Assembly (NCBI GenBank): GCA_050743265.1
Contig: JBOGEN010000069.1
Span: 1,987-65,986, forward strand
DNA length: 64,000 nucleotides
Source of the DNA: Actinomycetes bacterium
GTDB lineage: Bacteria > Actinomycetota > Actinomycetes > JBOGEN01
Direction of reading: 5' to 3'
Shown: one piece after another, positions 1 through 64,000 of the stretch
How positions within the stretch are numbered: position 1 is the stretch's first letter
Layout: each line of letters begins with the position of its first letter
The notes under the pieces: model-generated
What the model saw: the letters and a program-made list of their open reading frames with translations, nothing else
Told to the model about the DNA's origin: nothing
Database searches by the model: none
Position numbers and translations under genes: made by a program

Positions 1-2348
1 TTGTCCGTGTCGATGGCGGTGCGGACGAGCTGCTCGAGCACGCTGTGCATAGCGCTGCCCCGGACGGCGACGTCGAACGTGTCCTCGTCCGGTTCCTCGA
101 CGGGGTGGACGCCGAGGACGTTCTCGAGGAAGTACTGGAACGGGCACAGGGCGTACCGCTGCAGGGAGGTCGCCGAGAGCGTCCGGTCGAGCCGAGCGGT
201 CACCGGCTCTGCGACGGGGCGGGTGAGACCGCCGGTCCACGGGCCGAACACGCCGCCGATGCGGTCGGAGGCCGCGCGCAACCCGCGGGCGAGCGCGGGC
301 TCGCCGGCCGCGAGGGGATGCGCAGACCCGAGTGGTGCCGCCGACACGGCCAGCCGGACGTCGTACTCGCTGGCCGAGGACGCCGGCAGCGCAGCGTCGC
401 AGACGGAGGCCTGGAACGACTCGGGTGCGCTCGCCCGCGCGTCGCGTGAGGTGAGCCGGGGCATGGTCTGCTCCAGCAGCCAGGGCGCGGGTTCCGCACC
501 CCGTTGCGCCCGCACGTCCGCCACCGGGTGCGTGAGCACAACCCTGGCAGCCGACTCCAGGGCCGCGAGGTGGTCACGGCGCTCGGCTGCGCGACGGTCG
601 GCCAAGGTCCGCAGCCCGACCCGCGCGCGGACGTCGTCACGCAGCAGCGGGTGCTCGTGCCCCCGCGGGGGGTACGCACCCTCGGCGACCCCCACGACGA
701 CGAGCAGGTCGAGGTCGGCTCCGGCCACGTCCCACAGCGGCCCGACGAGAACCCCCCGGCCGAGCCCGTTCGCCTCGCGTACCCCGCGGGCCAGCTCCTG
801 CGCGAGGACGTCCCGCAGTGCGGCGGCGCCGAACGGTACGGCGACCTGGTCGAGGCCGGCGAGAGCGTCGACGACGGCGAGCGTCTCCACGTACGCCTCG
901 CGTTCGACGTCGCAGCGTGCCCGCACCTCGGGATCGGTGAGCATGCCCGGCCGCGTGCCCCAGGACGCGGCCGCCGTGGCGCCGCCCAGGTGGTGGTCGA
1001 GCATCGCCCGCAGCAAGGCGGCCGCGACAGCCCAGGACTCGGCTGCGTGCACCTCGTCCACCCGCCCCGCGGTCTCGGTGACGAAGGCCGCGAGCGCCCG
1101 CGCGTCCGCGGCGCGCTCGGCCGGCCAGGTCTCGCCCTCCTCGACCTCGATCCGCTCGGTACGCACGGCGAGCCGCTCGAGCTTCGTCGCCCACTGCTGC
1201 ACCGGGCCCCGGGTGACGCCGGCCTCGGCGGCCTGGCGCTGCCACCTCGGGGTCGGCAGCGGCGTACCGCCGTCGCGGACCGGCGCGGCGCGCAGCCAGT
1301 CGAGCACGGCCACCCGCGACCACTGCTGCTCCGGGAGCGCGAGCAGGCCGAGCGTCGTCCGGCCGGGCACCGTCTGCGCCAGGGACCGCTGCCGCGGGGC
1401 GTGGTACGCCAGGCCGGCTGCGGACAGCTGCTCGGCGACGAGCCTGGCGTACGGGGTCGCGGCACGGTAGGCGATCGCGACCCGGTCGAGCCGTGCGTCC
1501 GGCTGGGCCTCGAGGTGGGCGAGGACGCGGCGTACGGCGTAGCGGGCCTCCTCCTCGGCGTCCGGGAGCGCCCGGGTCTCGACCTGGGCCCGGGTCTCGA
1601 CGCGCACCCCGGTCGGGCCCTGCGGGGGGACGACCACGGCGGGGTGGAGCGCGTCGCTGACCGTGAGGGCGTCGCGGACCGTGAGGGCGTCGCGGTCCGC
1701 GGCGTCGTCCCCGGTGAGCGCGAGGACGACGCGCAGCCGCCCGGTCGCGGCAAGACCCTGGCAGAACCGCAGCTCGGTCGGGGTCAGCCGACGCGGGAGG
1801 TACACGACGAGGGGCGCACCGCCGACGCCGGCGAGCGCGGCCTCGCACACCCGCGCCGGAAGTGCGGCCGGGGCCACCGCCTCGAGGTAGTCGCGGTAGA
1901 GGCCCGCGAGCTCGGCCGGCCACCGGCCCGCCGCGGCCATCGCCCGGAGGACCTCCCCTCCTGCCGCACCCTCGTCCAGCTCGGCGAACACCCCGGCGAT
2001 CACCTCGGTCGTACTCGACGACCGCCGGGCACTCGCGCCCAGGTCCGAGGTGGACGCCGCGAGCACGGCACGGGTCGCCGCCCGGCGCTGGGCGGCGGTG
2101 ACCGGGTGGAGACCCGCGGCGGCGAGCACGGGCAGGGCACGGTCGAGGATCAGCCGGGGCAGCGGCGCGAACCGCACGCCGACGAGCCCGGGGTGGGCGA
2201 GCCGGCGGCGGACCGTCACCCCGACGAAGGACGAGGGGACGGCGACGTCGACCGTCGCCAGCGGGTCACCGCCCCGGAGGTCGGCGAGCGCGTGCCGCAG
2301 CGCGGCGAACGCGGGCGCACCGAACCGCGTGACCTCGACGCGCGTCAC
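1..2348 (-). CDS. Helicase-nuclease subunit (PD-(D/E)XK nuclease family, AddB/AdnA-like). The 3' end runs off the left window edge.
   Basis: My own minus-strand translation (this ORF is absent from the track because its stop codon lies outside the window). A GTG start at 2346-2348 gives 'VTRVEVTRFGAPAFAALRHALADL...'. The C-terminal region near position 120-240 reads '...SLQRYALCPFQYFLENVLGVHPVEEPDEDTFDVAVRGSAMHSVLEQL', a Cas4/RecB-like nuclease motif. Both ends are in the same frame with no stops I could detect in the stretches translated; codon third-position GC is high. Confidence 0.6.
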   Translation of the reverse strand, partial: MTRVEVTRFGAPAFAALRHALADLRGGDPLATVDVAVPSSFVGVTVRRRLAHPGLVGVRFAPLPRLILDRALPVLAAAGLHPVTAAQRRAATRAVLAASTSDLGASARRSSSTTEVIAGVFAELDEGAAGGEVLRAMAAAGRWPAELAGLYRDYLEAVAPAALPARVCEAALAGVGGAPLVVYLPRRLTPTELRFCQGLAATGRLRVVLALTGDDAADRDALTVRDALTVSDALHPAVVVPPQGPTGVRVETRAQVETRALPDAEEEARYAVRRVLAHLEAQPDARLDRVAIAYRAATPYARLVAEQLSAAGLAYHAPRQRSLAQTVPGRTTLGLLALPEQQWSRVAVLDWLRAAPVRDGGTPLPTPRWQRQAAEAGVTRGPVQQWATKLERLAVRTERIEVEEGETWPAERAADARALAAFVTETAGRVDEVHAAESWAVAAALLRAMLDHHLGGATAAASWGTRPGMLTDPEVRARCDVEREAYVETLAVVDALAGLDQVAVPFGAAALRDVLAQELARGVREANGLGRGVLVGPLWDVAGADLDLLVVVGVAEGAYPPRGHEHPLLRDDVRARVGLRTLADRRAAERRDHLAALESAARVVLTHPVADVRAQRGAEPAPWLLEQTMPRLTSRDARASAPESFQASVCDAALPASSASEYDVRLAVSAAPLGSAHPLAAGEPALARGLRAASDRIGGVFGPWTGGLTRPVAEPVTARLDRTLSATSLQRYALCPFQYFLENVLGVHPVEEPDEDTFDVAVRGSAMHSVLEQLVRTAIDTD

Positions 2349-2520
2349 GCCCTCGTCCGACCGCTCACGTGGTTTCGCCCCGTACCCCCCGAGTTCCCCA
2401 CAGCCTGCACGCGCCCTGGTGGCAGTGCAACCGCCTCGTCCGACACCGTCCCACCGCCGTCCGACAGTTCAGCGACAGGCCGTCGACCGCCCGGCGGGGT
2501 CACCACCGATGGTCGGAGGG

Positions 2521-2757
2521 TCAGAGGATGTCGCCCTTGACGACCCCGACCAGCAGGCCGATCAGCCCCCCGAGAGCGGCGACGAGCATGACGAAGGGCA
2601 TGAAGGCCATCCCCCACATCTCGTCGTGCGGGAGGCAGGCGGGGACCACGCAGTCCGGCACGGGGCTCGCGAACAGCGCGAACGCGGCCCACCCGACAGC
2701 GATCCCGACGAGGGATCCGGGACCGGCGGTGGCGAAGTACTGACCCACGGCATTCAC
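2521..2757 (-). CDS. Small hydrophobic membrane protein (78 aa)
   Basis: The ORF protein 'MNAVGQYFATAGPGSLVGIAVGWAAFALFASPVPD...LVAALGGLIGLLVGVVKGDIL' has two predicted transmembrane helices and a non-repetitive composition. Confidence 0.4.
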   Translation of the reverse strand: MNAVGQYFATAGPGSLVGIAVGWAAFALFASPVPDCVVPACLPHDEMWGMAFMPFVMLVAALGGLIGLLVGVVKGDIL

Positions 2758-2939
2758 AGGAGCCCCCCAAGGTGCCTGTCGTCGAACCCGCCGACCGTCC
2801 GGACGAGTCGCAGTCGGCCTTGAGTGTCACCGAGACGTGGCGACGTCGTGCGGTAAACGGGGCAGCCGGACGAGCAAAATCACGGGCGAGGCGACGGGGT
2901 CTGCAGCAAGGTGGGGGTGCCGAGCAGAGGAGAGATGAG

Positions 2940-3323
2940 ATGCCCGTCCACCTCAACCACACGATCGTCCGGGTCCGCGACAAGCGGGAGTCGTCGGCCT
3001 TCCTCGCCGAGATGCTCGGCGTCGCGGCACCGACGCCTTTCGGCCCGTTCCTCGTCGTCCAGGTCGACAACGACGTGTCGCTCGACTTCATGGACATCGA
3101 CGAGCCTGTCCACCCCCAGCACTACGCCTTCCTCGTCTCCGAGCCCGAGTGGGACGAGATCTTCGGACGCATCCAGGCGCGGGGGCTGACGTACTGGGCC
3201 GACCCCGGCCGCACGCGCCCCGGCGAGTTCAACACGAACGACGGGGGGCGCGGCGTCTACTGGGAGGACCCTGACGGCCACTTCCTCGAGATCATCACGC
3301 GGCCGTACGGAAGTGGAAGCTGA
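2940..3323 (+). CDS. VOC (glyoxalase/bleomycin-resistance/dioxygenase) family protein
   Basis: An internal ATG at 2940 is preceded by GGAGAG; the protein 'MPVHLNHTIVRVRDKRESSAFLAEMLGV...HFLEII' is VOC-like. The 5' extension of the 2772 ORF is R/A-rich and judged spurious. Confidence 0.8.
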   Translation: MPVHLNHTIVRVRDKRESSAFLAEMLGVAAPTPFGPFLVVQVDNDVSLDFMDIDEPVHPQHYAFLVSEPEWDEIFGRIQARGLTYWADPGRTRPGEFNTNDGGRGVYWEDPDGHFLEIITRPYGSGS

Positions 3324-3325
3324 GC

Positions 3326-3811
3326 ATGTCGTACCCCCCGGCCCGGTACACCGCCGACGGCGGTGAGGTGAGCGCGGCGTTCCGGCCCGAGGACCACCCG
3401 CCCGAGCTCGTCAACGCGACCGGTGGTGGCGCGCACTACCTCGCTACAGGCGCCTCGACGAACGGGCAGTTCGGCCTCTACCGGTGGGACATGGCCGGCC
3501 GGGGCGGTCCCAGCGCGCACTTCCACCGGACCATTTCCGAGTCGTTCTTCGTGCTCTCGGGGACAGTGCGCCTGTACGACGGTGAGCGCTGGCTGGACGG
3601 GAGGCCCGGGGACTTCCTGTTCGTACCCGAGGGCGGCATCCACGGCTTCCGCAACGAGTCCGGGGAGCCGGCGTCGATGCTGATCCTCTTCGCACCCGGC
3701 GCCCCGCGCGAGGACTACTTCGAGACACTCGCCGACGCGGCCCTGCGCGAGGCCATGGACGAGGACCAGCGGCGGGAGTTCTTCCTCCGGCACGACACGT
3801 ACTGGGTGTAG
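3326..3811 (+). CDS. Cupin domain protein
   Basis: '...FGLYRWDMAGRGGPSAHFHRTISESFFVLSGTVRLYDGERW...GGIHGFRNESGEP' fits the cupin beta-barrel pattern. Confidence 0.8.
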   Translation: MSYPPARYTADGGEVSAAFRPEDHPPELVNATGGGAHYLATGASTNGQFGLYRWDMAGRGGPSAHFHRTISESFFVLSGTVRLYDGERWLDGRPGDFLFVPEGGIHGFRNESGEPASMLILFAPGAPREDYFETLADAALREAMDEDQRREFFLRHDTYWV

Positions 3812-3902
3812 CCCGGGCGCCCGGCTCGGCTCTGACCTGCCAGGCCCCGACAGGACACCGGCGTGGTCCACCCGTGCTGACGAGCCCCCGGCCGGCCACG
3901 CA

Positions 3903-3932
3903 TTGACATCCAAATATGTCTGTCGGTTAGAT
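3903..3932 (+). promoter_or_regulatory. Sigma-70-like promoter (TTGACA, 18-nt spacer, TTAGAT) upstream of rpiB
   Basis: The hexamers are spaced canonically in an AT-rich patch about 80 nt upstream of the rpiB ATG; a GGGGGG..CCCC hairpin lies in the leader. Confidence 0.4.
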
Positions 3933-4010
3933 GCTGCGCGTCATGGGGGGATGATTTGCCCCAGTTTCGGAGGTTTCTGTTTCTGTCGCCGGACCAGCCG
4001 GAGGACCCTG

Positions 4011-4503
4011 ATGCGCGTCACTCTCGGTAACGACCATGCAGGGCTCGGCCTCAAAAGGCCATGTCCGCCACGTCCTCGACTCGATGGGTGTCGACATGGT
4101 CGACGTGGGGACGCACGACACCGCGCCAGTCGACTTCCCCGACGTCACCCGCCAGGTCTGCGACCCCGTCCGGCGGAGCGAGGCAGACCGCGGCGTCCTG
4201 CTCTGCGGCACGGGGGTGGGCGCGGCCATCGCGGCCAACAAGATCCCGGGCATCCGGGCAGCACTGTGCCATGACACGTTCTGCGCCCACCAGGGCGTCG
4301 AGCACGACGACGTCAACGTCGTGTGTCTAGGCGCGTGGATCGTCGGACCGATCATCGCCGAGGACGTCGTCCGCGCCTTCCTCACGGCGTCGTTCAGCAC
4401 GGACGAGGACTTCCGCAGACGCGTGACGAAGCTCCACCACATGGAACGGCTGGCCGCGGCCGAACTCGGAGCCACCACGGCCGAACCCGGAGGCACCTCA
4501 TGA
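4011..4503 (+). pseudogene. rpiB: Ribose-5-phosphate isomerase B (RpiB/LacAB family) carrying a +1 frameshift in an A4 run
   Basis: The N-terminus 'MRVTLGNDHAGLGLK' is in frame 0 (GGAGGA RBS). The remainder, 'GHVRHVLDSMGVDMVDVGTHD...CGTGVGAAIAANKIPGIRAALCHD...', is in frame +1. The junction falls exactly at 'ctcAAAAggc' (4053-4056); removing one A restores a colinear RpiB. Confidence 0.7.
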
Positions 4504-5959
4504 CCACGTCACCCGGCCAGCCGCCGACGGTCCCGTCCGTCGGGACCCTCAGCTACCCCGACCCCCCGCCGCAGCTCACCCGGCGGTTGACGCTCGTCGG
4601 CGCGGTCAGCGTCCTCGGGCCGGGCGCCATCATCGCCTCGGCCAACATCGGCAGTGGCGAGATGATCTTCGCGTCCCGCGGGGGCTCCATCTTTGGCTAC
4701 GCGCTGATCTAGGCCTTCATCGTCGCCGCCATTACGAAGGCCGCGCTGGCGTACTCGATGAACCGCTACACCGTCGTGGCGGGCGAGCACCCGATGACGC
4801 GCTTGGCGACCCTCTTCCCTGGGCCCAAGGGATGGTTCCCCCTGGTGTTCGGCGCGACGTCCATCGCGGTAGTGCCGTCGTGGGTGAGCGGGCTCGGGCT
4901 CGGGATCGGCGACCTCATCGCCGAGGGCACCGTGGGCACCGGAACCGCGTGGGCGACCTTCCTGATCGTGCTCTCTGCCGTCCTCGCGTGGGTCGGCGGC
5001 TACGACCGCATGGAGAAGGCGCAGACCGTCATCGTCGGGTTCATGCTGCTCGCCGTCGCGGTGAGCGTCGTGGTGCTCCGACCCGACTGGCTCGGCGTCC
5101 TCGGCGGCCTCGTGCCGACGATCCCCGAGTACGCGGGCTGGCTCGAAGCCGACTACCCCGACATTGCCGCACGCTCCCGGTGGCTCGAGGTGGGGGCGTA
5201 CCTCGCGCGATCGGTGGCGGCACGTACGACTACATCGCCTACGCCGGCATGCTGCGCGAGAAGAAGTGGGGGCTGCTGGAGCACCGGGACATCGCCAGCC
5301 TGACCGAGCGGTTCGAGAACGCCGGCCGCGGAGGTGAGCGCCTGCCCCTCTCGACCGACTCGGCGGAGGTGGCGAAGGGCAGGGCATGGTCCCGGGTGCC
5401 GCTCGGCGACGCGGCCATCTCGTTCTCCGCGATCGTGCTTTTCGCGTCGATGTTCATGATCAACGGGGCGTCGCTGCTGTCCGAGGACCAGCTCGTCCCC
5501 GCGGAGGACCAGACCCTCACCCACCAGGCCGGCTTCCTCGAAGCGATCCACCCGACATTCGTGTACCTCTACTACGTCGCGGTGCTCTTCGCGTTCTTCG
5601 GTTCGCTGTACGCGTTCTGGGAGATGTACAGCTACACCGCGTACGAGAGCCTCGGCGCGGTCTCCGAGCGGGTACGCCTGGCCGGCCAGCGTGCGGTCCG
5701 CCCCTACATGTACGCGTACATGATGGTGGCTGCGCTCGTGCTCGTGTGGACCGTGGGCGAGCTGGTCGTCATCGTCACTCCGGCGTCCGTCCTCGGCGGC
5801 CTGCTCATGTGCGGCGTGTTCTGCCTCGCGATCGTCTGGACCGAGCACAAGGTGCTGCCGAAGGAGTACCGCCTGACGACCCCGGGCCGGTGGTGGGTGC
5901 TCGTGTCCGGGTTGATGCTCATGATCCTCGGCGTCGTGTCGACCTGGGAGCTGTTCTAG
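4500..5959 (+). pseudogene. mntH: NRAMP-family divalent-metal (Mn2+/Fe2+) transporter MntH, disrupted by an in-frame TAG and a -1 frameshift
   Basis: The start forms ATGA with the rpiB stop and has a GGAGG RBS. The protein 'LGPGAIIASANIGSGEMIFASRGGSIFGYALI*AFIVAAITKAALAYSMNRYTVVAGEHPM...' is in a single frame, with TAG at 4710-4712 where NRAMPs carry the conserved Trp (GY.LLW). The C-terminal half (from '...GGGTYDYIAYAGMLREKKW' onward) moves to the -1 frame near 5205-5210, inside a GCGCG repeat. Confidence 0.7.
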
Positions 5960-6349
5960 GTGGCCGGCATGAGACCCGGAGCTGCCGTCGCCGCGGCGTG
6001 CCTCGCGCTGCTGTCCTGCCTTCGGTTCGTCGAGCAGGCGTACACCGGCGCCGTGGTGCTCGCTGCTCTCGCGCTCGGCGCGCTGGCCCTGGGCCTGCGT
6101 CGCGGCGGGGCGCCGGCCGCACCCGACCACGTGCCGTCGGCGGCGGAGCTGCACGCGGAGCAGGTGGTGCAGGACCGCTCCCGTCGCGGCTGGCGGTGGA
6201 TCGTGCTGCTCGGGCTCACGATCAGCGTCGTCGGCGCGGTCGTCTTCCCCCCAATGGGCCTGGTCGTCGCGGGCCTGACGCTGTACTCGGTTCACCGGAT
6301 GCGGCAGGCGAGCCGGTCCATGGCCGTGCTCGGCCGGGCCACGGGCTGA
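5960..6349 (+). CDS. Hypothetical small membrane protein
   Basis: It has two hydrophobic segments ('AAVAAACLALLSCL', 'WIVLLGLTISVVGAVVFPPMGLVVAGLTLY'); there is no homology I recognise. Confidence 0.35.
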   Translation: MAGMRPGAAVAAACLALLSCLRFVEQAYTGAVVLAALALGALALGLRRGGAPAAPDHVPSAAELHAEQVVQDRSRRGWRWIVLLGLTISVVGAVVFPPMGLVVAGLTLYSVHRMRQASRSMAVLGRATG

Positions 6350-6403
6350 GCACGCAGGACTCGGACCGCGCGCGGCGGCGGGCGCGCACGGGCCGTCGGA
6401 GGG

Positions 6404-7111
6404 TCAGGACACGACGTCGGCGACGTGGGTGAAGGCGCCGACGTCGACCAGCGTGGCGAAGTCGGTGACGCGCGCCTGGATGCGTCCGGCGTTCTGCTGG
6501 AAGTCGTAGCCCATGTCGTTGACGAGGTCGGCCCACACGGCCCAGACGTACTGGGCGCCGAGCCCGTCGGCGGGCTCTCCGACCGCCTCACCGGACGCGT
6601 CGACCGGCAGGAGGAGACGGTGGCTGAAGCCCTTGGTGATCCGCGTCGGGTGGAGCAGCGAGCTGTCGGTGAACACGGAGGCGACAAGGTGGCTCCGGAA
6701 CGCCTCGGCGTCGCAGTCCCGGTGCAGGGCGAACCGGTAGTGCCCGATGAGGAGCACGTCCGGTGTCTTGTCCGACTCGAGGTCCGCCGCGTTCACGTGG
6801 GCGTCCACGCCGACGAGCGTGGCGTACTCGGCGACACGGTCCTGGAGGCGTGCGATGTTCTGGTCGAAGTCGTAGCCGCCCTGGACGAGGGTGACGGTGG
6901 CCTCCCACACGTACTGCGGGGAGAGCCGGTCGCTCGCCGGCTCGGAGAGGTCCCGCGCGTCCGTGACGCGCAGCAGCCGGTGGCGGAAGCCACTGGTCAC
7001 CCGGGTCAGCTGGAGCCCCTCGGGGATCACCGACGTCGTGAGGTGGTTCTCGAACGCCGGCGCAGACGCGTCCGGACGAAGCGCGAAGCGGTAGTGCCCT
7101 GTCATCAGCAT
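6404..7111 (-). CDS. Hypothetical protein made of two tandem ~110-aa repeats (alpha+beta barrel-like domain)
   Basis: Repeat 1 is 'MLMTGHYRFALRPD...YVWEATVTLVQGGYDFDQNIARLQDRVAEYATLVGVDAHV'. Repeat 2 is 'LLIGHYRFALHRD...YVWAVWADLVNDMGYDFQQNAGRIQARVTDFATLVDVGAF'. The start was chosen at MLM, with GGGGAGGG 8 nt upstream. Confidence 0.6.
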   Translation of the reverse strand: MLMTGHYRFALRPDASAPAFENHLTTSVIPEGLQLTRVTSGFRHRLLRVTDARDLSEPASDRLSPQYVWEATVTLVQGGYDFDQNIARLQDRVAEYATLVGVDAHVNAADLESDKTPDVLLIGHYRFALHRDCDAEAFRSHLVASVFTDSSLLHPTRITKGFSHRLLLPVDASGEAVGEPADGLGAQYVWAVWADLVNDMGYDFQQNAGRIQARVTDFATLVDVGAFTHVADVVS

Positions 7112-7329
7112 GACGGCGCCCTCCCCGTGACCCCCGTGCCGGGGCTGTCTCCCCACAGTCGGCGCAAGACCAGGGCCCGTCAACCAGGTGATCTCCGGCT
7201 GGAACCCGGCGTCCAGGCGTCCGAAAACGGTCCGAAACGGCGCCCTCCGGGCGATCGCCACCGGGGAGGGCCGGGCCGCGGCACACTCGGCGGGAGCATC
7301 CCGGCCGTCTGCCGAGCACAGGAGCGCCC

Positions 7330-8235
7330 ATGAGCACCGTCCTCGTCACCGGAGCCTCGGGGAACGTGGGGTCGCGCGTCGTGGGTGAGCTGCTCGCCCG
7401 GGATGCCCGCGTCCGGGCCTTCGTCCGGGACCGTGACAAGGCCGCCACCGTGCTGCCGGCGGGCACGGACCTGGCGTTCGGCGACTTCACGGACGCGGCG
7501 TCGCTGCGCACGGCGTTCGAGGGCGTGGACCGGGTGTTCCTCACCTCGTCCAACAGCCCCCGCGAGGTGGAGGACGAGTGCGCCGTGATCGACGCCGCGG
7601 CCGAGGCCGGCGTGTCGCGGCTCGTCAAGCTGTCCGCCATCGATGCCGACCCGGGGTCGCCCCTGCCCGGCGTCGCGTGGCACGGCCAGATCGAGGAGTA
7701 CGTGGGCCGGTCCGGAGTCCCGGCCGTGGTCCTCCGCTCCACCTGGTTCATGACCAACCTGTTCGCGTCCGCGGAGGCGGTCGCGCACACCGGCTCGCTG
7801 TTCGCGCCGGCGGACGGCGGCAGGATCGCGATGATCCACCCGGGCGACGTCGCGGCCTCCGCGGCGGCGGTGCTCGCGCCCGACGGCCACTCCGCCACTG
7901 ACGGCCACTCCGTCACTGACGGCCACGAAGGTCATACGTACCTGGTCACCGGCGGCGAGGCGCTGACGTACGAGGACGTGGCCGCCACGCTCACCGAGGC
8001 CACCGGCCGGACCGTCACGTTCGTCGACGTACCCGAGGAGGCGGCGCAGCAGGCCTTCGTCGAGGCCGGGATGCCGGACTGGCTCGTCACCCACATCGTG
8101 GGCGTCTTCCGGCTCATCCGGGAGGGCGCGCTCGCGCAGACGACGGACACGGTGCTCGCGCTGACCGGCCGTCCGCCCCGGACGCTCGCCCACTTCGCCC
8201 GCGAGCACGCGGGTCTCTTCGGCGCGCGCCCATGA
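7330..8235 (+). CDS. NAD(P)H-binding NmrA/atypical SDR family protein
   Basis: The N-terminal Rossmann motif is 'MSTVLVTGASGNVGSRVV'; there is an internal His-rich repeat 'DGHSATDGHSVTDGHEGH'. Confidence 0.85.
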   Translation: MSTVLVTGASGNVGSRVVGELLARDARVRAFVRDRDKAATVLPAGTDLAFGDFTDAASLRTAFEGVDRVFLTSSNSPREVEDECAVIDAAAEAGVSRLVKLSAIDADPGSPLPGVAWHGQIEEYVGRSGVPAVVLRSTWFMTNLFASAEAVAHTGSLFAPADGGRIAMIHPGDVAASAAAVLAPDGHSATDGHSVTDGHEGHTYLVTGGEALTYEDVAATLTEATGRTVTFVDVPEEAAQQAFVEAGMPDWLVTHIVGVFRLIREGALAQTTDTVLALTGRPPRTLAHFAREHAGLFGARP

Positions 8236-8250
8236 CCACGTGACACGTCG

Positions 8251-9519
8251 CTAGGCCGGTGGGGGCTGAGCCTCGCACCCCTGCAGGCGACCCTGCAGGA
8301 AGGCCCGCTCGGGCTCGTTCCCCACGAGGGCCAGGGCTCGGCGGTACGCGTCCACGGCGTCGTCCGTACGCCCGAGCCGCTCGAGCAGCCGGGCGCGGGA
8401 CGCGTGCAGCAGGTGGAAGCGGTCGAGCGCGCCCGAACCGTCCAGCTCGTCGAGCAGCACGAGCCCGGCCTCGGGTCCGTCCACCATGGCGACTGCCACG
8501 GCACGGTTGACGTCGACCACGGGCGACGGGGCGACGGTGCGCAGCACGTCGTACAGGCCGACGATCTGCGGCCAGTCGGTGGTCTCGAGCGTCGCCGCCT
8601 CGTCATGGACGGCGGCGATCGCGGCCTGCAGCGCGTACGGGCCTGGTGGCCCGCTCTGCAGCGCCTCCACGACGAGGGCCCGTCCCTCCTCGATCTTCGC
8701 GCGCTCCCAGCGGGAGCGGTCCTGCTCCTCGAGCAGCACGAGCCCGCCCCCCTCGTCGGTCCGCGAGGCACGCCGGGCGTCCACGAGCAGCATCAGCGCG
8801 AGCAGGCCGGTCACCTCCTGCTCCGCGGGCAGCAGGAGGCGCAGGATCCGGGCCAGGCGTGTCGCCTCGTCGGCGAGCTCGGGGCGCAGGAGAGCGGGGC
8901 CTTGGCTGGCCGCGTACGACTCGGTGAAGACGACGTACACAACGCGCAGCACCCCGGGGAGGCGGCTCGGCAGCTCCTCAGCCGACGGCACCCGGTACGG
9001 GATGCCGGCCTCACGGATCTTGCGCTTGGCACGAGAGAGGCGCTGCGCCATCGTCGCCTCGGGGACGAGGAACGCGCGGGCGACCTCGGCCGTGGACAGC
9101 CCGGCCAGGTAGCGCAGTGTCAGGGCGACGCGGGCCTCGGCCGTCAGGGCCGGGTGGCAGCAGGTGAAGAACAGCCGGAGCCGGTCGTCGCCGATCGCGT
9201 CCGGGTCGGAGGGTGCGACGGCGAGGCTCCCCTCCTCGTCGCGCTCCGCCTCCACCTTGAGCACGGCGAGCTTGGCCGCGTACGCCTGGCGGCGCCGGAG
9301 CAGGTCGACCGCGCGACGGCGGGCCGTCGTCAGCAGCCAGGCCGCCGGGCGGTCGGGCACGCCGTCGACGGGCCAGCGCTCGAGCGCCACCGCCATGGCG
9401 TCGGCGGCGACCTCCTCAGCGAGGTCGAGGTCGCCCAGCCAACGGACGAGCGTGGCGAGCAGCCGTCCCCACTCCTCGCGGAAGACCGCTTCGACGGAGT
9501 CGGCTGCTCGCTCGCTCAC
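8251..9519 (-). CDS. ECF-subfamily RNA polymerase sigma factor (SigJ-like, with C-terminal extension)
   Basis: Sigma-2 and sigma-4 regions are present ('EVARAFLVPEATMAQRLSRAKRKIRE'). A GTG start at 9519 sits just after the upstream YciI-family stop; the first ~48 residues of the ORF are S/T/P-rich and judged spurious. Confidence 0.8.
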   Translation of the reverse strand: MSERAADSVEAVFREEWGRLLATLVRWLGDLDLAEEVAADAMAVALERWPVDGVPDRPAAWLLTTARRRAVDLLRRRQAYAAKLAVLKVEAERDEEGSLAVAPSDPDAIGDDRLRLFFTCCHPALTAEARVALTLRYLAGLSTAEVARAFLVPEATMAQRLSRAKRKIREAGIPYRVPSAEELPSRLPGVLRVVYVVFTESYAASQGPALLRPELADEATRLARILRLLLPAEQEVTGLLALMLLVDARRASRTDEGGGLVLLEEQDRSRWERAKIEEGRALVVEALQSGPPGPYALQAAIAAVHDEAATLETTDWPQIVGLYDVLRTVAPSPVVDVNRAVAVAMVDGPEAGLVLLDELDGSGALDRFHLLHASRARLLERLGRTDDAVDAYRRALALVGNEPERAFLQGRLQGCEAQPPPA

Positions 9520-9526
9520 CCCGACA

Positions 9527-9883
9527 TCACCCTCGGGGGAAGTCCATGATCGGCCGGACCTCGAGCGACCCTCCGTACTGGGCCGCCGGGGTCCGTGCGG
9601 CCCAGTCCAGGGCGGTGTCGAGGTCTGGGGCGTCGAGGAGGTAGTACCCACCGAGGACCTCACGGGTCTCTGCGAACGGACCGTCGGTCACCACGCGCTC
9701 GCCGCCCTTGACCCGCACCGTCGTCGCAGTGGACGACGGTTGCAGGGGCTCGCCCTCCAGCGCGACACCGGCGTCACGGATCGTCTTGTCGTAGGTCATC
9801 CACGCCTGCCGGATGGCGTCCATCTCGGACTGCGGCGGCGGGCTCGTGGCTTCCTCGGCGTAGATCAGCATGAGGTAGCGCAT
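9527..9883 (-). CDS. YciI family protein
   Basis: 'MRYLMLIYAEE...VTDGPFAETREVLGGYYLLDAPDLDTALDWAAR' is typical of YciI; the classic actinobacterial YciI-ECF sigma pair. Confidence 0.85.
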   Translation of the reverse strand: MRYLMLIYAEEATSPPPQSEMDAIRQAWMTYDKTIRDAGVALEGEPLQPSSTATTVRVKGGERVVTDGPFAETREVLGGYYLLDAPDLDTALDWAARTPAAQYGGSLEVRPIMDFPRG

Positions 9884-10086
9884 CTCGTCTCCTCCTCGGG
9901 TCGGGGCGGCGGCCCTTCTGCCGCCTCATCATGACGACGAACGGGCTCAGCCGTCCTCGACAACGCCATCTGTCCCTGGGCTCAGCCTCGGGTTCAGGCC
10001 CCGCCTGCGTTCGCCCCGTGCGTCCGGCAAACCGGGCCGAACCGCTCCCCTGTACGGGCAGCGTCGTTCTGAGATCCTTCGGACGC

Positions 10087-11100
10087 ATGCGAGCCTTCGT
10101 CATCACCGCCCCCGGCCGGGCCGAGGTACGCGACGTCGCCCCACCCGATGCCCGACCGGGCGAGGTGGTCGTCGACGTGGAGCGGGCGGGGGTCTGCGGG
10201 ACCGACGTCGAGCTCTTCACCGGCGTCCTGTCCTACCTGCACACCGGACAGGCCGCGTACCCGCTGCGGATCGGTCACGAGTGGGTCGGGGTGGTCTCCG
10301 CCGTCGGAGACGAGGTCGACCCGTCGTGGGTCGGGCGACGGGTCACCGGGGACACCATGCTCGGCTGCGGGCGCTGCGCCCGGTGCGAGACCGGGCGGCA
10401 GCACCTGTGCGCCCGCCGCTACGAGATCGGCGTCCGCAACGGCTGGCCGGGTGCGCTGGCCGAGCAGCTACCGGTTCCGGCTCGCGCGCTGCACCCGCTG
10501 CCGGACGCGGTCGGGCCCGATCTCGGCGCCCTCGTGGAGCCCGGCGGCAACGCCCTGCGCGCCGTCCGCGGCGCCGCCCTCGCGCCCGGGGAGCGGCTGC
10601 TCGTGCTGGGGCCGGGCACGATCGGGCTGCTGGTCGCGCAGATCGCGGCCACGCAGGATGTCGAGGTGCACCTCATGGGGCGCACTGGCGACTCCCCCGC
10701 CTTCGCCCGGTCCCTGGGGTTCGAACGCGTCTGGACGCAGGAGACGCTTCCCGACCTCCCGTTCGACGCCGTCGTCGACGCGTCCAACGCGGCAACCCTG
10801 CCGGCCCTCGCGGTAGACGTCGTCGAGCCGGGCGGGCGCGTCGTCTTCATCGGGCTCGCGGGGGAGCCCAGCCTCGTCGACACCCGCGCGATCGCGCTGG
10901 CGGACGTCACCGCCGTCGGCGTGCTCAGCGCCTCCGGAGGCCTCGACGGGATCATCGAGCAGTACGCGTCGGGCACCGTCGACCCGCGACCACTCGTCGC
11001 CGCGACCGTCAGCCTGGACGACGTCGCCGACGTCCTCGCCGGCACGCGCCGGCCCGCGTGGGGTGACGCCCCCAAGATCCACGTGGACCCCAGGCGCTGA
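10087..11100 (+). CDS. Zinc-dependent alcohol dehydrogenase (MDR family)
   Basis: 'GVCGTDVELF', 'GHEWVGVV' and 'CGRCARCETGRQHLC' mark the catalytic and structural Zn sites; the start is set at the internal ATG ('MRAFVITAPG'). Confidence 0.85.
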   Translation: MRAFVITAPGRAEVRDVAPPDARPGEVVVDVERAGVCGTDVELFTGVLSYLHTGQAAYPLRIGHEWVGVVSAVGDEVDPSWVGRRVTGDTMLGCGRCARCETGRQHLCARRYEIGVRNGWPGALAEQLPVPARALHPLPDAVGPDLGALVEPGGNALRAVRGAALAPGERLLVLGPGTIGLLVAQIAATQDVEVHLMGRTGDSPAFARSLGFERVWTQETLPDLPFDAVVDASNAATLPALAVDVVEPGGRVVFIGLAGEPSLVDTRAIALADVTAVGVLSASGGLDGIIEQYASGTVDPRPLVAATVSLDDVADVLAGTRRPAWGDAPKIHVDPRR

Positions 11101-11116
11101 CCCGCGGAACCGCGGG
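11101..11116. terminator. Bidirectional hairpin terminator (cccgcgg-aa-ccgcggg)
   Basis: A perfect 7-bp GC stem lies between the convergent ADH and CGNR genes. Confidence 0.4.
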
Positions 11117-11148
11117 TCGACTCACGACCTCGGCACGCCGCCGCCCCG

Positions 11149-11718
11149 TCACGCGTGGGCGGCCTTGCGTCGGCGGTACTCGCGGGTCTTGACCCGGTTG
11201 CCGCACGAGTCGGGCGCGCAGTAGCGCCCCCGTCCCGGCTTGGACTTGTCGTAGAAGACCCAGTGGCAGTCGTCCGCGGCGCAGACCCGCAGGCGCCACC
11301 ACTCGCCGGTGAGAGACATCCGGAGCGCGGCCGCGCAGATCGCGCCGATCGCGTGGTCCACGCCCGTCCCCGGAACGGTCAGGCGAGGCCCCCCGGGGGC
11401 GGCGAGGTCCACCCGTAGCGGGACGCCGTCCAGCGGCCGGCTCGCCGAAGCCTGGCCGGGCCGCCCCCGGTCAAGCGCCGACCGCAGGGCCGCCCGTAGC
11501 GCGGCTACACGGGCGTGATCCGCCTCGTCCAGCCGTACACCCTCGGGCAGGAGCCCCCGCGACGAGAGCCAGCGCCGCAGCGCCTCCGGCGAGGCGATCT
11601 CGTCCGCGGTCCCGTCCCGCGCCGGGTGGTTGCGCGGGATGAAGGTGCGCAGGTCACGGGTGTTCGCGAAGTCCTCCACGAGCACCGCGTCCGGCGAGGC
11701 TTCGACCGGCATCCGCAC
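11149..11718 (-). CDS. ABATE/CGNR zinc-finger domain protein
   Basis: The C-terminus 'CAADDCHWVFYDKSKPGRGRYCAPDSCGNRVKTREYRRRK' is the CGNR motif. Confidence 0.8.
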   Translation of the reverse strand: MRMPVEASPDAVLVEDFANTRDLRTFIPRNHPARDGTADEIASPEALRRWLSSRGLLPEGVRLDEADHARVAALRAALRSALDRGRPGQASASRPLDGVPLRVDLAAPGGPRLTVPGTGVDHAIGAICAAALRMSLTGEWWRLRVCAADDCHWVFYDKSKPGRGRYCAPDSCGNRVKTREYRRRKAAHA

Positions 11719-11753
11719 CTCCTGGGGTCACGACTCTTCCAAAGAAGATAACA

Positions 11754-11787
11754 GGTGTTGACTCTGAACACCTACTAACGCTATAAC
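11754..11787 (+). promoter_or_regulatory. Strong sigma-70-like promoter (TTGACT, 18-nt spacer, TATAAC) overlapped by a 7-bp inverted repeat AGGTGTT-N6-AACACCT
   Basis: This lies in an AT-rich intergenic island between the divergent CGNR gene and the small ORF; the palindrome overlaps the -35. Confidence 0.5.
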
Positions 11788-11830
11788 TAGTGTTCGACAG
11801 CAGAGGCCGAGCACTGAGAAGGAGAGCGCG

Positions 11831-12067
11831 ATGCTTCCCATCGCCGCGGAGATCGCCACCCGGATGACGCGCGAGCACGCGGGATCCGCCCTGCCGGGCG
11901 CGCCCACCCTGGACGACACCCCCGAGGCCCTGACGGGTCGCGAGGTGCGCCGGCCGCGCCGGACGCTGGCGTCGGTCCTGCGCGGGGTCGCTGCCACGTC
12001 GAGCCGGGTCGCGGCGACGTCCGGCCGCCTCGCTGACCGTATGGAGCGTCCCGCCGCCGCTGAGTGA
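11831..12067 (+). CDS. Small hypothetical protein (78 aa)
   Basis: AGGAGA RBS 5-6 nt upstream of the ATG, directly downstream of the promoter above; the protein is not recognisable. Confidence 0.4.
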   Translation: MLPIAAEIATRMTREHAGSALPGAPTLDDTPEALTGREVRRPRRTLASVLRGVAATSSRVAATSGRLADRMERPAAAE

Positions 12068-12176
12068 GGTCCCGTCGTCCGAGCCGCCGGTGACGTGGAA
12101 GATCGTCGCCGCCCGCGGTGTTGGGGAGCCCTGCAGGCGCGACCGCCCGGTCTCGCTTCTGGGCTGAGGGGGAGTC

Positions 12177-12992
12177 ATGGGCAGCGTCATCGTCGACGGT
12201 GTCGACCTCGCGTACGACGAGACGGGCGCGGGCGAACCGCTGGTTCTCGTGCACGGACACCCGTTCGACAGGTCGATGTGGGCACCGCAGGTCGCGCACA
12301 GGACGCGGCTCGGCTGGCGGGTCGTGACGCCGGACCTGCGCGGCTACGGCGCGAGCACCCCGCCATCGGGCACCACCACGTGGGACGCGTACGCCCGGGA
12401 CGTCGCTGCGCTGCTCGACCACCTCGGGATCGACCGGGCAGTCCTCGCGGGCCTGTCGATGGGCGGACAGATCGCGATGGAGTTCCACCGGCTCTTCCCC
12501 GAGCGGCTGCGCGGGCTCGTGCTCGCCGACACGTCACCGGTAGCCGAGACCCAGGCGGGACGGCGGCAGCGGCACGAGGTCGCTGACCGGCTGCTCCGTG
12601 AGGGCATGGACGCGGTGTCCGACGAGCTGCTGCCGATGATGGTGTCCGCGCGCACCCTCGACGAGCAGCCCGACGTCGCGGACCACGTGCTGCGCATGAT
12701 GAAGGCCACTGCCCCTGATGGGGCTGCCGCGGCGCTGCGTGCCCGTGCCGCGCGTCCGGACTACGTCGCGATGCTGGCCCACGTCAGCGTGCCGACGCTG
12801 GTGGTCGTGGGCCGGGAGGACGCGTACACGCCGGTGGACACCGCACGGGCGATGGCCGCGCGCATCCCCGGCGCGACGCTATCGGTCGTCGAAGGTGCGG
12901 GACACCTACCGACCCTGGAGCAGCCGGACGCGTTCAACGCGGCCCTGCAAGCCCTGCTCGCGGCCGTCCAGGTCGAGTCCGCGTCGCACTGA
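12177..12992 (+). CDS. Alpha/beta hydrolase fold protein
   Basis: 'LVLVHGHPFDRSMW' and the nucleophile elbow 'GLSMGG' are present, with a C-terminal His ('GAGHLP'). Confidence 0.85.
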   Translation: MGSVIVDGVDLAYDETGAGEPLVLVHGHPFDRSMWAPQVAHRTRLGWRVVTPDLRGYGASTPPSGTTTWDAYARDVAALLDHLGIDRAVLAGLSMGGQIAMEFHRLFPERLRGLVLADTSPVAETQAGRRQRHEVADRLLREGMDAVSDELLPMMVSARTLDEQPDVADHVLRMMKATAPDGAAAALRARAARPDYVAMLAHVSVPTLVVVGREDAYTPVDTARAMAARIPGATLSVVEGAGHLPTLEQPDAFNAALQALLAAVQVESASH

Positions 12993-12996
12993 GCAA

Positions 12997-13016
12997 CGGC
13001 GACGTCCTCGTCGCCG
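12997..13016. terminator. Hairpin terminator (cggcgacg-tcct-cgtcgccg) between convergent genes
   Basis: Perfect 8-bp stem. Confidence 0.35.
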
Positions 13017-13052
13017 GCAGCGCCACAGACGCTGGTCGACGGGCGCGAGGTG

Positions 13053-13493
13053 TCAGCCGATCAGAGGGGTCCCGCCCAGGCTCCACGTCTTGCCGCCCTC
13101 GCCGTCGGCGTCGTAGTCGTACGCGACGTAGCCGTCCCCGCTCCAGTACCCCGTGCCCGACGCGGTCGTCGTGGCACCCGGGCAGTAGCCCATGCCGGTC
13201 GAGCTCGCGTTGATCTCGCTGGTGTAGTCGCAGGACACCGCGTCCTTGGTGACGTCGTACCGCTCGACCCGGACGTGCACGTCGAAGTTGTCGAACTTGC
13301 GGGCGCCCCCACCGTCCTCCCACTGGATCCGTGCGTACGCGTTGTGGCTGGACCCGCTTTTGAACACGCACAACTTGATGTACGCATCGGTATCGTACCC
13401 GGACGTCGAGAACTCCCTGTGCTGCCAACCGGTGCAGACGTCGGCAACCGGAGTAGCCGCCCAATCCCGCCCTCCCGGACCGCAGCCGGGCAA
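13053..13493 (-). CDS. Hypothetical protein, Tyr/Asp/Gly/Ser/Thr-rich with 4 Cys; start uncertain
   Basis: '...YIKLCVFKSGSSHNAYARIQWEDGGGARKFDNFDVHVRVERYDVTKDAVSCDYTSEINASSTGMGYCPG...YDYDADGEGGKTWSLGGTPLIG' has genome-typical high GC3. The full ORF (to 13649) would overlap the divergent LLM gene by ~100 nt, so an internal TTG at 13493 was chosen. Confidence 0.35.
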   Translation of the reverse strand: MPGCGPGGRDWAATPVADVCTGWQHREFSTSGYDTDAYIKLCVFKSGSSHNAYARIQWEDGGGARKFDNFDVHVRVERYDVTKDAVSCDYTSEINASSTGMGYCPGATTTASGTGYWSGDGYVAYDYDADGEGGKTWSLGGTPLIG

Positions 13494-13545
13494 CGTCGGA
13501 CAATGTCTGTGGTGGTGCTGCCGAACTCCTGCGTAGCCTGACGCC

Positions 13546-14415
13546 GTGCGAATCGGCGTGAACGTCCCGAACTTCGGGCCCGGCACGGACCCGGGTGCGT
13601 TGCTTCGCTGGGCACAGACGGTGGAGGGGCTGGGCTTCGACCTGCTCATGCTCTCCGACCATGTGGCGGTGACGCCCGACGTCGCCGAGCAGTACCCGGC
13701 TCCGTTCTACGAGCCCTTCACCACGCTCGCCTGGCTGGCCGGGGTCACCACCCGGGTACGCCTCGGGACCACGGTGCTCATCGTCCCGTACCGGCACCCG
13801 CTGCTCATCGCGCGCATGGCAGCGAACCTCGACCAGCTGAGCGGCGGACGCCTGGTGCTGGGCGTCGGCGTCGGCTGGGCACGACAGGAGTTCGACGCGC
13901 TCGGCGTCCCCTTCCACGAGCGGGGGCGGTTGACCGACGACCACCTGCGCGCGGTGCGTACCGCGTGGGACGACCGCGACGACTACCGCAGCGGGCAGAT
14001 CCCGATCTGGGTCGGCGGCAACAGTGACGCCGGCCTCCGCCGGGCGGTCCGGCTCGGCGACGCCTGGCACCCACTGCGGTTCACGCTCCCGTGGCTGCGG
14101 GAGGCGCTGGGCCGCCTCAAGGCCGCGGCGGACGAGCAGCAGCGGCCGGTCCCCGCGCTGGCCCCGCGCATCGTCCTGCGGCTGACCGCCTCGCCTGTCA
14201 CCGATCCCCAGCGGCTCGCCGGCGAAGGCACGATAGACCAGGTCGTCGACGACCTCGACCAGATGCGGCTCCTCGGCGCCGACACGGTCGTCCTCGACCC
14301 GTTCAACGGAGACCCCGACGAGACGTCCCACCCGGAGGCGGCGTGGCACGCGCTCGCCGCCGTGGCCGCTCGGCGGGACCCAGGCGCACCACCGACAGGC
14401 AGGGAGCAGGCGTGA
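13546..14415 (+). CDS. LLM-class F420-dependent oxidoreductase
   Basis: 'MRIGVNVPNFGPG' with 'LSDHV' and TIM-barrel luciferase-like motifs. Confidence 0.85.
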   Translation: MRIGVNVPNFGPGTDPGALLRWAQTVEGLGFDLLMLSDHVAVTPDVAEQYPAPFYEPFTTLAWLAGVTTRVRLGTTVLIVPYRHPLLIARMAANLDQLSGGRLVLGVGVGWARQEFDALGVPFHERGRLTDDHLRAVRTAWDDRDDYRSGQIPIWVGGNSDAGLRRAVRLGDAWHPLRFTLPWLREALGRLKAAADEQQRPVPALAPRIVLRLTASPVTDPQRLAGEGTIDQVVDDLDQMRLLGADTVVLDPFNGDPDETSHPEAAWHALAAVAARRDPGAPPTGREQA

Positions 14416-14834
14416 AGTCCGACGACGAGCACCTCCGCAGGGCGATCGAGCTGGCCGGCACAGCGCGGGCGGCGGGTAACCCCCCGTTCGGGTCGCTGCT
14501 CGTGGGCGGGGACGGGGTCGTCCTCGCCGAGGACCGCAACACGACCGTCACCGACGCCGACATCACGGCGCACCCCGAGCTGAAGCTGGCCCGGTGGGCA
14601 GCCCGCGAGCTCGACGCCGGCACCGCAGCCGCGACCACCATGTACACGAGCTGCCAGCCCTGCCCCATGTGTGCGGGGGCCATCGGGCGGTCCGGGCTCG
14701 GTCGGGTCGTGTACGCGCTGTCCCAGGAGCAGCTCGACGAGCTCAGGCCGAGTCCCCCTTTCGCCCCCGTACGACACGAAGGCCCGGCTCTTCTCGACGA
14801 GGCTCGGGTCCCGGTTGCCGGCTACTACCACTAG
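14412..14834 (+). CDS. Nucleoside/nucleotide deaminase (CDA/TadA-like zinc deaminase)
   Basis: The GTG start forms GTGA with the LLM stop and has an AGGGAG RBS; 'HPELKLARWAA' and 'CQPCPMCAGAI' are the zinc-binding motifs. Confidence 0.8.
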   Translation: MKSDDEHLRRAIELAGTARAAGNPPFGSLLVGGDGVVLAEDRNTTVTDADITAHPELKLARWAARELDAGTAAATTMYTSCQPCPMCAGAIGRSGLGRVVYALSQEQLDELRPSPPFAPVRHEGPALLDEARVPVAGYYH

Positions 14835-14851
14835 GCCCGCTGGCCACCTGA

Positions 14852-14871
14852 CGCCAGCGCGCCGGCTGGCG
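14852..14871 (+). terminator. Hairpin (cgccagc-gcgccg-gctggcg) followed by GTTTCGG
   Basis: Lies 18 nt after the deaminase stop. Confidence 0.35.
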
Positions 14872-14927
14872 CCCGCGTTTCGGATGGCCTGCTTCAGACC
14901 GACACCCGGCATGCCGACACGTGGGGC

Positions 14928-17069
14928 ATGGACCTGGTCTCTCGAGTCGCGACATCGACGGTCGGCCTGCTGGCCGCTGTCGTGCTCGCGTACCCGCTCC
15001 TCCCCCTGCCCGCCGGAGCGCAGACGTGGCTGTACAACGGGCTGGCCGTCTCGGCGCTCGCGCTGGGCTTCGCCGGGGTGGTCCGCCACCGACCGGTTCG
15101 GCGCTCCGGCTGGTTCCTGATCCTCACCGGCTTCACCGGGTGGGTGCTCGGCGACGTCGTGTACTCGCTGGAGCAGACCGTATGGCACCTGCAGACCTAC
15201 CCGGCACCCTCGGACGCCTTCTTCCTTGGGTCGTACGCGTTCCTCGGGGCCGGAGCCCTGCTGATGGTGCGCACCCGTCGGGCCGGCCGGGACATTACGG
15301 CATTCCTGGACGCGGCGATCATCGCGGTCGGCACGGGTGTAGTGGCGGCGGTGTTCGTGGTCGCACCTCTCGCGTCGGACTCCGGCCTGACGCTGGCAGG
15401 AAAGCTGGTCAGCTCCGCGTACCCCCTCGGTGACCTGCTGCTGCTCGGCATCCTCGTCCGCCTGTGGGCAACTCCGGGGGCTCGGACGTCCGCGTTCCGC
15501 CTGCTCACCGCCGCGCTCGCGTTCACGCTCGCCGCCGACGCGGTGTGGAACTTCACGATCGTCACCACGGGTCAGTTCACCGCCTGGACGTGGAACGAGG
15601 CGCTGTGGCTGGCCAGCTACGTGGCGGTCTGCGCCTCCGCGTGGGTCCCGTCCATGCGGACTCTGGCCGAGCCCGCCCCCGACCGCGAGGAGAATGCGCC
15701 GACGCGCCGCCGCCTCGCCGCCCTGGCCTGCGGGCTGACGCTGCCCGGTGTCGCCCTGCTGCTCGACGGTGCCGCTGACGGGGAGGTCTCCTGGCAGATC
15801 ACCGGCATCGGGTCGCTGCTGCTCTGCCTGCTCGTGCTGATCCGCATGGCCGGCCTGCTGCACATCGTGCAGGCCCAGGCGGTCCGCCTCGCCGGGCTCG
15901 CCCGCGCGGATGCGCTCACCGGCGCGCCGAACCGCCGGACGTGGGACCACGAGCTGTCCCGGGCCTGCCAGGTGGCGCACGACACCGACCAGCCGCTCAG
16001 CGTCGCCATGCTCGACCTCGACCACTTCAAGGCGTACAACGACGCCCACGGCCACCAGGCGGGTGACCTGCTGCTCCGCGAGGCCGTGGCGGTCTGGACC
16101 GACCAGCTCGGCCCCGCCGGCTTCCTCGCCCGCTACGGCGGGGAGGAGTTCGCGCTGCTCCTGCCCGGCCTCACCTCCGAGCAGGCCAGGACGCGCATGG
16201 ACGCCCTGCGCTCCCTGACCCCGCGGCAGCAGACGTTCTCCGCCGGCGTCGCCACGTGGGACCCGACAACCGAGCCGGGCACAGCGGTAGCGGAGGCCGA
16301 CCAGGCGCTGTACGAGGCCAAGCGCGCCGGCCGCAACCGCGTCGCGCTCGCCCGCCCGGGCCGCGCGGGGTCGGTCGTGCCCGTTCCCCGGATCGCCCTG
16401 CAGCCCATCGTCGACCTCGACACCGGCGAGGTCCTGGCCGTCGAGGCGCTCAGCCGCTTCGACCACGGCAGCCCCGTCGAGGTGTTCGCGCAGGCGTACC
16501 GCGAGGGCAGCGGCGCCGCACTCGAAGCCGCGGCCGTCCGCGCCGCACTGGCCCACCGCAGCGACCACCGCCTGCTCTGCATCAACGTCAGCCTGCCGGC
16601 GTTGATCACGCCGGAGGTCCAGGACGCCCTGCCCTACGATCTATCCAGGGTCGTGCTCGAGATCACCGAAGGCACCGCGATCGACGGCACGCAGGCGCTC
16701 TCCGACCTCCTCGCCGAGCTGCGTGGGCGCGGGGCTCATCTCGCGATCGACGACTGGGGCCAGGGTTTCTCCAACCTCGACCGCATCCTCAGCATCCAGC
16801 CCGAGACCATCAAGATCGACATGTCGATCACCCAGAACCTCCACACCGCGTACCACCGCGCTGCCATCCGGGCCATCGCCGCCTGGGCAGACGAGGTCGG
16901 CGCCACGATCTGCGCCGAGGGCATCGAGACCGTCGCCCAGCGGGACGCCCTCCGGGCCCTCGGCATCCGACTCGGCCAGGGCTACCTCCTCGGCCGGCCG
17001 GAGATCCCGGCGACGCCCGAGACCCGCACGCAGGGCCAGCTGGCCTCTCCCATGACGCGCAGGAGCTAG
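14928..17069 (+). CDS. Membrane sensor diguanylate cyclase/phosphodiesterase (GGDEF-EAL)
   Basis: About 8 N-terminal transmembrane helices; the GGDEF domain contains 'RYGGEEFALL' and the EAL domain contains 'EALSRF...DDWGQGFSNL'. Confidence 0.9.
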   Translation: MDLVSRVATSTVGLLAAVVLAYPLLPLPAGAQTWLYNGLAVSALALGFAGVVRHRPVRRSGWFLILTGFTGWVLGDVVYSLEQTVWHLQTYPAPSDAFFLGSYAFLGAGALLMVRTRRAGRDITAFLDAAIIAVGTGVVAAVFVVAPLASDSGLTLAGKLVSSAYPLGDLLLLGILVRLWATPGARTSAFRLLTAALAFTLAADAVWNFTIVTTGQFTAWTWNEALWLASYVAVCASAWVPSMRTLAEPAPDREENAPTRRRLAALACGLTLPGVALLLDGAADGEVSWQITGIGSLLLCLLVLIRMAGLLHIVQAQAVRLAGLARADALTGAPNRRTWDHELSRACQVAHDTDQPLSVAMLDLDHFKAYNDAHGHQAGDLLLREAVAVWTDQLGPAGFLARYGGEEFALLLPGLTSEQARTRMDALRSLTPRQQTFSAGVATWDPTTEPGTAVAEADQALYEAKRAGRNRVALARPGRAGSVVPVPRIALQPIVDLDTGEVLAVEALSRFDHGSPVEVFAQAYREGSGAALEAAAVRAALAHRSDHRLLCINVSLPALITPEVQDALPYDLSRVVLEITEGTAIDGTQALSDLLAELRGRGAHLAIDDWGQGFSNLDRILSIQPETIKIDMSITQNLHTAYHRAAIRAIAAWADEVGATICAEGIETVAQRDALRALGIRLGQGYLLGRPEIPATPETRTQGQLASPMTRRS

Positions 17070-17243
17070 CTAGGGCGGGCCCGTTCCCGGGTCCATCTGG
17101 GTGCACCTGCCCCCCACCGCTCACCCTCACGAGGCCTCCTGTCGATAGGGCAGGTCAGCGAGCCGCCGACCACCCAGATGCCGGGCGGCACGCCAGAGCC
17201 GAGGCTCTCGCCGCGGCCCGGAAACCCGGACTCGAGGAGACCA

Positions 17244-19406
17244 GTGAGCGACAAGCCCGCGCCCGATGGCACGGCCGCCATCGACGCGTCCCCCGCGGAC
17301 GCCGCCTCCTCCGGGGGTCGTGCGACCCTGGCTCACCGCCTGCTCTGGGCCCTGGTCGCCATGCTCCTCCCGGTGATGGCGGTCGTGGTGTCGGGCATGG
17401 TGACCTTCCAATCCTCGGTCGGTGCACTCGAGCAGTTCCGCCACGAGACGGTGGAGGAGGCCAGCGTCATCGAGGGGCTCCGCGACCGCCTGTCAGCCGC
17501 AGACGACGCGGGTGAGGCGGTCGTCGAGGGTGGCAAGCCCCTCTCGAGCGGGGAGTTCAACCGTCTGGCCGGGCGCATCGATGCCGACTTCGACCACCTC
17601 ACCATGCTCGACGCGCACCAGGAACGCCACATGCTCGCCAAGGCCCAAGAGATTTGGGCGATCTCGTACGACGACCTACGCACCGCCGCCCGAAAGTCGG
17701 ACGGCACCAACGCGGACGCCCTGCTCGACCCCTTCCACGACCACATCGACCAGGCCGTGTCGGCCCTGGCTGACCTGCACGCGTACCAGGGCAAGCAGGT
17801 CGCGAGCGAGATCACGTCCCTCCGCGGTCGGGAGCAGGTCCAGCTCCTCCTTGCCCTGGGGGGTCTCGCCGTTGGCCTTGTGCTGGCCGTGGGCCTGGCC
17901 TGGCGGTTGCGCCGGTCCATCACACGTCCTCTCCACGAGCTGGAGACCGCCGCGTCCACGTTCGGCGCCGACGACTTCACCCACCGTGTCGGGGTGCGCG
18001 GTGACGACGAGCTGGCGCGGGTGGGCCGGGCGTTCAACTCGATGGCGGCCAAGCTGGAGAAGAGCCGGTCCGAGCTGGAGCACCACGCCCTCCACGACGG
18101 CCTCACCGGCCTGCCCAACCGGGTGCTGTTCATGGAGCGGTTGGATCACGCGCTGGCCCGCGCCCAGCGGAGAGGGACGCCCGTCTCGGTGCTGTACGTC
18201 GACCTGGACGACTTCAAGATCGTGAATGACACGCTCGGGCACGAGGCCGGCGACAGGCTGCTCATCGCGTGCTCGGAGCGGCTGCTCACCTGCGTCCGTC
18301 TCGAGGACACCGTCGCCCGCCTGGGTGGGGACGAGTTCGGCATCCTTATCGAGGACACCGGCGAGAGCGCGGCGACCGCGGCGACCCGCATCACCCAAGC
18401 GTTCAGCAGCGTCTGGCCGGTCATCGGCGGCCAGGTCGCGGTCAGGGCCAGCGTGGGTGTCGCGACCCTCGACGGTCACGGTGACGTCGACCATCTGCTG
18501 CGCCAGGCCGACGCCGCCATGTACGCCGCGAAGGCGCAGGGCAAGGGCACCTGGCGGATCTTCGGACGAGAGCTGGACGCCGACGTCCTCAAGGCACAGC
18601 GGACGCGGCTCGAGCTCAGCACAGCCATCGAGCGGGGCGAGCTCGTCGCCCACTACCAGCCGCTCGTCGACCTCGACTCCGGGACCATCGAAGGGGTCGA
18701 GGCGCTCGTGCGGTGGGGGCACCCCGAGCGCGGCCTGTTGTCCCCAGCCGAGTTCCTCGACGTCGCCGAGCAGAGCGGGCAGGTGCTCGACATCGACGCC
18801 TTCATGCTGCGTGAGGCCTGCCAGCAGGTCAGGACGTGGCAGCGCCGGTCCGCGGCGACCGCCGACATGTACGTCAGCGTGAACCTCTCGGCACAGCAGC
18901 TGCACCGTCCTCGCGTCGCCGAGCGGGTCGCCGAGGCGCTCGACGCGTCCGGACTGGCGCCGCACCACCTGGTCCTGGAGATCACCGAGTCCGCCCTCAT
19001 CCACGACACCAGGACCGCGGCGGCCGAGCTCGCGCGCATCAAGGGCCTGGGCGTACGCCTGGCGCTCGACGACTTCGGGACGGGCTACTCCTCGTTGAGC
19101 CACCTGCTCCGTTTCCCGATCGACATCATCAAGATCGACAAGTCGTTCGTCTCGGCCATCGGCGAGGACCCCATGTCCGAGCTCGCGCTGGGTCTGGTCA
19201 AGCTCGCCAGGGCCATGCACCTGAAGACCGTGGCCGAAGGCGTCGAGACCGAGCGGCAGCTGCGCGCCCTGCGCCAAGTGCTCTGCGAGAGCGGTCAGGG
19301 CTTCTACTTCGCCGCGGGACTCCCTGCCGCGGAGATGGCGGAACTGCTGCCCGACGGGGCCGTGGGCTCGGCCATGGCCATCTCCCCCGCCGTACGCGGC
19401 GCCTAG
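17244..19406 (+). CDS. Sensor protein with periplasmic domain, HAMP, GGDEF and EAL domains
   Basis: 'RLGGDEFGILI' (GGDEF) and 'EALVRW...DDFGTGYSSLSHL' (EAL). The GTG start at 17244 is preceded by GAGGAG; an alternative ATG lies at 17178. Confidence 0.85.
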   Translation: MSDKPAPDGTAAIDASPADAASSGGRATLAHRLLWALVAMLLPVMAVVVSGMVTFQSSVGALEQFRHETVEEASVIEGLRDRLSAADDAGEAVVEGGKPLSSGEFNRLAGRIDADFDHLTMLDAHQERHMLAKAQEIWAISYDDLRTAARKSDGTNADALLDPFHDHIDQAVSALADLHAYQGKQVASEITSLRGREQVQLLLALGGLAVGLVLAVGLAWRLRRSITRPLHELETAASTFGADDFTHRVGVRGDDELARVGRAFNSMAAKLEKSRSELEHHALHDGLTGLPNRVLFMERLDHALARAQRRGTPVSVLYVDLDDFKIVNDTLGHEAGDRLLIACSERLLTCVRLEDTVARLGGDEFGILIEDTGESAATAATRITQAFSSVWPVIGGQVAVRASVGVATLDGHGDVDHLLRQADAAMYAAKAQGKGTWRIFGRELDADVLKAQRTRLELSTAIERGELVAHYQPLVDLDSGTIEGVEALVRWGHPERGLLSPAEFLDVAEQSGQVLDIDAFMLREACQQVRTWQRRSAATADMYVSVNLSAQQLHRPRVAERVAEALDASGLAPHHLVLEITESALIHDTRTAAAELARIKGLGVRLALDDFGTGYSSLSHLLRFPIDIIKIDKSFVSAIGEDPMSELALGLVKLARAMHLKTVAEGVETERQLRALRQVLCESGQGFYFAAGLPAAEMAELLPDGAVGSAMAISPAVRGA

Positions 19407-20473
19407 CGACACCCGAGGCGTGGTGCGGAGATCGGGCTCCCCTCGAGCACCTGCTCGGCAACGTGGCAGGCCGACAGCCGCGCTGCCCCGCCGTTCTCGG
19501 GCTGCCTGAGTCCGGGGGTCTCGGTCACGCACCGCTCCTCGGCCAGGGGGCAGCGGGTGTGGAAGCGACAGCCGGCCGGCGGGTCGCTCGGGGACGGAGG
19601 GTCCCCGGCCAGGACGACCCGGGATGCGAGGCTCCCCCGGCGGGCGCGGTCGACGACCGGAGAGGCCGACAGCAGGGCTCGGGTGTACGGGTGCGCCGGC
19701 GTGGCGTACACGGTCGAGGTGTCGCCGAGCTCCGCCAGCCGCCCGAGGTACATCACCGCCACACGGTCGGACACGTGCCGGACGACGGACAGGTCGTGCG
19801 CGATGAACACGACCGTGAGCCCGAGTCGCCGCTGCAGGTCGCGCAGGAGGTTCACGACCTGCGCCTGCACCGACATGTCCAACGCCGACACCGGCTCGTC
19901 ACAGACCAGCACCTCGGGGCCGAGCGCGAGGGCGCGCGCGATGCCGATCCGCTGGCGTTGCCCGCCCGAGAACTGGTGGGGGTAGCGGTCGCCGAGGTCG
20001 GCCGACAGGCCGACGAGCGAGAGCAGCTCGGCGACCCGCTGGCGGCGTGCGGCGCGGTCGCCCCTCCGGGAGGCGGCCAGCGGCTCCGCGACCGTCTCGG
20101 CGACCGTCATGCGGGGGTCCAGTGACGTGTACGGGTCCTGGAACACCATCTGCACGCTCTCGCGGATCAGCCGCCGGTCCGCGCGGCCCTCGCCAGCGAT
20201 CGGACGGCCGCGGAACGTGATGCTGCCGGCATCGGGCTTCTCGAGGCCGGTGATCATGCGGGCCAGCGTGGACTTCCCGCACCCGGACTCGCCCACGATG
20301 CCGAGCGACTCCCCCGCCCGGAGGGTGAGGTCCACCCCGTCCACGGCCGAGAGCCGCTGGCGGCGTAGGCCGGCCGTGCCGACGGCGAACGTCTTGACCA
20401 GGCCCCGCGCCTCGAGCACGCTGCCGGCCCGGTCCACCGGCGGGGACGCGACCGGCGCGACGTCCTGGCTCAC
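19403..20473 (-). CDS. dppF: Oligo/dipeptide ABC transporter ATP-binding protein (DppF/OppF-like)
   Basis: Walker A 'GESGCGKST', signature 'FSGGQRQRIGIARAL', and a C-terminal oligopeptide-transporter domain. Confidence 0.9.
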   Translation of the reverse strand: MSQDVAPVASPPVDRAGSVLEARGLVKTFAVGTAGLRRQRLSAVDGVDLTLRAGESLGIVGESGCGKSTLARMITGLEKPDAGSITFRGRPIAGEGRADRRLIRESVQMVFQDPYTSLDPRMTVAETVAEPLAASRRGDRAARRQRVAELLSLVGLSADLGDRYPHQFSGGQRQRIGIARALALGPEVLVCDEPVSALDMSVQAQVVNLLRDLQRRLGLTVVFIAHDLSVVRHVSDRVAVMYLGRLAELGDTSTVYATPAHPYTRALLSASPVVDRARRGSLASRVVLAGDPPSPSDPPAGCRFHTRCPLAEERCVTETPGLRQPENGGAARLSACHVAEQVLEGSPISAPRLGCR

Positions 20474-21492
20474 GACAGCACCTCCTCGGCCCGGTGACAG
20501 GCCGCCCCGCGTCCGCCGAGGTCACGCAGCTCGGGTCTCGTGTCGCGGCACCGCTCAACGGTGAACGTGCAGCGCGGGTGGAAGGCGCAGCCGGTCGGCA
20601 GGCTGGCCTGGTTCGGGGGCGAGCCGGGTATGGCGAGCAGGTCCCTCCCCAGGCCCTCCGCCTGCGGGACGGAGTGCATGAGCGCGCGGGTGTACGGGTG
20701 GGCCGGCCGGGTCAGCACGTCGTCGCCGTCCCCGTGCTCCACGATGCGCCCGGCGTACATGACCGTCACCCTGTCCGCCACCTCGCAGACGACGCCGAGG
20801 TCGTGCGTGATGAGCAGGACGCCCATGTCGAGCTCGCGCCGCAGGCGGTCGACCAGCTCGAGGACCTGTGCCTGCACGGTGACGTCGAGCGCGGTGGTGG
20901 GCTCGTCCGCGATGAGCAGCTCCGGCTCGAGCGCGATGGCCATGGCGATGAGGATGCGCTGCCGCATCCCGCCGGAGAACTGGTGGGGGTAGTCCCCGCA
21001 ACGGCGTCCCGGGTCGGGGATGCCCACGAGGCCGAGCAGCTCCTCGGCCCGGCGCCGCGTCTGCCTCCGGCTGACGTCCGCGTGCGCGCGAAGCAGCTCC
21101 CCGATCTGGTCGCCGATGGACAGGACGGGGTTGAGCGCGGACAGCGCGTCCTGGAAGACCAGGCTCATGCGCCGCCCCCGCAGCCCGCGCAGCTCCTCCG
21201 GCCCGGCGGTGAGCAGGTCGGTGTCGCCGAGCCTCAGCTCCCGCGCCCGCAGTGCACCGTTGTCGGGGACGAGCCCCATGACGGCCCGGGCCGTCACCGA
21301 CTTGCCCGAGCCGGACTCGCCGAGCAGCGCCACGAGCTCCCCGCGGGACACGTCGAGGTCGACGTCCACGACGGCCGGCAGGGGCCCGCGCCGGGTGGCG
21401 AAGTCCACCGACAGCCCGCGGACCGCCAAGGCGACGTCGCCCCGCCCATGGTGCCCGGCGGCCTCCCGCACGGCCGCTGGACCGATCGTCAT
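20470..21492 (-). CDS. dppD: Oligo/dipeptide ABC transporter ATP-binding protein (DppD/OppD-like)
   Basis: 'GESGSGKSV' and 'FSGGMRQRILIAMAI'; the start is the internal ATG ('MTIGPAA') with a GAGGGG RBS. Confidence 0.9.
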   Translation of the reverse strand: MTIGPAAVREAAGHHGRGDVALAVRGLSVDFATRRGPLPAVVDVDLDVSRGELVALLGESGSGKSVTARAVMGLVPDNGALRARELRLGDTDLLTAGPEELRGLRGRRMSLVFQDALSALNPVLSIGDQIGELLRAHADVSRRQTRRRAEELLGLVGIPDPGRRCGDYPHQFSGGMRQRILIAMAIALEPELLIADEPTTALDVTVQAQVLELVDRLRRELDMGVLLITHDLGVVCEVADRVTVMYAGRIVEHGDGDDVLTRPAHPYTRALMHSVPQAEGLGRDLLAIPGSPPNQASLPTGCAFHPRCTFTVERCRDTRPELRDLGGRGAACHRAEEVLS

Positions 21493-21645
21493 GTGGGTCG
21501 CCCCTCTGCCTGGATCTAACGGGTGACACTCCCAGGTGCCGGATCTTTGCGACAAACCTTGACATTACCGCCGATCGTTGACAAGAGTTCCGCCTGATCC
21601 GCCGCTGCCACGCCGGCACAGGCCGGTGAGAGGAGCCGAACCACG

Positions 21646-22854
21646 GTGCTGGAACCCGCGAAGCGCTACGCCGGCTACACCGCGTACGACTACCTCGAGG
21701 CAGGCAAGGACTTCCGCGACGTCCGCTACGCGAAGCAGGTCGGGCGCGTGCCCCCGTACGCCGGGCTCGACCTGACCGACGCCCAGGCGGAGCGGACCCG
21801 TCGCCTGCTCACGGACGAGGTCGTCATCTCGCTGCACGAGCACGTGCAGGTCTTCCCCGAGGACATGGGCGAGCTCCGCGAGCACATCCGGCAGGGCCGG
21901 GAGCCCACGGGGTACGAGGGGCTGTCCCGGTCGGGCCTCACCGCCGTGTTCGACAACGGCATGGACGGCACCTGCTGCATCAGCAGCGACGCCGGCTGGA
22001 AGTACCAGGATGTGCTGTTCGACCTCGGCGTCCGCATGTCCGACCTGGCGCACCAGGACTTCGTGGTCAAGGCCGAGTCGCTGCAGGACATCTTCGACGC
22101 CCACGACACGGGACGCGTCGCGCACGTGTTCGGCCTGGAGGCCGCGACCCCCATCGAGAACGAGGTCGACCGGCTGGACGTGCTCTACGGCTTCGGCGTG
22201 CGGCAGATCGGCATCGCGTACTCCGAGGCGAACACGCTCGGCAGCGGGCTCAAGGAGCGCGGGGACGGCGGACTCACCTACTTCGGCGAGCGGGCCGTCG
22301 AGCGCATGAACAAGCTCGGCATCGCCATCGACGTGTCCCACTCGGGCGACCGGACCTCGCAGGAGGTCATCGAGAAGTCCACCAAGCCGATCTTCATCAC
22401 GCACGCGGGCTCGCGGGAGGTCTGGCCGACCAACCGGATGAAGCCGGACTCGGTCATCCGCGCATGCGCCGAGCGGGGTGGCGTCCTCGGTCTTGAGGCG
22501 GCGCCGCACACCACGCTCTCCCCCGAGCACCCGCGGCACACGCTCGAGTCGGTCATGGACCACTTCACCCACTGCGTGGACCTCGTGGGCATCGAGCACG
22601 TGGCGTTCGGCCCGGACACGCTCTTCGGCGACCACGTCGCTCTGCACCACGCGTTCGCGGGCAACCTCTCGATCGGCCAGGCCCACGGCCACGTCGACTT
22701 CGAGGAGGTCGAGTACGTCGACGGGCTCGAGAACCCGGCCGAGTGCTTCTGGAACATCATCGGCTGGCTCGTGGCGCACGACTACTCCGACGACGAGATC
22801 CGGGCCGTCACCGGCGGCAACATCCTGCGAGTCCTCCGAGAGGTGTGGTTCTGA
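21646..22854 (+). CDS. Membrane dipeptidase (peptidase family M19)
   Basis: '...VDVSHSGDRTSQEV...FITHAG...' is typical of renal-dipeptidase-like enzymes; GAGGAG RBS. Confidence 0.85.
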   Translation: MLEPAKRYAGYTAYDYLEAGKDFRDVRYAKQVGRVPPYAGLDLTDAQAERTRRLLTDEVVISLHEHVQVFPEDMGELREHIRQGREPTGYEGLSRSGLTAVFDNGMDGTCCISSDAGWKYQDVLFDLGVRMSDLAHQDFVVKAESLQDIFDAHDTGRVAHVFGLEAATPIENEVDRLDVLYGFGVRQIGIAYSEANTLGSGLKERGDGGLTYFGERAVERMNKLGIAIDVSHSGDRTSQEVIEKSTKPIFITHAGSREVWPTNRMKPDSVIRACAERGGVLGLEAAPHTTLSPEHPRHTLESVMDHFTHCVDLVGIEHVAFGPDTLFGDHVALHHAFAGNLSIGQAHGHVDFEEVEYVDGLENPAECFWNIIGWLVAHDYSDDEIRAVTGGNILRVLREVWF

Positions 22855-24455
22855 TGGGTTCAGAGGGCTGGCGGACGAGGCGCAGGACGCTCGTCGCCGC
22901 TGCCGGTGCGCTGGGTCTCGCGGTGTCGCTCGCCGCAGGCTGCGCCCCCTCCGCACCCGAGGAGGGGTCGGGCGAGGGCACCACGCTCACCATCGCCACG
23001 ACCACGGACGTCGCGAACTTCAACCCCCTGATCGGGAACAGCCGTACCGACTACTGGGTGACGAACCTCATGTACCCGCACCTGCTGACGATCGCGCCGG
23101 ACGGGACGAAGAAGCCCGCCCTCGCGACCGAGTGGGGGTACGAGACGCCCACGAAGGGCTTCTACGAGATCCGCGACGACATGAAATGGAGCGACGGTGA
23201 GAAACTGACCGCCGAGGACGTGGCCTTCACGCTCAACGCGGTGAAGCAGGACAAGCCGGTCGGCGTCCTCATCGGCCAGATGTCCAACTTCGCCTCAGCC
23301 GAGGCCGTGTCCCCCACCCGCGTGGAGCTCACCCTCACCAAGCCGGACGCGACGCTGGTCCCCGAGATCGGGTTCTGGGGCAACGTCGTCCCCGAGCACG
23401 TGTTCGGCAAGGTCCCGAGCGTCGCCAAGTTCGCGAACGACTCCGACTGGGTCAGCGCGGGGCCGTACCGCCTCACGAAGGTGGCGAAGGGCCAGAGCTA
23501 CACGCTCAAGCGCGTCACGCCGTACCCGTTCGCCCCCGGCGGCACGCCGAAGGTCGGCAAGGTCGTCTACAAGGTCTACCCGGACGTGAACACCGAGATC
23601 CTCGCGCTGAAGAACGGCGACGTGGACGTGGTGGCCAACGCCCTCCCGCCGGCACAGGTCGACCCGCTGAAGAACACGGACGGAGTCAGCGTCAAGCGCG
23701 TGCCGGGGCTGGGCTACGCCCACATGACGTACAACATGACCAAGAAGCCCCTCGACGACGAGCGGGTGCGCCGTGCACTGGCGCACGCCGTCGACTACGA
23801 GTCGATCCGCGAGGTCGTCCTGCAGGGCCAGGCGGTCTCCACCGGCAGCAGCCCGATCCCGCCGATGCTGCGCGCCCACGAGCCGCTCGAGGAGTACGCG
23901 TTCGACCCGGAGGAGTCGAAGCGGCTGCTGGCCGACGCCGGCTACGGGCCGAACGGCAAGTCGCTGAAGCTGCGGATGATCTACTCGCTGCAGGACCCGG
24001 TCACGGCCCAGTGGACCAACCTGGTCAAGGACGACGCCGCCAAGGCGGGCATCCAGATCGAGCCGCAGGGCCTCGAGCGCAACACGTACCTGGCGAAGAC
24101 GGCCGAGGGCGACTTCGACGTCTACGCGGGCAACTTCGCGATCATGGACGACCCCGCCACCAACATGACGCTCACGTACCTGCCGGGCGGCGCGATCAAC
24201 TACTCCTACGTCGACGACCCGAAGCTCTCGTCCCTGGTCACCAAGGCCCAGGCGACGACGGACGAGGCCGAGCAGACGCAGCTCGTGCAGCAGGCCGCCC
24301 GGATCGTGCACGACAACGTCTACGACAACGTCATGTACACGCAGCACCTGTACGTGGCGCACCGCGACTCGTGGACGGGCTTCGAGGTCAAGCCCAGCGA
24401 GCTGCTCTCCGTCGTCGACCCGCAGTCGCTCGCGAACGTGGCTCCGGCAGGCTGA
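22854..24455 (+). CDS. ABC transporter substrate-binding lipoprotein, family 5 (peptide/nickel)
   Basis: Signal peptide plus lipobox 'LAVSLAAGC'; the ATG overlaps the upstream stop (TGATG). Confidence 0.9.
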   Translation: MGSEGWRTRRRTLVAAAGALGLAVSLAAGCAPSAPEEGSGEGTTLTIATTTDVANFNPLIGNSRTDYWVTNLMYPHLLTIAPDGTKKPALATEWGYETPTKGFYEIRDDMKWSDGEKLTAEDVAFTLNAVKQDKPVGVLIGQMSNFASAEAVSPTRVELTLTKPDATLVPEIGFWGNVVPEHVFGKVPSVAKFANDSDWVSAGPYRLTKVAKGQSYTLKRVTPYPFAPGGTPKVGKVVYKVYPDVNTEILALKNGDVDVVANALPPAQVDPLKNTDGVSVKRVPGLGYAHMTYNMTKKPLDDERVRRALAHAVDYESIREVVLQGQAVSTGSSPIPPMLRAHEPLEEYAFDPEESKRLLADAGYGPNGKSLKLRMIYSLQDPVTAQWTNLVKDDAAKAGIQIEPQGLERNTYLAKTAEGDFDVYAGNFAIMDDPATNMTLTYLPGGAINYSYVDDPKLSSLVTKAQATTDEAEQTQLVQQAARIVHDNVYDNVMYTQHLYVAHRDSWTGFEVKPSELLSVVDPQSLANVAPAG

Positions 24456-24465
24456 CAGGAGGACC

Positions 24466-25431
24466 GTGCCGCCTCTCGCCGTCTTCACGCTGCGCCGTGT
24501 GGCACGCGGCCTGCTGACGATCTGGTTCGCCGTGTCGGTGACGTTCCTGCTGCTCCGGCTGCTGCCGGGCGACCCGGCGCTCGCCATCGCCGAGCCGACG
24601 ATGACCGAGGCGACACGCCAGGAGCTGCTCCGCCAGTACGGCCTCGACCAGCCGCTGGCGGTGCAGTACGTCAAGTACCTGGGCGAGCTGCTCCATGGCA
24701 ACCTCGGGATCTCGTTCACCCAGTCGGTGCCCGTCACCGACGTCCTGCTCGAGCGCCTGCCCTGGACGCTCCTGCTCACCGGGGCGGCGCTGCTCCTCAC
24801 GGTCGTGCTCGGCGTCCCGCTCGGCGTCGCGGCCGCGACCCATGCCAAGGGGCGGCTCGACCGGGTCGTCCAGATGGCCGCGGTCACCGGGCAGTCCCTG
24901 TTCGTACCCAGCGTGGGCATCCTGCTGCTGTTCGTCCTCGGGCTGCAGCTGGGCGCCTTCCCGATCGGCGGGGCGTACGAGGAGGGGGCGTACGGCATGG
25001 CCTGGTACGCCAGCGTGCTGCACCACCTGGTCCTGCCGTGCCTCTCCCTCGTCCTCGTGCAGCTCGGGTCCTACGTGCTCACCCTGCGCTCGACGCTGAT
25101 CGAGACGCTCGGGGAGGACTACTGCGCCCTCGCCCGGGCCAACGGCGTCGCCGAGCGCCGTGTCGTGTGGAAGCACGCGCTGCGCAACGCGCTGTTGCCC
25201 ACGACGACGCTCATCGGCCTGCAGCTCGGGTTCCTCGTCGGTGGTGCCGTACTCACGGAGACGATCTATGCGTACCCGGGCGTCGGCCGAGGGATCTTCG
25301 AGGCCGTCACCGAGCTGGACTTCCCGGTCCTGCAGGGCGCCTTTGTGCTGCTCGCGGCGACGGTCGTGCTCGCCAACATGTGCACCGACCTCCTCTACGG
25401 CCTGCTCGACCCCCGGGTGAGGACCGCGTGA
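24466..25431 (+). CDS. dppB: ABC transporter permease (DppB-like)
   Basis: AGGAGG RBS, 6 transmembrane helices, and the EAA-like motif 'ETLGEDYCALARANG'. Confidence 0.9.
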   Translation: MPPLAVFTLRRVARGLLTIWFAVSVTFLLLRLLPGDPALAIAEPTMTEATRQELLRQYGLDQPLAVQYVKYLGELLHGNLGISFTQSVPVTDVLLERLPWTLLLTGAALLLTVVLGVPLGVAAATHAKGRLDRVVQMAAVTGQSLFVPSVGILLLFVLGLQLGAFPIGGAYEEGAYGMAWYASVLHHLVLPCLSLVLVQLGSYVLTLRSTLIETLGEDYCALARANGVAERRVVWKHALRNALLPTTTLIGLQLGFLVGGAVLTETIYAYPGVGRGIFEAVTELDFPVLQGAFVLLAATVVLANMCTDLLYGLLDPRVRTA

Positions 25432-26327
25432 GCGCCACGGTCGACGTCGGCACCGCCGCCGTCGGAGTCGCCGAGCCGGTCAGCGAGGCGCCGACCGCCG
25501 CACGGGCGACCTGGGCGACGCTGCGGCGCAACCCGCTCGCCCTGCTCGCCTTCGGTGTGCTCGCGCTGCTCCTCCTCGCTGCCCTGGCGGCCCCGCTGGT
25601 CGCGGACTACCCCGAGGGACACGGCCCGGACGTCCTCGAGGGCCCGTCCGCGGCGCACTGGTTCGGCACCGACAACCTCGGACGGGACATCTTCGCGCAG
25701 GTCCTCTACGGCACCCAGGTGAGCATGCTCGTCGCGGTGTGCTCGTCCGTCCTCGCGATCGCGATCGGCGTGGCCATCGCCGTGGTAGGCGCGTACTTCT
25801 CACGGGTCGACCCGGCCGTGGGCGTGCTCGTGGACCTGTGCCTCTCGCTGCCGGTGCTCCCGCTGATGATCCTGGTGGCCGCGCTCGCCGGACCGAGCCT
25901 GCAGACGCTGGTGCTCGTCGTCGCCTTCTTCTCCTGGCCCGAGGTGACCCGCGTCGTCCGGTCGCAGTCCCTGTCCGTGGTGACCCTTCCGTACATGGAC
26001 GCGGCCCGGCTCATGACCACGTCGCACTGGTGGATCATCCGCAAACACCTGCTGCCCGCCGTCACCCCGGTCGTGGTCGTCTCCATCGTGCTCACGGCTT
26101 CCCGGGCCGTCCTCTCCGCCGCCGGGCTGGCGTTCCTCGGGCTGGGCGACCCCAACAGCTGGTCGTGGGGTCGCATCCTGTACGAGTCGCAGCAGTCGGG
26201 TGCGATGTCGAGCGCCTGGTGGACGACCCTGTTCCCGTCGCTGGCGATCCTCGCGCTCGTCCTGGCGGCCACGCTGCTCTCCATCGCGTACAACGACGCC
26301 CGCAACCCGCGCACCCGGGAGAGCTGA
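25428..26327 (+). CDS. dppC: ABC transporter permease (DppC-like)
   Basis: GTGA overlap with dppB; 'WFGTDNLGRDIFAQVLYG' is typical of DppC N-termini. Confidence 0.9.
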   Translation: MSATVDVGTAAVGVAEPVSEAPTAARATWATLRRNPLALLAFGVLALLLLAALAAPLVADYPEGHGPDVLEGPSAAHWFGTDNLGRDIFAQVLYGTQVSMLVAVCSSVLAIAIGVAIAVVGAYFSRVDPAVGVLVDLCLSLPVLPLMILVAALAGPSLQTLVLVVAFFSWPEVTRVVRSQSLSVVTLPYMDAARLMTTSHWWIIRKHLLPAVTPVVVVSIVLTASRAVLSAAGLAFLGLGDPNSWSWGRILYESQQSGAMSSAWWTTLFPSLAILALVLAATLLSIAYNDARNPRTRES

Positions 26328-26328
26328 C

Positions 26329-27504
26329 GTGGCCTTCTCGCAACGCCTTCCTGCCGAGCACTACCGGGCCGTGCAGGCCCGGGTCCGGGAGCGCGCCATC
26401 CAGGCGGGGCTCGACGCGCTGCTGCTCGACGACCCCGAGGACGTGGCGTACCTCACCGGCTTCTTCCACTTCCCCTGCGAGCGGCCGGTCGCCGTCTGGC
26501 TCTGCGGGACGGGGGCGACCGTCGTCCTGGTGCCCGAGCTCGAGCGCGAGCACGCCGAGGACCAGCAGACCGTGGCCGACCTCGTGGCCTCCCCGGAGTA
26601 CCCGGGCGTGGTCGGCCCCTTCGAGGCCCTCGCCGCGGCGGTGCCCGCCGTCGAACGCGTCGGGCATGCCGCGAGCATGTCGGTGGGGCGGCTCCGCCAG
26701 GCCCAGGCCGGGTTCCCCGGGGTCACGTTCCTCGAGACCGACGTGGTGGACCTGGCGCGGCGGCGCAAGGGTCCCGCGGAGCTGGCCCTGCACGAGGAGG
26801 CGGCGCGGATCAGCGACGCGATGCTGGTCGCCGGGCGCCATCTCGTGGAGGAGGCGGTCGCCGCGGGAGGTGCGCTCCCTACCGAGGCCGAGCTCGCGGC
26901 CCACGTCACGTCGTACGGGACGTCGACGATGTACGGCGAGCACGAGGCCGTCGTGGTGGTCTCCCCGCTCGCGGGCGGACTCGTCTACGCCGGTCCGAAC
27001 AGCGCCCGTCCGCACCGGCTGCCCTCGGCGTCCCGGCTGCGTCCAGGGGACACCTTCATGCTGTCGCTGGGCTGCGCCGTCGGAGGACGCTACGTCGAGA
27101 GCGAGCGCACGTTCGTGCTCGGCGACCCGACTCCTGACCAACGGCGGTACTACGAGGCCGTACGGCAGGCGCAGCAGGTCGGCGGCGAGGCGATCCGGCC
27201 GGGCGCGCGCTGCGCCGACGTCAACCGGACGTGTCTCGACGTGATCCGTGACGCGGGCCTGGGTCAGCACCTGCGGCACCGGCAGGGCCACGGCATCGGC
27301 CTCGGCATGCACGAGCCCCCCTGGCTCGAGGACGGGGACGCCTCGGTGCTGGAGCCCGGGATGATCGTGTCCAACGAGCCCGGCATCTACGTCGACGGGC
27401 ACGCCGGGTATCGGATGTCCGACAGTGTTCTCGTCACCGACGAGGGCGCACGACCGCTGACGTCGTACCCTCGCGCCCTCGACGACGTCGTCATCGCCCT
27501 CTGA
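26329..27504 (+). CDS. M24 family metallopeptidase (Xaa-Pro aminopeptidase/prolidase-like)
   Basis: 'HGIGLGMHEPP...GMIVSNEPGIY' is the pita-bread fold metal site; GTG start immediately after the dppC stop. Confidence 0.85.
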   Translation: MAFSQRLPAEHYRAVQARVRERAIQAGLDALLLDDPEDVAYLTGFFHFPCERPVAVWLCGTGATVVLVPELEREHAEDQQTVADLVASPEYPGVVGPFEALAAAVPAVERVGHAASMSVGRLRQAQAGFPGVTFLETDVVDLARRRKGPAELALHEEAARISDAMLVAGRHLVEEAVAAGGALPTEAELAAHVTSYGTSTMYGEHEAVVVVSPLAGGLVYAGPNSARPHRLPSASRLRPGDTFMLSLGCAVGGRYVESERTFVLGDPTPDQRRYYEAVRQAQQVGGEAIRPGARCADVNRTCLDVIRDAGLGQHLRHRQGHGIGLGMHEPPWLEDGDASVLEPGMIVSNEPGIYVDGHAGYRMSDSVLVTDEGARPLTSYPRALDDVVIAL

Positions 27505-27529
27505 GCACCGAACCCGCTGGGGAGCCCAC

Positions 27530-28396
27530 ATGTTCGTCGAGATCAACGACAACACGCTCGCGGTCGACGTTTTCGGGCCCGAGGGAGCGCCGGTCCTCAT
27601 CGCGCACCACGGGGCACCCGGCCTGGGGACGCGGGCCGAGCCGCGGGCCAGCTTCGGGGCGCTCGCCGACACGTACCGCGTCGTGGTCTTCGACGCCCGC
27701 GGCTCGGGCGAGAGCGAGGGCACGCCCCCCTTCACGCACGAGCAGTGGGCGGCGGACGTCGACGGCCTCCGCCGGTGGATCGGGGCCGAGCAGATCATCA
27801 TGGCCGGTGGGTCGTACGGCGGGTTCGTCGCGATGGAGTACGCGATCCGCTACCCGACGCGGGTGAGGGCGCTCGTGCTGCGCGACACGTCGGCCGACCA
27901 CGAGAACGAGAAGGCAGCCCGCAGGAACGCCGAGACCTCGACCCGGGTGACGATCGACCTGGAGCGGCTCGAGCGCATCAACACGGGGCAGGTCCGGGAC
28001 AACGACGACCTGCGGGACTGCTGGCGCGAGATCCTCCCGCTCTACGACCACGCGTACGACCCGGATGCCGTGGAGAGGAAGCTGGCCGCCACCACGTACC
28101 GGTACGAGACCCACAACTTCGCCTTCGCGGTCAACCAGCCGAGCTACGACATCAAGAGCCAGCTGCCCGGCATCCGCTGCCCGACGCTGGTCACGGTCGG
28201 GCGCGCTGACTGGATCACGCCGGTCGAGAGCAGCGAGACCATCGTGTCGCTGATCCCTGACGCTCGCCTCGTGGTGTTCGAGAAGTCCGGCCACTCACCG
28301 CAGGTCGAGGAGCGGGAGCTCTGGCTCGAGGTCGTCCGCGAGTTCCTCGACGGGGTCACGGCCGACGGGGCGACGGCGAACCAGGTACGGGCCTGA
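27530..28396 (+). CDS. Alpha/beta hydrolase (prolyl aminopeptidase S33-like)
   Basis: 'LIAHHGAPGLG' and nucleophile elbow 'GGSYGG'; C-terminal 'KSGHSPQVE'. Confidence 0.8.
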   Translation: MFVEINDNTLAVDVFGPEGAPVLIAHHGAPGLGTRAEPRASFGALADTYRVVVFDARGSGESEGTPPFTHEQWAADVDGLRRWIGAEQIIMAGGSYGGFVAMEYAIRYPTRVRALVLRDTSADHENEKAARRNAETSTRVTIDLERLERINTGQVRDNDDLRDCWREILPLYDHAYDPDAVERKLAATTYRYETHNFAFAVNQPSYDIKSQLPGIRCPTLVTVGRADWITPVESSETIVSLIPDARLVVFEKSGHSPQVEERELWLEVVREFLDGVTADGATANQVRA

Positions 28397-28399
28397 GTC

Positions 28400-29416
28400 A
28401 TGGGCCGGACCGACGCCAGGCTCGACGAGCTCGACCGGCGGATCGTGGCCGCGCTCCAGATGGACGGGCGGGCGAGCTGGACGGCGATCGCGGAGCAGGT
28501 CGGGACGTCCGTCCCGACCGTGGCTCGGCGCGCCCAGCAGCTCATGGCCGAGGACATCGTCCGCGTCGCCGTCGTCCCCGACATCAACCACGCCGGCCCG
28601 GCCGACCTCTTCATCCTCAGCATCACGTGCGACCCGGGCATGGCGAGTGAGGTGGCCGAGAAGCTCGGGGCACGCGAGGACATCCGCTTCCTCGCGCTCG
28701 TCACCGGAGGCGCCGACATCGTCGCCGAGCTGAACACGCGCAAGTCCGAGTCGCTGCAGGCGCGGCTCATCGACGAGGTGCAGGCGATCGACGGCGTACG
28801 GCGCTGCGAGACCGACCTCGTGTTCCACCAGTACAAGGTGGCGCACGACTGGAGCCGCCAGCTGCTCACCGGCGAGGACTACGTCGCGCCCACCGACGAC
28901 CCGCACCCGTGCGACCCGCGCCACTTCGACGAGACCGACCGGGCGATGCTCGCGCTGATGCAGGACGACGGCCGGGCCGGCTTCCGCTCCGTCGCGGAGC
29001 TCCTCGGCATCAACGAGAGCACCGTCCGGCGTCGGTTCGAGACGCTCCTCGCCCGGGGCTGCATCACGGTGGTCACCCTCGTCCCCGCCGCCGCCCTGGG
29101 CTTCGAGTCGGAGCTGCTGTTCGTCATCACCGTCGCACCGAATCGGCTGGACGCGGTCGCTCGCCGGCTCGTCACCTACCGCGGGGTCCGGTACGTGGCA
29201 GCCACGCTCGGCTCCAGCTCGCTGATGTGCGAGGTGATCCTGCCCACGACGCGCGACCTGTTCGGCTTCGTCACGACCGTGCTCGCCGAGCTGGACGGCG
29301 TCCAGGGCTGGACCGCCGGCATGGAGCTCATGACGTACAAGCGCGGGTTCGTCCGTACCGTGCCGGAACGCTGCGAGGACGAGCGCGCCCGTGAGGGCAC
29401 CACCAGCACCGGCTGA
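28400..29416 (+). CDS. Lrp/AsnC family transcriptional regulator with two tandem HTH+RAM modules
   Basis: Two copies of 'LD..DR.I...L..DGR.S...IAE..G.S..TV.RR' plus ligand-binding (RAM) domains. Confidence 0.85.
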   Translation: MGRTDARLDELDRRIVAALQMDGRASWTAIAEQVGTSVPTVARRAQQLMAEDIVRVAVVPDINHAGPADLFILSITCDPGMASEVAEKLGAREDIRFLALVTGGADIVAELNTRKSESLQARLIDEVQAIDGVRRCETDLVFHQYKVAHDWSRQLLTGEDYVAPTDDPHPCDPRHFDETDRAMLALMQDDGRAGFRSVAELLGINESTVRRRFETLLARGCITVVTLVPAAALGFESELLFVITVAPNRLDAVARRLVTYRGVRYVAATLGSSSLMCEVILPTTRDLFGFVTTVLAELDGVQGWTAGMELMTYKRGFVRTVPERCEDERAREGTTSTG

Positions 29417-29662
29417 CGGGGCTGACGGCTGCCTCTCCACGTGTGACGCTCGTGGACCGTGCCGACCTGCTGCTCGCCGTCATCCCTCCGTTCCTGGGCG
29501 CCCCTTCCCCGCGTCCGGCTGACACGCTGTCGTACCCGACTCGGCCTCGTCCGAAAATGGGACGATCATGGGCTGTCAGACCTCTGGCTGCCCGTGTACC
29601 CTCGACCCGTCGGCCCCAGACCCCGGTCGTCGCATGTTGTCGTTGCGTCGAAGTACGGAGTC

Positions 29663-29779
29663 ATGACCATGGCCGACCCTCCTGTGAGCAGCCCGGCAGC
29701 CCAGTGCTGCCTCCTTGCCACGCGCAGGGACGAGGCCGGTTCCCGGCACGACGCAGCGCATTCCCGAGAGCCCTGCTGA
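29663..29779 (+). CDS. Candidate 38-aa small ORF (MTMADPPVSSPAAQCCLLATRRDEAGSRHDAAHSREPC)
   Basis: GGAG is 3-5 nt upstream of the ATG; the stop lies 6 nt before a perfect 15-bp palindrome. Speculative. Confidence 0.2.
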   Translation: MTMADPPVSSPAAQCCLLATRRDEAGSRHDAAHSREPC

Positions 29780-29785
29780 GGCCGG

Positions 29786-29826
29786 GCGCGCGGGCGCGCC
29801 GCACAGGGGAAGGCGCGCCCGCGCGC
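29786..29826. terminator. Perfect 15-bp GC inverted repeat (gcgcgcgggcgcgcc-N11-ggcgcgcccgcgcgc); bidirectional terminator or regulatory hairpin
   Basis: Seen directly in the sequence; it lies ~100 nt downstream of the minus-strand phosphatase-family gene and ~370 nt downstream of the Lrp gene. Confidence 0.5.
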
Positions 29827-29929
29827 TCTGGCGTACGTCAGCCGTACCGAGGCGGAGCCTGGCTGCCGGCGAGGTCCTCGATCGATCGGAGCAGGCCACC
29901 CGACACAGCAAGCCCGAGCAGTCGCCGGG

Positions 29930-30559
29930 TCACCCCTGGCCGGACGCTCCGCTCCACCGCAGCCGCATGCCCGCACTGGTCAGACTGACGGACACGAGGG
30001 CGCCGGGCTCGACGTCGATGCTCCAGAACGACCCGGCGGGGCAGTCGAGCACGCGCACGACACACGCACGGGCAACCGCATGCGGGACGACCGCGACCAG
30101 CCGCCCGCCGTCGACGGCCAGGCCGTCCAGCCACGCGGCCACCCGGCCCAGGACCTGCGCCAGTGTCTCCCCTCCGTGCGGCGCCTCCCCCGTGGCTCGC
30201 CATCGCTCCACGGCGGACGGCTGCTCCTGCGCCACCTCGGCGAGGGTGCGTCCCGTCCAGTCGCCCATGTCCCAGTCCCGCAGCCCCGGCTCGACAGCAG
30301 GCGAGCCGAGGAAGGACGCCGTCTCGCGGCACCGGCGCTGGGGGGCGGAGACGAGGCTCGTGGTGCCCGGGCCGACCCGTTCGGAGACGCGCCGGGCCAG
30401 CTCTCGGCCGGCCTGGTCCAGCGGGTCGTCGCCACCCAGCACGCCGGCACGGGCACTCGGCACGAGGGCGGGAGTGACAAGCGTCAGTCGTCGGGTCACG
30501 CCATGCTGCTGTCGTCGTGCTGCCGTCGTCGTCGTGGTGCTGCCGTCGTCGTGGGACAT
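29930..30559 (-). CDS. Histidine phosphatase (phosphoglycerate mutase-like) superfamily protein with degenerate RHG motif
   Basis: The fold signature 'APHGGETLAQVL' and 'VVPHAVARACVV' is present, but the N-terminal catalytic motif reads 'LTLVTPALVP' instead of 'LVRHGET'. Confidence 0.55.
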   Translation of the reverse strand: MSHDDGSTTTTTAARRQQHGVTRRLTLVTPALVPSARAGVLGGDDPLDQAGRELARRVSERVGPGTTSLVSAPQRRCRETASFLGSPAVEPGLRDWDMGDWTGRTLAEVAQEQPSAVERWRATGEAPHGGETLAQVLGRVAAWLDGLAVDGGRLVAVVPHAVARACVVRVLDCPAGSFWSIDVEPGALVSVSLTSAGMRLRWSGASGQG

Positions 30560-30609
30560 CGCGCGTCCCCGGGGCGGCGGCATTGACACAGGTCGTCGCG
30601 AACCTTAGC

Positions 30610-30750
30610 GTCCACCCACGCCCGTCGGAGAGCGGAAGCCGGTGAGAGTCCGGTACGGTCGCGCCACTGTGACCGTCGCGGTGCGCAGCCGCGGCTGGGA
30701 GTCAGACCCCTCCTCGACGGACCACCGAGCGGGACGCGTCATCCCAAGGA
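30610..30750 (+). promoter_or_regulatory. Cobalamin (B12) riboswitch
   Basis: The conserved cores 'GGAAGCCGGTGAGAGTCCGG' (30634-30653) and 'GCGCCACTGTGACC' (B12-box region, ~30661-30674) lie in the 5' leader directly upstream of cbtB. The known riboswitch-cbtBA association supports the call. Confidence 0.7.
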
Positions 30751-30758
30751 GGTTCTCC

Positions 30759-30974
30759 ATGGCCCAGCAGCACGTTCTGCCGTCGCCTGCGCCGGCACCC
30801 ACACCGATCCCCGTGCGGGACGTCGCGCCCTGGGCGGCGCTCGTCACCCTTCTCGCACTCGCGGTGCTCTACTTCGTCTCCGCCGATGCCGGCGCGACGT
30901 CCGTGTTCTCCGGCGACTACGTGCACGAGTTCATGCACGACGGCCGCCACCTGCTCGGCTTCCCCTGCCACTGA
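30759..30974 (+). CDS. cbtB: Cobalt transporter subunit CbtB
   Basis: AAGGAGG RBS; a single transmembrane helix and the C-terminal His-rich motif 'HEFMHDGRHLLGFPCH'. Confidence 0.8.
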   Translation: MAQQHVLPSPAPAPTPIPVRDVAPWAALVTLLALAVLYFVSADAGATSVFSGDYVHEFMHDGRHLLGFPCH

Positions 30975-31735
30975 TGGCGGCGGGTTCCCCGGCCCGCGGC
31001 TTCCTCGTCCGCGGTCTGCTGGTCGGCGTCGCGGCCGGGCTCGCTGCCTTCGTCGTCGCGTACGTCCTGGGCGAGCCCGGCGTGAGGGATGCCATCGGCG
31101 TCGAGGAGGCTGCGGCACAAGCCGCCGGCGGGCATGCGCACGAGGAGGCGCTCGTCAGCCGGTCCGTGCAGAGCACACTGGGGCTGGGCACGGCCATGCT
31201 CGGCTTCGGAGCGTCCTTCGGGGGGCTGTTCGGGCTCGCCTTCGCGGTCGCGTACGGCCGGCTGGGCAGTCTCGGGGCCCGGGCCACCGCGGCGGTGCTC
31301 GCCGTGGTCGGGTTCGTCGCCATCAGCCTGGTGCCGTTCGTGAAGTACCCGGCGAACCCCCCGGCCGTCGGCGACCCCGAGACCATCGGGCGGCGCACCA
31401 GCCTCTACTTCCTCATGCTGGTGCTCTCCCTGCTGTTCGTCGCCGCTGCGACCTACCTCGCGCGGCGGCTCCCGCTCGGAACGTGGGACCGGGTGCTGGC
31501 CGGTGGCGGCGCGTACCTCGTGCTCGTCGTCGCGGGCATGGCCGTGATGCCACAGGTCAACGAGGTCGGCTCGGCGTTCCCGCCCACCGTGCTGTGGAGC
31601 TTCCGTGCCGGGTCGCTCGCGACCCTGCTCACGGTGTGGCTGGTGCTCGGCGTCCTCTACGGCCTGCTCACCGAGCGTGCCGAGGCACGGGGCAGGGCGC
31701 CGGCCGCTTACCGTACGGTCGCCACCCACCCGTAG
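30974..31735 (+). CDS. cbtA: Cobalt transporter subunit CbtA
   Basis: ATGA overlap with cbtB; a multi-transmembrane protein with a His-containing loop 'AAGGHAHEEAL'. Confidence 0.8.
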   Translation: MAAGSPARGFLVRGLLVGVAAGLAAFVVAYVLGEPGVRDAIGVEEAAAQAAGGHAHEEALVSRSVQSTLGLGTAMLGFGASFGGLFGLAFAVAYGRLGSLGARATAAVLAVVGFVAISLVPFVKYPANPPAVGDPETIGRRTSLYFLMLVLSLLFVAAATYLARRLPLGTWDRVLAGGGAYLVLVVAGMAVMPQVNEVGSAFPPTVLWSFRAGSLATLLTVWLVLGVLYGLLTERAEARGRAPAAYRTVATHP

Positions 31736-31874
31736 GGGACGCCCCGCCGGTCACCACCTGTCACCGCCTGTCGACGCCGTGCGAAACCTGTGACCAGTGG
31801 TTCGGAACGGGTCCGGGCGACCCCGCCGGAGCGTAGCCTCAGGCCAGGTCCACATCCTGAGACTGGGGGCTACA

Positions 31875-32564
31875 ATGCTCACCGCTCGCACGATGCGCTG
31901 GCTGGCTTGGACTGGCCCGGCCTTCGCTGTCCTCTTCGCCGTCGTCGTTTTCGCGCTGCAGGGCTCGACGCCCGGCGAGAAGGACTCGGCTGCGCAGGTG
32001 CTCGACTACTACAACTCCCACCAGGGCCGGACGCTCACGTCCGTGTTTCTCTCGCCCCTGGCCGCCACCCTGCTCGTCCTCTTCTTCAGCCATGTCCGGG
32101 CCGCGGCGCGCGAACGCGACGCCTCGGGCGGGGCAGGGCCCACGGTGATGTTCGGTGGCGCCGTCCTGTGGGCGTCGGGTCTGCTGTTCGGGTCGACGCT
32201 CGACCTCGCGCTCGTCAGCAGCTCGGACAACACCCAGCCCCTGGTGGCGAAGACGCTCAGCGTCCTCAGCACCTCCGTCTGGATCCCGTTCATCGCCGGC
32301 ATCGCGATCACGATGGTCGGAGCCGCCCTCGCCGTACTCAGCAGCCGGATTCTGCCGAGCTGGCTCGGCTGGGTCGCCCTGGTCGCCGGGGTCGCCTCGC
32401 TCATCGGGCCCGGTGGGTTCCTCGGCTTCTTCGTCGGCCCGTTGTGGATGCTCGTGGCCGGCGTGATGCTCGGCCTGCGGAGCACCGCGACCACGACCCC
32501 GACCCCGACCGCACAGGGGGAGCCCCCGCAGCCCCGGACCGCCCCGACGACTCAGCCTCAGTGA
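31875..32564 (+). CDS. Hypothetical integral membrane protein (about 6 transmembrane helices) with a Thr/Pro-rich C-terminal tail
   Basis: The start was chosen at 'MLTARTMRWLAWTGPAFAVLF' (GGGGGC then ATG); the upstream part of the ORF is R-rich. Confidence 0.55.
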   Translation: MLTARTMRWLAWTGPAFAVLFAVVVFALQGSTPGEKDSAAQVLDYYNSHQGRTLTSVFLSPLAATLLVLFFSHVRAAARERDASGGAGPTVMFGGAVLWASGLLFGSTLDLALVSSSDNTQPLVAKTLSVLSTSVWIPFIAGIAITMVGAALAVLSSRILPSWLGWVALVAGVASLIGPGGFLGFFVGPLWMLVAGVMLGLRSTATTTPTPTAQGEPPQPRTAPTTQPQ

Positions 32565-32571
32565 CTCAGCC

Positions 32572-33942
32572 TCAGTGACCTGCCGCTCCGGCCCCGCCGC
32601 GTAACCCGGCGGGGCCGACGGGCAGGAACCGGCCCTCCCTGGGCCCGAGCGGCGTGCCGCGCTCGGCGACGAGCGCGCCCCGCAGGTAGGTGCGCACGAC
32701 CTCGCCGACGACCTCGCGCCCGTGGAAGGGCGTCCAGCCGGCCTTGGAGAGCACGTCCTCGTCGCGGAGGGTGCGCCGGGCCGCCGGGTCGACGAGGACG
32801 AGGTCCGCGTCACTCCCCGGCGCCAGCCGGCCCTTGCGCGGCCACAGCCCGTACGTCCTCGCCGGCGTCTCGCTGTACACGCGGGCGACGTCCTCGTACG
32901 CGAGGTGCCCGCGTGCGGCGGCGTCCAGGAGCAGGGCCATCGTGCTGTCGAGGCCCGGCAGCCCGAAGTGCACGTTCCAGATGTCCCCGGCCCGCTTCTG
33001 CGCGAGCGTCGACGGCGCGTGGTCGGTCGCGATGTGGGTGAGGTGGCCCTCGCGCAGCAGTCGCCACATCTGGGCCTCGTCGTCGTCGGTACGCGCCCGC
33101 GCGGGCGGGGTGAACTTGCGCAGCGCGCCGTGCTCGTGCACGTCCGCCTCGCGGAGCAGGAAGTACTGCGGGCAGCTCTCGGCAGCGAGCTGAGCCCCCC
33201 TGGCCCGCTCCTGCGCGAGGTACGCGGCGACCTCGGGGTGGCTCACGTGCGCCACGGTCGCCCGGGCGCCTGTACGCCGCACGAGCAGGGCGGCGACCGC
33301 GGCAGCGACGACCTCGGCGTCCCGGTTCCGCCACTCGGGGACGATGCCTCCGTCGACGCGCTCCTCCGCACGCAGCAGGCGCTCCGCGGACGCGGTGAGC
33401 GACTCGTCCTCGCAGTGCATGAGCGTGACCGCACCCGTCATCGCCGCCGCCTCGAGGTGGGCCTTGAGTTCCGCGGGGTCGTGCCCGGGAACCCCGTGCG
33501 TCGTACAGGTGAAGAGCTTGAAGAAGGCGACCCCGGCCTCCCACAGCTCGGGTACGGCGTCGGCATGACCCGGCCAGGCATGGGCGGCCAGGCCGTAGTC
33601 GACGTGGGACCGGCCGTCCAGGTAGTCGCGCTTGGCCTGCAGGTCCGCGACCGTACGGACGGGCTGCCCGTGCGCGTGCTCGACGAGCGAGGTCACCCCG
33701 GCGGCGGCCGCCGCCCCCGTGCCGGTCGGGAAGTCCTCCCGCTCGGTGCTCCCCGGGTCCATGAGGTGGACGTGCGTGTCGACGCCTCCCGGGAGGACGA
33801 GCAGTCCCGAGGCGTCCACGGTCTCGTCCGCCGAGGGACGGTCGGAGCCGACGTAGGAGATGAGGCCATCGGACACGCCCACGTGGGCGCGTCGACGCCC
33901 CTGCGCGGTGACGACGGTACCGCCGGCGAGGAGAAGGTCCAC
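32572..33942 (-). CDS. Cyclic amidohydrolase (allantoinase/dihydropyrimidinase/hydantoinase family)
   Basis: Metal-binding motifs 'PGGVDTHVHL' and 'HATDHAP' are present. GTG start ('VDLLLAGGTVVT') 1 nt after the upstream cyclase stop; the first ~129 residues of the ORF are S/T/R-rich and spurious. Confidence 0.85.
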   Translation of the reverse strand: MDLLLAGGTVVTAQGRRRAHVGVSDGLISYVGSDRPSADETVDASGLLVLPGGVDTHVHLMDPGSTEREDFPTGTGAAAAAGVTSLVEHAHGQPVRTVADLQAKRDYLDGRSHVDYGLAAHAWPGHADAVPELWEAGVAFFKLFTCTTHGVPGHDPAELKAHLEAAAMTGAVTLMHCEDESLTASAERLLRAEERVDGGIVPEWRNRDAEVVAAAVAALLVRRTGARATVAHVSHPEVAAYLAQERARGAQLAAESCPQYFLLREADVHEHGALRKFTPPARARTDDDEAQMWRLLREGHLTHIATDHAPSTLAQKRAGDIWNVHFGLPGLDSTMALLLDAAARGHLAYEDVARVYSETPARTYGLWPRKGRLAPGSDADLVLVDPAARRTLRDEDVLSKAGWTPFHGREVVGEVVRTYLRGALVAERGTPLGPREGRFLPVGPAGLRGGAGAAGH

Positions 33943-33943
33943 G

Positions 33944-34627
33944 TCAGGCCGACGCGGTGTCTCCGGCGACGCCGAAGAAGCGCGCGGGCGCGCCCTCGCA
34001 GTCGCCGATCTTGTAGAAGGGGGCGTAGAACTCGAAGTGCTCCCGGCCCAGCCCTGCGACGTTCGTCGCCTGCTCGAGCAAAGGGATGCCGGCGCCGAGC
34101 AGGATCCGGTGGCAGACGAAGTCCTCGGAGGTGAAGTCCGGCAGCCGCGCGCAGTACTCCTCGAAGAAGTCGAACACCACCGCCTTGGGGTTCCGGGCGA
34201 CGAGCCACTCGGCCGCGTCCGGAGTGAGGTAGGGCGACTGGGTGTAGTAGCGCGGGAAGTCGCCCCAGGCCTCGTCCGACCACCCCGTGTGCAGCACAGC
34301 GATGTCACCCTCGCGGAGCCCGAGGTCACCCTTCTCGAGTACGCCGACGTCGACGGGTTGCTCGGGCTCCACGCTCGTGCAGTCGAGGACGGTGGCCGCC
34401 CCGATGACGCGGTCGAGCGGGATCTCGGCCGTCGTGCCGCCTCCGGCGTAGCAGTGCAGCGGGGCGTCGATGTGGCTCCCGGTGTGCAGGCTCTGCGTGA
34501 CGACGCTCACCTGCCAGAAGCCTGGGCCGCGGTGATGACGCTCGAGCTCGACCCGAAGGTCGGTCGAGGGCGGGCTCTTCGTCTCGACGTCGACGGGTAC
34601 GGACATGTCCACGATCCGGTTGCTCAT
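33944..34627 (-). CDS. Cyclase family protein (kynurenine formamidase-like)
   Basis: 'HTGSHIDAPLH' and 'VLHTGWSD' are conserved cyclase motifs. Confidence 0.85.
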   Translation of the reverse strand: MSNRIVDMSVPVDVETKSPPSTDLRVELERHHRGPGFWQVSVVTQSLHTGSHIDAPLHCYAGGGTTAEIPLDRVIGAATVLDCTSVEPEQPVDVGVLEKGDLGLREGDIAVLHTGWSDEAWGDFPRYYTQSPYLTPDAAEWLVARNPKAVVFDFFEEYCARLPDFTSEDFVCHRILLGAGIPLLEQATNVAGLGREHFEFYAPFYKIGDCEGAPARFFGVAGDTASA

Positions 34628-35335
34628 TCACACTCCCAGGTGGTGCCGCTTCGCGTCGGGGTCGGCTTCGAGGTCAGAGGGGGTGCCGTCCCAGTCGATC
34701 CGCCCGTCCTCCCCGAGGACGACGACGCGGTCGGCGAGACGCAGCGCGAGCCCCAGGTTCTGCTCGACGAGGAGCACGGTCAGGTCGCCGCCCTTGAGCA
34801 GATCCAGCCGGTCCCGGATCTGGCCCAGGACGCGGGGGGCCAGGCCCTCGGAGGGCTCGTCCATGAGCAGCAGCGTGGGGTTCGTCATGAGGGCGCGTCC
34901 CAGCGCGAGCATCTGCTGCTCGCCCCCCGAGAGGTGCCGGGCCCTGCTGGTACGACGTTCGGCGAGACGAGGGAACAGGTCGTACACCTCGGCGAGCCCC
35001 CAGCCGCTGCCGTTCGTCGACGGCCGCGCGGTCGTGGTGAGGTTCTCCTCGACGGTCAGGCTGCCGAACACGCGGCGCCCCTGCGGCACCAGGCCGACGC
35101 CACTCCTCGCGATCCGGTGGCTGGGCATCCCGCACAGCTCCTGCCCGTGCCACGTGATGCTGCCCCGGCGTACGTCCGGGGGTGACGTGCCCGCGATCGA
35201 GCGGACGAGGGTCGTCTTCCCCATGCCGTTGCGGCCGAGCAGCACCACGAACTCACCCGTCTGCACGGTGAGGTCGACCCCGCGCAGCACGTGCGCGGTG
35301 TCGTAGTAGCTGTGGACGCCGGAGACGGTGAGCAT
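34628..35335 (-). CDS. livF: Branched-chain amino acid-type ABC transporter ATP-binding protein (LivF-like)
   Basis: 'GRNGMGKTTL' and 'LSGGEQQMLALGRAL'; ATGA overlap with livG. Confidence 0.9.
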   Translation of the reverse strand: MLTVSGVHSYYDTAHVLRGVDLTVQTGEFVVLLGRNGMGKTTLVRSIAGTSPPDVRRGSITWHGQELCGMPSHRIARSGVGLVPQGRRVFGSLTVEENLTTTARPSTNGSGWGLAEVYDLFPRLAERRTSRARHLSGGEQQMLALGRALMTNPTLLLMDEPSEGLAPRVLGQIRDRLDLLKGGDLTVLLVEQNLGLALRLADRVVVLGEDGRIDWDGTPSDLEADPDAKRHHLGV

Positions 35336-36090
35336 CAGTCCGTCCTCAGGTAGACGGACTGGACGGCCTCGTCGGCACGGATCTCGTCGGGGGTGCCCTG
35401 GGCGATCATCGTGCCGTCGTCCAGGCACACGACGCGCTCGGTGAGGTCGAGCGCGAGGTTCATGTCGTGCTCGATGAGCACGAGCGTGAGATCGTCCGGG
35501 AGCCGCTCCACCAGGGTCCGCATGGTCTTGCGCTCGGAGCTGGCGAGCCCGGCGGCCGGCTCGTCGAGGAGGAGCAGCCGGGGGCGTCCCGCCAGCGCGA
35601 GCGCGAGCTCGAGCTGCCGCTGCTCCCCGTGCGAGAGCTGCCGGACCTCGTCGTACCGGCGCCTGACCAGGCCCACCTGGTCGAGCGCGTCACCGACCCG
35701 CTCGCCGACGTCGCCCCGCATCCGCAGGAGGGACCACGAGCGGAAGCGCGCCCCGGTGCAGCCGTACGCCGCGACGGCGACGTTCTCCTCCACCGTGAGC
35801 CGCGGGAACAGCGTGGTCACCTGGTACGTCCTACCGATCCCGCGCCGGGCCCGCCGGTACGACGGGGCACGCGTCACGTCTCCGCCGAACAGGCTGACCC
35901 GTCCGGACGTGGGGTAGACCTCGCCCGAGATGGCGCGGAACAGCGTCGTCTTGCCCGCACCGTTGGGGCCGATCACGGCCCAGCGCTCGCCACGGCCGAC
36001 GGACAGGCTGACGTGGTCCACGGCGTAGATGCCGCCGAAGTGGACGCAGACGTCCTCCAGCCGCAACGCCGCCGTGGCCCCGTCTCCCAT
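35335..36090 (-). CDS. livG: Branched-chain amino acid-type ABC transporter ATP-binding protein (LivG-like)
   Basis: 'GPNGAGKTTLF' and 'LSHGEQRQLELALAL'. Confidence 0.9.
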   Translation of the reverse strand: MGDGATAALRLEDVCVHFGGIYAVDHVSLSVGRGERWAVIGPNGAGKTTLFRAISGEVYPTSGRVSLFGGDVTRAPSYRRARRGIGRTYQVTTLFPRLTVEENVAVAAYGCTGARFRSWSLLRMRGDVGERVGDALDQVGLVRRRYDEVRQLSHGEQRQLELALALAGRPRLLLLDEPAAGLASSERKTMRTLVERLPDDLTLVLIEHDMNLALDLTERVVCLDDGTMIAQGTPDEIRADEAVQSVYLRTD

Positions 36091-36102
36091 CGTCTCGTCC
36101 CC

Positions 36103-37395
36103 CTAGCCGGCGTCGGTGCCCTGGTAGCCACGGCTGTACACGGGCTGCTCGAGGAACTCCTTCGGGTCGTACGTCCAGAACTGGCTGACCTTCGGGAAGG
36201 TCTTGGTCGGGACGTTCACGAGCCCGCCGTCCCGCTTCACGACCTTGCGCACGTACACGTTGGACACCGGGCTGTCGTACTCGTCGAGCCGCATCGGCCC
36301 CATCGCCGAGTCCTCGAGCGACACGCCGCGTACCGCCTCGAGGAAGGCCTTGCGGTTCGAAAGGTCACCGTCGACGTCCTCGATCGCCTGGGTCAGCCAC
36401 TGGGCTGCGGTGTACATGGCGCCGGAGTAGTACGAGGGCACCTTGCCGTACCTGTCCTGGTAGGACGCGGCGAAGTCCTGCGTCGCGGGGCTCTCACGCC
36501 CCTCGGCGAAGTGCCCCACCGAGACCAGTCCCTCGGCCTCGTCGCCCATCCCGCGGAGGAGCGACTGGTCCAGCGTCGTCTCCCCGCCGAGGAGCGGCAG
36601 CGAGCCCTTGAGCCCGAAGTCGCTCCAGGCCTTGACGAACTTGGGTCCCTCGGCGCCGACGGTCTCGACGAAGGCGGCGTCCGCGTTCGTGTCCTTGATC
36701 TGCGCCATGTACGTACTGAAGTCCTGCGTGCCGAGGGGGTGCCACAGCTGCTTGACGACCGTGCCCCCCGCGTCGGTGAACGTGTTGACGAAGCCTCCGC
36801 AGGTCTCGTGGCCGAACGCGTAGTCGGTGCACTGGGTGACGATGCGCCGGTACCCCTGGTCGTACGCCCATTGCCCGAAGGGGTGCGTGGTCTGGCTGCT
36901 CGTCCAGCCCGCCACCCGGATGACACCGGGAAGTCGCTCGCGCTGCGTGAGGTCGTCGGCCGAGACCACCGGAAGGAAGATCGGCACGTCCTGCCGGCTC
37001 ATCTCCTCGGCGACGGCGAGCCCGACGTTCGAGAGCAGCGGCCCGACGATGAAGTCGACGCCCTCGCTCTCGACGAGGCGCTGGGCCTTGTTGAGGCCGG
37101 TGGCCGGGTCACCCGCCGTGTCCTCGTCGACGATCTCGACCGTCTTGCCGGCGATCTTCATGCCGTGCTCTTTGAAGTAGAGGTTCCAGCCGTTGAGCAT
37201 GTCCTGGCCGCTGGCCGCCACGGCGCCCGTCTGCGGGGCGAGCACGCCGATCTTGATGGTGTCCGAGTCACCGGCACGCTGCGGGTGGGCCTCCTCCCCG
37301 CCGGGAGCCGAGCAGGCGGCTGCCAGCACGAGGCCGGTCCCCGCGGCGAGAGCCGCCCGCCACCCGTACCACGTTCCTCGTCCTCGCCTGGTCAT
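36103..37395 (-). CDS. ABC transporter substrate-binding lipoprotein (type-1 periplasmic binding protein, Liv/amide-binding family)
   Basis: Lipobox 'LAAAC' and 'IKIGVLAPQTGAVAASG'. Confidence 0.9.
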   Translation of the reverse strand: MTRRGRGTWYGWRAALAAGTGLVLAAACSAPGGEEAHPQRAGDSDTIKIGVLAPQTGAVAASGQDMLNGWNLYFKEHGMKIAGKTVEIVDEDTAGDPATGLNKAQRLVESEGVDFIVGPLLSNVGLAVAEEMSRQDVPIFLPVVSADDLTQRERLPGVIRVAGWTSSQTTHPFGQWAYDQGYRRIVTQCTDYAFGHETCGGFVNTFTDAGGTVVKQLWHPLGTQDFSTYMAQIKDTNADAAFVETVGAEGPKFVKAWSDFGLKGSLPLLGGETTLDQSLLRGMGDEAEGLVSVGHFAEGRESPATQDFAASYQDRYGKVPSYYSGAMYTAAQWLTQAIEDVDGDLSNRKAFLEAVRGVSLEDSAMGPMRLDEYDSPVSNVYVRKVVKRDGGLVNVPTKTFPKVSQFWTYDPKEFLEQPVYSRGYQGTDAG

Positions 37396-37398
37396 CTC

Positions 37399-38439
37399 CT
37401 ACCTCCTGGGGTCGAGGGCCGCGGCACGGTCCGCGGGTTCGGGTTCGGGTTCGGTGGAGCCGACGGGTTCGGGGGTGCCTCCCCCGCCGAGCCGGCGTTC
37501 TCGGCGTCCGAGCCAGCGCCACCAGAGCCGGGACACGCCACCGACGAAGCCGCTCTGGGCGAAGAGGATCGTGCCGATGAAGACGAGCCCCAGCACGGTC
37601 GGCCAGCGCTCCACGTAGACGCTGAGGATGTTCTCGCTCATCACGATCACGAACGCGCCGATGACCGGGCCGATGAGCGTCCCCACGCCCCCGACGATCA
37701 CCATGAGCACGCCGTTGCCCGACACGAGGAACTCGGCGTCCGAGGGGCTGATGAACTCGTTCTGGTACACGAACAGGACGCCGGCGACCGAGGCGAACAG
37801 GCCGGAGAGCATGAACGCGTAGAACTTGTGCAGCGTCGTGCTGTACCCCAGCATTCGGACGCGCTCCTCGCTGTCCCGCATGGCCCGCAGGCCGTACCCG
37901 AACGGCGAGCGGACGACGACCCACAGCAGGCCGCCGGAGAGCAGCAGGAGGGCGAAGCAGAGGTAGTAGTACTTCCAGTACGCCTCGACCGCGGGCGGTC
38001 GGACGATGCCGCGCAGGCCGTTCTCCGCTCCGGTGACCTTGTACATCCGGATGGACAGGCCCCAGACGATCATCCCCATCGCCAGCGTGGCCATGAGGAA
38101 GTAGACGCGGGACGTCCGCATCGCGGTCAGCGCGAACACCGCGGTCGTGCCGAGTCCGACCACGAGGCCCATCCCGATCTGCGCGGCGTAGCCGCCTCCG
38201 TGCGTCGCGACGTACCCGGTGCCGTACGCGGCACTGGCGAGGATGCCCGCGTGTCCGAGGCTGACCATGCCGCCGTAGCCGGCGAGGAGGTCGATGCTCA
38301 TCGCGAAGATCGCGAAGATCAGAGCGAGGGAGACGATGCTCACCAGGTACGCGTCGATCACGTACGGCAGCGCGACGCCCGCGACGACTGCCCCGGCGAG
38401 CAGGCCGAGCTTGACCCGGGCGGTGGGCGAGGACGTCAC
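37399..38439 (-). CDS. livM: Branched-chain amino acid-type ABC permease (LivM-like)
   Basis: Multi-transmembrane; 'SLGHAGILASAAYGTGY'. Confidence 0.9.
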   Translation of the reverse strand: MTSSPTARVKLGLLAGAVVAGVALPYVIDAYLVSIVSLALIFAIFAMSIDLLAGYGGMVSLGHAGILASAAYGTGYVATHGGGYAAQIGMGLVVGLGTTAVFALTAMRTSRVYFLMATLAMGMIVWGLSIRMYKVTGAENGLRGIVRPPAVEAYWKYYYLCFALLLLSGGLLWVVVRSPFGYGLRAMRDSEERVRMLGYSTTLHKFYAFMLSGLFASVAGVLFVYQNEFISPSDAEFLVSGNGVLMVIVGGVGTLIGPVIGAFVIVMSENILSVYVERWPTVLGLVFIGTILFAQSGFVGGVSRLWWRWLGRRERRLGGGGTPEPVGSTEPEPEPADRAAALDPRR

Positions 38440-39299
38440 ACCGGCCTCCCCAGCAGGCCGTGCGGCCGGAGCACGAGGACGATCGCCATGGGGGCGAAGA
38501 GCGTGAAGAAGCTCAGGTCGGGGACGAGCGCGCGCCCGAACGCGTCGAGCAGCCCCACGAGGATGCTGCCGACCGCCGCACCGGGCAGGCTGCCCAGGCC
38601 CCCGATGATGACGACGACGAGGGCGAACAGCAGGATCTCCACGTCCGCACCCGGGACGAGGGAGAGGAACGCGCCCCCGACGACGCCGGACAGACCCGCG
38701 AGCAGGGCGCCAAGCAGGAACACCCCGGTGAAGACCTTCGTGATGTCGATGCCGAGCGCGGCGACCATCTCCCTGTCGTCGACGCCCGCCCGGACGATGG
38801 CGCCGACCCGCGTCCGGCTCTGGAGGTACCAGAGCGCCGCGCCGACGGCGATGCCGAGCAGGGCGACGACGATCCGGAAGCGCGGGTAGCTCACCACACC
38901 GAGGTCGACCGTGCCCGAGACGTACGCCGGCGTGGTCATCTGGATCGGGTCGCCACCCCAGATGGCCAGCGAGAGGTCACCCAGGACGAACGCCACTCCG
39001 ATCGTGAGGAGCACCTCGGGCAGCTCCTGACCCCGGATCCTGCGCAGCAGGAGTCGTTCGACGCCGGCCCCCAGGACCGCGACCGCGATACCACCGGCGA
39101 GGACCGCCAGCCAGAAGCTCCCGGTCGTCACCAGGACGGTGGAGCCGACGTACCCGCCCACGAGGTAGAAGGCCCCGTGACCGAGGTTCACGATGCGCAT
39201 GAGCCCGAAGACGAGCGTGAACCCGGCGGACAGGAGGAACAGCAGACCCCCGAAGCTCAACCCGTTCAGGATCTGGGTCACGACGGAGTCGGGACTCAC
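38436..39299 (-). CDS. livH: Branched-chain amino acid-type ABC permease (LivH-like)
   Basis: 'ILNGLSFGGLLFLLSAGFTLVFGLMRIVNLGHGAFYLVG' is the LivH consensus; the start is approximate (GTG near 39299). Confidence 0.85.
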   Translation of the reverse strand: MSPDSVVTQILNGLSFGGLLFLLSAGFTLVFGLMRIVNLGHGAFYLVGGYVGSTVLVTTGSFWLAVLAGGIAVAVLGAGVERLLLRRIRGQELPEVLLTIGVAFVLGDLSLAIWGGDPIQMTTPAYVSGTVDLGVVSYPRFRIVVALLGIAVGAALWYLQSRTRVGAIVRAGVDDREMVAALGIDITKVFTGVFLLGALLAGLSGVVGGAFLSLVPGADVEILLFALVVVIIGGLGSLPGAAVGSILVGLLDAFGRALVPDLSFFTLFAPMAIVLVLRPHGLLGRPV

Positions 39300-39464
39300 G
39301 GCCGACCCCCTCCGCCTCGGCCTCTCATGAACCTCGCGGAGGTCACCGGCCTCGCCCACCTCACCGACCTCACCGGCGCGCTGCAGCCCGCGTCGTCACG
39401 GCCCGGGAGGTCCGGGCGCGGCAGCAGGTCGACGGCACGCATCGGTTCGTCTCCAGAGAGGGGC

Positions 39465-40469
39465 TCAGTCGATGTCGATCATGATCTTGAGCTCGCCGCG
39501 TGCGCCTCCGCACGCCTCGAGCGCGGCAGCCGCGTCGCCGAGGCTGTAGACGGACGTGACGAGCGGGGCGAGCCGCACGACGCCCCGGGCCGTGAGCGCG
39601 ATGGCACGGGCGTAGTCGCGGGGGCGTGCGGCTCTCGAGGCACGGATGTCGAGCTCCTTGTAGTACAACTCGTAGTACGGGAATTCGCCCGAGCGCTCCG
39701 TGATGGTCCCGTAGGCCAGGACCGTGGCCCCGACACCGGCCAGGGAGATGCCCTGCCGCAGGGCCGCGAGGGAGCCGACCGACTCCACGACGAGGTCCGC
39801 GCCCGCCCCCTGCGTGAGGTCGTCGACACACGCACCCGCCTCGTCCGGGGTCACGGCCGCGTCGATGCCCAGCGTGCGGGCGAGCTCGAGCTTGGCCGGC
39901 GTCCGGCCGACGCCGACGACCGTCACGCCGCGCGCGCCGAGCAGCTGGGCGTGCAGCAGACCGCTGACCCCGAGCCCCACCACCACCGCGGTCTGACCCG
40001 GGAAGACGTCGACGAGCGTCTGCGCGTGGACGCACGTGCCCAGCACCTGGAGTACCGGCGCCTCCTCTCGGGCCACCGCGTCCGGCAGCACGTGGAGCTG
40101 GCGCTCCTCGACGGCGACGTACTCGGCGAAGCCGCCGTCGACGTCCCGGCCGAGCAGGGAGCCCTTCGTACAGAGGTGCCCGCGGTCGGCCAGGCACAGC
40201 CGGCATGTGCCGCACGCCCGGGACGGGTCGACGAGCACACGGGAGCCTTCGGGCGGGGACCCCGAGGGACCGGCACGCACCACCGTCCCGACGAGCTCGT
40301 GCCCGAGGACCCGTGGCAGCTGCGTGGGGATGCCGCCGTGGAGGATCTTGACGTCGGTTCCGCAGATGCCCGCCCGGTGCACCCCGACCACCGCACGGTC
40401 GTCAGCAGCCGGCTCGGGCACGTCACGGACCGCGACGACCCCTGGTGCCTCCATGACGGCTGCTCTCAC
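39465..40469 (-). CDS. Zinc-binding alcohol dehydrogenase (MDR family)
   Basis: 'GICGTDVKILHG', 'GHELVGTV' and 'CGTCRLCLADRGHLC'. Confidence 0.85.
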   Translation of the reverse strand: MRAAVMEAPGVVAVRDVPEPAADDRAVVGVHRAGICGTDVKILHGGIPTQLPRVLGHELVGTVVRAGPSGSPPEGSRVLVDPSRACGTCRLCLADRGHLCTKGSLLGRDVDGGFAEYVAVEERQLHVLPDAVAREEAPVLQVLGTCVHAQTLVDVFPGQTAVVVGLGVSGLLHAQLLGARGVTVVGVGRTPAKLELARTLGIDAAVTPDEAGACVDDLTQGAGADLVVESVGSLAALRQGISLAGVGATVLAYGTITERSGEFPYYELYYKELDIRASRAARPRDYARAIALTARGVVRLAPLVTSVYSLGDAAAALEACGGARGELKIMIDID

Positions 40470-40578
40470 GCGGCGGGCTTCCCATTCGCCGGATATGTCC
40501 TAGATGTACGTTGCAGAATGTAGGATTCACCCCGGGTCGTCAAGGCTCGTCGACGGACAGTAGCCACCGGAGGACGGG

Positions 40579-41283
40579 CTACTCCGCCGTCTCGAGGGCC
40601 CCGACCGTGGCGTCCAGGTGGTGCAGCTCGACCTCGGCAGCCGCGTCACCGTCACGCCGGCGGAACGCGGCGAGAAGCTGGCGGTGGTCCTCGTTGCCGT
40701 CGCTCATCCGCTCGGGTCGGAGCTTGATCGAGAACCCCACGTAGATGGCCGCACTGTCACGCAGGCTCTCGAGGATCGCCTGAAGCCGCGGCAGGCCGGA
40801 CGCATCGGCGAACAGCGCGTGGAACCGGCGGTTGAGGTCCACCCACTGCCCCGGGTCGTCCTGCGACTCCATCCGGCGGGCCAGGTCCTCCGCCTCGTCC
40901 AGCGCCTCGTCGCTCATGCGCTCGACGGCGTGCCGGATCGACAGGGGCTCGAGCACCCGCCGGAGCTGGTAGATCTCGCGGACCTCGTCCTCCTTGAGCT
41001 CGCGCACGATCGCGCCCCGGTGGGGGTCGAGACGGATCAGCCCCTCGGTCGCGAGGTCGCGCAGTGCCTCCCGGAGGGGCGTCGTGCTGACGCCGAGCTG
41101 CTTCGCGACGTCTGCCTGGACGAGGCGGGCGCCACCGGCCAGGTCACCGCTGAGAATGAGCCGCCGTAGCGTGTCGTGGACGAACTGGTGCGCGGTGCGC
41201 GTCCGCGGAGCCCCGACGAGACCGAGGAGCGCGGTCGGGCTCCCCGCGGCGCCGGACGGGCCACCTGACTCGGTCAATGACAC
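40579..41283 (-). CDS. GntR family transcriptional regulator (FadR/FCD subfamily)
   Basis: The HTH 'VAKQLGVSTTPLREALRDLATEGLI' and a C-terminal FCD domain. The GTG start appears leaderless: TAAATT lies 7 nt upstream. Confidence 0.8.
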   Translation of the reverse strand: MSLTESGGPSGAAGSPTALLGLVGAPRTRTAHQFVHDTLRRLILSGDLAGGARLVQADVAKQLGVSTTPLREALRDLATEGLIRLDPHRGAIVRELKEDEVREIYQLRRVLEPLSIRHAVERMSDEALDEAEDLARRMESQDDPGQWVDLNRRFHALFADASGLPRLQAILESLRDSAAIYVGFSIKLRPERMSDGNEDHRQLLAAFRRRDGDAAAEVELHHLDATVGALETAE

Positions 41284-41290
41284 ATTGTGT
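41280..41290. promoter_or_regulatory. Palindrome ACACA-T-TGTGT overlapping the GntR start codon and TSS region, within the divergent GntR/amidohydrolase promoter region
   Basis: Perfect 5-bp arms inside an AT-rich divergent intergenic region; this is a typical position for an autoregulatory GntR operator. Confidence 0.3.
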
Positions 41291-41348
41291 AATTTACGTG
41301 ATCGGTGGTTGAGATGACAACGAACGAGAACGTGCGACCAGGAGGGAC

Positions 41349-42359
41349 GTGCCCGACGTGCCCGGTTCCGTGATCGACATCCACTCCCATGTGGGGACCC
41401 CCGCCTGCCAGGCGCTCGTCGAGGGCCTCGACCCGCGCCGCCTGGAGCCGTTCTCGTACTACGGCGGCCAGGAGTCGAACGCCTACAACGCGCGCCACTT
41501 CGCCGACCTGCTGCCCAAGCTCACCGACCCCGAGGTCCGGCTCGCCGACATGGCGCGTGCGGGCATCGAGGTGCAGGCGCTGTCGGTCGCGCCGCCGCAG
41601 TACTACTACTGGGTCGACCCGACGCTCGGGCGACGTCTGGCCCGGATGCAGAACGACCATCTCGCCGAGCTCGTGGCCGGCTACCCGGACCGCTTCGTGG
41701 GGCTGGCCACCGTCCCCCTGCAGGACGTCGAGGGCGCCGTCGAGGAGCTGCGGTACGCCGTCGGGCACCTGGGCTTCCGCGGCGTCGAGATCTGCACGAA
41801 CGTCAACGGGATCGACCTGGACGACCGGAGGTTCCGCCCGTTCTTCGCGGCGGCGGCCGAGCTCGGCGTGCTCGTCATGCTGCACCCGCACGGCTTCACC
41901 CACGGGGAGCGCCTCACCGAGTACTACCTGAGCAACGTGGTCGGCAACCCGCTCGACTCGACGCTCGCGATGACGCGGATGATCCACGGAGGCGTCCTCG
42001 AGCAGTTTCCCGACCTGACCGTGTGCGTCGTGCACGGGGGCGGCTACCTGCCGTTCTACGCCTCGCGCATGGACCACGCGTACGAGAGCCGGCCCGAGGG
42101 GGGTCACCACATCACGCGTCCCCCGAGCAGCTACCTCCGCCAGACGTACGTCGACTGCCTCGTGTTCGACGAGGCGCACCTGGGCTTCCTCGTCCAGCAG
42201 ATGGGCGCAGACCGCGTCCTGCTCGGCACGGACTACCCGTACGACATGGGCTACTACGAGCCGCTGCGTCAGATCGAGAAGGTGCCCGGTCTCTCGGCCG
42301 ACCAGCGCGCGCTCATCCGCGGCGACACCGCGGCGCGGCTCCTCAAGCTCGACCCCTGA
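41349..42359 (+). CDS. Amidohydrolase-2 family protein (ACMSD-like metal-dependent decarboxylase/hydrolase)
   Basis: 'VIDIHSHVG' and 'LGTDYPYDMG'; AGGAGGG RBS. Confidence 0.85.
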   Translation: MPDVPGSVIDIHSHVGTPACQALVEGLDPRRLEPFSYYGGQESNAYNARHFADLLPKLTDPEVRLADMARAGIEVQALSVAPPQYYYWVDPTLGRRLARMQNDHLAELVAGYPDRFVGLATVPLQDVEGAVEELRYAVGHLGFRGVEICTNVNGIDLDDRRFRPFFAAAAELGVLVMLHPHGFTHGERLTEYYLSNVVGNPLDSTLAMTRMIHGGVLEQFPDLTVCVVHGGGYLPFYASRMDHAYESRPEGGHHITRPPSSYLRQTYVDCLVFDEAHLGFLVQQMGADRVLLGTDYPYDMGYYEPLRQIEKVPGLSADQRALIRGDTAARLLKLDP

Positions 42360-42422
42360 GCCTCGATCTCGACCCCGACTCTCAGACTCGACCCCGCCTC
42401 TCAAGCTCGACCCCTGAGCCTC
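42340..42422. repeat. ~24-bp direct repeat 'aagctcgacccctgagcctcgatc' (2 copies) spanning the stop codon and intergenic region
   Basis: The first copy includes the last codons and stop of the amidohydrolase; the second lies ~55 bp downstream, with further ctcgacc(c/t) motifs between them. Confidence 0.5.
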
Positions 42423-42468
42423 GATCGCGACCCTGGGTCGAGTCGACCCCCCGGAGTGAGGAGCAGCG

Positions 42469-43353
42469 ATGGGACAGACGGTTGGCGTCGTCGGCCTCGG
42501 CATCATGGGGTCGGCCTTCGCGACGAACCTGACCGCGGCCGGCTTCGACGTCCTCGGCCACGACGTGGATGCCGCGCGGTACGGCCCGCTGGAAGAGCAC
42601 GGAGTCGAGGCGGTGCCGTCACTCGCGGACCTGGGTCGTCGCGCGTCCGTCGTCATCACCTCCCTGCCGTCCGCCGCGGCCCTGGACGACGTCGTCACCG
42701 GACTCGAAGAGGTCGACGGGCACGGCCGCGTGCTCGCCGAGGCCGGGACGCTGCCGGTGGCGACGAAGGAGTCCGCAGCCCGACGCCTGGGAGCCCGCGG
42801 CTTCACGGTGCTCGACACGCCGATCAGCGGTACCGGCGCGCAGGCGGTGACGCGCGACCTCAGCGTGTACGCGAGCGGCGACCGGAACGCCGTCGACGCG
42901 TGCGCGCCCGTGTTCGCCGGCTTCGCGCGGTCATGCCACTACGTCGGCGACTTCGGCATGGGGATGACGGTCAAGCTCGTCGCCAACCTGCTCGTCGCCG
43001 TGCACAACACCGCCGCGGCCGAGGCGCTCCTGCTCGGGCAACGGGCCGGGGTGGACCCGCAGACCCTGCTCGACGTGCTCACCGACGGCGCGGGGACGTC
43101 GCGCATGCTCGAGGTGCGCGGTCCGCTCATGCTCGCGGGCGCGTACGAGCCGGCGACCGCGAGCGTCGAGATGTTCAAGAAGGACCTCGGGCTGATCTCG
43201 TCCCTCGCCGCGGCGCACGACAGCCCCGTCCCGCTGCTGGCCGCGACGGCGCAGCTGTACGCCGCGGCGATGGCCCAGGGCCGGCACTCCCAGGACGCGG
43301 CCGCGGTGATGGCGGTGCTCGAGCAGATGGCAGGCAGCCCGCCCGGCGGTTGA
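42469..43353 (+). CDS. NAD(P)-dependent oxidoreductase (3-hydroxyisobutyrate dehydrogenase/tartronate-semialdehyde reductase family)
   Basis: 'VGVVGLGIMGSAFATNL' with a C-terminal 6-phosphogluconate-dehydrogenase-like helix domain. Confidence 0.85.
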   Translation: MGQTVGVVGLGIMGSAFATNLTAAGFDVLGHDVDAARYGPLEEHGVEAVPSLADLGRRASVVITSLPSAAALDDVVTGLEEVDGHGRVLAEAGTLPVATKESAARRLGARGFTVLDTPISGTGAQAVTRDLSVYASGDRNAVDACAPVFAGFARSCHYVGDFGMGMTVKLVANLLVAVHNTAAAEALLLGQRAGVDPQTLLDVLTDGAGTSRMLEVRGPLMLAGAYEPATASVEMFKKDLGLISSLAAAHDSPVPLLAATAQLYAAAMAQGRHSQDAAAVMAVLEQMAGSPPGG

Positions 43354-43388
43354 CCGGGCAGGGGCCAAACCGGTACACATCGTGCATC

Positions 43389-44492
43389 ATGCAGCATTCT
43401 GGGAACGCCCGGGTGGCGCACCAGGAGGGTGCTGAGGAGACCCAGCCGGCGGACGCCGCTTCGACCCTCTCGGGGTTCCGCGTCCACGCGTGGGGCGGCC
43501 CGCTCGTCCGCGAGGAGTGGCCGCGCGCGGAACCGGGTCCGGGTGAGCTGCGCGTCGACGTCGAGGCCTGCGGCGTCGGACGCACGGTGCTCAACTGCAT
43601 CGCCGGGGACCTCGCGGACGGCCGGGCGAGGCTGCCCCGTGTTCCAGGACACGAGCTGGTCGGCCGGGTCGCACGCGTCGGGCCCGGAGTGGACCCGACC
43701 CGGATCGGCGAGCGCGTCGTCGCGTACTTCTACCGGTTCTGCGGTCGGTGCCACGAGTGCGCGGACGGGCGGCAGTCGCGCTGTGCCGCACTCGACGGGT
43801 TCGTCGGCGTGCACAGCGACGGCGGGTACGCGCCGAGCGCAGTCCTCCCCGCCCGCAACGCCGTGCCTGTCCCGGACGGGCTCGACCCCGTCGCCGCGAC
43901 CGTGGTGCCGGACGCGGTGGCCACGCCCGTCCACGTGTGCGAGCAGCGTGCCCGTGTCACTGCCGGGGACCGCGTCGTCGTCATCGGGGCCGGCGGCGGC
44001 GTCGGTGTCCACCTGGTGCAGGTGGCGCTGCTCCACGGGGCCCGCGTCGTCGGGCTGGACGTCGGGGACGAGAAGCTGGCGGCCGTCGAACGCCTCGGCG
44101 CAGTCGCCCGGGACTCGACGCGCTTCGACGCCGTCGATCCCGCGGCGCTCTGGCCGGACGGTCCGCCTCACGTCGTCGTCGACCTGCTCGGCTCGGACGA
44201 CAGCCTCCCGTGGTCGGCCGCGGCGCTGGGCACGGGCGGGCGGCTCGTCGTCCTCACGACCTTCCCCGGGCAGGCGCTCGCCGTCGAGCCCCGTGAGCTC
44301 GTCTTCCGCGAGGCGTCGCTGGTGGGGTCGCGGTACGCCTCGGTCGCGGAGGTCACCACCGCGGCCCGGCTGGTGGCGTCCGGGCGGGTGACCCCGGTGG
44401 TCGGCGAGGTGGTCGGCCCCGACGGGATCGCCGGGCTGCACGAGGGGCTGCGCGACGGCCTGCTGGTCGGGCGAGGGGCGCTGGTGTGGTGA
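43389..44492 (+). CDS. Zinc-binding alcohol dehydrogenase family protein
   Basis: 'GHELVGRV' and 'CGRCHECADGRQSRC'; start approximate. The first ~310 residues of the 42456 ORF are R-rich and spurious. Confidence 0.8.
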   Translation: MQHSGNARVAHQEGAEETQPADAASTLSGFRVHAWGGPLVREEWPRAEPGPGELRVDVEACGVGRTVLNCIAGDLADGRARLPRVPGHELVGRVARVGPGVDPTRIGERVVAYFYRFCGRCHECADGRQSRCAALDGFVGVHSDGGYAPSAVLPARNAVPVPDGLDPVAATVVPDAVATPVHVCEQRARVTAGDRVVVIGAGGGVGVHLVQVALLHGARVVGLDVGDEKLAAVERLGAVARDSTRFDAVDPAALWPDGPPHVVVDLLGSDDSLPWSAAALGTGGRLVVLTTFPGQALAVEPRELVFREASLVGSRYASVAEVTTAARLVASGRVTPVVGEVVGPDGIAGLHEGLRDGLLVGRGALVW

Positions 44493-46147
44493 GCAGCCGA
44501 GCGGAGGCTCCCGACCCTCCCCGCCTGCCGGACGAGGTGGACGGCGTCTTCGTCGGCGGCGGGCACAACGCGCTCGTGGCGGCGGCCTACCTCGCCCGAT
44601 GCGGGCTCTCGGTGCTGGTCCTCGAGCAGGGGGACCGGCTCGGCGGCGGGGTCACGACGGCGGAGGTCACGCTGCCCGCGTACCGGCACAACCTGCACGC
44701 GTTCTTCGTCCGGTGGACGCCGGAGGACCCGGTCTGGCACGACCTCGGCCTCGGCGCCACCGGCGTCCGTACGCTCCGGCCGGACGTCCAGAACGCGATC
44801 CCGTTCGCGGACGGGACCGACGCGCTGCTCACGTACCGCGACCTGCCGCGGAGCCTGGAGGCGATCGCGCGGCTCTCCAGCGCGGACGCCGAGGCGTACG
44901 CCAAGGCGCACGCCGACTACCGCGAGCTGACCCAGCGCATCATCGCGCCCTTGCGGTGCACGCCACCCCTGCCACGCGAGGAGGAGGAGCACCTGCTCGG
45001 ACGCAGCGCCCTGGGCCGTCGCTTCCTCGACCTCGCCGGCCGCTCGGCGCTCGAGCTGGTCACCGACGGCTTCAGCAGCGAGCCGCTGCGCGCGCTCGTC
45101 GCGTTCAACGTGGCCGTCCGGGGATACCTGCCGGTCATCGACGTCCCCGGAACCGGCTACTGCACCGTGATGGCCCTGCCCAACTCGCACGAGGGCCGCA
45201 TGGTCGTCGGCGGCAGCGCGGAGATGGTGCGCGCCATCACCGCGTCGCTGTCCGCGGCGGGTGGACAGGCCGCCGTCCGCTCGCCGGTCGCGTCCATCGA
45301 CGTGGAGAACGGACGCGCGGTCGGCGTGACCACGGCGCAGGGTCGCCGCGTCCGGGCCATGCGCTTCGTCGCCAGCGGGGTTCCCGCACCGCAGACCCTG
45401 CTCGACCTCGTCGGCCGCCACCACCTCGACGGGTCCCTCGTCCGGGCGATGCGTGACTACCGCTGGCTCGAGGAGGGCCTCTTCGGCGTCCACCTCGCCC
45501 TCGACCGGCGTCCCCGGTTCGCCGCCGAGGGGCGCCACCCCGAGATGCCGTACGCCCTCAACCTCGCCCTCGGGTACGAGTCCGTCGACGACCTGCTGGC
45601 CGACCAGCTCGCCATCAGGGACAGGCGGCTGAGCGACACGGTCGCCCTGCACGCGAGCATCCCCACGGCGAACGACCCGACGCAGGCACCGCCCGGCCGG
45701 CACACCGCCTTCGGCTGGCAGTTCGTCGCCTCGTACGCACCGGACGGCGCCGACCGCATCTGGGACGACGCGGCCAGCCGACGCCAGGCCGACGCGGCGG
45801 TGGCCACGTTCGCGCGGTACGCCCCCGGCGTCGCGGGGACGGCCCAGGCAGCCGTCTCCCACTCGCCGACCGACACGCAACGGATGCTGCCCTCGATGCC
45901 GCGAGGCGACCGCCACCACGGCAGCTACCACCCGGACAACTGGGGGGCAGGCCGCCCGCACCCGTCCGTGTCCGGCTACCGCACGCCGGTCGACGGGCTC
46001 TACCTGTGCGGCGCGACGCAGCACCCGGGCGGCAGCTTCACCGGTCATCCCGGCTACAACGCCGCGGGCGTGATCGCGGACGACCTCGGTCTTGACGTCT
46101 GGTGGGACCGCCCCGACGCGCGGGCGGTACTCCTGGACCTGGAATGA
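44486..46147 (+). CDS. FAD/NAD(P)-dependent oxidoreductase (phytoene desaturase/amine-oxidase-like)
   Basis: 'VFVGGGHNALVAAAYLARCGLSVLVLEQGDRLGG' is the dinucleotide-binding motif. Confidence 0.85.
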   Translation: MVSSRAEAPDPPRLPDEVDGVFVGGGHNALVAAAYLARCGLSVLVLEQGDRLGGGVTTAEVTLPAYRHNLHAFFVRWTPEDPVWHDLGLGATGVRTLRPDVQNAIPFADGTDALLTYRDLPRSLEAIARLSSADAEAYAKAHADYRELTQRIIAPLRCTPPLPREEEEHLLGRSALGRRFLDLAGRSALELVTDGFSSEPLRALVAFNVAVRGYLPVIDVPGTGYCTVMALPNSHEGRMVVGGSAEMVRAITASLSAAGGQAAVRSPVASIDVENGRAVGVTTAQGRRVRAMRFVASGVPAPQTLLDLVGRHHLDGSLVRAMRDYRWLEEGLFGVHLALDRRPRFAAEGRHPEMPYALNLALGYESVDDLLADQLAIRDRRLSDTVALHASIPTANDPTQAPPGRHTAFGWQFVASYAPDGADRIWDDAASRRQADAAVATFARYAPGVAGTAQAAVSHSPTDTQRMLPSMPRGDRHHGSYHPDNWGAGRPHPSVSGYRTPVDGLYLCGATQHPGGSFTGHPGYNAAGVIADDLGLDVWWDRPDARAVLLDLE

Positions 46148-46172
46148 CGCAACGAGACGAGCGGAGGACGAC

Positions 46173-46550
46173 ATGGGCAAGGCCTTCCACACCGCACACC
46201 GCTGGGACCTCGACTGGCAGGACGACAGCGACGTCCTCAGCCTGGGCCACGGCGTCCAGGTGAAGGTGCTCTACCAGGACGTGGAGACCGAGCACACCGA
46301 CATGTTCATCAAGTTCCCGCCCGGCTACACCGAGCCGCGGCACAACCACGACAGCAGCCACTCGGTGCTCGTCGTGGAGGGGCTCCAGATCGCCGAGGGC
46401 GAGCCGATGCGGCCCGGCGACTACGTCTGGGCGAGCGGTGAGGAGGCGCACGGTCCCTTCGAGTACCCCGAGGGCTGCGTGGTGTTCGCGAGCTTCCGCG
46501 GGGCCTCCGCCCTGCACCGGTACCCGGGCTCCCCGGCGGGGGAGATCTGA
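46173..46550 (+). CDS. Cupin domain protein
   Basis: GGAGGA RBS; 'PPGYTEPRHNHDSSHSVLVVEG'. Confidence 0.7.
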   Translation: MGKAFHTAHRWDLDWQDDSDVLSLGHGVQVKVLYQDVETEHTDMFIKFPPGYTEPRHNHDSSHSVLVVEGLQIAEGEPMRPGDYVWASGEEAHGPFEYPEGCVVFASFRGASALHRYPGSPAGEI

Positions 46551-46594
46551 CCGCCCACGACCCGAGCAGCGCAGCGCGGTGGCCCCGCGTCGCT

Positions 46595-47806
46595 GTGGTC
46601 GGCGGGTCCATCGGCGGACTCACGGCCGCCCTCGTCCTCCGTGACCTCGGGTGCGACGTCGTCGTCCACGAGCGCTCGCCGTCGGCGCCCGAGGGGCGCG
46701 GGGTCGGGATCGTCCTGCACGACATGACGGTGCGCTACCTCGCCGAAGACGACGGGCCGACGGAAGACGGCGACCCGACAGAGCACGGCGCCCCGAGAGG
46801 CCGCCTCGACCTCGAGGCCGTGAGCACGTCCGCCCGCTACCTGCGCTACCTCGACCGCGACGGGCACGTGGTGTACGAGGGCGAGCGGAACTACCACTTC
46901 ACCGCGTACGGCACCCTCTACCGGGCTCTCCTGGCGCGACTCGACCCGGACCGGTACCACCTGGGGCACGAGGTCGTGGAGTTCGCGCAGCAGGGCGAGG
47001 AGGTCACGTACCGGCTCGCCGACGGCAGCGTCGGGACGTGCGACCTCCTGGTGTGTGCCGACGGTGTGTCCTCGCCGTCGAGGCGGCGCCTGCACCCGGA
47101 CGTCCGGCCCCGGTACGCCGGCTACGTCGGGTGGCGCGGGGTCCTCGAGGAGCGTGCCCTGTCCCGCGCGACCACCGAGGCGCTGCACGACGCGATCACG
47201 TACGCCGTCGCACCCCACAGCCACATCCTCGTCTACCCCATCCCGCACTACAACGGCTCGCGCGAGCCGGGACGCCGGCTCGTCAACGTCGTCTGGTACC
47301 GCAACGTCCGGACGGGCCAGGAGCTCGACAACCTGCTCACCGACACACGCGGGCAGCGCCGGGAGTCGTCGGTCCCGCCCGGCCTCGTCCGGGGCGAGGC
47401 CGTCGACGAGCTGCGCACCGCCGCCGCGCGGGAGTTCCCCCGCCCGATCGCGGAGGTCGTCGCGAAGGCCGAGGAGCCCTTCATCCAGGTGATCGTGGAC
47501 ATCGCGGTCCCGCGCATGGCCGTCGGGCGGGTCTGCCTCATCGGTGACGCGGCGTTCGCGGTACGCCCGCACGCCGCCGCCGCGACGGCGAAGGCTGCCG
47601 CCGACGGCTGGGCTCTTGCCGAGTCCCTCGAGAAGAGCGACGGGGACGTGCCCACCGCGCTGGGCGCGTGGGAGCCCCGCCAGCGCGCGCTCGGACACCG
47701 CCTGCTCGAGCGCACGCGCGAGATGGGCGACCGCTCGCAGGTCGCCGGGACGTGGGAGGCCGGGCACGCGTCGCTCGACTTCGGCCTGGACGGACCCGGC
47801 CGGTGA
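46595..47806 (+). CDS. FAD-dependent monooxygenase (aromatic hydroxylase family)
   Basis: The N-terminus 'VVGGSIGGLTAAL' (possibly begins slightly upstream) and 'LIGDAAFAVRPHAAAATAKAAADG'. Confidence 0.85.
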   Translation: MVGGSIGGLTAALVLRDLGCDVVVHERSPSAPEGRGVGIVLHDMTVRYLAEDDGPTEDGDPTEHGAPRGRLDLEAVSTSARYLRYLDRDGHVVYEGERNYHFTAYGTLYRALLARLDPDRYHLGHEVVEFAQQGEEVTYRLADGSVGTCDLLVCADGVSSPSRRRLHPDVRPRYAGYVGWRGVLEERALSRATTEALHDAITYAVAPHSHILVYPIPHYNGSREPGRRLVNVVWYRNVRTGQELDNLLTDTRGQRRESSVPPGLVRGEAVDELRTAAAREFPRPIAEVVAKAEEPFIQVIVDIAVPRMAVGRVCLIGDAAFAVRPHAAAATAKAAADGWALAESLEKSDGDVPTALGAWEPRQRALGHRLLERTREMGDRSQVAGTWEAGHASLDFGLDGPGR

Positions 47807-47858
47807 GCGCACCCCCGCTGTCCAGCGAGGACCGGTCCGGCCCTAGGGTTCTGCCATC

Positions 47859-48638
47859 GTGCGGCTCGAGGGCAGGACAGCAGTGGTCACCGGGGCTGGG
47901 CGCGGGATCGGCCAGCAGGTGGCCCTCGTGCTGGGCCGGGCCGGCGCCCACGTGGTGCTCGCCTCCCGCTCCCCCGACGCCCTCGTCCAGACGCGTGCCC
48001 GGATCGAGGCCGACGGCGGCACGGCGCTCGTCGTGCCGACCGACATCACCCGGCAGAGCGACGTCGCCACGCTGGCCGAGCGCGTCGAGGAGACGTACGG
48101 CGCCGCGGACGTGCTCGTGTGCAACAGCGGGGTGGGTGGGCCTTCCGCACCGCTGTGGGAGGTCGACCCCGCCGAGTGGGAGTCCACCCTGGCGGTCAAC
48201 GTCACGGGCACGTTCCTGTGCTGCCGGGCGATCCTCCCGGCCATGCTGGGCCGCCGGTCCGGGAGCGTCGTGGTGATCGGGTCGATGACCGGCAAGCGCC
48301 CGCTCATGAACCGCTCGCCGTACGCGACGAGCAAGACCGCGCTGATCGGGCTCGTCCGCACGCTCGCCCACGAGACCGGCCCGTACGGCGTACGGGTGAA
48401 CCTCGTCTCCCCCGGCCCGGTGGAGGGCGAGCGCATCGAGTGGGTGATCGGCCGGCAGGCCGAGGCGCAGGGCATCAGCCCGGAGGAGGCTCGGGAGCAG
48501 TTCACGTCCTCGTCCCCGCTGCGTCGGCTGGTGGCGGCCTCCGACGTGGCGGACGCGGTCCTCTACCTCGCGTCCGACCAGGCGGGCTCCGTGACCGGGG
48601 AGGACCTCAACGTGTCGGCCGGCACCGTCATGCACTGA
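47859..48638 (+). CDS. SDR family oxidoreductase
   Basis: 'TAVVTGAGRGIG' and 'YATSKTAL'. Confidence 0.9.
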   Translation: MRLEGRTAVVTGAGRGIGQQVALVLGRAGAHVVLASRSPDALVQTRARIEADGGTALVVPTDITRQSDVATLAERVEETYGAADVLVCNSGVGGPSAPLWEVDPAEWESTLAVNVTGTFLCCRAILPAMLGRRSGSVVVIGSMTGKRPLMNRSPYATSKTALIGLVRTLAHETGPYGVRVNLVSPGPVEGERIEWVIGRQAEAQGISPEEAREQFTSSSPLRRLVAASDVADAVLYLASDQAGSVTGEDLNVSAGTVMH

Positions 48639-48653
48639 CCAGGAGGCGACGAA

Positions 48654-49346
48654 TTGAGCAGGCTCATCGACCTGTCGCAGGACATCTACCAGGGGATGCA
48701 GGTTTACCCCGGGCACCTCAAGACGGTCGTCTTCGACCACGCGAGCCACGACGAGACGGCGCCACGGTTCGAGAGCGAGTTCTCGTTCCAGACCAAGGGG
48801 ATCATGCTCAACGACAACGGCCCCACGCACGTCGACTCGTTCAGCCATCTGGACCCGAGCCCGGACGCCCAGACGATCGACCAGATGTCGCTCGACCTGT
48901 TCTATGGCCCGGCGGTGTGCCTCGACGTCTCCGAGCACCCGCCGCGGACGGACATCACCGGTGAGCACCTGGACGCGGCGGTCGCCAAGTCCGGGCAGGA
49001 CGTACGCCCCGGCGACATCGTGCTGTTCTACACCGCGACGTACGACCGCCACCACGGCACGGCCGCGTACCTCACCGACTTCGCCGGGCTCGGGGAGTCC
49101 GGCAGCCAGTGGATCGTCGACAAGGGCATCAAGACCTTCGGCGTCGACAGCCCCACACCCGACAACCCGATCAGCAAGACCTACCCCTGCCACATGATGT
49201 GCCGCGTCCACCACAAGACCCACTACGAGAACCTGGCCCACCTCGACCAGGTGGTGAACACGCGCTTCACGTTCGTCGGGCTACCGCTCAAGACCGTCGG
49301 GGCGCACGGCGGCCCCACGCGCGCCGCCGCCCTCGTGGACGCCTGA
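48654..49346 (+). CDS. Cyclase family protein (kynurenine formamidase-like)
   Basis: AGGAGG RBS then TTG; 'NGPTHVDSFSH' and 'DIVLFYTATYD'. Confidence 0.85.
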   Translation: MSRLIDLSQDIYQGMQVYPGHLKTVVFDHASHDETAPRFESEFSFQTKGIMLNDNGPTHVDSFSHLDPSPDAQTIDQMSLDLFYGPAVCLDVSEHPPRTDITGEHLDAAVAKSGQDVRPGDIVLFYTATYDRHHGTAAYLTDFAGLGESGSQWIVDKGIKTFGVDSPTPDNPISKTYPCHMMCRVHHKTHYENLAHLDQVVNTRFTFVGLPLKTVGAHGGPTRAAALVDA

Positions 49347-49350
49347 CCGG

Positions 49351-49788
49351 CTACTCCGCGGGCGCTGCCGTGCGGGCGGGACGCTCGGCCACCTCGTCGA
49401 GCTCGGGCAGGTTCACGACGATCGGGTCCGGGTCGGACCGGACGACCACCCAGGACGTGGGCTCGGACGCGGACGCGTTGATCTCCTGATGGATGATCTC
49501 GGCGGGGATGAACACGAAGTCGCCCACGTCCGCCTCGGTGACCTGCTCGAGACGGGGGCCCCACCGGAACCGGGCGCGGCCCTCGAGCACGTACAGGATC
49601 GTCTCCTGGTCCCCGTGATGGTGGGCCCCGGTCGCCGCGCCCGGCTCCACCACGGACAGGAAGCCGCTGAGCACCCGGGCGTCCGGGTTACGGGAGTCGA
49701 AGGCGACCTCACGTCGCAGGCCGGGGGTCTGGGGGGTGTCGCCCGAGCGCTCGCCGGCGGACACGACCCGTACGCGGGGGTCACTCAT
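49351..49788 (-). CDS. Cupin domain protein
   Basis: 'GAATGAHHHGDQETILYVLEGRARF'. Confidence 0.8.
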   Translation of the reverse strand: MSDPRVRVVSAGERSGDTPQTPGLRREVAFDSRNPDARVLSGFLSVVEPGAATGAHHHGDQETILYVLEGRARFRWGPRLEQVTEADVGDFVFIPAEIIHQEINASASEPTSWVVVRSDPDPIVVNLPELDEVAERPARTAAPAE

Positions 49789-50275
49789 GCCGATCGTCCT
49801 TCCCGTGCCCGTGTAGCCGCCGGAGCACGTCCACTGCCTCGCCGAGGTCGGGCACCTGCTCCGCGTTGTCCGTCACCCACCGGTAGCGGACGACCCCGTC
49901 CTCGTCGACGAGGAACACGGAGCGCTTGGCCAGACCCTGGTGGCCCTTCCACACGTCGTACTGCACGCCGTACGCCTGGCACACCTCGCGGTTCCAGTCC
50001 GAGAGCAGCGGGAAGTCGACTCCGAGCTCCTTGGCGAACCGCTGCTGGGAGAAGATCGCGGTCACCGCGATCGCGACGACCTCACCCCCGAGTGAGCGGA
50101 TCTCCGCCGCCGACTGCCCCAACTGGGACAGCTCGGTGCTTCAATACCCGCCGAAGTCGAAGACGTAGAAGCAGACGAACACAGGTCCCCGGGCACGCAG
50201 CTCGGCCAGGTCGACCGACTCGTCGAAGGTCCGTCGCAGCGTGAAGTCAGGGGCGCGGTCGCCGACCTCCGGCAT
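49781..50275 (-). CDS. AhpE-like 1-Cys peroxiredoxin whose peroxidatic-cysteine codon is an in-frame TGA (selenocysteine candidate, or nonsense-mutated pseudogene)
   Basis: Two ORFs in the same frame are separated only by TGA (50141-50143) plus 6 codons. The protein 'MPEVGDRAPDFTLR...GPVFVCFYVFDFGGY-[TGA]-STELSQLGQSAAEIRSLGGEVVAIAV...DFPLLSDWNREVCQAYGV...RSVFLVDEDGVVRY' aligns to M. tuberculosis AhpE, with the TGA at the Cys45 position (motif xxC-S/T-TEL). The ATG forms TGATG with the EcfT stop. A 7-bp hairpin with an AGUU loop begins about 9 nt 3' of the UGA. Confidence 0.6.
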
Positions 50276-51093
50276 CAGCTCATGTTCCACTGCATCGTCG
50301 CCGGGTTGAACTGCCAGACGAGGTAGACCACGGAGAGCGCGAAGAACACCCACCCGAAGACCTTGCCCGCGGTGCTGTCCGGCACGGGGCGCATGTACGT
50401 ACGGGTCTTGTGGGCCCCGTACCCCCGGATGTCGAGTGCCATGGCCTGGGTCTGGCCGTTGCGCAGGCCGAGCACGAGCATGGCGAACGCGAGGTGCTTC
50501 ATGCGGTGCCACTTGCGCTGGACCGGGTTCATGTCCTGCCCCAGGTCGCGGATGCGCTGGGTCACCGAGATGTCCTTGCCGAGCTGCAGGAACGTCGGGA
50601 ACAGCACGAGCCCCAGCACCGGCGCGTGCACGAGCCGGTAGTCGAAGCCGCGGCCCGCGAAGTTCTGCACCATGTCGGTGGGGTGCGTCGTGAACGCGAA
50701 GGAGAGGCCCGACAACGCGATCGCGAGGAACCGGAGCGCGAGCAGCACGCCGAATCCGATCGCGGCCCAGGTGAGGTCCCCGAGCGGGGTCTGGACGGCG
50801 ACCTCGTTCGATCCTGCGGTCGCCTGTCCGCCGTAGAAGAACGGGAACACCACCATGAGGATGAGGACGAACGGCAGGATCGTCTTGCCGAACGTCCAGT
50901 AGACCCGCAGGGACACGCCGGTGAGGAACGCCGCACAGAAGAACGTGAAGGCGAACAGGCCAAGCCCGACCCACAGGTTGGTGTTGAAGATCGCGACGAA
51001 GGACGCGCCCAGGATGTAGAGCGTCTTGGAGAACGGCGACATCCGGTGGAACGGGGAGGCGGCGTCCTTATAGGCCAGATCGAGATCCTGCAC
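50275..51093 (-). CDS. ecfT: ECF transporter transmembrane (T) component (EcfT/CbiQ family)
   Basis: 'ASPFHRMSPFSKTLYILG' matches the EcfT N-terminal consensus; 5-6 transmembrane helices; start approximate. Confidence 0.8.
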   Translation of the reverse strand: MQDLDLAYKDAASPFHRMSPFSKTLYILGASFVAIFNTNLWVGLGLFAFTFFCAAFLTGVSLRVYWTFGKTILPFVLILMVVFPFFYGGQATAGSNEVAVQTPLGDLTWAAIGFGVLLALRFLAIALSGLSFAFTTHPTDMVQNFAGRGFDYRLVHAPVLGLVLFPTFLQLGKDISVTQRIRDLGQDMNPVQRKWHRMKHLAFAMLVLGLRNGQTQAMALDIRGYGAHKTRTYMRPVPDSTAGKVFGWVFFALSVVYLVWQFNPATMQWNMS

Positions 51094-52846
51094 GGATGCC
51101 CTCCTTGATCCGGTCGCGCACCTCGGCGGTGTCACGCAGAGGCTCTCCCAGCAGCTGGCGGGAGAACTCGAACACGGGGGGCGGACGCAGCTTGGCCCGC
51201 CGCAGGACGTCCGTCTCGTCGAACAGCTCCTGCGGGCCGCCGTCGAAGATCGTCCGGCCCTCGGTCATGACCACGCACCGGTCGGCGTGCTCGGCGACGA
51301 GCCGCATGTCGTGCGTGATGAACGCGACCGCCGCGCCGGCGTCCGCGAGGTTGCGCAGCAGCTCCATGAGGCGCTGCGCCTGTTGGTAGTCCTGGCCGAA
51401 CGTCGGCTCGTCCAGGACGACCACCTCGGGCTCGCCGATGACCATGCAGGCGACCGACAGGCGGCGCTTCTGCCCCTGGCTGAGCACGTACGGGCTGGCG
51501 TCGCGCCGGTCCCACAGCCGGACGCTGCGCAGGAACGCCTCCACCCGGCGCTCGCCCTCGTCCGCCGGCAGCGTGAACGCCTTGAGCCCGTGGGCGACCT
51601 CGTCGTACACCGTGTTGCGGATGAACTGCTTCTCCGGCACCTGGAAGATGAACGCCACGCGCTTGACGAGCTCGGCGAAGCGGTACTTCGTCGTGGGGAT
51701 CCCGTCGACGAGCACCTCGCCGGACGTCGGCTTGTGGATGCCGTTGAAGCACTTGGCAAGCGTGGACTTGCCCGAGCCGTTCTGGCCGACGATGGCGAGC
51801 ATCTCTCCCCGGCGTACCTCCATGCTGACCTCACGCAGCACGTCGGCACGGGACGGGTAGGAGAAGTTCAGGTCCCGCACCGCGATCACGGCTTCACGCT
51901 GGGGCGGCTCGGCGGGTGCCGTGAGGGGGGCGTCCAGCGGCTCTTGCTCGAGCGCTGCCGGCTCGGGCAGGCCGAGTGCCGAGACCGCGTCGACGAGCTC
52001 GGCCCCGTTGATCGGGGTCTGCGGGAGCTCGAGCCCGTCGCGGCGGAGCTCGAGCGCCACCTCGGCGGCCTGGGGGATCCACAGGCCCATCTGGTCCCGG
52101 ACGTCCAGCCCGTGCTTGGTCATGAAGTCGCGCGGCGACTCCGGCCCGTGCACGGTCTGCCCGTCCACCAGGAGGATCTTGTTCACCTGGTCGTAGACGG
52201 TGTCGACCTCGTGCTCCACGATCAGCACGGTCACGCCGGTGAGCTCGCGCACGCGGTTGACCGCGTCGAGCACCTCCTGCGTCCCGACCGGGTCGAGGTT
52301 CGACGTGGGCTCGTCGAGGATCAGGACCCTCGGCTGCAGCGCGAGCATGGCCGCCAGGGCCACCCGCTGCTTCTCCCCGCCGGACAGCTTGACGGTCGAC
52401 CGGTCACGGAACCCGGCGAGGCCGACGAGGTCGAGGGCGGAGTCGATGCGCCGGTGGATCTCGTCCGGGGAGAACAGGTAGTTCTCGAGGGCGAACCCGA
52501 TCTCTTCCTCGATCGTCAGCGTGACGATCTGCTCCTCGGGGTTCTGGAACAGCATGTTGACCGTGGCGAAGCGCTCGCCCCGGTCGAGCTCCCGGCGGTT
52601 GACGAGCCCCTTGGTGGCGTGGTTGACGAGGACGCGGCCCTCGTTGCGCCCGCCGAAGTAGTCCGGGTAGATGCCCACGAGGTTCAGCGCCAGCGTCGAC
52701 TTGCCCGAGCCGCTCTTGCCGAGGACGAGCATGAAGTCCCCTGGCTCGACCTCGAACGAGAGGTCGCTCAGGGCGAGTGACTCGCCGCCTCCGGTGCCCT
52801 TGAACCAGAAGCTGTAGTCCTCGACGACGATCATCGGGTCGGCCAT
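51068..52846 (-). CDS. ECF transporter fused tandem ATPase (EcfA1-EcfA2 fusion, YkoD-like)
   Basis: Two complete ABC ATPase domains, 'GKSGSGKSTL...LSGGEKQRVALA' and 'GQNGSGKSTL...LSQGQKRRLSVA'. ATG at 52846 with a GAGGAG RBS; the first ~89 residues of the ORF are spurious. Confidence 0.9.
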   Translation of the reverse strand: MADPMIVVEDYSFWFKGTGGGESLALSDLSFEVEPGDFMLVLGKSGSGKSTLALNLVGIYPDYFGGRNEGRVLVNHATKGLVNRRELDRGERFATVNMLFQNPEEQIVTLTIEEEIGFALENYLFSPDEIHRRIDSALDLVGLAGFRDRSTVKLSGGEKQRVALAAMLALQPRVLILDEPTSNLDPVGTQEVLDAVNRVRELTGVTVLIVEHEVDTVYDQVNKILLVDGQTVHGPESPRDFMTKHGLDVRDQMGLWIPQAAEVALELRRDGLELPQTPINGAELVDAVSALGLPEPAALEQEPLDAPLTAPAEPPQREAVIAVRDLNFSYPSRADVLREVSMEVRRGEMLAIVGQNGSGKSTLAKCFNGIHKPTSGEVLVDGIPTTKYRFAELVKRVAFIFQVPEKQFIRNTVYDEVAHGLKAFTLPADEGERRVEAFLRSVRLWDRRDASPYVLSQGQKRRLSVACMVIGEPEVVVLDEPTFGQDYQQAQRLMELLRNLADAGAAVAFITHDMRLVAEHADRCVVMTEGRTIFDGGPQELFDETDVLRRAKLRPPPVFEFSRQLLGEPLRDTAEVRDRIKEGIRAGSRSGL

Positions 52847-52958
52847 GGGGCTGCTCCTCGGGGGTGGGTGGTCCTGGCCGGACGACGCGGGGTGCCGACG
52901 GGGGTATCGCAGGGGGTGTGCACCCCGACGCCGCCCGACCAGGACCGGGCGCGGTCGG

Positions 52959-53663
52959 TTACGCGTGGACGACCGCGCCACCTCTCGCCGGCGGCGTGTC
53001 CACCGACGGCACACCGGCGCGCTCCAGGCCGATCCCCAGGTACCGACCGACGATGCCCCAGATGACGCCGCCGATCGCACCCACGAGGATCGAGAGCAGA
53101 CCCCAGGACGCACCCCCCGCCAGGCCGAACCCGACGACGACGAACAGCGCGACCTGGTTGGTGCCTGCCGCCACCGCGCCGGTCACGCCGAACAGCAGGT
53201 TGCGGCCGCGCCAGCGCATGGCGAGGAAGGCCAGCGCCGTGAGGATGCCCGGGAAGAGCGCGTACCAGAGCAGCAGCGGCCCGTCCGGGTCACCCATGAA
53301 CCAGCGCACGACGTGGGTGACGACGATCGCCAGGAGCAGCACGCTCGCGCGCTTGCGCAGGTACGCCCCCGCGAAGAAGAGGATCCAGGTCGTGCCGTTG
53401 TAGACGGCGTAGATGACGAAGCCGACGGCACCCGTCGCCCAGACCGTGCGCTCGAGGAAGCCCAGCGCGCCCAGGATCTCGATCGCGGCCTCGATGATGC
53501 CCAGCAGCACCGCGACCACGATGTCCATCGTGTTCATCCGGAAGTCGTCCCGCCAGCGAAAGCCGGGGGAGGCCTGCTTGGCCTGACGTGTCTCTGCCAC
53601 TGCCCGCTCCTCTGCTCGGCGATCCGGCAAGGGCTGCGGCCCGGCCAGACCGGTCTTCGTCAC
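52959..53663 (-). CDS. ECF transporter substrate-specific (S) component; substrate unknown (YkoE-like position)
   Basis: 5-6 transmembrane helices, 'FVIYAVYNGTTWILFFAGAYLRKR...'. ATGA overlap with the upstream enoyl-CoA hydratase stop suggests a start at 53663 (internal 'MNTMD' is an alternative). Confidence 0.65.
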   Translation of the reverse strand: MTKTGLAGPQPLPDRRAEERAVAETRQAKQASPGFRWRDDFRMNTMDIVVAVLLGIIEAAIEILGALGFLERTVWATGAVGFVIYAVYNGTTWILFFAGAYLRKRASVLLLAIVVTHVVRWFMGDPDGPLLLWYALFPGILTALAFLAMRWRGRNLLFGVTGAVAAGTNQVALFVVVGFGLAGGASWGLLSILVGAIGGVIWGIVGRYLGIGLERAGVPSVDTPPARGGAVVHA

Positions 53664-54424
53664 CGCGGGGCTTCGCCGTGACCTGTCTCCTTCTCACGCC
53701 CCGAGTCCGTCGTCCCCGTTTCGCGTCGTCGGGCCATCGACCCGAGGACGAGCTTGTCCAGCGCCAGGTCGTACGCCTGGGCCTCCGTGAGGCCTGCGCG
53801 CGTACGGAGGAAGGCGCCGATCTCTGCGTGGACGCGGGGAGAGCGCGCACGCAGCTCCGAGACCGTCGCGTCGACGGTCTTCTCGAGCGTGTCGTCGCTC
53901 TCGGCCACCTCCGTCAGCAGGCCGAGCTCCGCCGCCCGTCTCGCGTCCACCCGGCGCCCCGTCGCCGTGAGGTGGAAGGCCTGCTTGCGTCCCACGAGGC
54001 TCGGCAGCCACGCCAGGACGACGACGGGCGCGAGGTCGATGTCCACCTCGGGGAACCGGAACCCCGCGGACGGTGCCGCGATCGACACGTCGCAGAGCGC
54101 CGCGAGGCCTACACCGAACCCGGCCGCGTCGCCGCCGACCTCGGCGACCGTGACGAGCCGGGTCTCGCCGATCGCGCGGTTGAGGTCGATCAGGGCTCCG
54201 GTCTCCGACCGCAGGGCCGCCACGTCGTTCGCGGTCCGCTCACGTCCGAGGCAGAAGCTGGGGCCGCGTGCCCGGAGCCGAATGACGTGGGCGTCCGGGC
54301 TCGGGTGCCGCAGGCAGTCGCTGAGCGCCGTGCACATCTCGACGGTGAGCAGGTTGCCCTCGCCGCGGTCGAGGAGGACGTCGACGACCCCGTCGTCCAG
54401 CCGAACCTCGAGCCCGTCGACCAT
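53660..54424 (-). CDS. Enoyl-CoA hydratase/isomerase (crotonase) family protein
   Basis: '...GPSFCLGRERTAND...AEVGGDAAGFGVGLAALCDVSIAAPSAGFRFPEV'; ATGA overlap with the aldehyde dehydrogenase stop. Confidence 0.8.
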   Translation of the reverse strand: MVDGLEVRLDDGVVDVLLDRGEGNLLTVEMCTALSDCLRHPSPDAHVIRLRARGPSFCLGRERTANDVAALRSETGALIDLNRAIGETRLVTVAEVGGDAAGFGVGLAALCDVSIAAPSAGFRFPEVDIDLAPVVVLAWLPSLVGRKQAFHLTATGRRVDARRAAELGLLTEVAESDDTLEKTVDATVSELRARSPRVHAEIGAFLRTRAGLTEAQAYDLALDKLVLGSMARRRETGTTDSGREKETGHGEAPR

Positions 54425-55944
54425 CAGTTGAGCCTCTCCGCCGGGACGTCGCCGTACCAGTCGACGCCGGTGGGAGCGGTGCGGACGGTGACCGACCGCA
54501 CGTGCGTGAAGTCGTGGAAGGACTCCCAGCCGCTCTCCCGTCCCACGCCGCTGTCTCGTACGCCGCCCCAGGGCGAGGCCGGGTCCAGCCGGTGGTGGTC
54601 GTTGACCCAGACGATGCCATGGCTCAGCCGGCCGGCGACGCGGTGCGCCCGGGCGACGTCCCGCGTCCAGATCGCGGACCCGAGGCCGTACGCCGAGGCG
54701 TTGGCCTGGGCCACGGCGTCGTCCTCGTCCTCGAACGGAATGACCGCGACGACCGGCCCGAAGATCTCCTCGCGGGCGACGCGCATGTCGTTGCGCACGT
54801 GGGTGAGCACCGTCGGCTCCACGAAGAACCCGCCCTCGCACCCGGGCACCTGCACGGCGCTGCCGCCCGTGGCGACGGTCGCCCCCTCGTCCCGCGCCGA
54901 TTGGACGTAGTCGAGGACCCGCCGCCGGGCGGTCGCCGAGATCACAGGGCCGAGCTGGGTGTCGGGCCGCGCGGGGTCGCCGATGCGGATGGCCTTGCTC
55001 TGGGCCACGAGCGCGGCGACCAGGTCGTCGTGGATCTCGCGCTGGACGAGGAGCCGTGTCCCGGCGATGCACGTCTGGCCGGCACCCACGAAGGCGCCGA
55101 ACGCGGCTCCCCTCGCCGTCTCCTCCACCGGGGAGTCCGCGAAGACGAGCACGGGCGTCTTGCCGCCGAGCTCGAGCGTCACCTTCGCCATCCGCTCAGC
55201 CGCCAGCCGCGCGACTGCCCGCCCGGGCTCGGTGCCGCCGGTGAAGGTGACCTTCCCGACGTCCGGGTGCCCGGCCAGCGCGGCACCGGCAACCGGCCCC
55301 TCGCCCTGCACCACGTTGAGCACGCCCGGGGGCAAGCCGCTCTCGTCGGCGATCTCGCCGAGCACGATGCTGGTCAGCGGGGTCTGCTCGGACGGCTTGA
55401 GCAGGACGCTGTTGCCGGTGGCGAGCGCCGGCGCCAACGCCTTCGAGCCGATCATGAGCGGGTGGTTGAACGAGGACAGGATCGCGACCACGCCGATCGG
55501 GAACCGCTGCGTGTACGAGTGGTAGGGGCCCGGCATCGGCACGACGGAGCTCCGGTCGGCCACGAGCAGCGCGGCGTTGTACCGGTACCACTCGGGCAGG
55601 CGTGAGATCTGCGCCCGCGTCTCCGTGATCGGGCGCCCGTTGTTCAGGGTCTCCAGCCGGTACAGCTCGTCGATGCGCTCCTCGATGCGGTCGGCGAACC
55701 GATGCAGCACGCGCGCCCGCTCGGCGATCGGGAGCTCGCTCCAGACGCCCTGGGCGAACGTCTCCCGCGCGACGCTCGCCGCCCGGTCGATGTCCTCGGG
55801 CCCTGCGGCTGCCACGCGGGCGATCTCCTGGCCCGTCGCCGGGTTGAGCACGCCCAACGTCTGTCCGGAGGTGGCGGGGATCTCCTCCCCGCCGACCAGC
55901 AGACCTCGTTCGACGACGTGCTCGTCACTGGCGATCGCGGCCAT
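54424..55944 (-). CDS. Aldehyde dehydrogenase family protein
   Basis: 'LELGGKTPVLVF' and 'FVGAGQTCIAGTRLLV' (catalytic Cys) plus 'EEIFGPVV'. ATG at 55944 with a GAGAGGTGAG RBS. Confidence 0.9.
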   Translation of the reverse strand: MAAIASDEHVVERGLLVGGEEIPATSGQTLGVLNPATGQEIARVAAAGPEDIDRAASVARETFAQGVWSELPIAERARVLHRFADRIEERIDELYRLETLNNGRPITETRAQISRLPEWYRYNAALLVADRSSVVPMPGPYHSYTQRFPIGVVAILSSFNHPLMIGSKALAPALATGNSVLLKPSEQTPLTSIVLGEIADESGLPPGVLNVVQGEGPVAGAALAGHPDVGKVTFTGGTEPGRAVARLAAERMAKVTLELGGKTPVLVFADSPVEETARGAAFGAFVGAGQTCIAGTRLLVQREIHDDLVAALVAQSKAIRIGDPARPDTQLGPVISATARRRVLDYVQSARDEGATVATGGSAVQVPGCEGGFFVEPTVLTHVRNDMRVAREEIFGPVVAVIPFEDEDDAVAQANASAYGLGSAIWTRDVARAHRVAGRLSHGIVWVNDHHRLDPASPWGGVRDSGVGRESGWESFHDFTHVRSVTVRTAPTGVDWYGDVPAERLN

Positions 55945-55975
55945 GCTCACCTCTCGGGCAGCGCATGCTGGGCTG

Positions 55976-56722
55976 CTAGACGACGGGTTGGTCCTGGGCT
56001 GGGGAGTCCTGCGGGTCGTACGCGTCGTTCGCGTTGTGCGAGGCCGGCGCGTCCTGCTCCGCTCGGGGCGCGAAGCCCGTGGCCTCGCGCTCGAGAAGGT
56101 GGCCCAGGATGAAGTCATGGGACGTTGCGAGATGGTCCCTGACCAGGCGCTCCACCACGCCGGGGTCACCGTCGGCCACGGCGGCCGCGATGTCGTGGTG
56201 CTCCTGCTGCAGGTGACGGGTTGCCTCGATGTGCGACAGGTGGACGCGCAGGTAGCGCTCCGTCTGCCGGCGCAGGTTGTCGACGAGCGCGATCATGCGG
56301 GGGCGGCCCGACTGCGCGTACACCTGGATGTGGAAGGTGGCATGGGCGTCCAGCCACTCCGGGCTCTCCTCGACGTGCTCCATGCGCTCGAGGCACCCGG
56401 CCATGACGAGCCGTTGCGCACGCCCGACGTGCGGGACCGCGAGCCGGCAGGCCAGGGGTTCGATCGCGCCACGGAGCTCGTACAGCTCCTGCAGGTCGGG
56501 CAGCGTCAGCGGCGCGACGAGCGCACTACCGCGGGACGGGAGGTCCACGAGGCCCTCTGTCGCGAGCCGGCGGAGCGCGTCCCGCACCGGGATGCGGCTG
56601 ACGCCGAACTGCGCGGCGAGGTCGGCCTGGGACAGCCGGGTGCCCTGGGGCAGGTCGTGGGACAGGATGCGCTCACGCAGGCGCGAAACGATGCGATCCG
56701 GTGCTCCACCCGACCTGGTCAC
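55976..56722 (-). CDS. GntR family transcriptional regulator (FCD subfamily)
   Basis: The HTH 'LAAQFGVSRIPVRDALRRLATEGLV' plus an FCD domain. Confidence 0.85.
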   Translation of the reverse strand: MTRSGGAPDRIVSRLRERILSHDLPQGTRLSQADLAAQFGVSRIPVRDALRRLATEGLVDLPSRGSALVAPLTLPDLQELYELRGAIEPLACRLAVPHVGRAQRLVMAGCLERMEHVEESPEWLDAHATFHIQVYAQSGRPRMIALVDNLRRQTERYLRVHLSHIEATRHLQQEHHDIAAAVADGDPGVVERLVRDHLATSHDFILGHLLEREATGFAPRAEQDAPASHNANDAYDPQDSPAQDQPVV

Positions 56723-56825
56723 CTGAATCGGTATACAGATTGCCTGTTCGGTATGTCAATGCTTCTCAGGAAGAATGCACGATTGTCGGTTTGCTGACCG
56801 ATGCCGCCTCCGTGCCCCCGTGCTG

Positions 56826-57476
56826 TCAGGACGGGGAGGACGCGTCCGGCGTGGCCGTGTACGCAGCGGCCGTCCGTGCGGCCCTGGCCTCCGCGTCGGC
56901 CGCGTCGGCCCCGGCGGCGATGTGGGCCTCGCACCAGGCCTGGCTGCAGAGCCTCACGAACTGCTTGCCGTCGTCCGACGCGACCCAGGCGGCGCTGCCC
57001 TCCGGGTCGACGACCTGGCCTGACGCGAGGTGGACGCCCAGGCCCAGGAGGAGCGCGAGGTCCCAGCCGATCCCGACCGCGCCGGGGCCGAACTCCGCCC
57101 AGTGCTCGTCGGGGTACGCGAGGTGCTCGAGCTCGAATCGGGTCCCGCCGCCCGGTGCCGCGGTGAGACGGACCTCGATCCACGTGGTCTGGCCGCCGTA
57201 CTCCCAGGTAGCCGCGAAGCTCATCGGCGGGTCGCACCGCTCGACCGTGCCGCCCGCGTTGCCTTCGAGCTGGTAACGGCCGCCGAGCCGCAGGTCACCC
57301 GAGAGCGGCAGGAACCAGCGGGGGATGCGCTCGGGGTTCGTACAGGCGTCCCACACGTCGTCGATGCCGGCGTCGTACGTCTGGCTGATGGTCACGGTCT
57401 GGGCCTCGCCGGCCTCCAGCGTGCGGGCGCCGACCTGACGCCGCACGGCGTTGACCTGCTGCCTCACCTCGATCAC
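56826..57476 (-). CDS. SRPBCC family protein (AHSA1/activator of Hsp90 ATPase-like)
   Basis: GTG start overlaps the ArsR stop (GTGA); 'TVTISQTYDAGIDDVWDACTNPERIPRWF'. Confidence 0.8.
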   Translation of the reverse strand: MIEVRQQVNAVRRQVGARTLEAGEAQTVTISQTYDAGIDDVWDACTNPERIPRWFLPLSGDLRLGGRYQLEGNAGGTVERCDPPMSFAATWEYGGQTTWIEVRLTAAPGGGTRFELEHLAYPDEHWAEFGPGAVGIGWDLALLLGLGVHLASGQVVDPEGSAAWVASDDGKQFVRLCSQAWCEAHIAAGADAADAEARAARTAAAYTATPDASSPS

Positions 57477-57901
57477 GGGGAAACGCCTCCCTCGTCCGCT
57501 GCGCCGCCCATGGCCTCGTCGGCCACGGCTTCGTCGTCTGGGGCTTCGTCGTCTGGGGCTTCGTCGTCCGTACGCAGCCGCCTGTCGCGCCGGCCACGGG
57601 CCAGCTCCGTCGCCAGGGCGTCTAGGGGTGGCGTCCAGAAGCGCCGGAACGCGTCGAGCCAGGCGTCGACCTCCCGCAGCGGCTCGGAGCTCACCGCGTA
57701 CAGCCGACGGGTTCCCTCCGGCCGTACGGTCGCGAAGCCGCTCTCGCGCAGGACCCTGAGGTGCTGCGACACCGCCGGCTGGGAGATACCGAACTCCTCC
57801 TGGATCAACGCACACACCGCGCCGGAGGCCATCTCCCCGTCAATGAGCAGCTCGAGGATCCTGCGGCGCACCGGGTCGCCGAGCACATCGAACGCCTGCA
57901 C
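57473..57901 (-). CDS. ArsR/SmtB family transcriptional regulator with an acidic repeat tail
   Basis: 'FDVLGDPVRRRILELL' and 'ISQPAVSQHLRVLRESGF'; the C-terminus has (DDEAP)x2-DDEAVADEA repeats. Confidence 0.85.
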   Translation of the reverse strand: MQAFDVLGDPVRRRILELLIDGEMASGAVCALIQEEFGISQPAVSQHLRVLRESGFATVRPEGTRRLYAVSSEPLREVDAWLDAFRRFWTPPLDALATELARGRRDRRLRTDDEAPDDEAPDDEAVADEAMGGAADEGGVSP

Positions 57902-57924
57902 GAACCGGAGAGTAGCGGATCGCT

Positions 57925-57960
57925 CTTATATAAGTCAACACTTATATTGAGTGCGCCGGC
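57925..57960. promoter_or_regulatory. AT-rich putative ArsR operator/promoter (self-palindromic CTTATATAAG plus the related CTTATATTGAG)
   Basis: The only AT-rich island in this area; it lies immediately upstream of the arsR start. Confidence 0.35.
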
Positions 57961-58320
57961 GCGGTCTACGCGACGGGTGGCACGTTCTGGTTGAGCCGGA
58001 ACAGACTCGCCGGGTCGAGGCGCCGCTTCAGTGCCACAAGACGGCCCAGGCCGGTGCGCCGTGGTTCATCGACGGCTGACCCGTGGCGGTGCGACCGCCC
58101 TCCCGGGGGCGGTGCCGCGACGGGGTCGCCCCGTCACCCGAGGTCACCTGCATCGGTGCGCCCGCGGTGGGATTGCTGATCGGTGCGCGGAGGCCACGTC
58201 CTCGGAGTAGATTCCCGCCACCGCCGCGGCTCGGGGCGCGGACCGGGCCGAACGTCCTGCCGCGCCGCGCCGTGCCCTGCTCGTCGGTGCCGGCGCGCGG
58301 CGCCGCGAGAGGAGCGCGTG

Positions 58321-59820
58321 ATGCGCGTACCAGTCTTCGTCCTGGCGACGACCCTGGCGACCGCCACGGTGACTGTGGTGGCGCCGACGTCGGCGAACGC
58401 CCAGGTGCTGGAGTGCCAGGTCGAGGTCCCGATCGTCGGCGACATCGACAGTGACGGCCAAGCGGATCTCGCCGTGGGAGTGCCCAACCGGATGGACGAC
58501 ACCGGCGGCGTCGACCTTCGCCTGACGCGCGCGGACGACCGCGTGCTGACCCGGACGATCGCCGGACTCGGGGCGGGAGCTGCGGGCGACCGGTTCGGCG
58601 CGTCCGTCGCGCTGGGCGACCTGGAGGACGACGGGTGCGACGAGATCGTCACCGGGGCACCGGGGGTGAGCGGTGACGCGGGTCGCGTGTACGTCGTCTT
58701 CGGGGCGGCGGACACGGGGTTCGAGAGCACGGGGGCGATCACGCTCGACGACTCGTCCAGCGGCGACCGTTTCGGCGCCGCGGTAGCGCTCTCACCCAAC
58801 GAGGCAGGCGCCGGGTTCGACCTGTGGGTGGGTGCACCCTTCGACGACGTCGACGGGGTGTCGAACGCGGGATCGGTCACCCACTACGCGGTGACGGCCT
58901 CCGGCGGCGAGGCCACCGTGGGGCCACCGATCGAGACCCTGACCCAGAACTCGGCAGGCGTCCCCGGGGTCGCCGAAGCAGGCGACCACTTCGGTGCCGT
59001 GCTGTCCGCCACGCGGCTCGGCGTCTTCGTCGGCCAGCCGGACGAGGCCATCGGCACCCAGGCCGAGGCGGGGTCGATGACGCTCCTGCAGACGAGCGAC
59101 GACGACGTCGAGGTCGACGGCGCGTTCTCGTGGTCGCAGGACAGCCCCGGCGTCGCCGGTGACGCCGAGGCCGGCGACCGGTTCGGTGCGGCGGTCAACG
59201 CCCTCAGCTTCTTCGCGGTCGTGGGCGTCCCGGGTGAGGACCTGGGCACCAGGCGCAACGCCGGCCTGGCCCAGACGTTCCTCCCGGAGACCATCGTCAC
59301 CGTCGAGCCCGGGCACGGGGTCACGCAGGACGCGCCCGGCATTCCCGGCGACGCGGAGGCCGGCGACCGGTTCGGCGCCGCGGCCGTCATGGGGAACAAC
59401 CTCACCTGCTTCGACGACGCGGTGGACGCGGCGGTCGGCGCACCAGGCGAGGACCTCCGGGTCGGTGGCAGCACGAGGACGAACGCCGGCACCGTCATCG
59501 CGTTCAACATCCGGGCCAACGAGGACTGCACCGCCCGCAGCATCAACCAGAACACGTCCCTCGGCGGCGCCCCCGAGGACGGTGACCAGCTCGGCAGCAC
59601 ACTCAGCCTCCGGCGCCGCCCGGACGACCAGGACGACATCAGCGACCGTCCGTTCGTCGGCGTTCCCGGGGAGGACTACGACGGCACCACGGACGCAGGG
59701 CTCGTCCAGGTGACGCCACCACCGCTCGGGAACGACGTCGGCGCCGGGTCCGGCTTCAGCAACGGCCCACGCGCCGACCTCCGGTACGGCACGGTGATCG
59801 GCTCACCCGCGGAAGGCTGA
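58321..59820 (+). CDS. Secreted FG-GAP repeat (integrin-alpha-like) protein
   Basis: GAGGAG RBS; signal peptide 'MRVPVFVLATTLATATVTVVAPTSANA'; repeated 'GD.FGAAV...GAPG.D' modules. Confidence 0.8.
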   Translation: MRVPVFVLATTLATATVTVVAPTSANAQVLECQVEVPIVGDIDSDGQADLAVGVPNRMDDTGGVDLRLTRADDRVLTRTIAGLGAGAAGDRFGASVALGDLEDDGCDEIVTGAPGVSGDAGRVYVVFGAADTGFESTGAITLDDSSSGDRFGAAVALSPNEAGAGFDLWVGAPFDDVDGVSNAGSVTHYAVTASGGEATVGPPIETLTQNSAGVPGVAEAGDHFGAVLSATRLGVFVGQPDEAIGTQAEAGSMTLLQTSDDDVEVDGAFSWSQDSPGVAGDAEAGDRFGAAVNALSFFAVVGVPGEDLGTRRNAGLAQTFLPETIVTVEPGHGVTQDAPGIPGDAEAGDRFGAAAVMGNNLTCFDDAVDAAVGAPGEDLRVGGSTRTNAGTVIAFNIRANEDCTARSINQNTSLGGAPEDGDQLGSTLSLRRRPDDQDDISDRPFVGVPGEDYDGTTDAGLVQVTPPPLGNDVGAGSGFSNGPRADLRYGTVIGSPAEG

Positions 59821-59868
59821 GCCCGCACTGCCGGTACGTACGCCCCACCGGCGAGCGGCCGAACGGAC

Positions 59869-61368
59869 CTACGGCGAGGCGATGTCCTTCGCCGACCCGG
59901 TGAGCTGGAGGATGTGCATCCCCGTGTTGGCCCGGTCGACGATGTAGATGTAGCCGCGGTCGTCCACCTCGACGTTGTTCGTCTGGATGGCGGTCGCGCA
60001 GCGCTCCTCACCGTTGAGCGTGCCGCAGTTCTCGATGGTGTTCTCCGTGGTGGCGGGGATGTAGTAGCCCGCCTCGCGGGGCGAGAACGGGTTGCGGATG
60101 TCGATCGCCCGTACCCCGGCGTTGAACCAGGACACGAAGACCAGCTTCTTGTCGTACATCGGCGGGACGTTCTCGTTGGACGAGTGGGCGCCGAAGCGTC
60201 CGCCACGTTCGCAGAAGTGCCCCGCCCGCTCGTCGACGTGGTAGTTCGAGATGATCTGCGGCTTGGCCGGGTCGGTGATGTCGGCCATGTAGACCATCTC
60301 CGGGCCCGGGTCCGGGGCTGCGCAGTAGTTCTCCCCCGACTCGTTGACGACGACGGCGATGTCGCGGTTGGCGCCGGTCGGGTAGTGCTCGAAGCTACGG
60401 ACGGGGATGTCCAGGATCGGCAGCGTCGTGTGCGCCCCACCGCAGAACGGGCACAGCTCGAGCCGGGAGATCTGCGGCGCGAACAGGTTCTCGGGTGTCG
60501 GCTCGGGCGGACCGTTGAGCAGCTTGTCCCGGTCGACGATCTGCATGATGCCGTTGCGCTCCGTGCCGTAGCCGAAGTACACCTTGTCGCCGCGCCGGAT
60601 CGGGCCGTGCACCTCGGTCGGCACCGGGCCGGTCGACCCCGGCTCCTGGCCGACCAGTCCGAAGTCACGGATGTGGACCGGCTGGGTCGGGTCGCTGAGG
60701 TCGTAGATCTGCGTCATGCGGTCGGTCCGCCAGCCATCCGCGGCCGAGACGAGGTACGCGATGCCGGTGTCGCACTCCCACCAGTTCTTGTGCGTGCCCC
60801 TGCCGGCGTCGATGGTGGTGAGCAGCTCGGGGTTCTCCGGGTCGGTCACGTCCCAGACCTCGTGGGCCTCGTCACCCGCGGCCCGCAGCAGGTACTCCGT
60901 GCCGGGCTGGCCGTTCGGCAGGTCGGCGCCGTTGCACACCCGGGTCATCTGCGCGCCGACCCCCGAAGCCGGGCCGGGGATGTGGTGCAGGTACGTGGGG
61001 TTCTCAGGGTCGGACACGTCGACGAGCGACGTGCCGTTGGGCTCCTCCTCGCCGGTGAGTGAGTTGACCACCGTGCCCTCGTGGTGGCCCACGTACGCGA
61101 TCCACTGACCCGTGGTCGCGTTGCGGTCGATGACGGGCTGGTACGCGGAACGGGCCTGCAGGTCGTCCGTACCGACCAGGGCCATGTTCTTTCCCTCGGC
61201 GCGGCCGGTGCTGGACTGCGCCCCCGACTCGTCGGCGGGGACGACCAGGAACCCGACCGCCCCGACCAGGGCGCTCACGCCGACAGCGGCTACGCGCAGC
61301 GCGCCCCTGGGTGAGCGCCAGGACATGCCGGCTCGTGCTCTGCGGAGGATCCGCACTCGTTGCTCCAT
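59869..61368 (-). CDS. Secreted beta-propeller-like protein (LVIVD-repeat-like)
   Basis: Start at 'MEQRV' with a GAGGAG RBS and a long signal-like N-region; C-terminal 'DDRGYIYIVDRANTGMHILQLTG'. Confidence 0.65.
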   Translation of the reverse strand: MEQRVRILRRARAGMSWRSPRGALRVAAVGVSALVGAVGFLVVPADESGAQSSTGRAEGKNMALVGTDDLQARSAYQPVIDRNATTGQWIAYVGHHEGTVVNSLTGEEEPNGTSLVDVSDPENPTYLHHIPGPASGVGAQMTRVCNGADLPNGQPGTEYLLRAAGDEAHEVWDVTDPENPELLTTIDAGRGTHKNWWECDTGIAYLVSAADGWRTDRMTQIYDLSDPTQPVHIRDFGLVGQEPGSTGPVPTEVHGPIRRGDKVYFGYGTERNGIMQIVDRDKLLNGPPEPTPENLFAPQISRLELCPFCGGAHTTLPILDIPVRSFEHYPTGANRDIAVVVNESGENYCAAPDPGPEMVYMADITDPAKPQIISNYHVDERAGHFCERGGRFGAHSSNENVPPMYDKKLVFVSWFNAGVRAIDIRNPFSPREAGYYIPATTENTIENCGTLNGEERCATAIQTNNVEVDDRGYIYIVDRANTGMHILQLTGSAKDIASP

Positions 61369-61585
61369 TTGCCCGCTCCTCGGGGTCACGTGGATCACCT
61401 ACGCGAGGGGCAGGAGCGGCGAACCCAGGATGCGGGGAGCCTCGTACGGCTGACCCATCGCTGCCTGTGCCGTTCGTTCGGGGAGTGGCCTCCGGGATCA
61501 GCCGTCCTGCATCCTATAGAACGGATTGTGCACGCATGGGTCATCCGTCACAAGACGTGATGACATGTCCGAGTCAGACCGGATG

Positions 61586-61999
61586 TCAGCCGGACCGGCG
61601 GACGACCTGCTCGGCCAGCTTCGCCGGCGCGAGGAAGCAGTAGCTCTCGCTGAGGAGCTCGGCGACCTCGTCCCAGTCGACGCCCGTCTCGAGCAGAAGG
61701 CCCGCGACCTCGCGTCCCCACCGGGCCCGGAAGAACGGATGGCCGACGCTGGTCACCGCCTCCAGCTCGGTCAGCGGCAGGCGGAAGGTCAGCGCGACGA
61801 CGGACTCGTCGGTACCCACGGCCCGGGCGTAGGCCGGCGGCCACCCCGACTCGACGCGGAGCACGTGGGCGAAGGTGCTCGTACGGATGCGCCAACGCAC
61901 TCCCACCCAGGCCGGCTCCTCGTACGCCTCGGGCAGCTCGAGGCACACGGACCGGAGCCGGGTGACGATCTCGTCCGGGACGTCCGCCGATCCAGCCAC
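61586..61999 (-). CDS. MmcQ/YjbR family DNA-binding protein
   Basis: '...EPAWVGVRWRIRTSTFAHVL...'. Confidence 0.75.
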   Translation of the reverse strand: MAGSADVPDEIVTRLRSVCLELPEAYEEPAWVGVRWRIRTSTFAHVLRVESGWPPAYARAVGTDESVVALTFRLPLTELEAVTSVGHPFFRARWGREVAGLLLETGVDWDEVAELLSESYCFLAPAKLAEQVVRRSG

Positions 62000-62086
62000 C
62001 GCCCCTCCCCTCGTGCGGAGAACCGACTCAGGTGGAGGGTAGCCCGCGACCCCCCGCCGACCGGGCCGTCTGCCCTGCCGAGGCGG

Positions 62087-62881
62087 TCACGTGAACCAGT
62101 CCTCCAGGGGCACGCGCGCCGTCAGCGGCGAGAGGTCGCCGGTGTCACGGACCACCACCGCCGCGTCGGCCAACGCCCTGGCCGCGACCCAGGTCAGGCT
62201 TCCGCCGACACTCACCCGCCGGGCACCGGCTCCCGCGATCTCCGCCATCGTCAGCCCGGGCAAGGCGAGGACGTTCACCGGCCTGGTCACGGATTCGCAC
62301 ACCGCACTGATCTCGTGGACGTCGCGCAGGCCGGGGGCGTACAGGACGTCGGCCCCGGCCTCCTCGAAGGCCTGCAGCCGGCTGATCGTGTCCTCGAGGT
62401 CGGGGTTGCCGCGGATGTGGTTCTCGGCCCGAGCCGTCACCGTGAACGGGAAGCCCAGACCGTGCGCCGACTCGACGGCGGCCGCGATCCGCTCCTTGGC
62501 GTACGCGAGGGAGTAGAGGGACCCCTCGGGGTCGTAGTCCTCGATCGAGGCCCCGACCGCGCCGGCCCCTGCCGCGCGCCGCACCGCGAGCGCAGCGCTC
62601 CCCGGGTCGGCGCCGTACCCGTTCTCGAGGTCGACCGTGAGCGGCAGGTCCGTTGCCGCGTCCAGCGCTGCCGCGTGCTGGACCACCTCGTCCAGCGTGA
62701 CCTGCCCGTCGAGGCGACCGAGCGTGAACGCGAAGCCCGAGCTCGTGGTGGCCAGCGCCGGGAAGCCGAGCGCGGCCAGGACGCGTGCCGACCCCACGTC
62801 CCAGGGGTTCGGGAGGACGAACGGCTCCCCCTCGTGCAGCGCCCGGAACGCGGCGCCCTTCTCCTGTTGTCTGCTCACCGA
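62087..62881 (-). CDS. Isocitrate lyase/PEP mutase family protein (2-methylisocitrate lyase or carboxyvinyl-carboxyphosphonate phosphorylmutase-like)
   Basis: 'AAFRALHEGEPFVLPNPWDVGSARVLAALGF' and 'VDLENGYG'; start approximate (GTG near 62881). Confidence 0.8.
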   Translation of the reverse strand, partial: SVSRQQEKGAAFRALHEGEPFVLPNPWDVGSARVLAALGFPALATTSSGFAFTLGRLDGQVTLDEVVQHAAALDAATDLPLTVDLENGYGADPGSAALAVRRAAGAGAVGASIEDYDPEGSLYSLAYAKERIAAAVESAHGLGFPFTVTARAENHIRGNPDLEDTISRLQAFEEAGADVLYAPGLRDVHEISAVCESVTRPVNVLALPGLTMAEIAGAGARRVSVGGSLTWVAARALADAAVVVRDTGDLSPLTARVPLEDWFT

Positions 62882-63055
62882 CGACACGATCCCAGGGTGG
62901 CACTGCCCTCCGTCAGTCTCACCCCTCGGCCCTCCGAAGTCCGCCTCCCCGACCGAGCGACGCTCGAGCACCTCGAGCACCTCCCGCGACACCGCAAGCA
63001 CGTCGGCCCCGAGGTCGACGGCCACGGACACGTGCCCCCGTGCTCCGGACAGGCG

Positions 63056-63808
63056 TCAGCTGGCACTGCAGTACAGCGAGCCTCCGTCGACCAGCAGCTC
63101 GGCGGCGGTGATGAACCCCGCTTCGCTGGACGCCACGAAACCCACGGCATGCGCGATGTCCTCGGGAGCGGCGCCCCGGCCGAGCACGTTCAGCCGTTGG
63201 CGATCGGAGGGTTCCTCGTCCTCTCCCACCGGCGAACCGACCTTGTTCGGCGTCACCGTGTTGACCCGGATGCCGTGCGGGCCCAGCTGTGTCGCGAGGG
63301 ACCGGGTCAGCGTCGTGACCGCCCCCTTGGCGGCCGAGTACGCCGTCGCGTTCGCCCGCCCGCGGTGTCCCGAGGTCGAGCCGATGTTCACGATCACCCC
63401 GGCCCTGCCCTGTGCGACCATCGTCCGGGCCACGTACTTGCTGCAGAGGAAGACACTGTCGAGGGTGGTGGCCAGGACCCGGTGCCACAGGTCCTCGTCG
63501 AGGTCGAGCACCGTGCGCCCTCGGTCGGTGATGGCGACGTTGTTGACGAGGACGTCGATGCCGCCGAAGGCCTGCACGACGTGGTCGACCATGCGCTGCA
63601 CGTCGTCGGACGAGGAGACGTCGCACCGCACGAAGAGCGCGGAGCCGGGACGCACTCCCTCCAGCTCGGCAACGGTCGACTCCCCGCGTCCGTCGTCGAG
63701 ATCGACGACCGCGACACGGGCCCCGTCGCACACGAGTCGGCGGGCGATGGCCTGGCCGACGTTTCGCCCGCCTCCGGTGACGACTGCCACCTTGCCGTCG
63801 AACCCCAT
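63056..63808 (-). CDS. SDR family oxidoreductase
   Basis: 'KVAVVTGGGRNVGQAIARRL' and 'YSAAKGAV'; start at the internal ATG with an AGGGGAG RBS. Confidence 0.85.
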   Translation of the reverse strand: MGFDGKVAVVTGGGRNVGQAIARRLVCDGARVAVVDLDDGRGESTVAELEGVRPGSALFVRCDVSSSDDVQRMVDHVVQAFGGIDVLVNNVAITDRGRTVLDLDEDLWHRVLATTLDSVFLCSKYVARTMVAQGRAGVIVNIGSTSGHRGRANATAYSAAKGAVTTLTRSLATQLGPHGIRVNTVTPNKVGSPVGEDEEPSDRQRLNVLGRGAAPEDIAHAVGFVASSEAGFITAAELLVDGGSLYCSAS

Positions 63809-64000
63809 CTGACACTCCCCTTCGCGTCGCGGAGCGCCTCGGTGCCACCGTGACGCGTCGCGTGCTCGCCCGCCTTCGTCCGGCCGAGCCTCTCTGTCGT
63901 ACGCCGGCAACGACGAGGCTCGACGCTCAGAAGATGAGATGCCGCCTCGCGATTCGTGGGGGTCGGGATCGCGGACGAGACCCGTCTCAGATCCGGAGCC

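Follow-up and report, generated by a model that had tools for sequence, protein, structure and literature searches.

Does an operon broken by three separate lesions in two adjacent genes record the loss of a metal importer, the decay of something else, or a fault in the assembled sequence? The question arises in the 64-kb stretch of actinomycete DNA analysed here, which we call the window. A first, sequence-only reading had described at 4011-5959 an rpiB-mntH operon with an intact promoter, intact ribosome-binding sites and ATGA translational coupling, interrupted by an extra A, an amber codon and a second frameshift. It had left two alternatives, recent pseudogenisation of a Mn/Fe uptake function or a locally poor assembly, had held both to matter for the metal physiology of the strain, and had proposed a comparison with orthologous loci. 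The parts of the locus that are needed for the following discussion, with the basis of each assignment, are these:

3903-3933, + strand: putative promoter, TTGACA at 3903-3908 and a weak −10-like TTAGAT/TAGATG (sequence)
3998-4010, + strand: start of the block homologous to the relatives, including the rpiB ribosome-binding site GGAGG at 4000-4004 (blastn, MAFFT)
4011-4503, + strand: rpiB-family sugar-phosphate isomerase gene with a 1-nt insertion, repaired product 163 aa (Pfam, NCBIfam, tblastn)
4053-4056, + strand: AAAA run with the extra A, lesion 1 (alignment)
4500-5959, + strand: NRAMP-like transporter gene (distant PF01566 clade, NF037982) with a nonsense codon and a 1-nt deletion, repaired product 486 aa (homology)
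4710-4712, + strand: TAG for TGG at the invariant Trp71, lesion 2 (alignments)
5202-5207, + strand: site of the 1-nt deletion, lesion 3 (tblastn, DNA alignment)
5969-6349, + strand: intact small membrane-protein gene, 126 aa (L021 orthologue, alignment)

The lesions themselves are well defined by comparison with relatives. In the alignment of six orthologous loci at the DNA level, the AAAA at 4053-4056 (+) of rpiB holds one A too many: the window reads CTCAAAAGG, whereas the six relatives read CTCAAG-GA or CTGAAA-CC (MAFFT), and it is this comparison that places the one-base surplus in the A run. The 1-nt insertion breaks the frame at codon 15/16, and two orthologous RpiB proteins, used as tblastn queries, are split there, with residues 1-15/16 matching 4011-4055/4058 and residues 11 onward matching 4042-4458/4479 in a different frame (aa 11-149 for one of the two). 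Runs of four or more As are rare in this DNA, merely four across the 64-kb window including the one at 4053-4056. The second lesion, at 4710-4712 (+), is a TAG where every relative has TGG, a G-to-A transition that removes Trp71, a residue present in 14/14 and in 31/31 aligned homologues. At the third site, 5202-5207 (+), one G of a Gly codon in the context ...YL-G-AIGGG... is missing at 5204/5205; the DNA alignment gives CTC-GCGCG in the window against CTCGGCGCG or CTGGGGGCG in the relatives, and past this point the remaining 250 residues of the transporter are read in another frame, to the TAG at 5957-5959. Repair of the three sites yields an RpiB of 163 aa and a transporter of 486 aa, so that two genes are interrupted, relative to their full-length orthologues, by three independent lesions.

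Around these interruptions the translation signals are in place. The rpiB gene runs from the ATG at 4011 to a stop at 4501-4503, the transporter ATG at 4500 overlaps this stop as ATGA, and a GGAGG ribosome-binding site lies 6 nt 5′ of both ATGs. All three lesions of the sequence-only reading, including the position of the last one inside a GCGCG run, were thus borne out, as were the ribosome-binding sites and the overlap that it had read as coupling, and the comparison with orthologous loci showed six relatives uninterrupted at all three sites. The intact promoter, instead, was not confirmed: TTGACA is present at 3903-3908, but a promoter scan upstream of rpiB returned 0 sites, with no acceptable −35/−10 pair. 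The 190 nt upstream of rpiB are lower in GC (0.585 at 3900-4099) and have no counterpart in the relatives, where rpiB directly follows a kinase gene; no Rfam match to a riboswitch or leader RNA was found either there or in the whole window.

Such a gene pair could in principle still give full-length proteins by functional recoding, that is, by programmed +1/−1 frameshifting combined with read-through of the stop codon. The one point in favour of this explanation is that the open reading frames line up perfectly after repair, with ribosome-binding sites and coupling intact. We reject it, and regard it as extremely improbable, because the three sites are not conserved: no orthologue has a shift or a stop at any of them. 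In addition, it would take three different recoding events within 1.2 kb, neither an Rfam element nor a conserved stimulatory structure was found, and the A4 run is not known to be an efficient shift site. With ordinary decoding, ribosomes that start rpiB at 4011 read out of frame until the stop at 4272-4274, and a restart at the ATG at 4036 would lose the N-terminal GNDHAG active-site segment of RpiB, while translation of the transporter ends after 70 residues, the remainder being frameshifted besides.

What was interrupted, then? The family name rpiB given by the sequence-only reading stands. Once repaired, the first product matches Pfam LacAB_rpiB (PF02502) over its full length (1-138/138, 157 bits) and exceeds the cut-off of NCBIfam PRK05571 (168.5 bits vs 135). 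Its score against the strict rpiB equivalog is just under the cut-off (133.5 vs 138.65), which the L021 orthologue passes with 141.9, and it falls well below that of the model for the actinobacterial housekeeping Rpi (TIGR02133, 124.9 vs 168.2). Judged by these profiles, the first gene is that of a full-length RpiB/LacAB-family isomerase, a paralogue and not the actinobacterial housekeeping Rpi. The protein has a Cys-type LLCGTG segment, as in E. coli RpiB.

The surroundings of this gene in other genomes are informative on the role of the locus. In every close relative (Nocardioides spp., Nocardioidaceae MAGs, Streptomyces hazeniae and a Logan metagenome contig) it belongs to a cassette of six genes encoding an RbsR-like LacI regulator, a ribokinase-like PfkB kinase, RpiB, the NRAMP-like transporter, a small membrane protein and a β-hydroxyacid dehydrogenase, and this cassette or its remains were found in 7/7 relatives at 77-86% identity. 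RbsR is the best NCBIfam match of the regulator, and the kinase scores 280 bits against the ribokinase model TIGR02152 (cut-off 300); the cassette probably serves the utilisation of ribose or another pentose. Of these six, the window contains the middle three alone, rpiB, the transporter and the small ORF, in an unrelated neighbourhood. Nucleotide homology to the relatives begins at 3998, 13 nt 5′ of the rpiB start codon, and ends with the stop codon of the small ORF at 6349. By tblastn, neither a LacI nor a PfkB nor an orthologous dehydrogenase was detected anywhere in the 64-kb window, permissive tblastn searches of the flanks (E up to 50) for pfkB, lacI and the dehydrogenase gave only noise, and a repeat search around the block for scars of mobile elements gave merely short chance-level matches in GC-rich sequence. 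We speak of a truncated cassette by inference and not as a shown deletion, since the block ends at gene ends and since Pseudonocardia nigra has a stand-alone regulator-rpiB-transporter-small ORF operon. That the three genes are the central part of the six-gene cassette of the relatives had been overlooked in the sequence-only reading.

The third gene of the block, at 5969-6349, is intact. It is 70% identical to the L021 orthologue over 121 aa (tblastn), shows a dN/dS of 0.20 and, like its counterparts of 119-126 aa in the cassettes of the close relatives, has no match in the family databases (Pfam and NCBIfam, for the window ORF). This small ORF always lies 3′ of the transporter gene of the clade. 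We also noted that the transporter of this clade is always paired with such a small membrane subunit, of 115-140 aa. More distant members retain the transporter and small-ORF pair. Of four such neighbourhoods examined, three contain further genes for carbohydrates or organic acids, among them GntR/FCD with RpiB, an MR_MLE enolase, FGGY kinases, a UxaA-like dehydratase and an IlvD/Edd dehydratase; the fourth, that of Georgenia alba, has the pair by itself, next to an SSF transporter, an amidohydrolase and a 2-hydroxyacid dehydrogenase. No MntR or metal-regulation gene adjoins the transporter in the six neighbourhoods for which called genes were listed; its neighbours there are in every case genes of sugars or sugar acids. 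The closest gene related to metals that we observed is one with a CopC domain, which in Georgenia alba lies immediately 3′ of the pair.

The second gene is the one on which the interpretation as a metal importer depends. Among 5.8 billion proteins searched, the best homologue of the repaired transporter, P0001, is 86% identical over 100% of the length, and Nocardioides-type proteins are 77-83% identical. That MntH, an importer of Mn/Fe, has genuinely been lost and that metal physiology is affected might be read from part of the profile and model evidence: the protein scores 43.6 bits against Pfam Nramp PF01566 (gathering threshold 29.8) and 110.8 bits against NCBIfam NF037982, 'Nramp family divalent metal transporter' (cut-off 50), the name that annotation pipelines would give it and that could lead to the misreading as MntH. 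The AlphaFold2 model of the orthologue P0001 (pLDDT 84, pTM 0.86) has a predicted NRAMP (LeuT-type) fold, its best Foldseek matches being DraNramp, EleNRMT and BfraNramp (E ~1e-9, target-normalised TM-score 0.73-0.85), followed by other APC-superfamily transporters; for DraNramp the TM-score is 0.68 by query and 0.83 by target, at 16% identity. Moreover, YcsG, a divergent NRAMP-family protein from a catabolic operon, has been reported to import Mn2+ (PMC10448178).

Against this stands the score with the MntH model itself (NCBIfam PRK00701), 32 bits vs a cut-off of 430, with a match that covers residues 35-207 alone; the Pfam match is likewise restricted to the N-terminal half. Classical NRAMPs are defined at their metal site by the DxxN/AxxM signature, of which the helix-1 DxxN belongs to the metal sites of the NRAMP, NRAT and NRMT branches, and the Asp is retained also in the Mg2+ (NRMT) and Al3+ (NRAT) branches (PMC8806188). 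When the family profile is aligned to PDB 10ky and to human NRAMP2, a GSGE stands in helix 1 opposite the DPGN metal motif; three of its residues, Gly52, Gly54 and Glu55 in the numbering of P0001, do not vary among 31 homologues. In the region of helix 6 the invariant motif is GGGTYDY...REKxWG, in which neither a Met nor a His is invariant, and the C-terminal half could not be aligned by sequence to solved NRAMPs. From the sub-cut-off MntH score and the GSGE motif, set beside a model that still matches the NRAMP fold best, the transporter is most likely a distant NRAMP-fold relative and not a true Mn/Fe importer MntH. The name mntH therefore does not hold, and the suggested relevance to metal physiology is unsupported, as the conserved neighbours are sugar-catabolic and not of metal homeostasis. 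With the MntH score, the GSGE motif, the N-terminal-only alignment and the neighbourhoods of sugar and sugar-acid catabolism taken together, nothing ties the locus to Mn/Fe uptake, and we consider the loss of MntH improbable. For this strain a false lead is removed: the locus does not show the loss of an Mn/Fe importer.

A different role can be proposed tentatively for the clade. The helix-1 IGSGE may recall the GSG motif by which amino-acid transporters of the APC type bind their substrate, and the NRAMP-like proteins found in sugar operons may conceivably import, instead of a metal, an organic substrate of the catabolic genes beside them, for example ribose, a different pentose or a sugar acid. 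If they do, the inactivation found in 4/22 loci might, with the same reserve, represent the frequent loss of a niche-specific carbon-source module. Our literature search found no paper on this transporter clade, and an NRAMP-fold clade that lacks the Asp/Asn metal site, resides in sugar operons together with a small partner ORF and has a transporter gene that decays repeatedly is the only part of the present case with discovery potential.

It remains to be asked whether the lesions are carried by the organism. The alternative that they are local sequencing or assembly errors, and that the organism has an intact rpiB-transporter operon, finds some support in the nature of the lesions, since two of them are single-base indels, the most frequent kind of sequencing error, located in short runs; further support comes from the intact translation signals and from the absence of any sign of relaxed constraint in either gene. 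In fact, the dN/dS of the repaired genes against their orthologues is 0.14-0.25, as for intact pairs, a test of low power for recent decay; the repaired transporter has no private substitution at otherwise invariant columns, and the repaired RpiB has one, a conservative V to M. Since neither test gives a signal, and both are weak where so few neutral changes are expected, they cannot separate recent decay from an artefact, and the intact ribosome-binding sites, start codons, ATGA overlap and constraint fit very recent decay and an artefact equally. As the genes look undamaged apart from the lesions, the inactivation would be recent; that it is a local sequencing error is less likely. A search of metagenome contigs with a 29-mer over the TAG site, in which A or G was allowed, returned no exact match, and look-ups of three proteins of the window for identical entries likewise gave nothing.

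Other observations do weigh against an error. No other broken gene was found among at least 50 genes in 62 kb: fifty other ORFs of the window have complete Pfam domain coverage and no split domains, and when the whole window was scanned by codon log-odds, the transporter fragment 4713-5207 alone showed a missing start together with a lost tail. No further lesion was detected although the window contains 157 G/C runs of at least five bases and 326 GATC sites, which makes a generic homopolymer- or motif-linked error unlikely. The clustering of the lesions is not random: three uniformly placed lesions in 64 kb would fall within 1.95 kb with a calculated chance of ~0.003, and three errors confined to such a segment in the clean interior of a contig would need a special local cause. 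One of them, furthermore, is a base substitution, TGG to TAG, which is atypical of consensus error. The absence of the partner genes of the cassette speaks for decay as well. Finally, in the comparison of 22 loci, which come from 21 different genomes because two of them are one place, transporter orthologues proved independently disrupted in three other genomes: by a 2-nt deletion in the isolate Pseudonocardia sp. CNS-004, whose contig name records ~74x coverage, by a 1-nt deletion followed by a TAA in a Pseudonocardia MAG, and by a deletion of ~1.9 kb that fuses PfkB to the transporter in a Propionibacteriales MAG.

Two further signals were followed and set aside. For two of the three lesions a GATC site is no more than 6 nt away, which could be taken to favour an error, but the association (P ~0.035) is post hoc and the 326 other sites are free of lesions. 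A GC3 phase anomaly at 517-884, in the first gene, was considered as a compensated frameshift and treated as noise, because the frame of the ORF gives a plausible protein and the other two frames give strings rich in Arg, Pro and Gly.

On balance, of the two alternatives left by the sequence-only reading, recent pseudogenisation is the better supported, and a generally poor assembly is not supported, with fifty other genes complete in their Pfam domains and no other broken frame in the codon scan; a purely local error seems to us unlikely. We infer that the lesions are present in the organism, and that the locus is, with good probability, a remnant of an accessory cassette for the utilisation of sugars, and one inactivated recently. 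As such the case is that of an ordinary pseudogene, with no demonstrated bearing on metal physiology. Beyond this locus, it suggests how loci with several lesions may be judged when no reads are at hand, namely by the integrity of the surrounding genes, the completeness of the cassette and the recurrence of decay in relatives.

The decay of this remnant could have proceeded as follows. Either because kinase and regulator were no longer beside it or because the niche did not offer the substrate, the block would have become dispensable, and under relaxed selection neutral mutations would have piled up: an insertion by slippage in the A run, a G-to-A transition creating the amber codon, and the deletion of a single G. 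What the strain has lost is probably an accessory utilisation module of the pentose type.

As for systems already described, the first gene finds its counterpart in the ribose-5-phosphate (allose-6-phosphate) isomerase B of the RpiB/AlsB type, with which the window protein shares the full-length LacAB_rpiB domain. The relatives' cassette recalls the rbs-type ribose operons in having rpiB directly 3′ of a ribokinase-like gene together with an RbsR-like LacI regulator; it differs from them in that the transporter is NRAMP-like instead of RbsABC or RbsU, and it adds a β-hydroxyacid dehydrogenase.

The transporter shares PF01566 over the N-terminal half with the canonical NRAMP/MntH proteins (SLC11; DraNramp, ScaDMT and E. 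coli MntH), but its identity to them is merely 14-17%, and it is ~70 residues longer than the matched solved bacterial NRAMP chains. The clade has GSGE in place of the canonical DPGN and a GGGTYDY without Met or His in the helix-6 region and, unlike the canonical proteins, it comes always with the small membrane ORF 3′ of the gene and in sugar-catabolic clusters. The NRMTs and the 'outgroup' clades of PF01566 are likewise divergent prokaryotic members with an altered binding-site signature (PMC8806188, PMC9606685), and EleNRMT is among the best structural matches of the P0001 model. However, the NRMTs keep the helix-1 Asp (DxxG), whereas the clade of the window has a Gly there and a Glu at the position of the Asn, and no Mg-related genomic context was seen around its transporter.

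A precedent in genomic setting is offered by YcsG (MntG) of B. subtilis and PxpT of C. glutamicum, which are also NRAMP-family genes inside a catabolic operon, that of 5-oxoprolinase. PxpT is needed for growth on 5-oxoproline and has been proposed as its importer (PMC13274462), YcsG is the reported Mn2+ importer mentioned above, and whether such proteins carry the organic substrate of the operon or Mn2+ is debated (PMC13274462, PMC10448178). The operon type differs, as the relatives of the window clade combine the transporter with a sugar kinase and an isomerase, and the clade is no closer to YcsG than to MntH, a YcsG model ranking 17 among the structural matches at 12% identity. The clade adds a case to the question, posed by YcsG and PxpT, whether organic substrates are transported by part of the NRAMP relatives.

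Five features of the window besides the disrupted rpiB and NRAMP-like transporter genes were considered:

3-2348, minus strand: long ORF, PD-(D/E)XK nuclease family
6404-7261, minus strand: 285-aa ORF directly downstream of the disrupted block
14928-19406, plus strand: two large GGDEF-EAL proteins in tandem (713 and 742 aa)
30807-31735: CbtA cobalt-transporter gene (Pfam CbtA, 233 bits) with a preceding short ORF
37196-37282, plus strand: 87-nt tRNA-Arg(GCG) call by ARAGORN

In the nuclease-family ORF, the GC3 phase at 517-884 is unlike that of the remainder. A compensated frameshift is disfavoured, as the ORF frame still reads as plausible protein there; because no other frame does so, the anomaly is probably compositional noise. 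The 285-aa ORF had no Pfam match, and carries an internal tandem duplication of 104 nt (copies at 6408-6511 and 6774-6877, 366 nt apart, 74% identical), which points to a putative two-repeat protein.

The second GGDEF-EAL protein (742 aa) carries a HAMP domain, and beside the pair, at 19.4-28.4 kb, is a cluster encoding a peptide ABC transporter together with M19, M24 and S33 peptidases. The coding phase is fragmented across 29.5-30.9 kb; the short coding-like ORF preceding the CbtA gene (30807-30962) could be CbtB, and no cobalamin riboswitch was found at the Rfam gathering threshold. The tRNA-Arg(GCG) call, probably a false positive, lies inside the minus-strand Peripla_BP_6 gene at 36103-37395, which is complete, and is antisense to it.

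As regards the NRAMP-like transporter, the gene is independently broken in three other genomes, at the following sites of the comparison loci:

L011, 6060-6200
L015, 6540-6640
L017, 1050-1300

The lesions are a 2-nt deletion in Pseudonocardia sp. CNS-004, a 1-nt deletion giving rise to a TAA in a Pseudonocardia MAG and, in a Propionibacteriales MAG, a deletion of ~1.9 kb joining residue ~169 of the upstream kinase PfkB to residue ~308 of the transporter.

In the window (4500-6349) and in six further comparison loci (L020-L025), the transporter is always followed by a small membrane-protein ORF of 115-140 aa, which had no Pfam match. The clade occurs in sugar or sugar-acid catabolic clusters, in both Actinobacteria and Firmicutes, and shows GSGE in place of the DPGN metal motif. 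Taken together, the motif, the constant small ORF and the catabolic setting suggest that the substrate is not a metal or that the transporter has two subunits.

Follow-up and report, generated by a model that had tools for sequence, protein, structure and literature searches.

The window, the whole 64,000-nucleotide stretch of soil actinomycete DNA analyzed here, harbors a real, evolutionarily conserved and uncharacterised catabolic gene cluster. Gene order in other loci supports the earlier note's view that it forms one functional, co-inherited catabolic unit with its own importer and a GntR/FCD regulator. By analogy with related systems, there is about an even chance that this regulon-sized unit serves the uptake and catabolism of an oxygenated N-heteroaromatic carboxylate, most likely of the hydroxypyridine- or pyridone-carboxylate type. 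An N-heterocyclic substrate, already suggested in the earlier note, remains the best reading. Family and literature searches matched no characterised pathway with this gene set, as had been surmised.

Third-position GC gene calling and Pfam verified every gene that had been listed, with three corrections, and all listed families were located near the coordinates first given. Families were assigned by Pfam unless another basis is named.

32572-33942, minus: cyclic amidohydrolase, Amidohydro_1 (hydantoinase/allantoinase/dihydroorotase superfamily), 456 aa
33944-34627, minus: cyclase A, PF04199 cyclase-family metal hydrolase
34628-39359, minus: ABC importer of the Liv/HAAT type, genes arranged livH, livM, binding protein, livG, livF (Pfam, junctions)
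34628-35335, minus: LivF ATPase
35335-36090, minus: LivG ATPase
36103-37395, minus: Peripla_BP_6 binding protein
37399-38439, minus: LivM-type permease
38436-39359, minus: LivH-type permease
39465-40469, minus: Zn-ADH 1, Zn-dependent alcohol/polyol dehydrogenase
40579-41283, minus: GntR/FCD (FadR-subfamily) transcription regulator
41272-41298, no strand: imperfect inverted repeat (13-1-13) within the divergent promoter, a candidate operator
41349-42359, plus: Amidohydro_2 metal-dependent decarboxylase, ACMSD clade (HxH motif)
42469-43353, plus: HIBADH-type (3-hydroxyisobutyrate-dehydrogenase-family) NAD(P) oxidoreductase
43389 (or 43413)-44492, plus: Zn-ADH 2, Zn-dependent alcohol dehydrogenase (frame plot, translation, NCBIfam MDR matches)
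44486-46147, plus: CrtO/phytoene-desaturase/amine-oxidase-like FAD oxidoreductase
46173-46550, plus: Cupin_7, ChrR-type cupin
46547-47806, plus: class A FAD monooxygenase, homologue of 2,6-dihydroxypyridine 3-hydroxylase (NF005566)
47859-48638, plus: SDR, short-chain dehydrogenase/reductase
48654-49346, plus: cyclase B, cyclase-family metal hydrolase, short type
49351-49788, minus: Cupin_2, metal-binding cupin
49781-50275, minus: BCP/PrxQ-type peroxiredoxin (in-frame TGA at 50143-50141, SECIS-like hairpin at 50131-50114)
50275-53663, minus: ECF transporter (T, A-A', membrane protein; Pfam, NCBIfam)
50275-51135, minus: ECF T component (Pfam, NCBIfam)
51068-53113, minus: ECF fused A-A' ATPase (Pfam, NCBIfam)
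52959-53663, minus: membrane protein of 234 aa that matches no family, the probable ECF S component (hydropathy)
54424-55944, minus: aldehyde dehydrogenase, a probable outlying member
55976-56722, minus: second GntR/FCD regulator, a probable outlying member

Translational coupling within the cluster is real. The amidohydrolase starts at a GTG 1 nt past the cyclase A stop (TGA-C-GTG, exactly as first described), which gives 456 aa rather than the 585 aa of the maximal open reading frame. The livF/cyclase A junction is TGAATG, and the overlaps are TGATG at livG/livF and GTGA at both livH/livM and ZnADH2/CrtO-like, not the ATGA reported earlier. The second Zn-ADH is present but had been placed in the wrong frame; the open reading frame at 43429-44391 has no Pfam match and was rejected. 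The Cupin_7 start was inferred from a GGAGG ribosome-binding site together with the L085 orthologue, which is 125 aa long and 94% identical, and the monooxygenase starts at a CTG at 46547, as in NCBI protein P0001. The locus had been called an island. Because its base composition is that of its flanks and no mobility genes were found, it is a cluster; the term island, if it implies horizontal transfer, does not apply.

The terminal cupin, Cupin_2, had been assigned to the plus strand but is a minus-strand gene of a separate operon that converges on cyclase B across a 4-nt gap. The unit also runs past the former boundary at 49788, through the peroxiredoxin and ECF transporter and probably the aldehyde dehydrogenase and second GntR/FCD regulator, up to 56722. 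An "AhpC-like" open reading frame beside Cupin_2 is the tail of the peroxiredoxin gene, which is predicted to encode an overlooked selenocysteine peroxiredoxin (PMC5330540). Its in-frame TGA falls at the peroxidatic position, and the equivalent codon is TAG in four Geodermatophilus genomes. The ECF module lies upstream, and the peroxiredoxin start overlaps the T component stop (TGATG). The module is near a peroxiredoxin gene in L173 (S 82%, AA' 69%, T 73%), and a T component (88%) precedes that gene in L081. Orthologues of the aldehyde dehydrogenase (64-69%) and second regulator (53-54%), neither of which has an NCBIfam equivalog, adjoin decarboxylase or amidohydrolase homologues in L001, L110, L123 and L155.

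The two main operons diverge from a single region. The GntR/FCD mRNA is probably leaderless, with its GTG at 41283 and a promoter-like -10 at 41296-41291. The palindrome highlighted in the earlier note, ACACATTGTGT, does occur at 41280-41290. It lies in a 25-bp block, ATGACACATTGTGTAATTTACGTGA, with 0-1 change in L085 and L081, where the flanking sequence has diverged. The inverted repeat contains ACACAtTGTGT (41280-41290) and GTAAtTTAC (41289-41297) and overlaps the sole sigma-70-like promoter match in 32-51 kb. The palindrome by itself is not significant, with 0.71 chance matches expected in the window; its weight comes from position and conservation, which make it a good operator candidate.

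Metagenome contig L085 carries livF-livG-SBP-livM-livH-ZnADH1-GntR divergent from Amidohydro_2-HIBADH-ZnADH2-CrtO-like-cupin7, with protein identities of 74-94%. L081 retains ZnADH1-GntR divergent from Amidohydro_2-HIBADH and, further on, monooxygenase-SDR-cyclase B, with cupin2-peroxiredoxin-ECF T convergent. In both loci, orthologues of the regulator (73-77%) and of Zn-ADH 1 (73-74%) occupy equivalent positions. Other contigs hold the same families in reshuffled order. ZnADH2 and the CrtO-like gene form a pair in L085, L149, L157 and L158; in the last three the pair is followed by the amidohydrolase, and in some by cyclase A, next to Liv genes, and in L149 a 44% cyclase A orthologue adjoins the amidohydrolase. 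Geodermatophilus L082 combines the amidohydrolase (76%) with the monooxygenase (57%), a cyclase and the SDR (62%); the SDR also adjoins a monooxygenase homologue in L081 (77%). HIBADH-type orthologues occur in L081, L085, L014 and L082. Amidohydrolase orthologues (57-80% identity) were found in 80 metagenome loci, and at least one further cluster family was present in 30 of the 35 such loci of at least 6 kb. Their commonest neighbours were asparaginase (19), Amidohydro_2 (15), GntR (15), aldehyde dehydrogenase (14) and MFS (13). The arrangement exceeds chance because it recurs in other organisms.

Pfam confirmed the enzyme families, and none of the enzymes attains an NCBIfam equivalog cut-off, the monooxygenase subfamily model being the exception, so all substrate assignments are by analogy. 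The HIBADH-type enzyme best matches L-threonate dehydrogenase (190 bits, cut-off 350). The CrtO-like protein scores 176 bits against a CrtO cut-off of 1000 and has no close solved structure in the PDB. Neither the decarboxylase nor Zn-ADH 1 has an NCBIfam equivalog; the Zn-ADH 1 sequence shows the catalytic Cys/His as well as a structural CxxCxxC...C site. That the importer takes up an aromatic carboxylate is suggested by the binding protein and by the conserved pairing of transporter and decarboxylase: in many Betaproteobacteria a decarboxylase homologue lies directly downstream of a livH-M-SBP-G-F block. The nearest solved structures to the binding protein are 4ZPJ, 4EY3, 4EVS, 4F06 and 4EVQ (E 1e-37 to 4e-54); the closest are R. 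palustris proteins, which we take to be aromatic-acid (benzoate-derivative) binders. A search on the ligand specificity of these relatives found nothing.

The monooxygenase points to an N-heteroaromatic ring, since it passes the NF005566 cut-off (435 bits, cut-off 333) and is 38% identical to pAO1 DhpH (2e-69 to PDB 2VOU). On pAO1, dhpH overlaps the gene of a cyclase proposed to hydrolyse trihydroxypyridine (PMC6214936; PMC9304392), which argues for the same kind of substrate. Cyclase A has an intact HxGxHxDxPxH motif, and cyclase B a variant that lacks the first His. The neighbours of cluster homologues also argue for such a substrate. Xanthine-dehydrogenase-family Mo-hydroxylase genes adjoin decarboxylase homologues (L052, L024), peroxiredoxin homologues (Geodermatophilus) and a Haloarcula plasmid cyclase that is 38% identical to cyclase B, and the neighbourhoods repeatedly contain amidases, isochorismatase-type hydrolases and asparaginases.

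Some observations count against an N-heteroaromatic carboxylate. Cyclase B is just 22% identical to the pAO1 cyclase, and neither cyclase A nor cyclase B falls in the subfamily of that protein. Pfam and family searches found no Mo-hydroxylase in the window, nor was an omega-amidase present there. The ACMSD clade is best known for a ring-cleavage product, not an aromatic acid, as its substrate, and an aldehyde dehydrogenase gene often lies nearby, which is also true of ACMSD pathways.

An unlikely alternative is a meta-cleavage pathway for an amino- or hydroxybenzoate of the 3-hydroxyanthranilate or 2,3-dihydroxybenzoate type. The FAD monooxygenase would yield a catechol or aminophenol acid bearing an ortho substituent, ring cleavage would fall to the conserved cupin, the ACMSD-clade enzyme would decarboxylate a carboxymuconate semialdehyde, and the aldehyde and HIBADH dehydrogenases would process the resulting semialdehyde. 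The decarboxylase is indeed nearest to true ACMSDs (7e-62 to the human enzyme in the PDB), with the metal ligands, the HxH motif, catalytic His224 and Arg235 kept; in L001 an aldehyde dehydrogenase orthologue lies directly 3' of its homologue; and the presumed ligands of the binding protein's relatives are benzoate derivatives. However, the enzyme is not a bona fide ACMSD: the equivalent of Arg47/Arg51, one of two substrate arginines and required to bind ACMS, is Ala, and family members differ at this position (A 58, K 20, G 14, S 7, R 7). No protein of the set is better conserved than Cupin_2 (79-85% in L014, L081 and L126, against 48-84% for the other proteins there), yet Cupin_2 has no close solved relative and no detectable likeness to 3-HAO-type dioxygenases in the PDB. 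The monooxygenase is far nearer DhpH than salicylate hydroxylase (3e-16), the Betaproteobacteria homologue occurs with importer and Mo-hydroxylase and without a dioxygenase, and the cyclic amidohydrolase, two cyclases and many amidase neighbours would go unexplained. The kynurenine- or anthranilate-like intermediate offered in the earlier note is not supported: besides the missing Arg47/Arg51 equivalent, cyclases A and B score 46.8 and 62 bits against an arylformamidase cut-off of 223, and the annotated window genes include no TDO, kynureninase or 3-HAO-like gene. Cyclase B matches kynurenine formamidase and isatin hydrolase structures at only E ~5e-7.

It is rather improbable that the amidohydrolase acts first, opening a cyclic ureide or imide (hydantoin, allantoin or purine-derived, dihydropyrimidine- or orotate-like) whose linear product the other enzymes process. 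It scores best against the allantoinase, dihydroorotase and hydantoinase family models; it matches allantoinase (3e-58) and D-hydantoinase (8e-56) structures, bears the metal-site motifs DTHVH, FFKLF, MHCED, AHVSH and ATDHAP, and is co-transcribed with the importer, judging by the junctions. Related loci contain PucR-type regulators and xanthine-dehydrogenase genes, and tartronate semialdehyde reductase belongs among HIBADH-family enzymes. By sequence, however, the amidohydrolase, like the cyclases, is far under all curated equivalog cut-offs (allantoinase best, 294 vs 358; others 257 vs 393 and 258 vs 452). Carbamoylase, allantoate amidohydrolase, ureidoglycolate enzyme, dihydropyrimidine dehydrogenase and NCS1 permease are absent, which argues against hydantoin, allantoin or dihydropyrimidine as such. 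The binding protein is nearer the presumed aromatic-acid binders than urea or amide binders (UrtA model 1e-20), and an aromatic hydroxylase and aromatic-type decarboxylase would have no role once the ring is open. Import of an aromatic carboxylate instead suggests a late role for the amidohydrolase. It is very unlikely that the genes are merely adjacent catabolic modules or housekeeping paralogues with no common pathway. Modules do recombine, as in L081, where an M24 hydrolase and a PPDK_N protein replace ZnADH2-CrtO-cupin7 and nitrile hydratase replaces the Liv genes, and most genome loci share just one or two families with the window. Yet L085 keeps the full order, the same families re-associate in varied arrangements in different phyla, there is little room between the genes, whose stops and starts overlap, and a single divergent promoter has a conserved candidate operator.

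For an oxygenated N-heteroaromatic carboxylate, the following steps are inferred from family assignments and synteny. The Liv-type system would import the acid, the ACMSD-clade enzyme would strip the ring carboxyl non-oxidatively, and the 2,6-dihydroxypyridine 3-hydroxylase homologue would hydroxylate the product to a tri-oxygenated, autoxidisable ring. The ring would then open at a C-N bond, hydrolytically or reductively. A cyclase-family metal hydrolase may open it directly, as trihydroxypyridine is proposed to be opened in the pathways for nicotine and 2-hydroxypyridine. Alternatively, the dehydrogenases and FAD oxidoreductase may yield a cyclic imide or lactam for the cyclic amidohydrolase to open, after which cyclase A, translationally coupled to it, would take off the remaining amide nitrogen; bacteria would then have a counterpart to the hxn route for nicotinate in fungi. 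The selenocysteine peroxiredoxin and Cupin_2 of the convergent operon may handle peroxide or quinonoid side products. Acting at the conserved inverted repeat across the -10 regions, the GntR/FCD regulator would keep the two divergent operons repressed until it binds a pathway metabolite, and the HIBADH-type, SDR and aldehyde dehydrogenases would feed the C5/C4 product into central metabolism.

The catabolic cluster proposed in the earlier note at 32572-49788 is essentially as described there, and Pfam confirmed every protein family that the note had named; the frame of one gene, the strand of another and the right boundary needed correcting. The minus strand carries genes for a GntR/FCD regulator, a zinc alcohol dehydrogenase (ZnADH1), LivH, LivM, a substrate-binding protein (SBP), LivG, LivF, cyclase A and a cyclic amidohydrolase. 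The plus strand carries an Amidohydro_2 decarboxylase, a 3-hydroxyisobutyrate dehydrogenase-family protein (HIBADH), ZnADH2, a CrtO-like protein, cupin_7, an FAD monooxygenase, an SDR and cyclase B. The G+C content of the window is 72% with no compositional break around the cluster, so shadow ORFs swamp plain ORF lists; genes were called by third-position G+C, and low-GC betaproteobacterial loci by the same signal with relative thresholds. The ORF at 43429-44391, previously taken as the second Zn-ADH, matches no family, and the real gene lies in the frame 43389/43413-44492. Homology of the cyclic amidohydrolase starts at residue 130 of a 585-aa maximal ORF, and its start is GTG 33942, one base past the cyclase A stop. 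An identical NCBI protein (P0001, 100%) places the start of the monooxygenase at CTG 46547, overlapping the cupin_7 stop; this upstream start is supported because a Rossmann beta-strand is otherwise lost. The last cupin (cupin_2) had been read on the plus strand and is actually encoded on the minus strand (49351-49788), 4 nt from the cyclase B stop.

Both the minus- and plus-strand operons are tightly packed, with stops and starts that overlap or abut. Cyclase B and cupin_2 converge, with ends at 49346 and 49351, and the 4-nt gap leaves no room for a terminator, so the two mRNAs must either overlap or use a common bidirectional signal within coding sequence. A 19-nt tandem repeat (42348-42433, plus strand, 4.4 copies, consensus CTCGACCCCGACCCTCGAT) runs from the final decarboxylase codons through the whole interval to the HIBADH gene; a second copy of the terminal 15 nt of the decarboxylase gene, stop included, lies about 60 nt downstream. 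ARAGORN called an 87-nt tRNA-Arg(GCG) at 37196-37282 on the plus strand, antisense within the binding-protein gene, which is most likely a false positive.

Comparison with related loci indicates that these genes travel as a unit. A Logan contig (L085) has livF-livG-SBP-livM-livH-ZnADH1-GntR divergent from Amidohydro_2-HIBADH-ZnADH2-CrtO-like-cupin_7, the order of the window, with proteins 74-94% identical. A JGI soil contig (L081) has ZnADH1-GntR divergent from Amidohydro_2-HIBADH, an M24 hydrolase with a PPDK_N/PEP-utiliser, then monooxygenase-SDR-cyclase B; cupin_2 and the peroxiredoxin ("AhpC-like") gene are convergent, and a nitrile hydratase, with both alpha and beta subunits, stands where the Liv genes would be. 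Variant clusters, in which ZnADH2-CrtO-cupin_7 is swapped for a creatinase/aminopeptidase P-like M24 hydrolase and the PPDK_N/PEP-utiliser, occur in L081 (1-1097) and in two further contigs, L014 (4540-7461) and L149 (6064-7281). Orthologues of the cyclic amidohydrolase were found in 80 metagenome loci at 57-80% identity; among loci of at least 6 kb, 30 of 35 contain at least one further family of the cluster. In L149 and two other contigs (L157, L158), ZnADH2-CrtO-like-amidohydrolase, in some cases with cyclase A, adjoins a Liv operon. In the cultured Geodermatophilus sp. YIM 151500, monooxygenase (57%)-cyclase-SDR (62%) and HIBADH lie a few kb away from an orthologue of the amidohydrolase (76%). 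When all neighbours of the amidohydrolase orthologues were clustered, the most frequent were asparaginase (19 loci), Amidohydro_2 (15), GntR/FCD (15), aldehyde dehydrogenase (14) and MFS transporter (13), followed by isochorismatase (8) and alpha/beta-hydrolase (7). The earlier note had allowed that the genes might be independent paralogues; this does not apply, because these families come together again and again in differing arrangements. No genome in the decarboxylase-seeded scan contained the whole cluster, the best match being 75% identical with few shared neighbours. In soil metagenomes the cluster family is frequent, and hundreds of homologues occur at 55-85% identity.

The features that delimit the unit, or extend it, are as follows.

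29930-30589: cobC-like phosphatase
30642-31735: CbtB/CbtA cobalt transporter genes, just downstream of a match to the AdoCbl riboswitch
49781-50275, minus strand: predicted BCP-type peroxiredoxin of 164 codons, with TGA at 50143-50141 and a hairpin at 50131-50114
50275-53663, minus strand: ECF transporter genes for a T component, a fused A-A' ATPase and a 234-aa polytopic protein
54424-56722, minus strand: aldehyde dehydrogenase and second GntR/FCD regulator

On the left, the cluster is bounded by the CbtA/CbtB cobalt transporter and an unclassified membrane protein, both unrelated to it. The AdoCbl riboswitch match ahead of the transporter (30622-30720, plus strand) is sub-threshold, at 36.7 bits versus a gathering score of 50 (E 2e-4), and Rfam at gathering threshold gave no match in the window. 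On the right, the unit continues past cupin_2, since the cupin_2 gene overlaps the peroxiredoxin stop by 8 nt and the peroxiredoxin ATG (50275) overlaps the stop of the ECF T component. Orthologues of the aldehyde dehydrogenase (64-69%) and of the second GntR/FCD regulator (53-54%) adjoin decarboxylase or amidohydrolase homologues in four loci (L001, L110, L123 and L155). It is therefore probable that both genes lie inside the functional unit, which would reach 56.7 kb. No transposase or integrase is present among the annotated genes of the window. Elsewhere in the window, two GGDEF-EAL proteins (14928-19406) precede a separate peptide-utilisation cluster (19403-29416) with an Opp/Dpp-type ABC transporter, an M19 dipeptidase, an M24 prolidase-like protein, an alpha/beta-hydrolase and a tandem AsnC regulator. 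Near the window end, a PEP-mutase-family gene (62087-63031, minus strand), possibly of phosphonate or isocitrate-lyase-like metabolism, lies beside an SDR-like gene (63056-63910).

The divergent region contains a candidate regulatory site. The palindrome reported earlier at 41280-41290 is present and by itself is not significant, with 0.71 matches expected by chance. It lies within a 25-bp block, ATGACACATTGTGTAATTTACGTGA. L085 has this block unchanged and L081 differs from it at one central position, whereas the flanking sequence diverges. The block is part of a 13-1-13 imperfect inverted repeat (41272-41298) that also holds GTAAtTTAC, a GT-N-AC-type GntR half-site pattern. The sole sigma-70-like promoter match between 32 and 51 kb has its -10 element (TAAATT, 41296-41291) inside the 25-bp block. 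From this position the GntR mRNA would start at about its GTG and would thus be leaderless; the mirrored TAATTT could serve as the -10 element for the plus-strand operon. This layout is as expected of an autoregulated divergent promoter, with a putative repressor site over both -10 elements.

The enzymes point to catabolism of an N-heterocycle. The FAD monooxygenase passes the NF005566 subfamily model (PRK07236; PF22607) with 434.7 bits versus a cut-off of 333. It aligns with 2,6-dihydroxypyridine hydroxylase (2VOU) over residues 1-399 at 1.8e-69 and with salicylate hydroxylase at only 3e-16, which places it, by homology, in the 2,6-dihydroxypyridine 3-hydroxylase family. ZnADH1 and ZnADH2 both have catalytic and structural zinc sites and are predicted to act as alcohol/polyol dehydrogenases, not as ene-reductases. 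For the CrtO-like protein and for cupin_2 there is no close solved relative. Three orphan enzyme subfamilies, those of the decarboxylase, cyclic amidohydrolase and short cyclase, have no characterised member.

The earlier note was right in kind in proposing N-heterocycle catabolism under a GntR regulator with no matching known pathway; its suggestions of kynurenine and of hydantoins were wrong. The Amidohydro_2 enzyme is closest to true ACMSDs (human, 7e-62), which are also its closest solved homologues. Equivalents of the ACMSD metal ligands and catalytic His (H6, H8, H174, H224, D291) are invariant in the query and 120 homologues, as is the Arg235 equivalent. ACMSD requires two arginines to bind ACMS, Arg47 (human)/Arg51 (Pseudomonas) and, from the neighbouring subunit, Arg235/Arg239. 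The equivalent of Arg47/Arg51 is Ala in the window enzyme and differs among the 121 members of the family (A 58, K 20, G 14, S 7, R 7); the alignment column is correct, because the PDB chains of the R47A and R51A mutants match there. Since one of the two substrate arginines is replaced, the enzyme is not an ACMSD (EC 4.1.1.45), despite its intact metal site. The rest of an nba-type kynurenine branch is likewise absent, with no TDO, kynureninase or 3-HAO among the annotated window genes and no match of cupin_2 to 3-HAO. Both cyclases are remote from the kynurenine formamidase and isatin hydrolase structures, and cyclases A and B score 46.8 and 61.9 bits against the arylformamidase model TIGR03035, far below its cut-off of 223. 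The cyclic amidohydrolase shares the binuclear-metal fold of hydantoinases, allantoinases and dihydropyrimidinases, with all ligand motifs, but falls between the allantoinase, hydantoinase and dihydroorotase models and reaches no equivalog cut-off (TIGR02033, 257 bits versus 393; TIGR03178, 294 versus 358; NF004839, 274 versus 631). The companions of hydantoin utilisation (N-carbamoyl-amino-acid amidohydrolase, racemase or NCS1 permease) and the allantoate and ureidoglycolate enzymes of an allantoin/ureide pathway are absent from the window, and the recurrent neighbours of this amidohydrolase family are instead asparaginase, Amidohydro_2, aldehyde dehydrogenase and MFS transporter genes.

Literature searches on pyridine-type catabolism turned up only papers on the nicotine, hxn and pic pathways. 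The lower nicotine pathway of pAO1 (Paenarthrobacter nicotinovorans; kdh-cyclase-dhpH-omega-amidase) and the Rhodococcus 2-hydroxypyridine (hpo) pathway also reside in Actinobacteria. They likewise co-transcribe a DhpH-family FAD monooxygenase with a PF04199 cyclase-family hydrolase, dhpH overlapping the cyclase-family gene in pAO1, and free the ring nitrogen by hydrolysis, as the window pathway may do by analogy. The pAO1 cyclase was proposed from proteomics to convert 2,3,6-trihydroxypyridine to alpha-ketoglutaramate (PMC6214936). The window monooxygenase, however, is only 38% identical to pAO1 DhpH, and the pAO1 cyclase is 22% identical to cyclase B and 29% to cyclase A, in partial alignments only. 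Cyclase B belongs to another subfamily than the PKC/HpoH type (about 310 aa), and the Geodermatophilus relative carries a PKC-type cyclase (33%). The window adds a decarboxylase, an ABC importer, a cyclic amidohydrolase and four dehydrogenases; nicotine genes and any omega-amidase or other carbon-nitrogen hydrolase are absent from it. With no PKC/HpoH-type cyclase beside the monooxygenase and no omega-amidase, the cluster is not this lower pathway. The pic cluster offers a precedent for an Amidohydro_2 enzyme that non-oxidatively decarboxylates a hydroxylated pyridine carboxylate, since PicC acts on 3,6-dihydroxypicolinate after a Mo-dehydrogenase. PicC, which has an N-terminal EEH motif, falls in the gamma-resorcylate decarboxylase clade (10.1101/457895), whereas the window enzyme is of ACMSD type with an HxH motif (IDIHSH), so the two are not orthologous; PicA, PicB and PicD-G are absent from the window. 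Trihydroxypyridine hydrolysis has been summarised for Rhodococcus and Arthrobacter, with a reductive, imidase-based alternative in Aspergillus (PMC9304392). In this hxn nicotinate pathway of Aspergillus nidulans, hydroxylation gives a trihydroxypyridine, which undergoes partial ring reduction and SDR oxidation, an imidase opens the cyclic imide, and deamidation follows. The window has a similar set, comprising an FAD hydroxylase, several reductases, an SDR, a cyclic amidohydrolase and amide hydrolases. The proteins are non-homologous (HxnM is a polysaccharide-deacetylase-type imidase and HxnT an OYE reductase), and the parallel is one of functional analogy only.

Gene neighbourhoods give clues to the substrate. 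The nearest solved relatives of the binding protein are 4EY3, 4EVS, 4F06 and 4EVQ from Rhodopseudomonas palustris (E 1e-37 to 1e-53), which we take to be binders of benzoate derivatives; Michalska et al. reportedly described such R. palustris proteins in 2012. Models for urea and branched-chain amino acid binding score poorly. Many Betaproteobacteria share this uncommon Liv gene order (H, M, SBP, G, F) and have a decarboxylase homologue directly after the operon. This conservation of the importer-decarboxylase pair across phyla argues that the decarboxylase would act on the imported acid or on a compound near it. In two of the related loci, L052 and L024, genes for a two-subunit Mo-hydroxylase come next after the decarboxylase homologue (2Fe-2S small subunit confirmed in L052, molybdopterin-binding large subunit in both), and in another, L068, amidases flank it. 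Xanthine-dehydrogenase-family hydroxylases typically target the N-heteroaromatic ring position beside the nitrogen. Such hydroxylases adjoin the closest plasmid homologue of cyclase B, on a Haloarcula plasmid that also has Amidohydro_2, M24, SDR and DhpH-like genes, and they adjoin the peroxiredoxin orthologue in four Geodermatophilus genomes. On a Rhodococcus qingshengii plasmid, a 48% homologue of the monooxygenase adjoins an Amidohydro_2 gene and an OYE reductase. No Mo-hydroxylase is found among the annotated window genes, so the substrate may arrive already hydroxylated or the hydroxylating enzyme may be encoded elsewhere.

Based on family membership and gene neighbourhood, the following mechanism is proposed, with a probability of about 0.5. 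The ABC system would import an oxygenated N-heteroaromatic carboxylate, which the ACMSD-clade enzyme would decarboxylate non-oxidatively, and the DhpH homologue would hydroxylate the product. A C-N bond of the ring would then be cleaved; a cyclase could do this directly, or redox steps could first convert the ring to a cyclic imide. In the latter route, the cyclic amidohydrolase would hydrolyse the imide, and its product would be deamidated by the translationally coupled cyclase A; other organisms have an asparaginase in this neighbourhood. HIBADH, the SDR and aldehyde dehydrogenases would oxidise or reduce the ring-opened product.

The "AhpC-like" gene of the convergent operon appears to encode a selenoprotein. 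The 113-aa ORF starts in the middle of the Pfam model, and the same frame upstream encodes the conserved N-terminal third, MPEVGDRAPDFTLRR...FYVFDFGGY, followed by a single TGA and then STELSQLGQ.... With Cys in place of the stop, the 164-aa product matches Aeropyrum BCP (2CX3) over residues 2-156 (E 2e-28), and the stop corresponds to the peroxidatic Cys. In all 13 orthologues the reading frame continues past a single stop codon at this position, which is TGA in nine contigs (the window and eight other actinobacterial contigs) and TAG in four of four Geodermatophilus genomes. A hairpin, (C)UGUCCC-AGUU-GGGRCA(G), with a 6-7-bp stem and an AGUU loop, lies 9-10 nt past the codon in 12 of 12 sequences. 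Even its synonymous sites do not vary, among them a leucine codon, TTG, that these genomes seldom use. Stem changes are limited to U-A to U-G, with no double compensatory change in the 12 sequences and hence no covariation support. The spacing and the G/U-containing loop fit bacterial SECIS elements. The gene thus combines an in-frame UGA at the catalytic Cys, coding conservation on both sides and a SECIS-like hairpin downstream; no tRNA-Sec lies within the 64-kb window.

Geodermatophilaceae were reported to have a tRNA-Sec with a CUA anticodon, and Blastococcus saxobsidens an AhpC selenoprotein with Sec encoded by TAG (PMC5330540). The window gene resembles that selenoprotein in belonging to the AhpC/TSA family, with a recoded stop followed by a bacterial SECIS, and in the use of UAG by its Geodermatophilaceae orthologues. 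It differs in having TGA, as do the eight other actinobacterial contigs, and in lying inside a catabolic cluster, with a start that overlaps the stop of an ECF transporter gene. A truly split gene in Geodermatophilus was considered and rejected, as the TAG occurs in four genomes of the one family reported to use UAG for Sec. That TAG occurs in exactly this genus indirectly supports recoding, and the TGA/TAG split serves as an independent natural test of it. C-terminal fragments of 90-133 aa, mainly 101-113 aa, make up 118 of the best 120 database homologues. The only full-length close homologue (P0242, a JGI protein of 156 aa) has Trp at the Sec position, probably because the annotation pipeline translated TGA under another genetic code. 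We conclude that the window gene is a predicted selenocysteine peroxiredoxin that has been systematically mis-annotated, a finding useful for annotation given that nearly all of these best homologues are deposited in truncated form. A role in removing peroxide from flavoenzymes or from autoxidising polyhydroxy intermediates would fit its location in a catabolic operon.

The ECF module next to the peroxiredoxin gene is also conserved. It accompanies the peroxiredoxin in another related contig, L173 (9779-12975; S 82%, AA' 69%, T 73%), and the T component (88%) is near the peroxiredoxin in L081 (11726-12202). The 234-aa polytopic protein has no Pfam or NCBIfam match and is probably a new ECF S component. 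No riboswitch was detected upstream of the ECF genes.

A wider proposal is tentative and rather unlikely. On this view, soil Actinobacteria would degrade N-heteroaromatic acids by a route not yet described, and Betaproteobacteria and haloarchaea would have related modules. The intact heteroaromatic acid would be the substrate of an ACMSD-clade decarboxylase, and a DhpH-like hydroxylase would produce a trihydroxy ring. A cyclic imide would be opened by a new hydantoinase-like amidohydrolase subfamily, as a bacterial counterpart of hxn, and a dedicated selenocysteine peroxiredoxin would belong to the route, as would an ECF transporter containing a new S component. Soil is rich in pyridine-type compounds, including nicotinate, picolinate, dipicolinate, quinolinate, alkaloids and agrochemical residues, and to our knowledge their catabolism in Actinobacteria is only partly mapped. 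The interest of the cluster lies in its three orphan enzyme subfamilies, its ECF module with an unclassified S component and its embedded selenoprotein, and identification of the substrate would annotate many genes together.

Follow-up and report, generated by a model that had tools for sequence, protein, structure and literature searches.

Genomic context of a peroxiredoxin-like gene with an internal stop codon

On the reverse strand of the window—the whole 64,000-nucleotide stretch of DNA analysed here, from an Actinomycetes metagenome-assembled genome (MAG)—lies an operon whose fourth gene, which we call prxU-like, is interrupted by one in-frame stop codon; it follows genes for an ECF-transporter S component, a fused ECF ATPase, and EcfT, and precedes a cupin gene (Table 1). 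The frame running from 50275 down to 49781 reads MPEVGDRAPDFTL...FYVFDFGGY*STELSQLGQSAAEIR...DDRHE* (with a fuller N-terminal reading, MPEVGDRAPDFTLRRTFDESVDLAELRARGPVFVCFYVFDFGGY*STELSQLGQSAAEIR...GKDDRHE*), and its internal stop is a single TGA, reproduced base for base in an independent assembly (run SRR27067691). The A of the start codon (ATG, 50275-50273) doubles as the last base of the ecfT stop codon (TGA, 50277-50275), giving TGATG, and at the other end the cupin gene, from its ATG at 49788, overlaps the last 8 nt of the prxU-like gene, terminal TGA included; coupling thus exists at both ends. An open reading frame listed as 277 aa (50141..50974) is a shadow frame through ecfT, and the genuine N-terminal part of the prxU-like protein corresponds to its last 44 codons. 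An earlier note on this DNA had joined two open reading frames into one gene, translationally coupled to ecfT and embedded in an operon, and had expected annotation pipelines to miscall it. All of this holds: the gene is one frame of 164 codons, the TGATG overlap places it in the operon, and in the NCBI annotation, on a contig of 70,206 bp, the gene appears as MGH8867481.1, a "redoxin domain-containing protein" of 116 aa. Entries for the gene family across NCBI, JGI, and ENA are likewise short, at 86-133 aa.

Table 1. Features of the window discussed in the text, in window coordinates.
Feature	Coordinates	Strand	Remarks
Nramp-like transporter gene	4323..5959	+	In-frame TAG at 4710-4712, frameshift near 5250; continues as ORF 4832..5959
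Peripla_BP_6 gene	36103..37395	-	
ARAGORN tRNA-Arg(gcg) call	37196..37282	+	87 nt; antisense within the Peripla_BP_6 gene
SDR and PF04199 cyclase genes	47859..49346	+	Counterpart of the SDR-cyclase pair beside prxU in other clades
Cupin_2 gene	49351..49788	-	Last gene of the operon; ATG overlaps the prxU-like stop
prxU-like gene	49781..50275	-	164 codons, proposed Sec codon 45; AhpC-TSA/Redoxin domain; terminal stop 49781-49783
SECIS-like hairpin	50110..50136	-	CUGUCCC 50131-50125, loop AGUU 50124-50121, GGGGCAG 50120-50114; lower stem CCGA/UCGG, 50136-50133 with 50113-50110 (4 bp); loop starts 16 nt after the UGA
In-frame UGA, proposed Sec codon	50141..50143	-	Peroxidatic-Cys column; stop kept family-wide
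ecfT (CbiQ family)	50275..51135	-	Stop overlaps the prxU-like start
Fused ECF ATPase	51068..52846	-	Two ABC_tran domains; likely start ATG 52846 (MADPMIVV...), preceded by GAGGAG
Membrane protein in the ECF S-component position	52959..53663	-	No Pfam match; 82-88% identical in L002-L004

Parts of this arrangement recur among related loci (numbered with the prefix L). Propionibacteriales and Streptomycetales MAGs likewise place an S component, the fused ATPase, ecfT, and prxU in this sequence, the ecfT-prxU order is kept in L003 and L004, and in a Streptosporangiales MAG the ECF genes lie 2.4 kb from prxU. The protein in the S-component position (L002, 11848-12432; L003, 6696-7319; L004, 4387-5010) is near prxU in every case, across three actinobacterial orders. 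Other clades carry an SDR gene and a PF04199 "putative cyclase" gene immediately upstream of prxU, with SDR, cyclase, and prxU on one strand in L032, L033, L035, and L073; in the window, both genes converge on the operon. The copies beside prxU in distant clades share 58-65% identity with those of the window. A 3-hydroxyisobutyrate-dehydrogenase-like gene recurs in 11 loci, and these recurring neighbors—SDR, cyclase, and dehydrogenase—suggest a shared oxidative or catabolic pathway. The Geodermatophilus neighborhood differs from the ECF operon of the window: there, the gene has FAA-hydrolase and 3-hydroxyisobutyrate-dehydrogenase-like genes as neighbors, with a luciferase-like monooxygenase, RibBA, and the FAA-hydrolase on the upstream side of four loci (L001, L096, L097, and L098, ~6300-15500) and a three-subunit molybdenum hydroxylase of the xanthine-dehydrogenase type on the downstream side.

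Scanning the window for other split reading frames returned only ordinary gene junctions and the TAG of an Nramp-like transporter gene, which also bears a frameshift. No SECIS-like hairpin follows this TAG, and the gene is either a pseudogene or a MAG assembly error; gene decay or assembly errors thus do occur in this MAG. Separately, ARAGORN calls a tRNA-Arg(gcg) that is probably spurious; Rfam detects no tRNAs in the window.

A BCP-like protein with an altered active site

With Cys placed at the stop codon for the Pfam comparison, the protein matched PF00578 (AhpC-TSA; 1.1e-28, residues 4-131 against profile positions 1-123 of 124) and PF08534 (Redoxin; 1.6e-22), and sequence comparison makes the predicted fold unambiguous. 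The best structural match, Aeropyrum pernix Bcp (2cx3), extends end to end with E = 2e-28. In this alignment the TGA falls on the peroxidatic-Cys column (FFPAAFSPVCTKEL of 2cx3 versus FYVFDFGGY[U]STEL), and the stop codon likewise sits opposite Cys in the L007 gene and in all 18 full-length representatives, so the placement first proposed for the TGA stands up against solved peroxiredoxins. The catalytic Arg (R118) is also retained: AKRSVF aligns with AKRAVF of 2cx3, and the residue is invariant in the family alignment (77/77, column 116).

The surroundings of the catalytic position are, by contrast, unlike those of Cys enzymes. A search for Cys homologues with the C-terminal fragment (P0001) as query recovered nearest Cys-containing proteins at ≤50% identity, and no Cys-containing form was found above about 50%. 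Among the 18 full-length Cys representatives, Thr or Ser stands at position -3 in every case, Pro at -7 in 16, and Cys at +5 in 13, whereas the Sec family has Val at -7 (76/77), Gly at -3 (76/77), and Ser at +5 (73/77). The window protein therefore departs from the PxxxT/SxxC motif, reading VFDFGGYU, i.e., VxxxGxxU, with neither Pro nor Thr. A further downstream Cys (VCQAYG) is present in only 39 of the 77 sequences. Scores against curated selenoprotein models fall far below their cut-offs, at 62.4 bits versus 270 for PrxU (NF040737) and 35.6 versus 298 for Prx-SUH (NF045827).

The protein can be compared with two known groups. BCP/PrxQ proteins (A. pernix 2cx3; Sulfolobus 3hjp, 2ywn) give the best full-length matches (E = 2e-28 to 7e-23) and share its size and conserved Arg, but have Cys with Pro and Thr/Ser in the motif, and the Cys homologues recovered here usually add a resolving Cys at +5; the Sec family has Val, Gly, and Ser at these three positions. 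AhpE (Mycobacterium tuberculosis Rv2238c) is a 1-Cys actinobacterial protein of about 155 aa that likewise has no resolving Cys, but it has Cys and the canonical motif and is a much weaker match (E = 1e-15); reduction by an external thiol is probably common to both. The earlier assignment as an "AhpE-type 1-Cys" enzyme is thus right as to the apparent lack of a resolving Cys and wrong as to affinity, which is closer to BCP-PrxQ (2e-28 versus 1e-15). Judged from its sequence, the protein appears to be BCP-like by descent and 1-Sec in mechanism, resembling AhpE only in the latter respect. The activating Pro and Thr are missing, and peroxidase chemistry is therefore not assured.

Several cluster representatives that are more remote (P0127, P0130, P0144, and P0149; ~105-125 aa, 37-46% identity) begin with MS.FRD or MCAFRD. 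Set against the BCP pattern C-T-x-E-M-C-x-F-R-D, these starts fall just past the catalytic column. An in-frame stop in this position may truncate other BCP-like families too.

Conservation of the stop codon among relatives

We collected family loci from the DNA of named genomes and from 80 metagenome contigs, the latter picked by peptide patterns that excluded the stop codon position; a scan of genome contigs with a single protein yielded 12 loci. The total came to 91 family loci (two duplicate fetches included) with 67 distinct downstream sequences. All 91 have an in-frame stop at the catalytic codon, and none has a sense codon there. A first count gave 66 TGA, 18 TAG, and no TAA; three loci missed by the first peptide pattern have TGA as well. 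Members span Propionibacteriales, Streptomycetales, Streptosporangiales, Geodermatophilus, and a Verrucomicrobiales MAG (56% identity), and more than 900 family clusters at 90% identity were detected, with the family abundant in soil Actinomycetota.

The consequence for protein databases is visible in a search of 5.8 billion proteins, where 119 of the best 120 matches—among them proteins from Geodermatophilus spp. and from Streptomycetales and Streptosporangiales MAGs—are 90-133 aa long and comprise only the part downstream of the stop. The one full-length protein among these 120 (P0002, L095 268-738, JGI Ga0634764_1680865) has Trp at the Sec site. We rejected it as a genuine Trp form, as the contig DNA has a stop there and does not translate to P0002; the gene caller apparently applied a code with TGA = Trp to this contig. 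A general reassignment of TGA to Trp was rejected too, given that the Trp of P0002 is a translation artefact and that genes throughout the window end in TGA.

Selection acts on both sides of the stop codon. The 44 upstream codons show ~77% protein identity to the nearest relatives, similar to the downstream part. For those sequence pairs that allowed an estimate, dN/dS is below 1 upstream and downstream alike, so that purifying selection acts on each half of the gene.

These data bear directly on whether the gene is a pseudogene, that is, an ordinary Cys-peroxiredoxin struck by a nonsense mutation from which only fragments or nothing would be made. Such a reading could draw on the 116-aa fragment that is all NCBI annotates and on the other gene of the contig broken by an in-frame TAG and a frameshift. 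It is opposed by the presence of the stop in 91/91 relatives, which range over several orders of actinobacteria plus one Verrucomicrobiales MAG, extend to identities as low as 56%, and include none with a Cys codon, by 44 upstream codons that remain in frame under purifying selection, and by translational coupling that is intact on either side. Given the family-wide conservation of the stop, we regard the pseudogene reading as effectively refuted and scarcely credible. Examination of relatives, one of the checks suggested at the outset, turned up neither TGC nor TGT at this codon, and the initial notion of a single TGC-to-TGA change fails on the same count: across the whole family the stop is the ancestral state, an ancient codon as opposed to a private or recent point mutation.

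A SECIS-like hairpin downstream of the stop codon

Downstream of the UGA, after a 9-nt spacer, the transcript is predicted to form a hairpin with a 7-bp stem and an AGUU loop (Table 1), as the earlier note had described at about this distance. Its folding energy is -10.7 kcal/mol alone, and the 44-nt stretch containing it reaches -20.9 kcal/mol (z = -3.0 versus shuffles). Published criteria for bacterial SECIS elements (PMC13188914) comprise a 3-9-nt loop in which G occupies the first or the second position and as a rule precedes G or U, a stem of ≥4 bp, a UGA-to-loop distance of 16-37 nt, and a minimum free energy of ≤ -7.5 kcal/mol; the hairpin of the window lies within all of these, with the AGUU loop, the 7-bp stem, 16 nt, and -10.7 kcal/mol. 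At gathering thresholds, Rfam had no match anywhere in the window, a result that says little on SECIS elements.

The hairpin is a property of the family, occurring at the same position in 71 of 71 distinct sequences folded, with the general form 5'-[C/U]UG[U/C/G][C/U]CC-AGUU-GG[G/A][A/G]C[A/G]. When the four criteria were applied to the minimum-energy fold, 64 of 67 distinct relatives passed, always with a spacing of 16 nt, and the remaining three have the same hairpin, with a competing fold winning in the short segment. In all the collected DNA, such a hairpin after an in-frame stop was found only in the prxU-like family.

Two kinds of evidence indicate that the structure itself is maintained. 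First, its arms change together: L039, L040, and L045 carry CUGCUCC/GGAGCAG, with two compensatory pairs and a change of LSQLG to LLQLE, L054 and L094 carry CUCUCCC/GGGAGAG, and two clades have a displaced 3' arm, one by 2 nt (loop AGUUGC, Gly to Arg) and the other by 1 nt—changes that preserve the stem at the protein's expense. In the ungapped alignment, 84.9% of cells pair, versus 43-52% with a slid partner; double changes occur in 4 pairs, a level matched by 4/500 shuffles, and the covariation score is matched by 13/500. These statistics are only moderate because most stem positions are nearly invariant. Second, codon choice over the hairpin is narrow, with Ser encoded by TCC in 73/73 cases, Gln by CAG in 77/77, Leu by TTG in 74/76, and Gly only by GGA or GGG. 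The corresponding shares elsewhere in these genes are 6.6% (TTG among Leu codons), 27% (TCC among Ser codons), and 9% (GGA among Gly codons). Over precisely the hairpin, then, synonymous variation is strongly suppressed. The checks proposed for the hairpin accordingly came out in its favor: it is conserved, it covaries, and it has the dimensions of a bSECIS.

Partition of UGA and UAG among lineages

In a neighbor-joining tree, all TAG forms fall in one clade, which contains Geodermatophilus sp. YIM 151500. TAG is found in 4/4 named Geodermatophilus genomes, and everything else, the window included, has TGA. According to Santesmasses et al. (PMC5330540, following Mukai et al. 2016), the tRNA-Sec of Geodermatophilaceae has a CUA anticodon, and their selenoprotein genes have UAG as the Sec codon. 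The codon of the gene therefore switches in the lineage with the switched tRNA-Sec anticodon, which is predicted by Sec recoding and not by a pseudogene or by generic read-through. Pyrrolysine at the TAG was considered and rejected, since most members have TGA and the site is the Cys/Sec catalytic position. The family thus provides a natural experiment with an internal control—the same gene and hairpin, with UGA in most lineages and UAG only where the tRNA-Sec anticodon changed.

The stop might instead be passed without selenium, either by programmed read-through, with the hairpin promoting near-cognate decoding (Trp at UGA, Gln or Tyr at UAG), or by re-initiation after termination, giving two chains that assemble. 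Downstream hairpins stimulate read-through in other systems, and this precedent lends the idea some weight, as do the presence of both UGA and UAG at the site and a Sec machinery that is presumed for this MAG. However, the site is the catalytic Cys column, where Trp or Gln would abolish redox chemistry; UAG is confined to a lineage with a known tRNA-Sec(CUA); and the hairpin fits a SelB-type bSECIS in loop content and spacing. Re-initiation, for its part, is opposed by the lack of a conserved start codon or ribosome-binding site for the C-terminal chain, whose called starts vary (TTG in the window). We therefore judge selenium-free expression to be highly unlikely compared with Sec recoding.

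Selenocysteine insertion and a candidate mechanism

Considering these lines of evidence together, the gene very probably encodes a 164-residue peroxiredoxin-like selenoprotein, with UGA read as Sec. This was the central claim of the earlier note, Sec recoding of the catalytic codon, and it gains its support from the family-wide stop and the conserved, covarying hairpin, having come through each of the note's refuting checks that was run. That Sec is inserted in this organism is deduced from the gene, and peroxidase activity and the reductant are deductions too. According to the proposed mechanism, SelB with Sec-tRNA(Sec) would be held at UGA45 by the hairpin beginning 10 nt downstream, whose AGUU loop would present a G-U dinucleotide 16 nt after UGA45, such that selenocysteine would be inserted instead of termination taking place. 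Sec45 would replace the peroxidatic Cys. The catalytic R118 is still present, but Val and Gly stand where the active site would have Pro and Thr, and Ser stands at +5 in place of the resolving Cys of BCP proteins. With that resolving Cys gone, the oxidised selenenic acid would probably depend on a separate thiol partner for its reduction (for example thioredoxin, mycoredoxin, or mycothiol), much as 1-Cys enzymes do.

Genes for the decoding machinery were sought in the available DNA. None of selA, selB, selD, and tRNA-Sec was located in the 64-kb window, and scans of 25 related loci likewise recovered no tRNA-Sec. The absence of sel genes from the 64 kb would agree with a relic—a family that truly encodes Sec, in a MAG that has lost the Sec machinery and yields only a 44-residue peptide—as would the frequent loss of the Sec trait among bacteria described in PMC1794560. 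Yet nothing in the gene, the hairpin, or the operon coupling is damaged, the hairpin still has its rare TTG and TCC codons where quick drift would be expected if SelB no longer bound it, and the same operon is kept in the nearest relatives (L003 and L004). A relic is thus highly unlikely as well, and Sec insertion is the reading we carry forward.

Relation to known selenoproteins and significance

Sec-peroxiredoxins are among the more widespread bacterial selenoprotein families, with 78 organisms reported (PMC5029168), and an actinobacterial case has been published: Blastococcus saxobsidens DD2 has an AhpC-like selenoprotein with UAG-encoded Sec and a bSECIS (Santesmasses et al. 2017, PMC5330540, S4 Fig). 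The latter resembles the window gene in its actinobacterial origin, its AhpC/TSA family, and a catalytic-site Sec with a bSECIS hairpin after it, but differs in its codon, UAG there versus UGA in the window gene, which comes from a different, unclassified Actinomycetes MAG. The TAG clade described here and the Blastococcus protein probably represent the same protein family, since Geodermatophilus and Blastococcus share a bacterial family. PrxU of Eubacterium acidaminophilum (NF040737; PMC13188914) also has Sec in place of the peroxidatic Cys, an AhpC/TSA fold, and a bSECIS within the coding region; however, it belongs to the 2-Cys type, is ~230 aa long, occurs in anaerobes, and has a PxxxTxxU motif, unlike the 164-aa VxxxGxxU protein of an aerobic-type soil actinobacterium. 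With Sec-peroxiredoxins known and a UAG-encoded actinobacterial AhpC already published, no new mechanism is therefore involved. The impression that such proteins are not routinely annotated in Actinomycetota was correct in that the gene has not been annotated as a selenoprotein, and overlooked the Sec-containing AhpC-like gene of Blastococcus (PMC5330540).

What goes beyond the routine is the altered active site across the family, the failure to find Cys orthologues, and the clean partition of UGA and UAG. Tentatively, and a little short of an even call, these proteins may form a distinct, uncurated Sec-dependent BCP-like subfamily, with VxxxGxxU-x4-S as its active site, linked to SDR, cyclase, and ECF-transporter genes, and following the switch of the Sec codon from UGA to UAG in Geodermatophilaceae. 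On that view, the protein would be a selenoenzyme with altered catalysis and not a simple Cys-to-Sec swap, and the replacement of Pro and Thr specifically in the Sec forms hints that selenium may relax or change active-site requirements. The gene is also a widespread soil-actinobacterial one that is systematically shortened in public annotation, and it is further evidence that selenoproteins other than formate dehydrogenase are in use among aerobic soil bacteria of high GC content.
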